From Gloeobacterales cyanobacterium (GTDB lineage: Bacteria > Cyanobacteriota > Cyanobacteriia > Gloeobacterales > PMM-0068): a stretch of 24,802 nt of DNA. The DNA is taken from contig JBBRSB010000043.1 in assembly GCA_038245785.1 (NCBI GenBank), positions 1-24,802 of the forward strand. The letters run 5' to 3'. Under the pieces are notes generated by a model. It had not been told where the DNA came from. It saw only the letters and a list, made by a program, of their open reading frames with translations, and searched no databases. Made by a program: the position numbers and the translations under genes. Shown in pieces: positions 1 through 24,802 of the stretch (within the stretch, counting starts at the first letter, position 1; each line of letters begins with the position of its first letter).

Positions 1-31
1 CAGGCTGCTTGGGGGGTGGGGGCGCACTCAT
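1..31 (-). CDS. 5' end of a gene running off the window (MSAPPPPKQP...)
   Basis: ATG at 31-29 on the minus strand, open to the window edge, same direction as the operon to its right. Too short to identify. Confidence 0.3.
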   Translation of the reverse strand, partial: MSAPPPPKQP

Positions 32-127
32 TTCACCAGCTTTGGCCCTTGAAGGCGATATTTCTGGCAATTCTATATCAGCTTTTTTATCCTGAAACCC
101 CTCTCCTGGTTATATCTGGATATTTTT

Positions 128-442
128 TCAGGGACGACTAGCTAGGTACGGTTGGGCAGATTTTGACTGTTCCTTGATAGGGGCAAAGCAAAAGCCCATC
201 CCGTTGCTCAAAGCTCCCCGATTGTAGTACCCGGCGACCTGTGTAAAGGAGTCGCTATTGAAACACCAAACTTTGCCTTCCTCAACAAGACGACACTTTT
301 TAGTCTTGGCGCAAATAGGGCAAGGCTTTCTGTTGGTGCGGGTTTTGGTAGGGGAGAATGAAGTCAAATCATCTCCCCTACGACGTAGCTCTCGGCTCCG
401 CCTGCCGGACACAGGGACCGCCCTATATTGAGTTGTAAACAA
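128..442 (-). CDS. Small zinc-ribbon protein (CPIC..C..C), resembling the N-terminal Zn-binding domain of cyanobacterial plasmid primases, with a 15-aa in-frame repeat insertion
   Basis: KPCPICAKTKKCR...VWC Cys pattern. RAVPVSGRRSRELRR is encoded by the 45-nt nested repeat at 376-420, and removing it keeps the frame (MFTTQYRGDDLT...). Confidence 0.55.
   Translation of the reverse strand: MFTTQYRAVPVSGRRSRELRRRGDDLTSFSPTKTRTNRKPCPICAKTKKCRLVEEGKVWCFNSDSFTQVAGYYNRGALSNGMGFCFAPIKEQSKSAQPYLASRP
376..420. repeat. Nested short dispersed repeats: 21-mer (392-412) inside a 24-mer
   Basis: CCCTACGACGTAGCTC[TCGGCTCCGCCTGCCGGACAC]AGGGACCG. CCCTA recurs at 376 and 421, 45 nt apart. Both units recur elsewhere in the window. 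Confidence 0.85.
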
Positions 443-537
443 CTAGAAATTAAGAAGAAGTTAATTCTTCTGCTAGTTGTTTGAAGCTTGCATTTTTCAG
501 TGGAAAGTGTCACAATGTACCCATTAATAAAGATTTT

Positions 538-577
538 AAAAACCACTCCAGTCCGCCAAGACAAAGGGGTGGTTTTT
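538..577. terminator. Stem-loop with A/T tails, possible bidirectional terminator or regulatory hairpin
   Basis: AAAAACCACTCC ... GGGGTGGTTTTT, just downstream of the CobA-like gene. Confidence 0.45.
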
Positions 578-586
578 TTCTGTGTG

Positions 587-1156
587 CTACCTCTCCGTAG
601 TGCGTACTTCAGTCCATTGGTCTGCCACAGAAGAGATCCCTGCTGGCATCTGAGGACCTGTAACGACTACATCTACATAAGAAGGGCGTTCTTTGAGCAA
701 TTGGAGGACTTCTGCTTCTGGGATGAAACCGTAGTTAACGGCTAAACTCAGCTCGTCCAGGATGATTAGGCCATAGCGTCCTTCTTTGACCTGGCGCTGG
801 GTGTACTCCCAAATTTCTTGGATAGCCGCTTGTTCATGAGGTTCTACTTGGTTGGTATCGATATGCCGCTCGATAGCACAATGGACCCACTTGAAGTTTT
901 GGCCCATTTCCGTGGGATGAGTAGGTCCCTGATTAATTCCACCCTTGAGGAACTGAACAAGCAGAGTCGGCGTACCTTGGCTAGCTACCCGCATGGCCTG
1001 GGATACTACTGAGGTGTTAAACCCCCTTTGTTTTGCGGTGAAAACCTGGACCATGCCCTCTATTGCTGGCCGAAGGGGGTGGTCCCCGAGTTCAGCCTGA
1101 GCTGCGCCGAAGGGTCTTGTCGAAGGGATTTCTGGGAATGTTAGGGCGTTAACCAT
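587..1156 (-). CDS. Cob(I)alamin adenosyltransferase (CobA/BtuR)-like P-loop family protein, cyanobacterial variant with degenerate Walker A
   Basis: Motifs VQFLKGG, LIILDEL, L..RP..DVVVTG, VADQWTE. The GKGKT/S loop is replaced by AKQRGFNT. Confidence 0.8.
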   Translation of the reverse strand: MVNALTFPEIPSTRPFGAAQAELGDHPLRPAIEGMVQVFTAKQRGFNTSVVSQAMRVASQGTPTLLVQFLKGGINQGPTHPTEMGQNFKWVHCAIERHIDTNQVEPHEQAAIQEIWEYTQRQVKEGRYGLIILDELSLAVNYGFIPEAEVLQLLKERPSYVDVVVTGPQMPAGISSVADQWTEVRTTER

Positions 1157-1226
1157 GAACTGTCTCCTGAGAATTAATAGTTGAAAACGGCGTCCGATGA
1201 GTAAGGGGGAGGGTGATAAGAAGGGT

Positions 1227-2060
1227 TCATGAGGAAAGCTCCAAATGCAACTGCATGTGACTAAGCGCAGCGCTCAGCTTGGGCGAGAGCCATAAGCATT
1301 CGGTTGCAGACCCTCCGCCATTGGTTTGGGCTTGCCAGGTAATCTGTTTCCAACCTTCATAAAGCTGGCCATACAGCGCAGAAGGATACCCACAGACAAG
1401 AGCCATTCCCTGGATAGTCTGTAGCTGTGTAGCTAGTTCTCGATGTCCTGACTCATCCATCTCATGGAGATACTGGGAATCTGCCTGTTTTTGCTTGCGT
1501 GTTTCCAGCAAATACGGTGGGTCCAGGAAGACCAGCGTTTCTGGGGTGTCCATGCGCTTAATAACTTCCGTGGCTGGCGTACACTCAATCTGGACGTGGC
1601 GCAAACGCTCAGCAATGCCCCAAAGATGTTCTGTGCGGTTCCAGTCATCTGTGACCGATTTGCATCTCGACTGCGTGTGCATATAGCGCCAACCAGACTT
1701 TGCCTTTAACGCCCCGGACCCCCACCCTTGCCAAGAGCGGATATACAACCGACGCGCACACTCCAAAGGATCTGAGGTAACCTCGAAGGCCAGTTTCAGT
1801 TCCTTGCGGCTGTAGGGGGTAAGTTCGATTGCCTGAATCAATTCTTGGGGACAGTCGCGTAAAATCTTGAAGAACGTCATCACGTCGTCATTGAGATCGT
1901 TCAAGACTTCAAAGGGGCTGCGGACTTTTTGCAAGAGAATAGCTGCGGACCCGCCAAACGGCTCTACATAGGTGAGATGCGGTGGGAAATAGGGAATGAT
2001 CCGTGCGGCTGAACGCCATTTGGAACCGTGGTATCTGAGAGCAGGTGAGAGCTTTTTCAT
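1227..2060 (-). CDS. DNA N6-adenine methyltransferase (D12/Dam family), orphan
   Basis: RYHGSK, YVEPFGGSAA (SAM-binding motif I), EVLND and FLDPPY (motif IV). No cognate endonuclease nearby. Confidence 0.92.
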   Translation of the reverse strand: MKKLSPALRYHGSKWRSAARIIPYFPPHLTYVEPFGGSAAILLQKVRSPFEVLNDLNDDVMTFFKILRDCPQELIQAIELTPYSRKELKLAFEVTSDPLECARRLYIRSWQGWGSGALKAKSGWRYMHTQSRCKSVTDDWNRTEHLWGIAERLRHVQIECTPATEVIKRMDTPETLVFLDPPYLLETRKQKQADSQYLHEMDESGHRELATQLQTIQGMALVCGYPSALYGQLYEGWKQITWQAQTNGGGSATECLWLSPKLSAALSHMQLHLELSS

Positions 2061-2326
2061 CGGCTAGACCCCCCTTTTTTGAAAAAGAAGAGCGGCTCGT
2101 TAACCTTCCTAAATAGGCGCAAGTGCTGAATAGGGAACCATTGGGGCTTGAGCTTTTTGGCCTGCACCTGGGCCAAGCTCCCCTCAAACTGGATAATCGT
2201 CCAGACTGTGTTGAAGAGTGTTATGGAATAGCCCCGCGCCACGAGGAACACCTTGTCACCGATAGCCAGTTCCTCCCCAGCGACAGTGGTGATGTATGCA
2301 AGATTTGTATGGGTGTTTGAATTCAC
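2057..2326 (-). CDS. Small hypothetical protein with KOW/SH3-like signature
   Basis: LAIGDKVFLVARGYS, paralogous to LSVGDLICLLARQYS in 2496-2804. GTG start overlaps the upstream stop; ATGA overlap with the methylase gene. Confidence 0.7.
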   Translation of the reverse strand: MNSNTHTNLAYITTVAGEELAIGDKVFLVARGYSITLFNTVWTIIQFEGSLAQVQAKKLKPQWFPIQHLRLFRKVNEPLFFFKKGGSSR

Positions 2327-2496
2327 AGGCCACCTCCGCTAAACCCGTGTGAGACGAGGTGCATAAGCTGACGGCTGCGTTTGTCTAGCTTGGAAACTCT
2401 GGATTTCTTCTTCCCGAATTCCTTGGCTAAACCCCGACGTTCCGCAGATAAATCCTGGGCATCCTCAATCGTTTTCTCTAAGTCTTGATAGGTCAT
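2323..2496 (-). CDS. 57-aa basic hypothetical protein not in the ORF track (MTYQDLEKTIEDAQDLSAERRGLAKEFGKKK...GGGL)
   Basis: TAATG overlap with the upstream gene at 2496 and GTGA overlap with the downstream gene at 2323-2326. It fills the operon gap exactly. Confidence 0.7.
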   Translation of the reverse strand: MTYQDLEKTIEDAQDLSAERRGLAKEFGKKKSRVSKLDKRSRQLMHLVSHGFSGGGL

Positions 2497-2804
2497 TACT
2501 GCCCCTCCAAATACGGAGTAGGAGCGCCCTGATTTGCGTAGAGAGCGACATCCGTTAGAGGGAAGGTATAGATGAGGAGATTGATCAACCCTCGAATAGG
2601 CTGCACTTTCACTAACCCTCGTTCTGGGGTTAATGCCTCAACTCTCCAAACTTCATCCTGTTGTTTCCGAGAGTATTGCCGAGCTAACAGACAAATCAAA
2701 TCTCCGACAGACAAGGCTTTGCCGTAAGCGTCCAACACCTTTGGTTGTGGCGCGGCTAGAGGAACTACTGACAAGTGGCGCGTTTTGGGTAAGGGGTGGA
2801 TCAT
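2496..2804 (-). CDS. Small hypothetical protein with KOW/SH3-like signature
   Basis: Likely start is ATG 2804 (ATGA overlap with the upstream stop, preceded by a purine-rich RBS). Paralog of 2057-2326. Confidence 0.7.
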   Translation of the reverse strand: MIHPLPKTRHLSVVPLAAPQPKVLDAYGKALSVGDLICLLARQYSRKQQDEVWRVEALTPERGLVKVQPIRGLINLLIYTFPLTDVALYANQGAPTPYLEGQ

Positions 2805-3322
2805 CGTTTTGCCCCCTTCCACGTCGTTCCCTTCTTCGGAGAGATGTGCAAGTGGCTGTGGGGGATAACTACAGCAAATTTGCTGGGTAGAAGTTCATAG
2901 GGGTAGAAGCTTCGGAAGACTTCTTCTGAAAAAGTGATCTCTGCAAAGCCCTCTCGGCAAGGGCAATTCTGAGTCATTTTCAGAAAGCGTGTTCCTTCGG
3001 GAATCGTGTACTGCTTCCCCCCAGTGCGGAGTATGCCAGGGTCGTTAGCCCAGGTGGTGTAGGCAGTTTTGGTTTTCTTGGGATCTATCTGCTGTTTAGC
3101 AGGAGGCGAGACGGGGGCAGCTTCAGCACTGATCGCCTTTTCAGCCACAGCCAATGATTGGTCGATCTCCGTCTCTTTAGGCAGGGCAGAGCGGGTGGCC
3201 TCACCGATACTGATTGGTTTTTTAGCCGTAGCTGTGGTGGACGACCGCACACGTTTCTTTTTAGGAAGGCCATTTAGCTCTAGCTGCTTATCATTCAAAT
3301 ACTCCAAGACTTGAGTTTTCAT
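2801..3322 (-). CDS. Hypothetical protein (Lys/Ala/Pro-rich N-terminus)
   Basis: 173-aa ORF with ATGA overlaps at both ends. Confidence 0.7.
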   Translation of the reverse strand: MKTQVLEYLNDKQLELNGLPKKKRVRSSTTATAKKPISIGEATRSALPKETEIDQSLAVAEKAISAEAAPVSPPAKQQIDPKKTKTAYTTWANDPGILRTGGKQYTIPEGTRFLKMTQNCPCREGFAEITFSEEVFRSFYPYELLPSKFAVVIPHSHLHISPKKGTTWKGAKR

Positions 3323-3537
3323 CGGGATGCTCCAACGCTTGTGTTTAGGTATCCAGAGGGTGCAAAGTCCGTCTCAATGAGGCTTTCAGTCTGCATAAAG
3401 CTGTTGGCAGATTGAACAAAACGTTGAGCGCAGTCCCCACCCAGAACACCAAGGTAGTACTGTGGTACCCGTAAGTTAATACCTGCAGTGACCCTATTAG
3501 GGTCTTGTGGGATGGTTAAAGTACCGTTAGGGTACAT
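3319..3537 (-). CDS. 72-aa hypothetical protein, probable first gene of the leftward operon
   Basis: ATG at 3537 (MYPNGTL...), ATGA overlap at 3319-3322. The longer 234-aa version would overlap the HTH gene antisense. Confidence 0.55.
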   Translation of the reverse strand: MYPNGTLTIPQDPNRVTAGINLRVPQYYLGVLGGDCAQRFVQSANSFMQTESLIETDFAPSGYLNTSVGASR

Positions 3538-3576
3538 GCGATAATTCGGGGTGTACAAATGCCTTTCATGGCCTGC

Positions 3577-3867
3577 GTGAATAAAAAAATTCTTCAAGAT
3601 CGGCTTAAGGCATTGAATTGGACCCCTTACAGGTTGGCAAAGCAGTACGGCAGATTTCGTACTGGTGAACCTGAGGAAAATATTGACCCTAAGCGCTTTG
3701 ATAAAACCGTTAAGAAGATCTTGAATAACCCTGATGTCTCTAGCCTGACGACTCTTGAGGCTCTCGTTAAAGCGATGGATGGAAAACTGGTGATTATCTG
3801 GAATACCCGTGAAGAAGTGGTCACGGGGCAGAAAATGGTAGAACTTGATGAAACCGAAGAAGAATAA
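3577..3867 (+). CDS. XRE/Cro-like helix-turn-helix regulator
   Basis: LQDRLKALNWTPYRLAK...SSLTTLEALVKAMDGKLVI pattern. Divergent from the operon and followed by a hairpin. Start could be 3559, 3568 or 3577. Confidence 0.75.
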   Translation: MNKKILQDRLKALNWTPYRLAKQYGRFRTGEPEENIDPKRFDKTVKKILNNPDVSSLTTLEALVKAMDGKLVIIWNTREEVVTGQKMVELDETEEE

Positions 3868-3869
3868 AT

Positions 3870-3894
3870 AGTCGCTGAAGTCCATACAGCGACT
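3870..3894 (+). terminator. Hairpin after the HTH gene
   Basis: AGTCGCTG-N9-CAGCGACT, 2 nt after the stop codon; weak U-tract. Confidence 0.45.
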
Positions 3895-4111
3895 GTTAGT
3901 ACTAATTACAAATAGGTTTTTTTGCGCTAATCTGTTCATACGCTTCTCTATCGGTGTGTAAAACACCGCTTGGGTTACAAGCGTTTTTGAGGGGGAGTCG
4001 TAATGACTCCAGATTTGGTTCAAGACCCTGCCTGGCCGTTCTAGTGGAAAGCAGGGGATCTAAATTGAAAGCCGTTCTAGTGTCACCTAGGACGGTTTTC
4101 GCTTTCTGAGG

Positions 4112-4256
4112 ATTACAACCCTCACCAGCCCCATAAGCGTGTCCGGCAGGCGCAGCCGAGAAGCTCACGTAGGGCCGATGTGTTACCAATGACTCGATGC
4201 TTCCGCATGTGTTGTCAGAATTACAAACCTCACCTTTCTGAGAGAAACCTTAGCAC
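4112..4256 (-). CRISPR. Degenerate orphan mini-array A (2 repeats, 33-nt spacer, possible third remnant ending at 4086)
   Basis: Repeat ATTACAACCCTCACCAGCCCCA|TAGGGCCGATGTGTTAC (4112-4186, interrupted by 36 nt) and ATTACAAACCTCACCTTTCTGAGAGAAACCTTAGCAC (4220-4256, 37 nt). Spacer is 4187-4219. Same repeat family as 12171-12450. Confidence 0.5.
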
Positions 4257-4314
4257 TGATAAAACAATCGGACAATAGGCTCAATTCCCCTTCAGGGGAG
4301 ACTTTCAGACCCTT

Positions 4315-4456
4315 TATACGCGAGCTTTATAGGCAAAACTATACGCGAGCTTTATAGGTCAATCCCTGAAAAACCATCCTCATAGGGCTTTGAAATTTAG
4401 CTGTCAAAAAACTATACGCGAGCTTTATAGGCAAAACTATACGCGAGCTTTATAGG
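4315..4456. repeat. Four identical 19-bp direct repeats in two pairs (iteron-like; candidate origin or partition site)
   Basis: TATACGCGAGCTTTATAGG at 4315, 4340, 4413 and 4438 (spacing 25/73/25). Confidence 0.9.
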
Positions 4457-4585
4457 TCAGAGGATGTCGCTGGTAGTTGGACGCTATCCCAAGTGTGTTT
4501 TGTCTCTCCAAACACCACAGACAGAGAAATCCAGCAAGAATACAAATATATGAAATTTCTTACAGAGTAAAGTGAGGAGGCAAAA

Positions 4586-4790
4586 ATGAACCATCCCGAA
4601 GAACAACCCGTCTTTGAGCGCGGAACTGGGAATGTCTATACAGATCTCGGACTGGACGACGCTGACGAACTGTTTGCGCGGTCACAGCTAGGCTTTCAGG
4701 TTTGGAAAATTCTCAAGGAATCAGACTTGAAACAGCGAGAAATCGCAGCACTCTTGGGCATCAAACAGCCCGAAGTGTCCCATTTAATAG
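4586..4790 (+). pseudogene. Truncated XRE-family (HigA-like, HTH_37-type) antitoxin/regulator
   Basis: FERGTGNVYTDLGLDDADEL...LKQREIAALLGIKQPEVSHL with GAGGAGG RBS. After VSHL the frame runs antisense into the GNAT 3' end, so the normal C-terminus appears lost. Confidence 0.7.
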
Positions 4791-4802
4791 AGCCTGAAGA
4801 TG

Positions 4803-5744
4803 TCACCGCCAATCATCTAATACAAAAATACCTGGTCGATTGTAACCAGGCTCGTTTGGTTTATGCATTACTAAACCCGTGATTTCAGTGCGAAAACGAC
4901 GAGCAACCATTCTGGTATAGGCTTCATCACGGCTGGTATTCACTCCAGCAAGAAGACGCAACATTTTTTGAGTTGCCCCAAACGCTTCACACAGATCGAG
5001 CAACTGTTCAAACTGTTCCCCCGCTTGAGCTCCTGGGCGCACTGCTCCAAATTTGACGTAGCATACATCGCTACCTGCTTCGCTTCCTGCACCACAATGA
5101 CAAATAGCAAATCCTGCTAAGTCTGTTTCATCCTAAAGCAAAACAGTATCACCTAAATTCTGAGCATGAACTGCAGCAATCTCATGCGATAAATCTAGCC
5201 CTGCATAGATGGCATTTGTGAGTTCGGAACACTGCTTGAGACAATGCAATCGCTGCTCCGGATCGAATTCAGAGTATTTCGTTCCTGGCAAGTCCTGCTG
5301 AGCTGCCTGAATTGGTTTTGCCATGATGAAGGTTAGAAAACGTGGGTAGAACCCGAATTTCTGATAAAGTGCATGGTGCATTGGGCTATTCGGAAAGGTA
5401 AATAACCCGGTCTGTCGCGTCCCCCTTTGAGCAAATTGAGCAATCACAGGTTCAATGAGACGCTGAGCAATACCCTGCCCCCAAAAGTCAGGATGAACAC
5501 TGAGCGGTCCGAAAAAACCAACACTGCCCCACTGGGTGGCTATATTGGAACCAACCAGCTTTCCATCAGCCTCAGCTACGAATGCCGCTGTTGGATCAAC
5601 TTTCCATCGGGGTTGAATATAGTTTGCATCCCCACCAAAATCGGTGGGTTGAGGCAATCGAATAAAAGTGCCAAAGGCGAGTCGAAAGATATGGTCAGCC
5701 TCCGATAGCTCATTTTTTTGAAGGAGCCGAATAGAGATATCCAT
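4803..5744 (-). pseudogene. Two-domain GNAT acetyltransferase with one in-frame TAG (5133-5135)
   Basis: LSVHPDFWGQGIAQRL acetyl-CoA motif and LYQKFGF. The frame continues past the stop (LL*DETDLAGFAICHCG...) into ORF 4803-5042. Confidence 0.85.
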
Positions 5745-6050
5745 AGCGGCGAAACCTGCCAGAAATAGCGTCAGTTTAGCCATAAATATTTGCAAGCTTG
5801 GAGCAATGAATTTAATCTTTACTAGGAGTTAATAACCTCTCTTACGAGGGCTAAGAGGGAAGGTCACACTACTGTTTAGACTGAAATTCCTGCCTATTCA
5901 GTTTATTTTGATGATCAGGTAGATATTTTCAGCCTAGTCCTAGCATCAAAAGGCTACAATGAACAAACTTTTGTACGGTATAGCTATACCGTACTTTTGC
6001 TAGATTCATGCCACACTCCTCTGATACTCTTGCTCTAAGACGGAGAGAAG

Positions 6051-6413
6051 TCAATGATTGTCCAAAGCCTCTTGAACGGCTCTATGGATTTCATTGGTAT
6101 TTACGTCAACCTGGTCAGACTTTGCATAAATCAGGAGTAATAGGACACACTGAGGAGACAAAAGCTGATAGATGAGTCGATAACCGCCACTTTTTCCTGT
6201 AGGAATATCGCTATTTTTAGCGCGGGCCTTAAAAACGGTAAAATCAGACCCCTTTATCTGGTCTCCAATAAAATTGCCAACTTGAAGTTCAAAAAGAATG
6301 GGTTGCATATCTTTCTGAATTGATCGAAAACGTTTAGCTAAAGACTTAAGACGGCGTTTAAACGGAGCAGTAAAGCGAATTTCAACAGTCGAAAAATCAG
6401 ACACCAATGCCAT
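6051..6413 (-). CDS. RelE/ParE-superfamily type II toxin
   Basis: FKRRLKSLAKRFRSI..GDQI..VFKAR..GKSGGYRLIY..LLLIYAKSDQ. Overlaps the upstream small acidic gene; start may be GTG 6404. Confidence 0.88.
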   Translation of the reverse strand: MALVSDFSTVEIRFTAPFKRRLKSLAKRFRSIQKDMQPILFELQVGNFIGDQIKGSDFTVFKARAKNSDIPTGKSGGYRLIYQLLSPQCVLLLLIYAKSDQVDVNTNEIHRAVQEALDNH

Positions 6414-6651
6414 CCCATAAATCAGCCAGCGGGAAAGATTGCCCTGCTTGAGCTTGTCGAACCGAGTCTTTCAAATCCTGTAAAATTTGTTCTTTAGAGT
6501 CAATGTCAAAGTCAACATCTGATTCAATAGCGAGAGCCTCAAAAGAGTTCAATAAGGACTCCCAAACCTTAACAGGAACGAGAACGTCAGTTTTTTCACC
6601 CTGAGCATTGGTGACATACTTAACGAGCGCGCGAAAATTTTCGACAGTCAT
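6397..6651 (-). CDS. Cognate antitoxin
   Basis: 84-aa acidic protein (YVTNAQGEKTDVLVP..W; FPLADLWDGI) directly upstream of and overlapping the toxin. Confidence 0.8.
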   Translation of the reverse strand: MTVENFRALVKYVTNAQGEKTDVLVPVKVWESLLNSFEALAIESDVDFDIDSKEQILQDLKDSVRQAQAGQSFPLADLWDGIGV

Positions 6652-6815
6652 AGTTATGACCTTACTTTAGATACTCGAGTCTTAAACTTACTCGGAGGGA
6701 AGAAATACGGCAAGCCACTAAATGTAGTAGCTATTGCATGGATGCTCAACGGAAAAACCCTATTTATGATCCTGATATATTTTAACTCCCCCTTGCGGAA
6801 TTCCCTAGCCGCCAT

Positions 6816-7025
6816 CCTTCGACAAGCGTTCGACTGAGGCTTCGACAGTGAGCACGTGTGTCTGGCAGGCGTGGTCCCCGTGTCCGGCAGGCGCAGCCCA
6901 CAGCTGCGCTTACAGCCATGTCCGGCAGGCGAAGCCGAGAAGGCGAGAACCGCTCACGCCGCAGTCTTAAGAAACAAGCCCAAGCTATTAAGCACGGAAT
7001 GCCCTTCGTCGAAGCTCAGGGGCCT
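6816..7025. repeat. Cluster of multiply nested short dispersed repeats
   Basis: 21-mer copies at 6858-6871 (partial), 6880-6900 and 6918-6938 lie between the split halves CGTTCGACTGAG (6827) and CGCTCACGCCGCAGT (6951) of a 27-mer. An intact 24-mer CCCTTCGTCGAAGCTCAGGGGCCT is at 7002-7025. Confidence 0.85.
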
Positions 7026-7055
7026 CCTACCGAAGTAGTATATCTGGGGAATTTT

Positions 7056-7850
7056 TTATGAGTTCTCTGGATTCGAGTTTGCTTGAGCTACGGCCTCGAT
7101 TTCTTCTAGGGGAAGATGGAGTGCTTGGGCTATCTGTTCTAAGCTGAGTCCGAGTTTGAGTAATTCAGGGACGGTTTCCAGCTTGCCTTTTACCGAACCT
7201 TTGCTCTCTATCGACTTATAAAGCCTAGACTGCTCAAACTCACTTTCTGTTATCGTCAGCATCGCTTCTATCTCCTCGTCGCTCATACTAGAGAACTTGT
7301 AGGAAACCACCGTCTCTATGAGTTCTATCATATCCCTTCGGAGCGGTTCCCTTGGCTCAGACCGTGCTTGCTCCAGCAGTCGTCTTGCTTTTTCTGCTGC
7401 TGTGATTTCTGGTTCTACAACCAGTTTGAGGATACCCAGGCTCATGGGCGTTCCTTCCTCATTCACTTCATCCAAATAAATCCGCTCAACTTGATTACAG
7501 TTCAGCAGAACTCGATAGTTCGATGAATTATCGGGCTCTACATTTCTACTGGAGAAAATGACTACAGCACGCCAATCATTGGGCTCTGGGTACTGTCTCA
7601 AATACAGAAAAATCTCAGAAAAGAACCGAGCATAAAATTGGGGATCTTCTTGGAACTGCACTTCTGCAAAATAAACGGACTGGGCAGGACGACTCGGCAG
7701 AAATATGCCATCGATCCGAAAGGCAGTCTGTTTGATTTCCACGGACCGAAATTGATAGCCCTCTGCTTGTTCTGGAGACTGACCAATAAGGGAGAAGAAA
7801 CTCTCTGAGAGGGTCTGGAAGATTCGGTAGAAGAGGCTATCTGTTTTCAC
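7056..7850 (-). CDS. Rpn-family recombination-promoting nuclease / putative transposase (DUF2887 type)
   Basis: MKTDSLFYRIFQ, YQFRSVEIKQTAFRIDGIF, YFAEVQFQ (PD-(D/E)XK-like), and C-terminal LLKLGLSLEQIAQAL. Confidence 0.92.
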   Translation of the reverse strand: MKTDSLFYRIFQTLSESFFSLIGQSPEQAEGYQFRSVEIKQTAFRIDGIFLPSRPAQSVYFAEVQFQEDPQFYARFFSEIFLYLRQYPEPNDWRAVVIFSSRNVEPDNSSNYRVLLNCNQVERIYLDEVNEEGTPMSLGILKLVVEPEITAAEKARRLLEQARSEPREPLRRDMIELIETVVSYKFSSMSDEEIEAMLTITESEFEQSRLYKSIESKGSVKGKLETVPELLKLGLSLEQIAQALHLPLEEIEAVAQANSNPENS

Positions 7851-8118
7851 AGCGCTTAGTTTAGCGCAGACTGGCTGTCGACATCTCCAGGATCTATTGC
7901 TCTCTTCCCGTCAGGGTGCGCTACGCGCAATGCTTCGGTATAGCTCAGCAACAAGAGCTGGCTTTTCTTGCCAAACACGCCAATAAAGCAGGGCTTCTGC
8001 GCATTAAGCTAAAGATAGGGAAGCTGATGTCTCACTGCTCCCAAGCGGAGTAGCTCCGTTTCGTTATCAAGAATCCCTTGAAATTTGCTAGAATCCTCCT
8101 GCCCTTAAGGGAAAAAAC

Positions 8119-9201
8119 ATGGCAGCGAAAAAGAAGGGGAGTTTTCCGGTAGACGGTCAACTTTTGATGATTCTTCCACGGGCTGGGTCCACACTGCGGA
8201 ACCATGATGTAAATCTGCCAGAACTGCGTTTGGATACCGATGGGTACTACATCGAGATAAAAATTAATGCAGATCCAGAAAACCCTGAAGAAGTCGAGGT
8301 AACTCGGCGTATTCCCTTAGATAATTGTTCAGAAGAGGAGCTGCAAACTCTGCAAACACAGTTTACTAATTTAGAACTTGAATCCTGTGTAGAAAAAGGG
8401 GTGAAAAAAACTCTAGAGAATATTGAAGATCGTAAGCTCCAGTGACTTTTGATAACGCTCATGACCTTCCTAAACCCTAGGCAGGTAGCCATTGTTTTCT
8501 ACCTCTATAAAGAGCTTGCAAGGCAGCAGAGTGATTCTTCTGTGTATTTCCGCTCTAATGAACTTTTAGAGTGGCTAGGATATAAACGACAAAAGGATGG
8601 TAGCTTTCCAGCACTCATTCGTTCTCAGGTCAATCAAGACTTAGTGGCGCTTCATCGCATGGAATTAGTTTATGCTCAGGCTCTAAAAAATGGCAACAAT
8701 CTGGGTGCGAAGATTATGGTTAAAACCATCTTGCGTATTCAGGACTATGAGATCGATAATGTGCCCAGAGATTTCAATTTAACAAAAGCTGCTGATTATA
8801 CTTTTGAGCTAGCAGACTCTTACACTGTCATGCTGGGATTCCTTAGTGGCTTGAAGGGCAAGGATGCGCACGTTCTATTCCCAGACTCGATTAAAATCTT
8901 GCAGGAGAACGGTGCTCAACCACAAAGGGACTATAGGACCAGGCTTCTCAGCTACATCACTAGCCGAATGGAGTGGGAATCTTTAACTGATGGCCAATAT
9001 CTAGTAATTTCAAAAAGGTATATTTTTAAAAATTTAGATCTTCTGGGTAGTAATGTATCTCGCAACAACAAAATTTTTTGGGATGCTGTTGAAGAATTGA
9101 AAAAAGAAGGCTATATACTCAATGCCCAAGAACTAATAGTTGAGAAAAAATGACCCAGTATCCAATTTCAAATAAATTCAGAAATGCTTAGCCGTTCATA
9201 G
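8119..9201 (+). pseudogene. About 360-aa putative plasmid replication or DNA-binding protein interrupted by in-frame TGA at 8443-8445 and 9151-9153
   Basis: ORFs 8119-8445 and 8449-9153 share a frame. Read-through ends at TAG 9199-9201, abutting the convergent gene's stop at 9202. Winged-helix-like segments (FRSNELLEWLGY; FWDAVEELKKEGYI). The Rep function is inference only. Confidence 0.6.
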
Positions 9202-9570
9202 TCACTTAGCCAGACATTCGGGAACTTCTAAACTCCATCTTCCAGGCTTAATTATCCAGCCTTTAGTCTCTAGTTCCACACGGAGATCTGCTAGTTGTTT
9301 ACGAGCTTTGGATGCCTTGGGACAGTGAAATTCTTCTTGCAAACTCTCTTGCTCATTCAGGCAGGTCACAGCTCTCTCAAGGAATATTTTGCAATAGGCC
9401 ACATGGTCATTCACAATCGCTGAAGCGACCGCATGGTATAAAGCTACGCCTCTTGAGCCATCTTGGTTAATTATTTCGCACACCATTTCCAGTCGGGTTA
9501 AACGCATCCCGCATTCTTCCAAGTGTTTTAGATACTCTTCGAGCTTCAAAAAACTGAGATATGATTCCAC
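9202..9570 (-). CDS. Hypothetical protein
   Basis: 122-aa ORF with GGAGG RBS upstream of the GTG start; no recognisable motif. Confidence 0.65.
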   Translation of the reverse strand: MESYLSFLKLEEYLKHLEECGMRLTRLEMVCEIINQDGSRGVALYHAVASAIVNDHVAYCKIFLERAVTCLNEQESLQEEFHCPKASKARKQLADLRVELETKGWIIKPGRWSLEVPECLAK

Positions 9571-10395
9571 TACCGTAAACCTCCAAAAAGCCTTAGCAAA
9601 TTTCCTTGGCCCAATCTTTGCAAAGTTGGCTACCCGTTTGGGTTGCGCTTATGTTCTACATATGTTCTGCTTTTGTTATGGAAACCTCCCAGTCTTTGCG
9701 TATGCAGAGGTCTCTGCAGTTGAGTTCATTTGGACAAACTGCTGCACAGAGAGCCTTTGCGCTGTTGGGGATGTCTCAGAGTGTATTTGTAGCTCAGCTA
9801 GGGATTAAGCATCAGCGGAGCATTGCACGTCAGTCCCTGAGCCGATATTTAAAGGGTGAGCGGGTTGAACGAGAGTTGTTTTGTATTTTGTGTACTGCTT
9901 TGAACCTTGAGGTTTCTGTAGTCATTGAGATTTCAGGGAAAGTTGATTGTGAACAGACAAATGGCCCTCAAACTTTCGATTACGTTCCAAAAGATCGTGA
10001 TGATTTTTATCATTACTATTCTCGCCAAATGTCTAATGCTAGAGTTGAGATTTGGCTTACGAGTGATGGGTTCAATATGGAAAATTTTATAAGTGCACAA
10101 TATGCTCAGATCATGATGCAGGGAATGACTCAAGCTTTAAGAAGGGGCGTAAAAATTCATCGATTCCAAATGCTTAGGACAATGCATCTGAACTGGATTC
10201 CGGAGTTGAAAAAACTTAAGCAGCAATTTGAAAAGTATTATTTTATCTATGTCAATCCAGCATTTGATGCTATTGAAAACTTTTGTGTTGTTGACCCTGG
10301 AACTCCCTATACTCTAACTGAAGCTATGTTTATAGCGATGGAGACACCTACAAAACAATATTCGGTTGCGGATATAGCTACGTTTTCACATGGAA

Positions 10396-11007
10396 ATGAA
10401 CAACCCAATCGCAGCAAGCTGCGGGGTATCTAAAGCGGAAACAACCGTATCTGTTGTGCTCTAGCTTTCTCTTCTTCGCTTCCCTGCTCTTGAATATACT
10501 TTTTAACAAGCGTTCGACTGAGCTCACGCCGAAGTCTCGCTGTTCACTCCGTCGCCAACCGTTCCAATGTAGCCACCATCGCTCCAAAATTCCCCACCCC
10601 ATAGCTGTTTACGGATTTCTGGAAATTGGATAAACATCTGCCGGGCACTAATACTTTCGAGAATCTGCATCACACGGGAGGGAGCATACTTTGGAGCTGC
10701 ACCAACAAACAGATGCACATGGTCTCCATCCGTACCCATCTCCTCCATCTCAAACCAATAGCGCTCTGCAATCTCTTTTAAAACCTGCTTCAAATACACG
10801 CACCGTTCCTCGACGGTTAACAAACGCTGACGATATTTGATGCAGAAAACCATGTGATACCGAATCTGATACACGCAATGACTCGCACGTTGGAGTTTCT
10901 CGCGTTCCGCTGCCGGACACATTGCCAGATTATAGGGCCGACCTCACGGTCAGCAGACTGCTTATCCCAATCGCAGCAAGCTGCGGGGTATGCGCAGTCG
11001 TTTCTAG
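10396..11007 (-). mobile_element. IS200-type element (tnpA only), 612 bp
   Basis: Subterminal hairpins ATACCCCGCAGCTTGCTGCGATTGGG at both ends. Inserted 3' of TTGAT (11012-11008) without a duplication; right end is TTCA(T). Confidence 0.88.
10430..10922 (-). pseudogene. tnpA: IS200/IS605 Y1 HUH transposase, inactivated by a 25-nt insertion
   Basis: HCVYQIRYHMVFCIKYR, DHVHL (HUH) and LWGGEFWSDG. The catalytic Tyr helix (VKKYIQEQG) lies beyond the insertion at 10511-10535, which introduces TGA and a frameshift. Confidence 0.9.
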
Positions 11008-11245
11008 ATCAACTATGGTCGCATCAATTTCTGAATCGATTTCAGATGATGCTTGAGCAAGATAATACAATCAATCTTTCTCTAGACTCACTAGATCAGC
11101 TTTACGATGACCTTTTAATAGAGCGAACTCAGAAAGTGGAACGATGGTGTCAAGTACATCATGTTTCTACTCTTGAAGAGTTGGCTAAAGGTACAGGTAT
11201 TTTTGACCAAGAGATATTAATACGATTCCACCAAAAGTACTCCTG

Positions 11246-12175
11246 ATGAAAAAAATATTGGTCATGTTCACTGGTGGCACCATCTCTCAAAAAGCAGAGG
11301 GTGGGAAAATGCGTGTTGCCTACACTAGTCAAGATCTGTTTATTAACATTGACACGGACATTGAATTAGAATTTGTCGATGTTTCTCAAGCTAACGGCGC
11401 GGAATTAAGGCTAGAGCAACTTTTCAACATAAGAGACTTAGTTTCTAAGCACTCTGACTGTGATGGATACTTGCTCGTTACCGGTACCGACTCTATGGAG
11501 GAAATCGCTTTTGGACTTGACTTGCTCATGGAGCCGAAAAAACCCTTTGTAATTTCTGGTGCGGCGAGGCCCACTGACATCCCCGGCTACGATGGGGAAG
11601 CCAATCTCCGAGCTGCCCTCGCTGTTTTGGAATCACCAGAAGCTCTTACTTTGGGTGTGCTCGTTGTGATGAACGACAATATTCACCCAGCCCGCTATCT
11701 ACGAAAACATGATTCCGCATTGATGGGCGCATTATTCCAGAGTCACCCTGGCCCAATAGCTCAAATTCGCAGTGGCAAACCGTTGTTTTATTACTGTGGA
11801 CTACCTCCAATAAAGCGTTTCACAAAGGCCCAGCGGGAAAAGGCAAGTAACCGCGTGATGATATGGACTATGACAGTAGACCCAATACTTCCCGAGGCCC
11901 TGCTAGAAGACCTCGATGGTTTGGTGCTTGCAGGTATGGGAACTGGCTCGATTTCTTTATCAATAGTTGAGCAACTTGCTCCAAAATGAACTTCTCAAAT
12001 TCCTGTTGTTATAACTTCCCGCTGTCCAGTAGGGCTAAATTACGATGACTACTACTACAAAGGGAGTCTTGAGAAATACGAAAGCAAAGGTTTCCGGATC
12101 CTAGAGTATGAAAAACTAAATCCACTCCAGGCTAGATTACAACTTATTTTGGAAATGGCTTCAGAGTTATCTTAA
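11246..12175 (+). pseudogene. L-asparaginase/glutaminase family protein with one in-frame TGA (11987-11989)
   Basis: FTGGTI and VTGTDSMEE (both catalytic Thr), RKHDS, GLVLAGMGTG. After the stop the frame continues as TSQIPVVITSRC...LNPLQARLQLIL to TAA 12173-12175. Confidence 0.88.
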
Positions 12176-12450
12176 AATTATCACCAGCTCCGAAGGGCCG
12201 ATGTCACTGCCAACTCATCTTCTGAGTTTATCTACATATTCTTACAACCCTCACCAGCCCAGTAAGCATGTCCGGCAGGTGCAGCCAAGAAGCTCATGTA
12301 GGGCCAGTGTCACATCGGACATATTACGATTAATTCGCCCTGCCTTACAACCCTCACCAGTGCCTAGGAACCAGTGTCACGTTATTTACCCAGGAACTTT
12401 CTTATTAATCATAACCCTTGCAGTCACCGATTCCTAAAACCTAGTGTCAC
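12171..12450 (-). CRISPR. Degenerate orphan CRISPR-like array B: four 37-nt repeats, three spacers (33, 30, 33 nt)
   Basis: Repeats at 12171-12207, 12241-12313 (37 nt plus 36-nt insertion), 12344-12380 and 12414-12450. Reconstructed minus-strand repeat: GTGACACTGGCCCTACTGGGCTGGTGAGGGTTGTAAG. Spacers are unique. Confidence 0.7.
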
Positions 12451-12613
12451 TTTCTATTGGAGCCACTGATATAAACAGGCTATAAGCCAATGCGCAAAAA
12501 TAAGTATTAATCTACTAACCTATGGACTCTATCCCTCTGTTTCAGTCAATGTACCCTCTCTAATTGAGCGAGCTGTTAGCAGCGCTACAACTAATGCTGA
12601 GGGAAAGTGCACT

Positions 12614-13003
12614 ATGGGCAATGCTTCCTATGCTAATTGGGTTATCACTAAAGGAACGGGAACGTTCAACGCCTGCATCAATGCTAAACGCGACGGTATT
12701 ATCAATGCTGAATACATGGGACAGTGGTTAGTCTGCCTATGGCATCATGCAATGCAGACCGCCAGCTTGCAGCGAGGGGAGTGGGATCTGGTGGAATGTG
12801 TGATCGCAACCCATAGCACCCCGTACGGCAATGCTCAACTAAGCGCGATTTCCAACTTGGTGGAGATTAACTTTGATGATCAGGCACAAACCCACAACAT
12901 TAATGTAGGCCATCCGCCAGAAGGGGTAACCCTAACACGACTGAGTGAGGCGATTAGCGGCCTACTGGCTGAGTATCCTCCAACGGTAAGCATGGCAGCT
13001 TAA
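12614..13003 (+). CDS. Hypothetical protein (may originally have started at ATG 12522 with a frameshift)
   Basis: 129-aa ORF; the frame is open upstream to about 12520. No motif recognised. Confidence 0.55.
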   Translation: MGNASYANWVITKGTGTFNACINAKRDGIINAEYMGQWLVCLWHHAMQTASLQRGEWDLVECVIATHSTPYGNAQLSAISNLVEINFDDQAQTHNINVGHPPEGVTLTRLSEAISGLLAEYPPTVSMAA

Positions 13004-13111
13004 GCTTTGACTCTTCTGCTTTGGAGCTGTTTCGTTTATATTATTGCTGCCAACGCAATTTTTGGAGATGGCTTCAGATCCGTACGTTAGTTGATAGGTT
13101 AGGTTTTTAAG

Positions 13112-14167
13112 ATGAGCGAACCGACGACTGAACAGACAGAGCGCAACTATCAGGCCATCGGCACGGTTGAGGGAATTCTAGAACTCTCGGATTCCTGTGC
13201 TCTACTGCATATGGGAGAGACTGCTTTTCCAGTATCTGTCTCTCCGCTAGTCCTGAAGAAGCATACCCCAGGACAGATACAGCGCTTTCGGGTATATCCA
13301 AAGCTATGGCAGGGGAAACCCAGCTTTTCCCTCGTCTGTGTAACCGAATCACCAGTCAGTCCCCTTGTGCTCAAGGGTTGCTGGCAAATCCATCAAGACT
13401 TGCCCTACCTGGTGATCTATCGGAATCAGATACGCAGCAAGAGAGATCAGAAGTTGTTTCATCTAGTGTCTGTCCAGTGGCCCGATGCCCCGAAGCCCAA
13501 TGGTAAATTCTGGGAGTTGGAAGCAGAAATCCGTGACGGCGCATTTATAGTGAACCGTGCCGAAGGCCCTTTCGCGCCACCCCCACGGGTAAAACCGCCA
13601 AACTTAGCTCATCAAAAATTCGGTAAAGGGGCAAAGCATCAAAAAACGAAGCCCCAGTTTACGAGTGAGTCCCCGCGTATAGTCAAACCCCAGCGGGTAG
13701 AAGCACAGGTCCAAGCAACTCCATTGACCGCTCAGGAGATCCGAAAGATGGCAATTCCCACCAAGATCCAAGTCACCTGCAAAATTTCAGAAGTCCCCCC
13801 TTGCCGAGAGCTGCCGTCGAAAGAGATTGAGTTTTTCTTAGCGGATGGGGACCGAATATTGAACGTGCGGATGAAGGCCAAGCAGTTCAGCAAGCTTACC
13901 CAACACGGGTTTGAGCAGTGGATAGCTGCTATTTCTGGAGAATTGGGACCAGCTACAGAATCAGGCTTCGAGTTGGTGAATGCGAGTATTCAGATTTTTG
14001 AGAAGTTATCTAAACCCAAAAGAGACTCAGAACCCGCTAGCGGAAAAATTCAAGAAGTCGCATCCGTTCCACACACCTCTTCAGCGCATCCACCTGAGCT
14101 GAAGGGAGAGGAGCAACCGAAAGAACGGCAGCGCAAAAATTTATTGTCCGGCGTCCGGTTGGCTTAA
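13112..14167 (+). CDS. Cyanobacterial plasmid protein with C-terminal 'FinO-like' domain
   Basis: YQAIG..G...FRVYP N-terminal domain, and KIQVTCKISEVP...W.AAISGELG..T..GFEL....IQIFEK C-terminal domain typical of this family. Confidence 0.75.
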   Translation: MSEPTTEQTERNYQAIGTVEGILELSDSCALLHMGETAFPVSVSPLVLKKHTPGQIQRFRVYPKLWQGKPSFSLVCVTESPVSPLVLKGCWQIHQDLPYLVIYRNQIRSKRDQKLFHLVSVQWPDAPKPNGKFWELEAEIRDGAFIVNRAEGPFAPPPRVKPPNLAHQKFGKGAKHQKTKPQFTSESPRIVKPQRVEAQVQATPLTAQEIRKMAIPTKIQVTCKISEVPPCRELPSKEIEFFLADGDRILNVRMKAKQFSKLTQHGFEQWIAAISGELGPATESGFELVNASIQIFEKLSKPKRDSEPASGKIQEVASVPHTSSAHPPELKGEEQPKERQRKNLLSGVRLA

Positions 14168-14268
14168 AGATTAGCAAGGTCGATGCTCTGGTCCCGCAGC
14201 CTCTGAGCGAAGCGTTCTAAGTTTTCACACAGTCTCGCGATCTGTTTGCACAAAAGGTATCCAGAATT

Positions 14269-15039
14269 CTATCTAGCGGTATAGCCCCCATCAATAATTA
14301 ACTCAGTGCCTGTAACAAATTTAGACTCATCCGACGCAAGATATAGCACGCCATAAGCAACATCATCTGGCTCTCCAACATGACCAATGGGATGGAGACT
14401 ATCAAGCTGCTTTCTGAATGTCTCAACTCCTGCCGGTGATTCTTTGGCTAGCTCCTCAACGAGCGGTGTCCAGATAAAGCCAGGATGTATGGAATTGACC
14501 CTTATGTTGTCCTTTGCATAAATCAGGGCGTCATTCTTGCTCATCATCCGAACTGCCCCTTTGGATGCATGGTAAGGAGGCAAGTCGGCAGCACCTATGA
14601 TTCCATAAATGGAAGACATGTTTATAATGCTTCCCCCACCGGACTTCTGCATCAACGGAATTGCCTGTTTAGTACAAAAGAACACACCGCTGACGTTCAC
14701 ACTTATGACTTTGTCCCATTCCTCCCTGGATATCTCATGGGTAGGTTTGTTCACCCCAGCGATACCAGCGTTGTTGATGAGTACGTCTAATGACCCAAAT
14801 TCATGAACAATGTCAGTGAAAACGCCGCCAACGCTGTCTTCGTTAGACGTATCAAGATGCCAGTATTTTGCTATTCCACCGAGTTCTTCGATTTTAGCTA
14901 CAACTTTCTGTCCTTCATCATCTTTTATGTCCGTTACAGCCACTTTTGCGCCTTCTCTAGCCAATAGCAGACAAGTTGCCTTACCTATTCCTGATGCGCC
15001 CCCAGTAATGACAGCGACCTTGCCTTCTACCCTTTTCAT
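14269..15039 (-). CDS. Classical SDR oxidoreductase (NAD-dependent; glucose-1-DH/hydroxysteroid-DH-like)
   Basis: TGGASGIG, NNAG, NMSS, YHASK, IRVNSIHPG, DGGY; AAGGA RBS. Confidence 0.95.
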   Translation of the reverse strand: MKRVEGKVAVITGGASGIGKATCLLLAREGAKVAVTDIKDDEGQKVVAKIEELGGIAKYWHLDTSNEDSVGGVFTDIVHEFGSLDVLINNAGIAGVNKPTHEISREEWDKVISVNVSGVFFCTKQAIPLMQKSGGGSIINMSSIYGIIGAADLPPYHASKGAVRMMSKNDALIYAKDNIRVNSIHPGFIWTPLVEELAKESPAGVETFRKQLDSLHPIGHVGEPDDVAYGVLYLASDESKFVTGTELIIDGGYTAR

Positions 15040-15062
15040 AATGGTTTCCTTTGGTATTTGAT

Positions 15063-15172
15063 CTTAAAACGACTGCGCATACCCCGCAGCTTGTGGCCCC
15101 TGAGCCGCGTCGTGTCCGGCAGGCGAAGCCGAGAAGGGCTGCGATTGGGATAAGCAGTCCGCCGACCGCGAC
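15063..15172 (+). mobile_element. Solo left end of the same IS200 family, with a 45-nt nested repeat in its hairpin
   Basis: TTGAT|CTTAAAACGACTGCGCATACCCCGCAGCTTG[15094-15138]CTGCGATTGGGATAAGCAGTC matches the reverse complement of about 10945-11007. Confidence 0.85.
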
Positions 15173-15217
15173 TTGATTAAATCGAGAGCTAAGCTTTTCG
15201 CTCTTCGAGTCTTTCTT

Positions 15218-16135
15218 CTACGCCGCCCCTGAACCCGACGGGCTCGCAGCGAGGGCGAACATCGCTGCACGAATAGCGGAGGCGGTCACAGCCGGTAGCT
15301 CCAGTTGGGGCGTGAGGCCCGTGTCGGGGATCACAGCGAAGTAGCGCACCGCAGGGGTCAGAGCCGCCAGACGTCTCCCGGTCTCAGGCGAAGCGTAGTT
15401 ATTTTTTTCGCCCCACAAAAAGGCGGTGGGCACAGAAAGCTTCGGCAGGTAGGCGGCCAGGTCCAAGCTCAGGTTGCCCTTGAGAAATGAGAAAGCGGCG
15501 TAGCGGGCGTTAGGCTGGCGTGCTGACTCATAGTAGGCGTCCACCATCTCCTCGCTGATGCGCCGAGGGTTAGCAAACAGGACCCGCTCCATATAGGCGC
15601 GGATGGTGGTACGGTTCTGGATGCCTTGGTCGTATAGGAACTGGTTGAGCAAAGCGATGGAGTCCACCCACCCGAACAGGCTGCCGTTGTAGGGGCGTCC
15701 AAAATCGGACAGGCCACTGGGGTTGACCAACACCAGGTGCTCGCCCAGTTCTGGCTGTTCCGTGGCCTCCCACACACTCAAAGCGGCCACCAGGGTGGCA
15801 GCAATAATGGTCGGGCGCGCTGCACCAGTGTTCTTGATGAACTCGCGGATGGCCGTGCGGTAGATCCCGGCGGTGTATTCAAACGGCTGGTGTTCGGAGT
15901 AGCCCCAGCCAGGCAGGTCAGGCGCCAGCACCCGGTACTCGGCGCTGAAAGTCGGGTAGACTCGGGACCACTCGAACGAAGAGGAGCCGCCACCAAAAGT
16001 GTGTAGGAACACCAGCGTACCGGTTGCATCCCGGCTCTGAGGCATGGCCTCGTAGTAATTGATCTTCCCGACAGTGGTGGCAACGTTGCACCGCTCAAAC
16101 CCGGGCGGCTGGAAAAGAGTATTCGAATCGCTCAT
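15218..16135 (-). CDS. Alpha/beta hydrolase-fold protein (cyanobacterial family, atypical catalytic residues)
   Basis: LVFLHTFGGGSS, VLAPDLPGWG, PTAFLWG. No GxSxG. Visibly more GC-rich than its flanks. Confidence 0.88.
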   Translation of the reverse strand: MSDSNTLFQPPGFERCNVATTVGKINYYEAMPQSRDATGTLVFLHTFGGGSSSFEWSRVYPTFSAEYRVLAPDLPGWGYSEHQPFEYTAGIYRTAIREFIKNTGAARPTIIAATLVAALSVWEATEQPELGEHLVLVNPSGLSDFGRPYNGSLFGWVDSIALLNQFLYDQGIQNRTTIRAYMERVLFANPRRISEEMVDAYYESARQPNARYAAFSFLKGNLSLDLAAYLPKLSVPTAFLWGEKNNYASPETGRRLAALTPAVRYFAVIPDTGLTPQLELPAVTASAIRAAMFALAASPSGSGAA

Positions 16136-16252
16136 GGCTAGGCTCTTCGCTTCTTGCTTCAAGTATGACAGGGATGAGGTAACCCGAGTAAATAGGGCTA
16201 ACTATTGGTTCTAAGACTTCTGTGATCCAGTTTTTGGGATATAGATGTGAAT

Positions 16253-16520
16253 TCCGGAAAAGATGGCAATTCCTACAAAAATCCAAGTCACCTGCAAAAT
16301 TAATTAAGTCCCCCCTTGCCGAGAGCTTCCGTCTAAAGAGATTGAGTTTTTCCTAGCAGATAGGGACCGAATATTGACAGTGCGCATGAAGGCAAAGCAT
16401 TTCAGCAAGCTTACCCAACACGGGTTTGAGCAGTGGGTAGCTGCTATTTCTGGAGAGCTAGGGCCAGCTACAGAAACAGGCTTCGAGCTGGTGAATGCGA
16501 ATATTCAGGTCTTCGAGAAG
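16253..16520 (+). pseudogene. Partial diverged duplicate of the FinO-like C-terminal domain (copy of about 13740-14003)
   Basis: MAIPTKIQVTCKIN*VPPCRELPSKEIEFFLAD...QVFEK, with TAA at 16305-16307 where the intact copy has GAA. Confidence 0.88.
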
Positions 16521-16530
16521 CAGCGTAAAG

Positions 16531-16647
16531 TGGCCTCTGTGTCCGGCACAAGGTACTGCGCTCCGTAGGAGCATTGACGAAGTACCGCGCCCCGTAGGGG
16601 CATTGAGGCGGTAGGCAGTAGGCGGAGCCGACAGCTATGTCGAGGGG
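16531..16647. repeat. Three-level nest: 24-mer > 21-mer > 72-nt insert containing two tandem ~27-nt hairpin units
   Basis: TGGCCTCT[GTGTCCGGC(16548-16619)AGGCGGAGCCGA]CAGCTATGTCGAGGGG. The insert contains GTACTGCGCTCCGTAGGAGCATTGA and GTACCGCGCCCCGTAGGGGCATTGA. Confidence 0.8.
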
Positions 16648-16890
16648 GATATGTGTAGCAGAAAGAACAAGCAGCCCATCTTCTTCAACCACAGTGGGAA
16701 AATTATCAGAGTTGATGTCAGGATTTTGCATCTGTTCCTTCAAGATCAATTGTTTTTGGCCTAAGCCTTCCACTAGTTCTAATGCAGAGACTCCCTGTCC
16801 CCCTGCTATCTCCAGTATCCCTGTCTAGGCATACTCAGAAATAGTATCCCAGTGTCCTATGTCATGTCGGGGCTTGGCTTTGCCATAAAC
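16648..16890 (-). pseudogene. Degraded small DNA-binding (RHH/CopG-like) gene
   Basis: YGKAKPRH...ISEYA*TGILEIA..QGVSALELVE.LG pattern with TAG at 16825-16827; start not identifiable. Confidence 0.35.
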
Positions 16891-16957
16891 AAACAAGTGC
16901 CTTCAGGAGACGGCACTTGGCCAATGCCCGTTCCTGTCCCAAGGCATTACCGAAGGC

Positions 16958-17137
16958 TCAAGCTTCTATCACCCAACCCTTTCGGTCATCATATTTGACG
17001 GGTTTAGCGTCGGGTGGCCCTTGGGTATCCCAATCATAGGGTTCGTATTCTCCCAGACGGGAAAGGTCAGTATTTAACCAGTCCAAGTCTTCTTGGGTTA
17101 TTTCGGTATTGTTGAGGGGTAAAGAACGACTATCCAT
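16958..17137 (-). pseudogene. Small acidic hypothetical protein (antitoxin-like), possibly frameshifted near the 3' end
   Basis: MDSRSLPL...DWLNTDLSRLGEYEPYDW...KPVKY, with an alternative-frame tail DDRKGWVIEA*. Not in the ORF track. Confidence 0.4.
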
Positions 17138-17404
17138 TGTCTAAACTTAGCGCATAGACTCTTAATTGCTTTCATATTGCCACAAAAAATCGTTGTTTTT
17201 CCTGATAATGATCTACAGTACGAAAACAGCTCATGCGCAAAACTTGGAGCATTTACAATTTTAAAAAGACGAGCTCTCCTTTTTGTTGAACTTTCACGAG
17301 GCGTGGTGCCCCAGAGGCATATATGGCTAGATAATGGAATCAGTGGATAGTCGGTCTAGACCGACTCCAGTTTCCCCAGCGAGTTCTCCTTACCGAGATA
17401 GAGA

Positions 17405-17845
17405 ATGCAAACCACCACCCTCTATGACCAAGACTTCTACGCCTGGACGCAGCGCCAAATGCAGCTACTCCAAGCAGGAAGCTGGAATGAGCTGGATATT
17501 GAAAACTTGATTGAGGAGCTGGATTCCTTGGGTAAGCAACAACGCCAAGAGCTACGCAACCGCCTTGAGGTGCTCTTGGGGCATCTGCTCAAGTGGCGTT
17601 ATCAGCCTGAGGGCCGCTCTAAAAGCTGGTTGTACACTATTCGTGAACAGCGTCAGAAGATTCAACGTCACCTGAAAGAAAACCCCAGCCTCAAACCCTA
17701 TCTGCCAGAGGCCATCGAAATTGGCTATGAGCAAGGATTGAACTTGGTGGGTAAAGAGACCCCTCTAAACCCAGACGAACTCCCCCAAGTCTGCCCCTTC
17801 TCAGAGTTTGAAATTTTTGATGAGCCTATTGAACTAGAGGATTGA
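17405..17845 (+). CDS. DUF29 family protein
   Basis: LYDQDFYAW, LDIENLIEEL, LLGHLLKW.YQP, SW..TI.EQR, NPSLK, P..CPF. Confidence 0.93.
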   Translation: MQTTTLYDQDFYAWTQRQMQLLQAGSWNELDIENLIEELDSLGKQQRQELRNRLEVLLGHLLKWRYQPEGRSKSWLYTIREQRQKIQRHLKENPSLKPYLPEAIEIGYEQGLNLVGKETPLNPDELPQVCPFSEFEIFDEPIELED

Positions 17846-17864
17846 CGCTCGGATCATCCAGCCT

Positions 17865-18659
17865 CTACATTCTCCACATTTGAAGGAGTAACCATACTCC
17901 CCATCCAACTGTAAGCACACCGATTGCTCGACTTATCCACTGTCCAGCGGGAACTACTTTCTCAACAAGAACACAACCCGCAATGACTGCGACCCACAGC
18001 AAGTTCATTACTCCTGCTACAAAGAGCAGTGTCATCAGCAGCCAGCAACAGCCGACGCAGTAGACGCCATGTCGCAGGCCCATGAGGAGCGTACCCTGTG
18101 TTCCTTCTCTCCATTCGGTCATAAGGAAGCCAAGTGGCGTGCGGCAATGCGATAGGCAGATGTACTTGAGCGGCGTGAACTGATACGTGCCAGCCAGGAT
18201 GAGCAAAATCCCGCCCAACAAAGGAGTGACCTTTATCATTTCCGACGAAAGTAATGCGGCTGAATGCAATCCCCACTGAACCAAAGTGGCTCCGGCGCTA
18301 AATGAACTCCACACAAGCAAGTAGCCAAGCAAAAATACCACCGTTGCAGGGATTGGTGTTTGGTCTGCATGTCGCTGACGATTGACTTTGGCAAACGTGA
18401 GAATCATCGGCGTGGCCGAAGGCGTCATCATGGCCACCATCATGACGGTCCACATCAAGAAGGTCAGGAGAATGTCTCCGCTTCTCCAGGCTTCCAGTAT
18501 GACGGGCATGGACATCTCCATGTGGTTGATGTCCATGCCCGTCATACTGGAAGCCAACTGAAGCAAATACACCCACGCCAGTGCGGTAACCGCGACCAGA
18601 CCTGCAATCACGATGATGCGGTCTCTTTTCAGCACGGTCGCGGCAAATTTAGTCAACAT
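17865..18659 (-). CDS. DUF2182 predicted metal-binding integral membrane protein
   Basis: MWTVMMVAMMTPS, YQFTPLK..CL.HCR.P, YCVGCCWLLM, EK. 3 nt downstream of the DUF1326 gene. Confidence 0.92.
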   Translation of the reverse strand: MLTKFAATVLKRDRIIVIAGLVAVTALAWVYLLQLASSMTGMDINHMEMSMPVILEAWRSGDILLTFLMWTVMMVAMMTPSATPMILTFAKVNRQRHADQTPIPATVVFLLGYLLVWSSFSAGATLVQWGLHSAALLSSEMIKVTPLLGGILLILAGTYQFTPLKYICLSHCRTPLGFLMTEWREGTQGTLLMGLRHGVYCVGCCWLLMTLLFVAGVMNLLWVAVIAGCVLVEKVVPAGQWISRAIGVLTVGWGVWLLLQMWRM

Positions 18660-18662
18660 GGC

Positions 18663-19268
18663 TTAACTTGCCTGATACGCAAACGGTGAGAAGAACCCAT
18701 TCTTCTCCGAAATTTCCCATTGCAACCCATAGTCGTGGTAACTCAACTTCTTCGACTTGGCAACCGTTGCGGGATAGCCAGGAGAGATGGCTAGCGGATG
18801 CCCATTGACCGTAACATCAGAACCGCCTGCGCCGCTGATGGCTTCAATCTCAGCCTCCCCAACATCGGCAATTTTCAAACTGCGTCGCTTGCCGTTGGCG
18901 TGGTAGTCAATCCCAACGCTCTTAGCGCCCAGGACTTCCCCCACGAAGGACACGAGTACAGCGGGATGCCCGCCTGCCTGGCCCGTGAAGATTTGCATGA
19001 GGGCGTTCTTTTGGGCTTCAGAGGCTTTGTCATCGAAATACAGAGCGGCTTTCCATTTTGTTGTGGCCATGTGACCCGGTGAATGCACGGCAAGTGCCAC
19101 ATTCAACCCGTCCAGGGTGACGTTGTCAGAATTGCCCTTGTCAATGTGCCACCCGACGAGCACCGTGCATTCTCCTGTCGTTGGGGGACTTAAGAAGACG
19201 CATGGGCAGGCAACGTCACAATTACACGCCTCAAAATACGTGCCAGTAAGACTCCATTTCTCAGACAT
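18663..19268 (-). CDS. DUF1326 family protein
   Basis: W.L.G.YFEACNC...CPC, W..ALY.D..AS..Q..AL..IF.G.AGG; AAGGAG RBS. Customary partner of DUF2182. Confidence 0.92.
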   Translation of the reverse strand: MSEKWSLTGTYFEACNCDVACPCVFLSPPTTGECTVLVGWHIDKGNSDNVTLDGLNVALAVHSPGHMATTKWKAALYFDDKASEAQKNALMQIFTGQAGGHPAVLVSFVGEVLGAKSVGIDYHANGKRRSLKIADVGEAEIEAISGAGGSDVTVNGHPLAISPGYPATVAKSKKLSYHDYGLQWEISEKNGFFSPFAYQAS

Positions 19269-19395
19269 ACTTTGTTCTCCTTTTCTTGTCTATGAACTGA
19301 TGTGCCGTTAAGCGATGGTTAGAGAGAGTTGAAGGCATTTCCCTAAACTAATTACCTCGTTGCGGCACAGGCCACGCCGTCTTAAGGAGGGTGCC

Positions 19396-19479
19396 GCCCA
19401 ACGCTGGCATCACCGGGCGGTCATGGATTTTGCTACTCAAATAATAGCTTGCCGTTTCGCGTGCAAGCTGTGGTTAATT
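19396..19479 (-). other. Integron attC site (84 bp)
   Basis: Minus strand AATTAAC-CACAGCTTGCACGCG...CCGCCCGGTGATGCCAGC-GTTGGGC: inverse core, imperfect L-box palindrome and GTTRRRY core. Confidence 0.8.
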
Positions 19480-19731
19480 CTTCTATTGATAGGGTTAAAC
19501 CCTCATAACTAATTCATTGAAAAATCTCAAGCTGTCTAAGACCACGAAAACTGATTTTAATCCAAGCTTTTCAATGGCCATTTTTAGTACTCTGGAGGGG
19601 GATTCGTGAGGATTTCCCTATCCAGATTGTGCTGCTGACTGAACCCCTTCATTCTCAATTATCTTCTTGACAGCATATCTTTATCTGGAAATTGGGTCTA
19701 AAACCCTGTGCTTTAGCACGGCGCCCTTACA

Positions 19732-19762
19732 ATCTTACATGGAATAAGCTATAATGTAAGAT
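19732..19762 (+). promoter_or_regulatory. tnpB promoter with perfect -10 box inside a 9-bp inverted repeat
   Basis: TATAAT at 19750-19755, 7 nt before the ATG. ATCTTACAT (19732) / ATGTAAGAT (19754) dyad. Confidence 0.55.
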
Positions 19763-20935
19763 ATGGCACATAAGGCATTCAAGTACAGGTTTTACCCAAA
19801 CGCAGAGCAAGAAACACTGCTCCGCCGCACACTCGGTTGCGCCCGTTTGGTCTACAATCGTGCTTTAGCCTTGCGTACAGAAGCCTGGTACGAAAGAAAA
19901 GAGCGGATTGATTACGTAAAAACCTCAGCGCATCTAACTCAATGGAAAAAGCAAGAAGACCTAATCTTCCTCAATGAAGTGAGCTCTGTGCCCTTGCAGC
20001 AAGGGCTCAGGCATTTACAAACCGCATTTACTAATTTCTTCTCAGGCAGAGCCAAATATCCTAATTTCAAGAAAAAGCATCAAGGGGGCAGCGCTGAATT
20101 TACACTAGCGGCTTTCAGGTTTAAAGATGGTCAAATCTATCTAGCCAAGTGCAAGAAGCCTTTAGCTATCCGATGGAGTCAGCAATTACCTAAAGGTGTA
20201 GAGCCTTCAGCAGTAACCGTTAAACTAGACGCCTCTGGGCGCTGGACCGTTTCTTTGCTTGTTGAAACCGAGATAGATAAACTACCAATTTCTTTTATTA
20301 ATGTAGGGATTGATTTAGGGATAACCAGTCTAATTACTCTGTCTGATGGCTCTAAGGTCTCTAATCCTAAAACCTTTAATGCCAAATACAAGAAGCTTCG
20401 TAAAGCGCAGAAAGCACTTAGCCGAAAGGTCAAAGGTTCTAGTAACAGGCAAAAAGCTCGTTTGCAAGTCGCTAAGGTTCATGCCCAGATTAGCGATGCT
20501 AGAAAAGATTTTCTCCATAAGGTAACGACTCAATTGATTCGTGATAACCAAACGATTGTAATTGAAGACTTGGCTGTGAAGAATATGGTGAAGAACCATA
20601 AACTCGCTCGTGCTATCAGCGACGCTAGTTGGGGTGAATTGGTCCGTCAGCTCACCTATAAAGCTGAGTGGTATGGTCGGACCTTGATTAAGATAGACCG
20701 TTGGTTTCCTAGCTCTAAGCGCTGTAATTCCTGCGGTTACGTAGTTGATAAGTTGCCATTGAATATCCGTGAATGGACTTGCTCTAAATGTAGTGCAGTG
20801 CATGACCGAGATATCAATGCAGCGATTAACGTTTTGGCCGCTGGGCTAGCGGTGTCAGCTTCTGGAGCATCTGTAAGACCAAAGGGCATTAGCCCAGAGG
20901 CTGGAGCGTTGAAAGAAGAATCCTTTGCCCTTTAG
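19763..20935 (+). CDS. tnpB: RNA-guided endonuclease TnpB, apparently intact
   Basis: KAFKYRFYP HTH, RuvC-I GIDLG, RuvC-II VIEDL, Zn finger CNSC/CSKC, RuvC-III HDRDINAAIN. Confidence 0.96.
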   Translation: MAHKAFKYRFYPNAEQETLLRRTLGCARLVYNRALALRTEAWYERKERIDYVKTSAHLTQWKKQEDLIFLNEVSSVPLQQGLRHLQTAFTNFFSGRAKYPNFKKKHQGGSAEFTLAAFRFKDGQIYLAKCKKPLAIRWSQQLPKGVEPSAVTVKLDASGRWTVSLLVETEIDKLPISFINVGIDLGITSLITLSDGSKVSNPKTFNAKYKKLRKAQKALSRKVKGSSNRQKARLQVAKVHAQISDARKDFLHKVTTQLIRDNQTIVIEDLAVKNMVKNHKLARAISDASWGELVRQLTYKAEWYGRTLIKIDRWFPSSKRCNSCGYVVDKLPLNIREWTCSKCSAVHDRDINAAINVLAAGLAVSASGASVRPKGISPEAGALKEESFAL

Positions 20936-20970
20936 GGCGAGGAGTGTCAAACTTCGACTTTGTAGTTGAG
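20800..20970 (+). ncRNA. Predicted TnpB omega/reRNA (scaffold over the tnpB 3' end and right end, guide from the flank starting at 20951)
   Basis: Position inferred from known TnpB biology and the TCAA right end; 5' boundary approximate. Confidence 0.55.
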
Positions 20971-21333
20971 CTGATGCTCATCACCGGGTAAGCCTCGAAA
21001 GCCCCAATTATGTTTTGGCGTTTCAAATATTGTAATCTCCAAGTCTTGCGCTGCAATCCCAAGGGACTGAACCCGTTCAAACAATAACCGAATCAACTGC
21101 TTTTTAGCTTCAACACTACGTCCCTCAAACATACTAAACTCGATAATGGTGTATCGTTCCGTGCGTCCATTGGGGTAGAAAAAGTCACTGGCATCGAGCG
21201 GGAAAAATCGGTGCGCCCGTTTATCAGGAGGGTATTGAAGCGCATCCATCACGCAGGAATGGATGATATCGGAAAGTTTTTGTTTGATTGGGTCAAGATG
21301 CACTCTCAAACCATAAATTTTGACTTGTGACAT
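20947..21333 (-). CDS. Tautomerase-superfamily protein (4-OT/MSAD-like), gene cassette
   Basis: QVKIYG, IIEFSMFEGRSVEAKKQL, DLEITIFETPKHNWG.RG. Lies between attC sites. Confidence 0.88.
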   Translation of the reverse strand: MSQVKIYGLRVHLDPIKQKLSDIIHSCVMDALQYPPDKRAHRFFPLDASDFFYPNGRTERYTIIEFSMFEGRSVEAKKQLIRLLFERVQSLGIAAQDLEITIFETPKHNWGFRGLPGDEHQLNYKVEV

Positions 21334-21521
21334 TGCACTATGTAACTCAGCAACTATTCATTAAAACCTGCGTGACTGCCCACCGATCACCTCAAAACAC
21401 CTGAATGCTGAATACCAATAGACGTTCTTCAAACAAACGTCTCATCAAGAGCATCTACAAAATTCACTCTGAACACCGATAGATCGCTTTCAAATTATTG
21501 TCAACACGACTAAACCAAGCA

Positions 21522-21608
21522 GCATAACGTTCCTAATCACCCGCCGCAGACAGCCTCGAATGCTAACAGATAACCTCTCAACGGTCGGTGTGCATGGGGT
21601 TGTTAGGC
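21522..21608 (-). other. Integron attC site (87 bp)
   Basis: Minus strand GCCTAAC-AACCCCATGCACACCGACCG...CGGCGGGTGATTAGGAAC-GTTATGC, 5 nt after the SDR's true stop. Confidence 0.88.
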
Positions 21609-21613
21609 TGCTG

Positions 21614-22348
21614 CTATATACCTCCTGTAACGTCAATAAATGAACCTGTTGTGTAGGAAGCCTCATCTGACAATAACCACAAAATTGCTTGTGCCACCTC
21701 AATTACCTATCCCCCTCGCTTCATCGGAATAAACGCCTTGACTCTATCAACACGATTCGGTTCACCCCCGTTGGCATGAATATCCGTATAAATAACGCCT
21801 GGACGAACAGCGTTCACCCGAATCCCCTCGTTGGCAACTTCTTTTGCAAGTCCAATTGTCATCGTATCGATCGCTCCTTTAGAAGCAGCGTAGTCTACAT
21901 ACTCGCCGGGAGAGCCAAGGCGAGAAGCCCCCGATGAGACGTTAACAATTCCCCCTCCTGTACCGCCATGGAGGGTAGACATTCGTTTGACCGCTTCTCT
22001 CGCACACAAGAAGCTTCCTATGATGTTTGTCGCAAAGACTCGGTTTAGACGAGCAGCATTCATGCTCTCAACTCTCATTTGCGGCTCTAGGATTCCAGCA
22101 TTGTTAACCAAAGCTGTCATGGTGCCTAATTGCTCATCGACCTTGTTAAACAGATCAATAACGTCAGTCTCTGAGACTACGTCAGCAGCGACTGCGATCG
22201 CTCTACCGCCAAGCTGTTCGATCAAATCGACAATCATATTTGCAGCTTCTTGGTTATGAAGATAAGTGAGGCAAACAGCATAACCTCGCTCAACGGCAAG
22301 GCTGGCAGTAGCAGCACCAATACCACGACTACCCCCTGTAACGATCAT
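21614..22348 (-). pseudogene. SDR oxidoreductase cassette with in-frame TAG (21707-21709)
   Basis: TGGSRGIG, NNAG, YAASK. Continues RGG*VIEVAQAILWLLSDEASYTTGSFIDVTGGI to TAG at 21614. Confidence 0.9.
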
Positions 22349-22461
22349 AACTTTAGAAAGCTAAAAAATACTTCTATCAAAAGCATAGTGTTCAATTACA
22401 CCTATATTTTGATCACTCAACAAGCGACCTGGATATATTGCTACAGCTGATCACTTTAGCA

Positions 22462-22551
22462 GCCTAACAGCCGTGAACTCATCGGCGCACTGGGAAATTG
22501 CGGAAAAAACCAGCGAATCTACCGTGCGTCCAATGCTGTGAGTAGTTAGGA
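22462..22551 (-). other. Integron attC site (90 bp)
   Basis: Minus strand TCCTAAC-TACTCACAGCATTGGACGCAC...GTGCGCCGATGAGTTCACGGCT-GTTAGGC. Confidence 0.8.
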
Positions 22552-22853
22552 CTAGGCATACTAAAAGCAGCAAAACTTAACTCTTGAAAGCCGACTGCGC
22601 GATGTGTTAATCGTACCGCCTCAACAAAGGATTTTGCAATTGGGAGTTCCACTCATTGCCTATATTTTAAAAGAATAGTAGAATTTGCTTGAAGCCTGTA
22701 ATGGTTTCCCTGCTTAATATAAGCAGCTAACGAGAATACAGCTCTTTTCAGTCTGATGAGGTACAGTAAAAGCCCTGAAACATTTGCTATATGCCGATCT
22801 AAGATCTTGATTCGTACCTAACTAGAGTGGGAAACGCTGTAGGAATTTCAAAT

Positions 22854-23069
22854 ATGGCTTTAGATCAACTCGAGGCGTTTTTAAAGAAAATGCAGTCTGA
22901 ACCTGCACTTAAGAACGAGGTGCTCAAAGCATCAACTGCAGATGATGTTGCGCGAATAGCACTAAAACTTGGTTTTGAATTTTCAGGTGATGAATTACTG
23001 AGAATGTCAGGAAAGAAATTTGGCGGAGTTACTATTATAAAAACCGATCTTCCTGGGGAGTATAATTAA
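22854..23069 (+). CDS. Nif11-like leader peptide family protein, in an inverted cassette
   Basis: MALDQLEAFLKKMQSEPALKNEV..A...DDVA.IA..LGFEFSGDEL matches the Nif11 leader pattern. Confidence 0.82.
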   Translation: MALDQLEAFLKKMQSEPALKNEVLKASTADDVARIALKLGFEFSGDELLRMSGKKFGGVTIIKTDLPGEYN

Positions 23070-23190
23070 ATGCTTTTTGAATGTCTGATTGTACAAGCAC
23101 AGGAAGAATAAACACTATATTTGCTTCAAATCAAGAGTATCTTTACCCGAATTAAACGCCCTCTTGAGCAGCTCTCATAACTCTTCATAG

Positions 23191-23408
23191 GCCTAACTAC
23201 TTATTGGACTGAATAAATTCCACCTAAAACACCAAACAGGGATCTTAGGTAGATTTATTTTCACCTATCTCATCCAAACAGATGATTAGGTAGAAAGACT
23301 CATACTCTAATTCTACCTAACACCCTAGTAGGGATCTTAGGCTGAAATGCTTCTGTATAACCACCCATCCGAGAGTGCACTAAATCGGGGGAAGGTCACT
23401 TATTGGGC
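23191..23408 (-). repeat. Atypical 218-bp cassette boundary with four dyad sites and a terminal GTTAGGC core
   Basis: Starts 3 nt after the GrpB stop with GCCCAAT and ends GTCCAAT-AAGTA-GTTAGGC. Internal TTCYACCTAA-N16/17-TTAGGYRGAA-like dyads at about 23218, 23259, 23311 and (degenerate) 23351. Confidence 0.7.
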
Positions 23409-23411
23409 AGC

Positions 23412-23969
23412 TCACCAGCATTGTAGATCTTTGGGATAGCCACTGCCTAATGCCTTGGAGATAATCCCCTCTATGAAGTTGGTCTTCGCACGTGCATATG
23501 CCTCACGAGATTCGCGATCAATCGGTGTAAGCTGGCTGGCCAGGTCTCGTTTTAGCTGTTCGTATTCACGAGCCGCATCGCCGTGGTCGCGAAGATAATC
23601 CCGAAAGGCCAGTGTCCGCCGTTCTTCCGCGCCGCCTCCTTCAACAACGTGAATATGATGAGTATGAGGCCACCGGGACGGCCTGTAAAAGAATGGGCAG
23701 AATGAGTCGTCAGGATGAGGAACGTGAACGTAACCGATGCTCCGAAGGGATCCGCTGTAAGTCGCCAGTGGTTGAAGAGCGGCAACTGACACCTGGATGT
23801 CGATGATAGGTTTGGCGGCGAGTCCAGGAATCGAGGTCGAGCCGTTATGGTCAATGCGCAAGGCCAAGCAGCCAAGCGTGTGGCGAAGACGGATGGCCTC
23901 CGATTCGAAAGCCGCAGGCCAACTGGAATTATAGGGGACGATCTCAAACTTGTTTTCGTAAACCGTCAT
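23412..23969 (-). CDS. GrpB family (UPF0157) nucleotidyltransferase-like protein, gene cassette
   Basis: IVPYNSSWP..F..E, IDHNGSTSIPGLAAKPIIDIQV, HIHV, LAFRDYLR, Y..LK..LA, Y..AK. Start set at the ATG 8 nt after the attC core. Confidence 0.92.
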   Translation of the reverse strand: MTVYENKFEIVPYNSSWPAAFESEAIRLRHTLGCLALRIDHNGSTSIPGLAAKPIIDIQVSVAALQPLATYSGSLRSIGYVHVPHPDDSFCPFFYRPSRWPHTHHIHVVEGGGAEERRTLAFRDYLRDHGDAAREYEQLKRDLASQLTPIDRESREAYARAKTNFIEGIISKALGSGYPKDLQCW

Positions 23970-23977
23970 TCTCGTCT

Positions 23978-24018
23978 GCCTAACGATACCCATAACCCGC
24001 CGCTAACCTATGTTAGGG
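23978..24018 (-). other. Shortened attC site (41 bp)
   Basis: Minus strand CCCTAAC-ATAGGTTAGCGGCGGGTTATGGGTATC-GTTAGGC. The upstream gene's TAA lies in the inverse core. Confidence 0.7.
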
Positions 24019-24560
24019 CCACTCCGTCGAATACACAGCAAATATCCGATAGGGCCCCGGTTCCATGTTTTTGAACTTGCCCTCCTCCAATAATTGCTGC
24101 GCCCGTTCGAAACTAGCGAGCAGGCAATGCTGATTGGTTTCCACTTCGGTAGCCAACGAATTGCAGGACAATGGGGAGCATTCTGCGCTTGTGCTCATAG
24201 AGAAGGTTACAACGTCGTAACCCTCCAATACCTTCTCAGTCGGCAGGACTACATGAGTTGGGAAAGAAGGCTCTAGCTTGAAGGTCGTCCAATGATTCTC
24301 AACATCATCGAACTCTAGGTCATGGACTTCGTAGAAGAAGAGCCTCGTCCCCGTCAGATCGATAGAGTTCTGCTGGCCTAACTGCAGGATGATTTCCGAG
24401 GAGTCGAAAAACCAGTAGCCATTGTGTTTCCAGTAGTTGATGTAGTCAGCGAAATTCTTCGATATGCAACCGCTGACTGATTAGATGTCCGCCACGCGCC
24501 CGGCGATGATCCACTCCGGGCGAACACTCACGCCTTTGCAATATACCCAACCGGGATCAT
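24013..24560 (-). pseudogene. Hypothetical-protein cassette (about 180 aa) with a 5' frameshift and in-frame TAA (24481-24483)
   Basis: MIPVGYIAK / VSVRPEWIIAGRVADI*SVSGCISKNFADYINYWKHNGYWFFDS... continuous into ORF 24013-24228. The ATG is 5 nt after the attC core. Confidence 0.75.
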
Positions 24561-24565
24561 GGTGG

Positions 24566-24670
24566 CCCTTGCGACCAAGCTCACCCGCTGCCGGAAGCGA
24601 AGAGAGTGAAGGGAGTTTGCGACCGAAACGAACGGAGCTGTAGGCGGTCGGGTGCAGCGCCTTTATGGGG
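24566..24670 (-). other. attC site with both core boxes degenerate
   Basis: Minus strand CCCCATA-AAGGCGCTGCACCCGACCGCC...GGCAGCGGGTGAGCTTGGTC-GCAAGGG. The inner palindrome is typical, but AAC/GTT are mutated. Confidence 0.72.
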
Positions 24671-24802
24671 AGACGACCACTAGAAAGGCAGAGGAGACGA
24701 CTATGCATGCGATGACAGGAATCATGTCTACTAACATATGGTTCGCTCCTCCCCATCACCCCTAGACCGATTGAAGAAGGGCTTAAAGTAAAAAAGCGGA
24801 AG

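Follow-up and report, generated by a model that had tools for sequence, protein, structure and literature searches.

Nested 16–36-nt hairpin modules in a Gloeobacterales genome and a candidate GIY-YIG nuclease for their movement

The window, a 24,802-nt stretch that is the whole contig of a Gloeobacterales-type genome, contains short nested modules that are very probably mobile and of the same type as the small dispersed repeats (SDRs) of Nostoc. The units named in the original prediction were found where it had placed them, or at most one base away. Seven uninterrupted 21-mers (with two mismatches or fewer) occur in the window, whereas 200 Markov simulations gave 0.005 on average; there are also a variant copy (10899–10919), a partial copy (6859–6871), and an interrupted copy (16540–16632). 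Contigs of the public run X1, which is possibly the window's own sample and so not independent, match positions 3900–4344, 6817–7108, 10983–13915, and 16407–16800 with zero differences, so the clusters in these four stretches are not assembly errors; all public-run evidence consists of assembled contigs. On the basis of the simulations and the X1 contigs, we rejected chance or assembly artefact as the origin of the modules.

As predicted, filled and empty versions of the same site were found, and the insertions are not accompanied by target duplication. A 24-mer with a nested 21-mer (391–411) occupies positions 376–420 on the reverse strand, 45 nt in total, and is absent at the matching place of G002:C228. 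A CobO/BtuR-like host gene (PF02572; 587–1156, reverse strand) has a 16-residue in-frame insert near its N-terminus, and its homolog in G002:C143 is empty; within this gene, a 24-mer containing a second 24-mer variant (1091–1114) lies at 1080–1127 on the forward strand, and X5 and X8 contigs skip 1069–1125, with 7 letters between, a net difference of 48. These 48-nt and 45-nt nests are both missing from the G002 homologs, and in the reciprocal case a 21-mer of G002:C228 occupies a site that is empty both in the window and in G002:C143. A chromosomal PEP-utiliser gene is filled in G000 and empty in G001 and G002, and filled/empty pairs of paralogs were seen in IS200, IS256-like, and other repeats. 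The modules add 7–20 residues to proteins. A lack of empty sites in relatives had been named beforehand as evidence against mobility, but relatives have empty matching sites, in both directions. When the flanks of G001 and G002 were paired with G000 by blastn, there were no paired matches for 27 sites, the genomes being too diverged.

Nesting reaches several layers elsewhere in the window. At 6827–6965 (forward strand), a 25-mer holds a 27-mer (6839–6952), which contains a reversed 16-mer (6854–6912), the partial 21-mer, a partial 24-mer from 6872, and two 21-mers (6881–6901 and 6919–6939). This nest has probably undergone two internal deletions at short repeats; simpler forms of it are found in G000 (C8, C16, C40, and C72), and X1 and X5 contigs skip 6853–6947. 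A lone 24-mer (7002–7025, reverse strand) lies downstream of a DUF2887 (Rpn-like) gene. At 16531–16647 (forward strand), there are four layers: a 24-mer, the interrupted 21-mer (16540–16632), a 36-mer (16549–16620), and a further 36-mer (16578–16613). The 24-in-24 and 36-in-36 nests were absent from the original prediction, as were the 27-mer, the reversed 16-mer, and the partial 24-mer at 6827–6965.

An IS200-type element (10404–10991, reverse strand; end hairpins 10404–10429 and 10966–10991; TnpA ORF 10524–10922) is itself a target of the modules. It carries a 25-mer (10511–10535, reverse strand) that shifts the frame in the 3' part of tnpA and is missing from paralog C88, and the 21-mer variant (reverse strand), which has a third compensated stem, lies near the tnpA start, and is missing from paralog C31; an X3 contig across 10678–10989 has 21 gap letters. 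A 24-mer with a nested 21-mer (15113–15133) occupies 15094–15138 (forward strand) within the loop of an isolated IS200 end copy (about 15055–15171), of which the end hairpin at 10966–10991 is the empty counterpart. Two further hosts are CRISPR-like. A degenerate 37-nt repeat (4112–4186, forward strand) has a 16-mer (4134–4170) holding a 21-mer (4140–4160), and in an orphan mini-array of four degenerate 37-nt repeats (12171–12449, forward strand), repeat 2 (12241–12313) has a 16-mer (12263–12299) with a nested 21-mer (12269–12289). The short unit expected in both arrays is thus present, and because both nests occupy the same repeat position, they probably descend from one ancestral event. We take the 37-nt repeats to resemble those of CRISPR type V-K; they matched no Rfam family at gathering score, and Cas12k, on which a type V-K assignment would depend, was found in none of five genomes, G000 included.

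The 21-mer was found at 61 sites in 45 distinct contexts, with A after it in 45 of 45, G before it in 42 of 45, and a pyrimidine at −2 in 42 of 45. The ends are exact to the base in all 45 contexts, about 17 of which lack similarity to any module. The presence of the 21-mer was therefore predicted correctly and its exact ends were not: the unit is shifted by one base, starting with TGTC and ending with GAG or GAC, and its target, given earlier as Y|(G/C)AR, becomes YG|A because the G ahead of the unit belongs to the host. After removal of chance and REP-type rows, 24 tagged copies remained of the 63 “24-mer” rows in our catalogue, and all 24 lie directly after G. Strand polarity is single, with a host G 5' of the 16-, 21-, 24-, 25-, and 27-mers; the junction of the 36-mer has A instead of G. 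The length is fixed and the junction rule distinct for each module, and where one module nests in another, it does so at a G|A or GAG|C step. Most lengths are multiples of three, as claimed, but the 25-mer frameshifts the IS200 TnpA and three of the 24 tagged copies are 23 nt long. The suggested preference for hairpin DNA applies to other hairpin modules (25 of the 45 contexts of the 21-mer) and not to hairpin DNA in general, as folding at the remaining 20 sites does not surpass that at random YG|A sites (p = 0.44); two or three of these 20 “plain” sites are modules missed by the pattern, which would bias the result towards folding, not against it.

Clean removal was claimed to restore the host sequence, but this fails for the unit described as a 15-mer. 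It is followed by T in 14 of 14 copies, and in 10 of the 14 it sits in a hairpin module whose usual base is A where T now stands (56 A-form and 4 T-form among uninterrupted hairpins at that position). From these alignments, the unit appears to be a 16-mer that replaces one host base, for a net gain of 15.

A DNA mini-hairpin with a GNA loop is common to the modules, which range from 16 to 36 nt, and the changes in its stem are compensatory. Among 34 catalogued 21-mers (which exclude about ten interrupted by 36-mers), 33 retain a 3-bp stem around the G-N-A loop; there are three stem types, and the middle base of the loop is free. The 36-mers have three outer and three inner stem types, and G000 has 46 matches to double-GNA-hairpin modules, whose build is similar to that of SDR-type units. 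ViennaRNA folds of the 21-mer miss its GNA mini-hairpin, and the evidence for the structure is therefore covariation. Passages of PMC13037366 describe GCGNAGC mini-hairpins as nuclease-resistant and far more stable as DNA than as RNA.

The 21-mer is confined to the window's genus, in agreement with its predicted lineage specificity: there are 9 copies in G001 and 18 in G002, nearly uniform, and none in G003. The prediction of a system that is active at present fared less well, given that the window's copies bear decay mutations and the enzyme candidate (see below) is frameshifted. Three GTDB matches outside the cyanobacteria seem to be chance matches with unpaired stems, and two matches in another cyanobacterial MAG have flanks as in the G002 copies, end at contig ends, and are probably binning spill-over. 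No 21-mer or 27-mer was found in the viral contigs searched, and the nest at 16525–16650 had no plasmid match.

SDRs, which Elhai et al. reportedly described in Nostocaceae in 2008, are about 21–27 nt long, nest in themselves and in other repeats, and have a conserved secondary structure with compensatory changes. The window's modules of 21, 23–24, 25, and 27 nt resemble them in size class, nesting, absence of target duplication, and compensatory stem changes, which supports the predicted SDR-like nature; the 16-mer and 36-mer fall outside this size range, and the 16-mer also loses one target base. We assign the 24-, 25-, and 27-mers to the SDR kind in general rather than to a numbered SDR family. 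In passages of papers that deal with SDRs (PMC4390886, PMC5861425, and PMC13756078), SDR5 is described as 21 nt long and located between the third and fourth bases of HIP1, its function still being called unknown in 2026 (PMC13756078), and no SDRs turned up in cyanobacteria that are rich in HIP1 but do not belong to Nostocaceae (PMC5861425). The host lineage here, within the Gloeobacterales, is HIP1-poor. The HIP1-inserted (SDR5-type) 21-mer and the Gloeobacterales 21-mer agree in a core of 10 bases and in their G|A target, sharing AGGCGNAGCC, GNA loops, and the CG|A junction. The Gloeobacterales unit differs from SDR5 in having a single mini-hairpin, in beginning with TGTC, and in its target, a loose YG|A, and G000 contains no copies of the HIP1-inserted unit. 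The latter has 144, 88, 32, and 7 copies in four Nostoc-type genomes of one family, and its range by plasmid records is Nostoc and relatives.

REP elements offer a weaker parallel. The CGTC/TGTC-tagged REPs (Di Nocera et al., 2013; passages of PMC3733652) are likewise short tagged hairpins that occur as dimers and as in-frame intragenic copies, and the 21-mer also begins with TGTC; unlike the modules, the CGTC families have 8–9-bp stems, and the five phyla listed there do not include Cyanobacteria. Compared with the REP/RAYT system (REPIN) as described in parts of PMC3116915, the modules show no GTAG tag or RAYT-type flanking and are inserted singly, not as doublets; none of the six Y1 matches in G000 is flanked by modules.

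A different gene, which the original prediction did not name, is flanked by related hairpins. It belongs to a GIY-YIG subfamily of which G000 has one copy, frameshifted (C16, 63390–63685), with hairpins on both sides that carry nested 21-, 25-, 27-, and 36-mers. Of 12 homolog genome loci, counting this one, 10 have a TGAGC..GYCGAA hairpin within 400 nt, but none of 18 distant GIY-YIG loci does, and 75 of 80 metagenome loci are hairpin-flanked, 44 of them on both sides (0.4% in shuffles). The flanking hairpin is the parent hairpin of the 24-, 25-, and 27-mers and has the 5' tag positions of the 24-mer. Flanking hairpins of other organisms contain 24-nt self-insertions, and locus L180 has an identical 27-mer twice, with true nesting seen by eye at only 6 of 91 gene loci (11 by pattern). 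Beside the gene, the 80 foreign loci lack the 21-mer and offer no convincing copy of the 16-mer or the 36-mer, so the direct link to the gene is for the 24-, 25-, and 27-mers only; the 21-mer and the flanking hairpin have just a 10-base core in common. Across class-level genomes, the median number of hairpins is 58 with the gene and 1 without it (9 versus 176 genomes, kin not being independent), and in 19 of 26 hairpin-rich genomes (at least 25 copies) the gene was not found with this query. The homologs are single-domain PF01541 proteins of about 90–130 residues with invariant Y5, Y15, G17, R25, H29, and E62; their nearest solved relatives are the UPF0213 proteins 1ZG2 and 1YWL, and NCBIfam assigned no family to the nuclease.

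For this gene, the closest known system is Ssn, a group of GIY-YIG nucleases that act on ssDNA and are accompanied by NTS/SRM hairpins (Chenal et al., 2025; PMC11893778). According to passages of that paper, SsnA is a small protein whose gene is flanked by its own hairpins and whose cleavage sites in ssDNA lie a few bases upstream of these hairpins, and its authors point out the IS-like hairpin-gene-hairpin layout; its main text does not contain “cyanobacteri”, and the passages mention no mobilisation or nested inserts. The subfamily found here similarly consists of a ~100-residue single-domain GIY-YIG gene between oriented, 5'-tagged hairpins, with conserved Tyr, Tyr, Arg, His, and Glu, but the SRM search pattern matches none of its 80 loci, and the subfamily appears to resemble Ssn without belonging to it. 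Our literature search for links between GIY-YIG proteins and REPs, or between SDRs and an enzyme, which left most subscription journals outside its reach, returned the Ssn paper only.

The modules are non-coding and have entered many independent sites without target duplication, probably as folded single-stranded DNA. The likeliest starter is the small GIY-YIG nuclease, predicted to nick ssDNA at its cognate hairpins and, by analogy with SsnA, to cut the hairpins described here; host repair would then paste or copy the module into the site. Several points count against this mechanism: the one gene copy in G000 is frameshifted, the gene was not found in G001 or G002 or in most of the hairpin-rich genomes, the 36-mer has A at its junction, and, for the joining step, GIY-YIG enzymes are not known to transfer strands. 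The one-base target loss of the 16-mer would fit cut-and-repair better than exact strand transfer. By analogy the subfamily is a plausible spreader of modules, and the full mechanism, started by this candidate, is a serious possibility that falls somewhat short of even. A broader proposal is more tentative and on the doubtful side: that the missing enzyme of SDR-type micro-elements is to be found in a widespread GIY-YIG subfamily separate from Ssn, which would nick ssDNA 3' of G at hairpin G-A steps, and that its flanking hairpin spawns 16–36-nt modules that are pasted in frame into genes.

An IS200/IS605-type HUH (Y1) transposase could instead act in trans on the modules, moving them by peel-and-paste in the form of ssDNA circles; a comparable role has been proposed for RAYTs in the movement of REPs. 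The lack of target duplication, the strand-specific junction, and the ssDNA hairpins are the signature of Y1 chemistry (passages of PMC3116915), and Y1 genes are present (six matches in G000, one fragment in G001, and one match in G002), three of the six in G000 having modules within 500 nt. Those three, however, all belong to a single IS200 family whose gene and ends contain modules, which makes them targets; IS200 end hairpins are unlike the modules, the other Y1 loci lack modules, no module-flanked RAYT-like gene was seen, and G003 has a full-length Y1 match yet no 21-mers. A one-base target loss would also be unexpected from exact transesterification, and we consider this route unlikely. 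Of the co-occurrences that had been suggested for testing, that with RAYT genes is not supported, and neither is that with Rpn genes (one of nine lies within 500 nt of a module) or with reverse transcriptases (0 of 11). The last count also weighs against movement through an RNA copy and a reverse transcriptase of the group II intron type, which we find very improbable: the 11 RT matches in G000 and 3 in G002 speak for it, but none was found in G001, which has 21-mers, and the conserved three-base G-N-A loop is a DNA-stable form.

It is also conceivable that no dedicated enzyme is involved and that stable mini-hairpins stall replication, with template switching or repair copying a module from another place into the stalled site. 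Similar modules would supply short homology for nesting, the nest at 6827–6965 displays deletions between short repeats, and the GIY-YIG candidate was not found in the congeners G001 and G002, both 21-mer carriers (94% and 97% complete; fragmented). The base-exact ends, also in contexts unlike any module, and the length and junction rule peculiar to each module make this explanation distinctly unlikely. Another enzyme class might mobilise the modules, with the GIY-YIG cassette having only given the parent hairpin or restricting ssDNA that enters the cell, in the manner of SsnA. In passages of PMC11893778, the role demonstrated for SsnA is to restrict transforming DNA rather than to mobilise elements, and the gene and the modules co-occur patchily. 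Among four gene classes tested, however, no other was flanked by modules, and we judge this improbable.

If the GIY-YIG reading is correct, nuclease-plus-repair micro-transposition would be common to Nostoc and the earliest-branching cyanobacteria and would give a steady supply of short protein insertions. Sequence-specific ssDNA cutters may have a second source in this subfamily. If there were no enzyme link, the modules would remain a good new example of a known curiosity, which extends SDR-type elements to a HIP1-poor Gloeobacterales genus. For the movement of 20–30-base elements, the system offers exact ends, a one-strand target rule, and reciprocal filled/empty alleles; with the base-replacing 16-mer as a chemical clue and a small candidate nuclease named, the question is ready for the bench.

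Intact homologs of the candidate exist in Nostoc, Pseudanabaena, and Microcystis. SDRs were reportedly described in Nostoc punctiforme PCC 73102. In a table of the Ssn paper, that strain is given as NO even in the loosest GIY-YIG column, which counts against the candidate, and Pseudanabaena yagii as NO for SsnA homologs and strict cd10448 and YES only for the loose criterion (passages of PMC11893778). P. yagii encodes a member of the subfamily, P0005, which may be the protein that gave this YES.

The repeats are real, at the places where the original prediction had put them, and they have been mobile at least in the recent past. The 21-mer as first described has 12 exact and 28 near copies (≤3 mismatches) in the whole source genome (G000; 5.0 Mb, 48% GC, HIP1-poor). 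Seven copies were observed in the window versus 0.005 expected, and density per 100 kb was 28 in the window, 2.1 in contigs of 8–60 kb, and 0.33 in contigs of at least 60 kb. The main repeat clusters of the window were recovered without differences in contigs of sequencing run X1, which is possibly the window's own sample. Accessory genes on this contig include CobO-like, D12 adenine methylase, DUF2887, IS200 TnpA, and TnpB genes; because the CobO-like module is also present twice in the congener G002, the region looks mobile.

A 48-nt nest within the CobO-like gene has no counterpart in G002 contig C143 or in contigs of two further runs, and a 45-nt nest at 376–420 is absent from G002 contig C228, which has a 21-mer at a place that is empty in the window. 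IS200 copies on the window contig (C43), C31, and C88 differ in their module sets, and a chromosomal PEP-utiliser gene carries the 21-mer in G000 only (the alignment gap, of 18, lies within a diverged linker). No target duplication was seen at module insertions. A tRNA-Lys(CTT) gene of the congener G001 (L015; C308, around 5640) carries a 21-mer in its variable region; ARAGORN reports this tRNA as 95 nt with the 21-mer and 74 nt without it. In G000, we also observed a 60-nt in-frame nest (a 24-mer with a 16-mer and a 21-mer) at C5:33016–33075 in a 1544-codon open frame, and further in-frame modules in a ShlB/FhaC-family gene and in frames that, from our reading of their sequence, are IS256-, IS481-, and IS110-like.

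The modules of G000 were catalogued by peeling nested copies layer by layer, with filters applied afterwards. The 21-mer occupied 34 sites (about 10 copies interrupted by 36-mers were left out); it starts with TGTC and ends with GAG or GAC, so the G preceding the unit belongs to the host. Across G000, G001, and G002 there were 61 sites in 45 distinct contexts, with a preceding G in 42, a pyrimidine at −2 in 42, and a following A in all 45. G also precedes every one of the 24 tagged 24-mers in G000 (24 nt long in 20, 23 nt in three, and 25 nt in one, a pattern artefact) and all copies there of the 25-mer (n = 6) and 27-mer (n = 4), of which 8 of 10 lie at a GAG|CT site. The 36-mer is nested inside the 21-mer and inside itself, with A at the junction. 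All 14 copies of the 16-mer in G000 end in T and 10 have a hairpin as host; uninterrupted hosts have A at that base in 56 cases and T in 4, and one host base thus appears to be lost.

The core common to the modules is a G-N-A loop on a 3–5-bp stem. All three stem pairs were kept in 33 of 34 21-mers, across three stem types, in a count whose search pattern permitted but did not require the pairings, and both stems of the 36-mers showed covariation. According to PMC13037366, GNA-type mini-hairpins have exceptional stability when made of DNA and far less when made of RNA, which suggests that the modules would pass through a stage as single-stranded DNA. The predicted preference for hairpin DNA stood in part: other modules were the host in 25 of the 45 21-mer contexts, mostly at G|A steps, but the remaining 20 sites showed no stronger folding than random YG|A sites. 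A double GNA-hairpin family has 46 matches in G000 and none in the window; its modules, 21–24 nt long, sit inside larger G/C-rich hairpin repeats (for example at C24:53290, C2:265276, and C44:24652) of which empty forms exist, and one subtype seems to swap a host A for T.

The 21-mer proved as lineage-specific as predicted. Exact copies were present in all three genomes of the genus (19 in G000, 9 in G001, and 18 in G002) versus none of 38 other relatives, and 26 of the 31 matching stretches across GTDB came from the two congeners; we put the other five down to spill-over or chance. The strict 24-mer, of which G000 has 16 copies, was not found in G001, G002, or the comparison genomes G003 and G376, nor the 36-mer in 150 other genomes of the class. 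The loop of exact 21-mers was GCA in 27 of 27 copies from G001 and G002, as against GAA, GGA, and GCA in G000, which suggests separate bursts from few source copies.

Of the five GIY-YIG matches in G000, one is a frameshifted gene on C16 with module-loaded hairpins on its flanks; it is a member of a subfamily of about 100 aa (1369 hits; named hosts include Nostoc, Pseudanabaena, Microcystis, and Geobacteraceae). A TGAGC..GYCGAA hairpin lay near subfamily genes at 10 of 12 genome loci (looser variants at the other two) versus 0 of 18 distant GIY-YIG loci, and at 75 of 80 metagenomic loci. The 24-, 25-, and 27-mers have this hairpin as their body, and GCGNAGYCGA is common to it and the 21-mer. 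By eye, 6 of 91 subfamily loci had true nested inserts, and one locus (L180) carried an identical 27-mer twice. The median number of hairpins per genome was 58 with a subfamily gene versus 1 without, in genomes whose kin are not independent. No subfamily gene was found in 19 of 26 hairpin-rich genomes or in G001 and G002, and no 21-mer adjoined the gene in foreign loci. The subfamily is our candidate enzyme, still unproven, on the strength of its association with the hairpins. It is like the Ssn nucleases of PMC11893778 in size and layout; we do not class it as Ssn because the SRM pattern matched the flanking hairpins at 0 of 80 loci and a carrier species fails the strict criteria given there. 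Four genomes (L076, L079, L081, and L082) have a similar coding sequence upstream of the hairpin-flanked gene, possibly a restriction-modification gene, and at L086 the gene comes after a tRNA gene, between two direct copies of a hairpin doublet.

Three things are observed directly: that the modules insert, the rules at their junctions, and the association of gene and hairpin. In the model that we tentatively favor, and to which we give somewhat less than even chances, the nuclease would nick transient single-stranded DNA 3′ of G, at or near its hairpins; the nick would release or prime a short folded module, which host repair would join into another nick, and the base lost with the 16-mer would reflect end trimming. 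The original prediction had named HUH, Rpn, and reverse-transcriptase genes as partners to test for, and none of these links held in G000. Mobilization in trans by an HUH transposase is unlikely, as the three of six Y1 genes near modules are all targets and are not flanked by them; one of nine Rpn genes was near a module, with no flanking pattern. An RNA route is very improbable, with none of 11 reverse-transcriptase genes near a module. Template switching without any enzyme seems distinctly unlikely, and movement by an enzyme other than those named improbable.

The modules work like the SDRs of Nostocaceae and are SDR-type elements in a lineage new for them, some of the modules being new. Passages in PMC4390886, PMC5861425, and PMC13756078 describe SDR5 as a 21-nt unit between HIP1 bases 3 and 4, confined to heterocystous cyanobacteria. 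We recovered a unit fitting this description in four genomes as well as in Nostoc plasmids; it has a 10-base core and the G|A junction in common with the G000 21-mer but no copies in G000; the double GNA-hairpin modules are in build closest to the HIP1-inserted unit of Nostoc. Our literature searches, which covered few subscription journals, turned up no paper that links SDRs with a nuclease; the enzyme behind such modules now has a candidate, albeit unproven, that is open to experiment.

Among the other features of the window is an orphan mini-array (12171–12449) in which spacers of about 33 nt separate four degenerate CRISPR-like repeats of 37 nt, in a genome in which no Cas12k was found; contigs of runs X3 and X5 lack 12168–13100, and with it both the array and the following ORF. 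A CRISPR-like repeat remnant lies at 4112–4233, and two iteron-like 47-nt blocks, each consisting of two copies of one 25-nt unit, lie 98 nt apart at 4315–4459. The IS605-type TnpB gene (19763–20935) is intact, with no adjoining TnpA. Part of a gene for a 351-aa protein of unknown function is duplicated over 262 nt at 89% identity (13744–14005 and 16259–16520), and the second copy stops beside a four-layer nest.

Follow-up and report, generated by a model that had tools for sequence, protein, structure and literature searches.

Degenerate repeats beside a truncated cas7 gene: a probable relic of a divergent type I-C-like CRISPR locus in a Gloeobacterales cyanobacterium

Positions 12171-12450 of the window (the whole stretch of DNA analysed here, 24,802 nt in length) carry a short series of spaced repeats, which raises the question of what kind of CRISPR system, if any, gave rise to them. 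An initial reading made from the sequence alone described the region as a type V-K-shaped guide array without cas genes, and offered three explanations: a module that borrows an effector in trans, an RNA anti-CRISPR decoy, or a decaying relic. The third is the best-supported of these, and we consider the region likely to be the degenerate tail of a CRISPR array from a divergent type I-C-like locus, preserved as a decaying relic. What seemed to be a striking orphan V-K module lacking cas genes would then be replaced by a rather ordinary decaying type I remnant with a cas7 pseudogene.

The layout first proposed for the region, hereafter array B, is confirmed by coordinates and lengths. Four repeats are separated by unique spacers of 33, 30 and 33 nt, and on plus-strand coordinates the repeat units occupy 12171-12207 (37 nt), 12241-12313 (73 nt), 12344-12380 (37 nt) and 12414-12450 (37 nt). 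Start-to-start spacing is therefore 70/103/70, or 70/67/70 once a net 36 nt in the second unit is discounted. The minus-strand reading also holds up, because the stems pair via G.U pairs that would be C.A on the plus strand. Specifically, the repeats at 12171, 12241 and 12344, plus one repeat of a second array (A2, 4112-4186), form 8-9 of 9 stem pairs, and each of these four hairpins holds two G.U pairs whose plus-strand equivalents are C.A mismatches. In the reading direction, the features of array B are as follows.

12414..12450, minus strand: repeat B4, first in the reading direction; degenerate, 19/37 identical to the relatives' repeat, 11-nt 3' tail 2/11
12381..12413, minus strand: spacer 1, 33 nt, unique, no match found
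12344..12380, minus strand: repeat B3, best-preserved; 30/37 identical to the L016 repeat, tail 11/11, stem 8/9
12314..12343, minus strand: spacer 2 (middle), 30 nt, with a match to Cas3 helicase motif VI
12241..12313, minus strand: repeat B2, 73 nt; tail 11/11, stem 9/9, expanded loop
12208..12240, minus strand: spacer 3, 33 nt, unique, no match found
12171..12207, minus strand: repeat B1, last unit; 30/37 identical to the L013 repeat, stem 8/9, tail degenerate (7/11)

In the B2 loop, 4 nt are replaced by a 40-nt extension (12261-12300, net +36 nt), the 32-nt core of which is a small dispersed repeat of the host genus. The B1 hairpin together with its T-rich tail scores as terminator-like, and this unit overlaps the stop codon of an asparaginase gene on the opposite strand. 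A repeat search of the window recovered the conserved ends of array B as families D1 and D2, with three copies each. Tandem Repeats Finder reported five rows across the window and none at array B, and thus the expectation that standard array finders would probably miss the locus was a fair one.

To judge the repeats against the genome as a whole, a profile derived from 12 repeat variants of other genomes only was scanned over both strands of the entire 5.0-Mb assembly, yielding eight matches with E<=10. Array B exceeds chance, because the best four of these matches genome-wide all lie on this contig, on the minus strand: 12344-12380 (E 1e-4), 12181-12207 (4e-4), 12241-12266 (2e-3) and 4113-4133 (0.011). 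Within the genome the repeat family is confined to this contig, and the spacers of array B lack similarity to one another and to the rest of the genome.

The identity of the repeat family is evident from its relatives. An exact repeat pattern, scanned over the genomes of 185,579 species, was found at six loci, of which four are array-bearing and lie on two Chamaesiphon MAG contigs, and the remaining two are single isolated matches. There are 50 pattern matches in L016, with spacers of 31-43 nt (an array of at least 50 units), and 14 in L013. In both Chamaesiphon MAGs a gap of approximately 160 nt separates the start of the array from a preceding Cas3 gene that encodes HD and helicase domains, and the adjoining genes encode Cas5d (PF09704), Csd1/Cas8c (PF09709) and Cas7 (PF05107) proteins; the PF09709 match is full length in these relatives (E 7e-24 for L016 and 9e-19 for L013). 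Two more relatives carry the same repeat beside cas genes, namely metagenome contig L022 (3 units) and locus L019 of genome G211 (8 units). The full cas3/cas5/cas8c/cas7 set is present in L016, L013 and L022, and the short L019 shows only cas7 by its array. Because canonical arrays of this repeat follow cas3 directly and adjoin cas5-cas8c-cas7, we assign the family to type I-C-like CRISPR and not to V-K. The occurrence of the same 37-nt unit in arrays beside cas genes elsewhere also bears out the original view that array B is a genuine CRISPR-type repeat-spacer array, and the arrays of L016, L013, L022 and L019 contradict the prospect that its repeat would resemble no CRISPR family.

The relatives share with type I-C systems the presence of cas3, cas5 (Cas5d family), cas8c (Csd1) and cas7 (Csd2-like) beside the array, a hairpin followed by an 11-nt tail, and a TTC at their regulatory target. 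Their Cas5 proteins match PF09704/TIGR01876 and are encoded beside cas8c, and no Cas6 family was met among 19 flanking ORFs scanned (8-kb flanks). They differ from type I-C in several respects. The published I-C repeat of 32 nt consists of 2 nt, a 7-bp stem, a pentaloop and 11 nt (PMC8524198), whereas the repeats described here span 37 nt and consist of 4 nt, a 9-bp stem, a tetraloop and an 11-nt tail. The relatives' proteins fall far under the NCBIfam I-C cut-offs (Cas7 54.7 versus 182, Cas8c 63 versus 218.65 and Cas5c 47.6 versus 85 bits), cas3 is oriented divergently from cas5-8-7 (cas7<-cas8c<-cas5 / cas3-> array->), and the flanks showed no cas1, cas2 or cas4. All that the window itself preserves is the four degenerate repeats and a fragment of cas7.

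The hairpin is supported across 14 repeat variants: 89.7% of cells are paired, sliding of the partner lowers this to 31-52%, and both sides have changed in 5 of the 9 pairs. Fold and pair counts agree with a hairpin plus an 11-nt 3' overhang that would serve as the 5' handle after the predicted cleavage. On the basis of this architecture and the published Cas5c mechanism, Cas5c of a complete system would cleave the minus-strand transcript where each hairpin ends on its 3' side, so that the 11-nt tail AGGGUUGUAAG becomes the 5' handle.

Contrary to the claim that cas genes are absent, a 5'-truncated cas7 gene lies 70 nt from array B, and the surroundings of the array comprise the following features.

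12147..12165, plus strand: left 19-nt direct repeat, 18/19 identical to the right copy; within the last asparaginase codons
12451..12520, no strand: junction of array B and cas7, 70 nt; no homology to relatives' leaders or cas genes
12521..13003, plus strand: 5'-truncated cas7 (Csd2-like), corresponding to L016 Cas7 residues 127-283 of 286; 72% identity, E 8e-77; no internal stop
13060..13078, plus strand: right 19-nt direct repeat; would encode an alternative asparaginase C-terminus

When the Cas proteins of four relatives were compared by tblastn with the whole genome, there was one match, of Cas7 residues 127-283 to 12521-12991, and the identity of the fragment is settled because this match is to annotated relatives. 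The fragment covers 157 C-terminal residues of the cognate Cas7, runs for 160 codons without a stop, and contains an ATG at 12614. Its DNA is 72-76% identical to that of close relatives. This homology starts abruptly at 12521 in four of the five relatives with a cas7 DNA match, and the distant L019 aligns only from 12587. The two 19-nt direct repeats bracket array B and the cas7 fragment, and the 70 nt upstream of B4 do not align with the relatives' leaders.

Of the intact locus, the window retains four repeats and no more of cas7 than its 3' 40-45%. Because these two remnants keep the relative orientation that they have in intact loci, we infer a deletion that, judging from synteny, would have taken the 5' part of cas7, cas8c, cas5, cas3, the leader and probably some repeats. 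Cas5, Cas8c and Cas3 of L016 found no match at E<=1e-3 in the whole genome (255 contigs, 98.2% complete). The Pfam models for Cas5d, Csd1 and Cas7 found nothing in the genome either, in searches of weak sensitivity: the Cas7 model misses the window's own cas7 fragment and the Csd1 model is silent in 14 of 14 control genomes. Of the complete type I-C effector set, the cas7 3' fragment at 12521-13003 was all that these searches found in the genome. The CRISPR system that the genome does possess is of type III-B: its arrays, on C20, are built from an unrelated repeat and neighbour Cmr2, Cmr3, RAMP and Cas1 genes.

Since no cognate Cascade or Cas3 was found in the genome, array B is most likely inert for interference and decaying. 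Signs of decay include loss of the handle in two of the four repeats and invasion of one loop (B2) by the dispersed repeat of the host. A cognate Cascade elsewhere is possible given the fragmented 255-contig assembly, of which 5,888 bases were withheld from the searches.

Some parts of the locus are better kept than neutral decay predicts. Two 11-nt handles are perfect, and four of the seven repeats on the contig have 8-9 of 9 stem pairs, in part through G.U. The 160 stop-free codons of the cas7 fragment and the persistence of two separate mini-arrays on one contig likewise speak against simple neutral decay. The second of these, array A, is also degenerate and has three repeats within 4050-4256.

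4220..4256, minus strand: repeat A1, tail 9/11, stem partly kept
4112..4186, minus strand: repeat A2, 75 nt; tail 10/11, stem 9/9; 40-nt loop extension identical in kind and position to that of B2
4050..4086, minus strand: repeat A3, repeat-like in its first 10 nt only (13/37)

Array A sits in a 700-nt intergenic region beside perfect 25-nt tandem repeats that are possible iterons. A tblastn search for cas fragments near it (E<=20) returned only noise. We also considered whether array A could be a remnant of the solitary-repeat regulator found in the relatives, and judged the resemblance too weak: A1 shares an 8-nt loop string with an L022 unit, and the next spacer matches at about 11/19 with a gap.

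The spacers offer one indication of how the cas genes may have been lost. Spacer 2 in frame 0 reads AGRINRNMSD, and helicase motif VI of the cognate Cas3 family reads AGRINRNKKD. The two are identical at 22/30 nt when spacer 2 is compared with the L013 cas3 gene, and the first seven codons differ only synonymously. The score of this match was reached by 1 of 500 shuffles, and the other four spacers of the two arrays do no better than shuffles. The same cas3 site is matched in three of three close relatives, where TTT lies immediately upstream, compared with TTC at the relatives' regulatory target; TTN is functional in one I-C system (PMC8916207). Moreover, the 73% identity of spacer 2 to cas3 is on a par with that of the cas7 fragment, whose DNA is 72-76% identical to its counterparts in these relatives. 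The 10-residue match taken alone is not significant (tblastn E 5.7), and the motif recurs in other Cas3 proteins (20/30 in L041).

Of the spacer comparisons suggested at the outset, with plasmid, phage and host DNA, none gave a significant match, and spacer 2 alone matches the relatives' cas3. Array B matched none of 72,556 plasmids and gave only three sub-threshold matches (E 0.1-0.3) among 50,697 phages, to phages of unrelated hosts; array A matched nothing in the same collections. Besides themselves, the five spacers have contiguous matches of <=16 in their own genome. A true protospacer of spacer 2 was not found, the cas3 match being known from relatives only.

From its sequence, spacer 2 looks copied from the cas3 gene of the same family. 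Its reading in frame as motif VI, with synonymous first codons, suggests that self-targeting came first and that the cas genes were then lost. A spacer against the locus's own cas3 would have been acquired, autoimmunity would have followed, and the survivors would have been cells with a deletion that spanned the target and removed the cas genes. We prefer this account of the loss only tentatively, including its order of spacer first and deletion after, and would not be surprised if another were correct. Deletion of cas genes is a known escape from self-targeting, and a deleted cas cassette is described for Lactobacillus acidophilus NCFM (both in the review PMC6990116). The locus resembles orphan or degraded self-targeting loci in having kept its array and lost its cas genes, and in carrying a spacer with a match to a self-type gene. 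Unlike in those loci, the target would be the system's own cas3, which is itself gone, and the match is drawn from orthologues at 73% identity. If spacer 2 truly derives from its own cas3, then the locus documents a natural case of autoimmunity with subsequent cas loss, a course that is known in principle and rarely documented with the culprit spacer still present.

The same match could be given a different meaning. A mobile element might keep both mini-arrays as a working guide or decoy, whose crRNA-like RNAs hijack an I-C-like Cascade of the host or of a rival, or titrate Cas5c or Cascade as an RNA anti-CRISPR; through spacer 2, such guides might direct Cascade against its own cas3 or silence that gene. 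B3, B2 and A2 have intact handles and stems, and one spacer matches the cas3 of exactly the family that uses the repeat. By Pfam, the contig that carries the two short arrays also encodes toxin-antitoxin-like genes, a methyltransferase, an IS200-type transposase and TnpB. In cyanobacteria the system is rare and patchy, with a Cas7 homologue in 3 of 400 other genomes, which fits a mobile element that meets hosts with and without it. Phages and plasmids have been reported to carry anti-defence crRNA-like arrays; type I-C is one of the systems that these target, and plasmids account for 16 of the 219 candidates (10.1101/2024.10.29.618823). Those Cracr elements and RNA anti-CRISPR decoys, the latter being repeat-like RNAs of mobile elements that block immunity by binding Cas proteins, resemble the arrays of this contig in being short, with two to four degenerate units outside a complete cas locus, and possibly mobile.

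Several observations nevertheless make this explanation doubtful. The adjacent truncated cas7 and the synteny with intact loci point to decay in situ and not to a purpose-built module, and a cas7 pseudogene is not part of the Cracr pattern. The feature that defines the published CreR and Cracr regulators, namely a short spacer that partially matches a cas or toxin promoter on the PAM-proximal side, is absent from the window's five spacers, those of array B being of full length (30-33 nt). It is present in the relatives' solitary repeats upstream of cas5, where a PAM-proximal match of 13-14/16 with TTC occurs in three of three loci. Against the relatives' cas3/cas5 intergenic regions, none of the five spacers reaches 13/16, and the only matches lie inside the cas3 coding sequence. 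Within 11900-13200, both of the two predicted promoter-like sites are on the plus strand and none is on the minus strand. B4 and A3 lack the handle, and cyanobacteria are not among the phyla named in the available passages of 10.1101/2024.10.29.618823.

The mobile nature of the contig, which the initial reading proposed to be plasmid-borne, is itself putative: there is no terminal overlap, its G+C equals that of the genome, and no replication or partition family was recognised among 30 ORFs scanned against Pfam. Neither the array B locus nor a Cas7 homologue occurs in the same-genus genomes G001 and G002, and the viral contigs searched held no Cas7 relative and no repeat match. We regard as improbable the further proposal that the contig is a mobile element which retains two processed-guide cassettes of an I-C-like system that it has ceased to encode, and whose spacer 2 guides would turn the Cascade-Cas3 of a host on the host's cas3. 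Such a nucleic-acid anti-CRISPR would destroy or silence the gene of the effector nuclease, perhaps with the truncated Cas7 as a poisoning subunit.

It is very improbable that the repeats lie outside CRISPR altogether, as protein-binding iterons, hairpins of the REP or attC kind, or a tandem small-RNA array whose spacing imitates that of repeats and spacers. The perfect 25-nt tandem repeats by array A could be iterons, and Rfam gave nothing at gathering score over the whole window (two chance-level matches with E<=10 fall within 11900-12800). Against this stand the occurrence of the same 37-nt unit next to cas genes in other genomes, where it is repeated 14 and at least 50 times between variable spacers, the adjacent fragment of the cognate cas7, the restriction of the family to one contig, unlike dispersed REP elements, and a spacing of 30-33 nt that is too short for gene cassettes. 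Individual candidates were rejected on similar grounds: integron attC sites (no core sites, spacing too short), REP/RAYT hairpins (family not dispersed) and type III toxin-antitoxin RNA repeats (no adjacent toxin gene, spacers present).

Finally, we consider the idea of an orphan type V-K (CAST) guide array that borrows Cas12k in trans to be refuted. Its appeal lay in repeats of 37 nt, close to the approximately 37 nt of V-K, and in their last 10 nt (GGGTTGTAAG), which match the V-K 3' end GGGTTGAAAG in 9/10 positions; a TniQ-family fragment also exists elsewhere in the genome, on C139. The V-K repeat 3' end is given as wkrGGyGGGTTGAAAG or GGTGGTGGGTTGAAAG (10.1101/2025.03.07.641588), whereas that of the window is CTGGTGAGGGTTGTAAG, so that agreement stops at those 10 nt and the longer 3' consensus, the 5' end and the stem are all unlike V-K. 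GGGTTGAAAG occurs 10 times in the genome versus 9.6 expected, never in a V-K context. As for the TniQ fragment, an IS630-like insertion interrupts it, and its 1.9-kb contig holds no array. All four array-forming repeat loci carry type I cas genes and not cas12k or tnsB/C/tniQ, and an I-C-like cas7 fragment adjoins array B. Two parts of the sequence-only reading stand in this regard: no cas12k or tnsB/C/tniQ is found among the Pfam-scanned ORFs of the window, and no tracrRNA is recognised by Rfam. The intact relatives of the decaying locus appear to form a divergent I-C-like subfamily in a few cyanobacteria. This subfamily, which has repeats of 37 nt and in which a self-regulatory solitary repeat is conserved upstream of cas5, may merit its own description.

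On the + strand, positions 12171–12450 hold four units with a common 5′ block resembling CTTACAACCCTCACCAG and a common 3′ block resembling CCAGTGTCAC, and these are separated by mutually unrelated spacers of 33, 30 and 33 nt. The unit coordinates and shared end blocks thus bear out the four-repeat array that the sequence-only reading had proposed. When read on the minus strand, every unit has 4 nt ahead of a stem-loop that is followed by an 11-nt tail (the handle), a fold that the + strand lacks, in agreement with the orientation originally assigned. Standard array finders may miss this array, as had been anticipated, given that Tandem Repeats Finder reports five arrays in the window and none at this location. 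The units, which we call array B, are preserved to different degrees.

Repeat units of array B
12414–12450, minus strand: B4, 37 nt; handle 2/11, stem 6/9 pairs; 19/37 identical to the repeats of two Chamaesiphon MAG contigs (L016 and L013)
12344–12380, minus strand: B3, 37 nt; handle 11/11, stem 8/9 pairs; best preserved
12241–12313, minus strand: B2, 73 nt; handle 11/11, stem 9/9 pairs; loop expanded
12171–12207, minus strand: B1, 37 nt; handle 7/11, stem 8/9 pairs; last unit

Relatives of this repeat were sought by searching one genome per species (185,579 species) for the two conserved repeat ends. Six loci were recovered. Four of them, on the two Chamaesiphon contigs, are true arrays, and a deltaproteobacterial MAG and a Maribacter MAG each contain one lone match. 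The L016 array comprises 50 pattern matches plus variant units within two long gaps, with spacers of 31–43 nt, and that of L013 comprises 14 pattern matches. Both arrays start ~160 nt past a Cas3 protein of 712–716 residues with HD and helicase domains, and divergently upstream are matches to Cas5d, Csd1/Cas8c (a full-length Pfam match) and Cas7/Csd2; neither locus carries Cas6, Cas12k or Tn7-like genes. Because every Cas protein scores well under the curated I-C cut-offs of NCBIfam, we class the system as divergent and I-C-like. The same gene order, with an array of three repeats, recurs on a metagenome contig (L022), and in one further cyanobacterial genome (L019) an array of this repeat comes straight after cas7. 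At that same position in L016 (2129–2165, minus strand), a solitary degenerate repeat lies directly past the cas7 stop. No cas1, cas2 or cas4 was seen among the ORFs scanned in the 8-kb flanks on either side of L016 and L013, yet L016 has at least 50 spacers, and adaptation may be supplied in trans.

When a profile built from the relatives' repeats only was scanned against the whole genome, the best four matches were B3, B1, B2 and one unit of a second mini-array (array A, 4050–4256). Among 14 repeat variants (10 from relatives and four from the window), the proposed 9-bp stem has 89.7% of its cells paired, compared with 31–52% with the partner slid, and five of its nine pairs have changes on both sides. 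One account of type I-C repeats describes a hairpin with an 11-nt 3′ overhang (PMC8524198), and the present repeat likewise has a tail of exactly 11 nt past its stem.

The intergenic region between cas3 and cas5 in all three intact relatives examined holds one or two degenerate repeats (L016:5557–5645, minus strand; L022:5099–5230; L013:about 5045–5200, minus strand). A 16-nt pseudo-spacer follows, and after it a hairpin resembling a terminator. At 13–14 of 16 positions, this pseudo-spacer is complementary to a site 75–83 nt downstream, just before cas5 and with TTC on the other strand. Such complementarity is reached by only 0–2 of 1000 shuffles, and guide and target covary at positions 2 and 4 between loci. 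This unit looks like a CreR-type autoregulatory mini-CRISPR, which one preprint reports as experimentally demonstrated for types I-B, I-E and V-A (10.1101/2023.03.10.532045).

The window had been described as free of cas genes, but this does not hold. A tblastn search of the whole genome with the L016 Cas3, Cas5, Cas8c and Cas7 proteins gave a single match, in which residues 127–283 of the 286-residue Cas7 align to 12521–12991 at 72% identity (E 8e-77), uninterrupted by a stop. Five relatives have a cas7 match at the DNA level; for four of them (L016, L013, L022 and L023) homology starts at 12521, and the more distant L019 aligns only from 12587. The fragment is on the opposite strand from array B, which ends at 12450 upstream of the truncated 5′ end, and the intervening 70 nt match nothing in the relatives' loci. 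This is the leftover expected if the L016/L022 arrangement had lost everything from the middle of cas7 up to and including the leader, with cas8c, cas5 and cas3 in between, and thus the locus appears to be a remnant of an I-C-like locus of that type.

A direct repeat (18/19 identical; 12147–12165 and 13060–13078) brackets array B and the cas7 fragment. Its left copy makes up the final codons of an asparaginase gene and its right copy would encode an alternative C-terminus, such that either can complete the reading frame. Elements that integrate at gene 3′ ends are flanked in this way, which suggests that the CRISPR-Cas segment came in at the 3′ terminus of the asparaginase gene. The gene itself (11246–12175) has an in-frame TGA at 11987–11989, where two homologues with 63–64% identity have Trp (SPEW/SPQW), and it is likely a pseudogene or affected by a base-call error.

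When the first 16 nt of each spacer were compared with the relatives' loci, only spacer 2 of array B (12314–12343) rose above the shuffled background, and both matches fall at the same site within cas3. At full length, 22 of 30 nt agree with cas3 of L013 and 20 of 30 with those of L016 and L022. Only 1 of 500 shuffles reaches 22/30, whereas for the other four spacers 124–488 of 500 equal the real sequence. Frame 0 of the spacer reads AGRINRNMSD, compared with AGRINRNKKD or AGRINRNQKD in the relatives, where QF precedes; the QFAGRINR stretch is helicase motif VI. Through codons 1–7, differences are confined to synonymous third positions. At 73% identity, spacer 2 is no more and no less diverged than the cas7 fragment is from these relatives (72–76%), as would be expected today of a perfect match to the lost cognate cas3. 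The usual I-C PAM is TTC, as at the relatives' regulatory target, and all three relatives have the triplet TTT, encoding Phe, upstream of the cas3 site. TTN PAMs are described as functional in one I-C system (PMC8916207), and one review names loss of the cas genes, or of the entire locus, by deletion among the ways of escaping self-targeting (PMC6990116). On these grounds we tentatively propose, at somewhat less than even chances, that spacer 2 may have targeted the locus's own cas3 and that a deletion spanning the target then followed. Alternatively, the spacer may have originated in cas3 from a foreign source or in some other helicase gene. Spacer 2 matches more distant Cas3 genes less well (best L041, 20/30) and has no match in its own genome.

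The genome's own arrays, on contig C20, use an unrelated 36–37-nt repeat beside genes for Cmr2/Cas10, Cmr3, RAMP and Cas1 proteins, and therefore constitute a type III-B system. The assembly (255 contigs, 98.2% completeness) has no match to the Pfam models of Cas5d, Csd1 or Cas7, although the Cas7 model fails to detect even the fragment in the window and the control for Csd1 gave no signal in any control genome. In a sample of 400 other cyanobacterial genomes, three have a Cas7 homologue and all three belong to a single different family; neither of two same-genus genomes has one.

The DNA search of the relatives also revealed that B2 has a 64-nt paralogue at 4113–4176 (91% identical), and minus-strand reading of this region yields the three units of array A, with spacers of 33 and 25 nt.

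Repeat units of array A
4220–4256, minus strand: A1; handle 9/11
4112–4186, minus strand: A2; handle 10/11, stem 9/9 pairs
4050–4086, minus strand: A3; repeat-like in the first 10 nt only

In A2 and B2 the tetraloop is replaced at the same position by the same 40-nt sequence (4132–4171 and 12261–12300). Its 32-nt core, resembling TAAGCGTGTCCGGCAGGCGCAGCCGAGAAGCT, has four copies in one same-genus genome (G001 contigs C216, C305, C89 and C108) and one in the other (G002 C78), all in unrelated intergenic contexts, and in the window's genome it is confined to these two loops. The core is thus a short repeat dispersed in this genus, and its move into the loop of the CRISPR hairpin came later than the arrival of the locus. 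Perfect 25-nt tandem repeats (AAAACTATACGCGAGCTTTATAGGC, two copies; 4312–4356 and 4408–4456) and a related 13-nt array nearby share a 700-nt intergenic region with array A, upstream of an HTH gene (4586–4882), and are possibly iterons or operator sites.

Array B most likely has no function today, because no cognate effector was found, no promoter-like site is predicted near it on the minus strand (both sites found are on the + strand), and two of its four handles are destroyed. Pure decay does not explain the well-kept handles and stems of B3, B2 and A2, the open cas7 frame or the survival of two arrays on one contig. One preprint describes crRNA-like arrays on phages and plasmids through which host Cas proteins are hijacked (10.1101/2024.10.29.618823), and we consider it improbable that the window arrays are of this kind.

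Assignment to type V-K, as the sequence-only reading had it, is excluded, because the V-K 3′ consensus as given in one preprint (10.1101/2025.03.07.641588) shares only its last 10 nt with this repeat (9/10 positions), GGGTTGAAAG occurs in the genome at a chance count (10 against 9.6 expected) and never in arrays, the genome's sole TniQ-family match is an IS-interrupted N-terminal fragment, left over from a Tn7-like transposon, on another contig of 1.9 kb (C139; L011 400–885, 912–1927), and homologous arrays lie beside I-C-like cas genes. The interrupting element on C139 is IS630-like. The window's contig is at most a putative plasmid, because it has no terminal overlap and its G+C content is genome-like (0.475 versus 0.478). 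The contig also carries an IS200-type Y1 transposase gene (10524–10922, minus strand) and, 9 kb apart, a separate full-length TnpB gene (19763–20935, plus strand) with OrfB_IS605 and Cas12f-like TNB domains. Plasmids of Nostoc and Stanieria carry Nif11-like leader-peptide precursor genes to which positions 22840–23068 are 86–89% identical.
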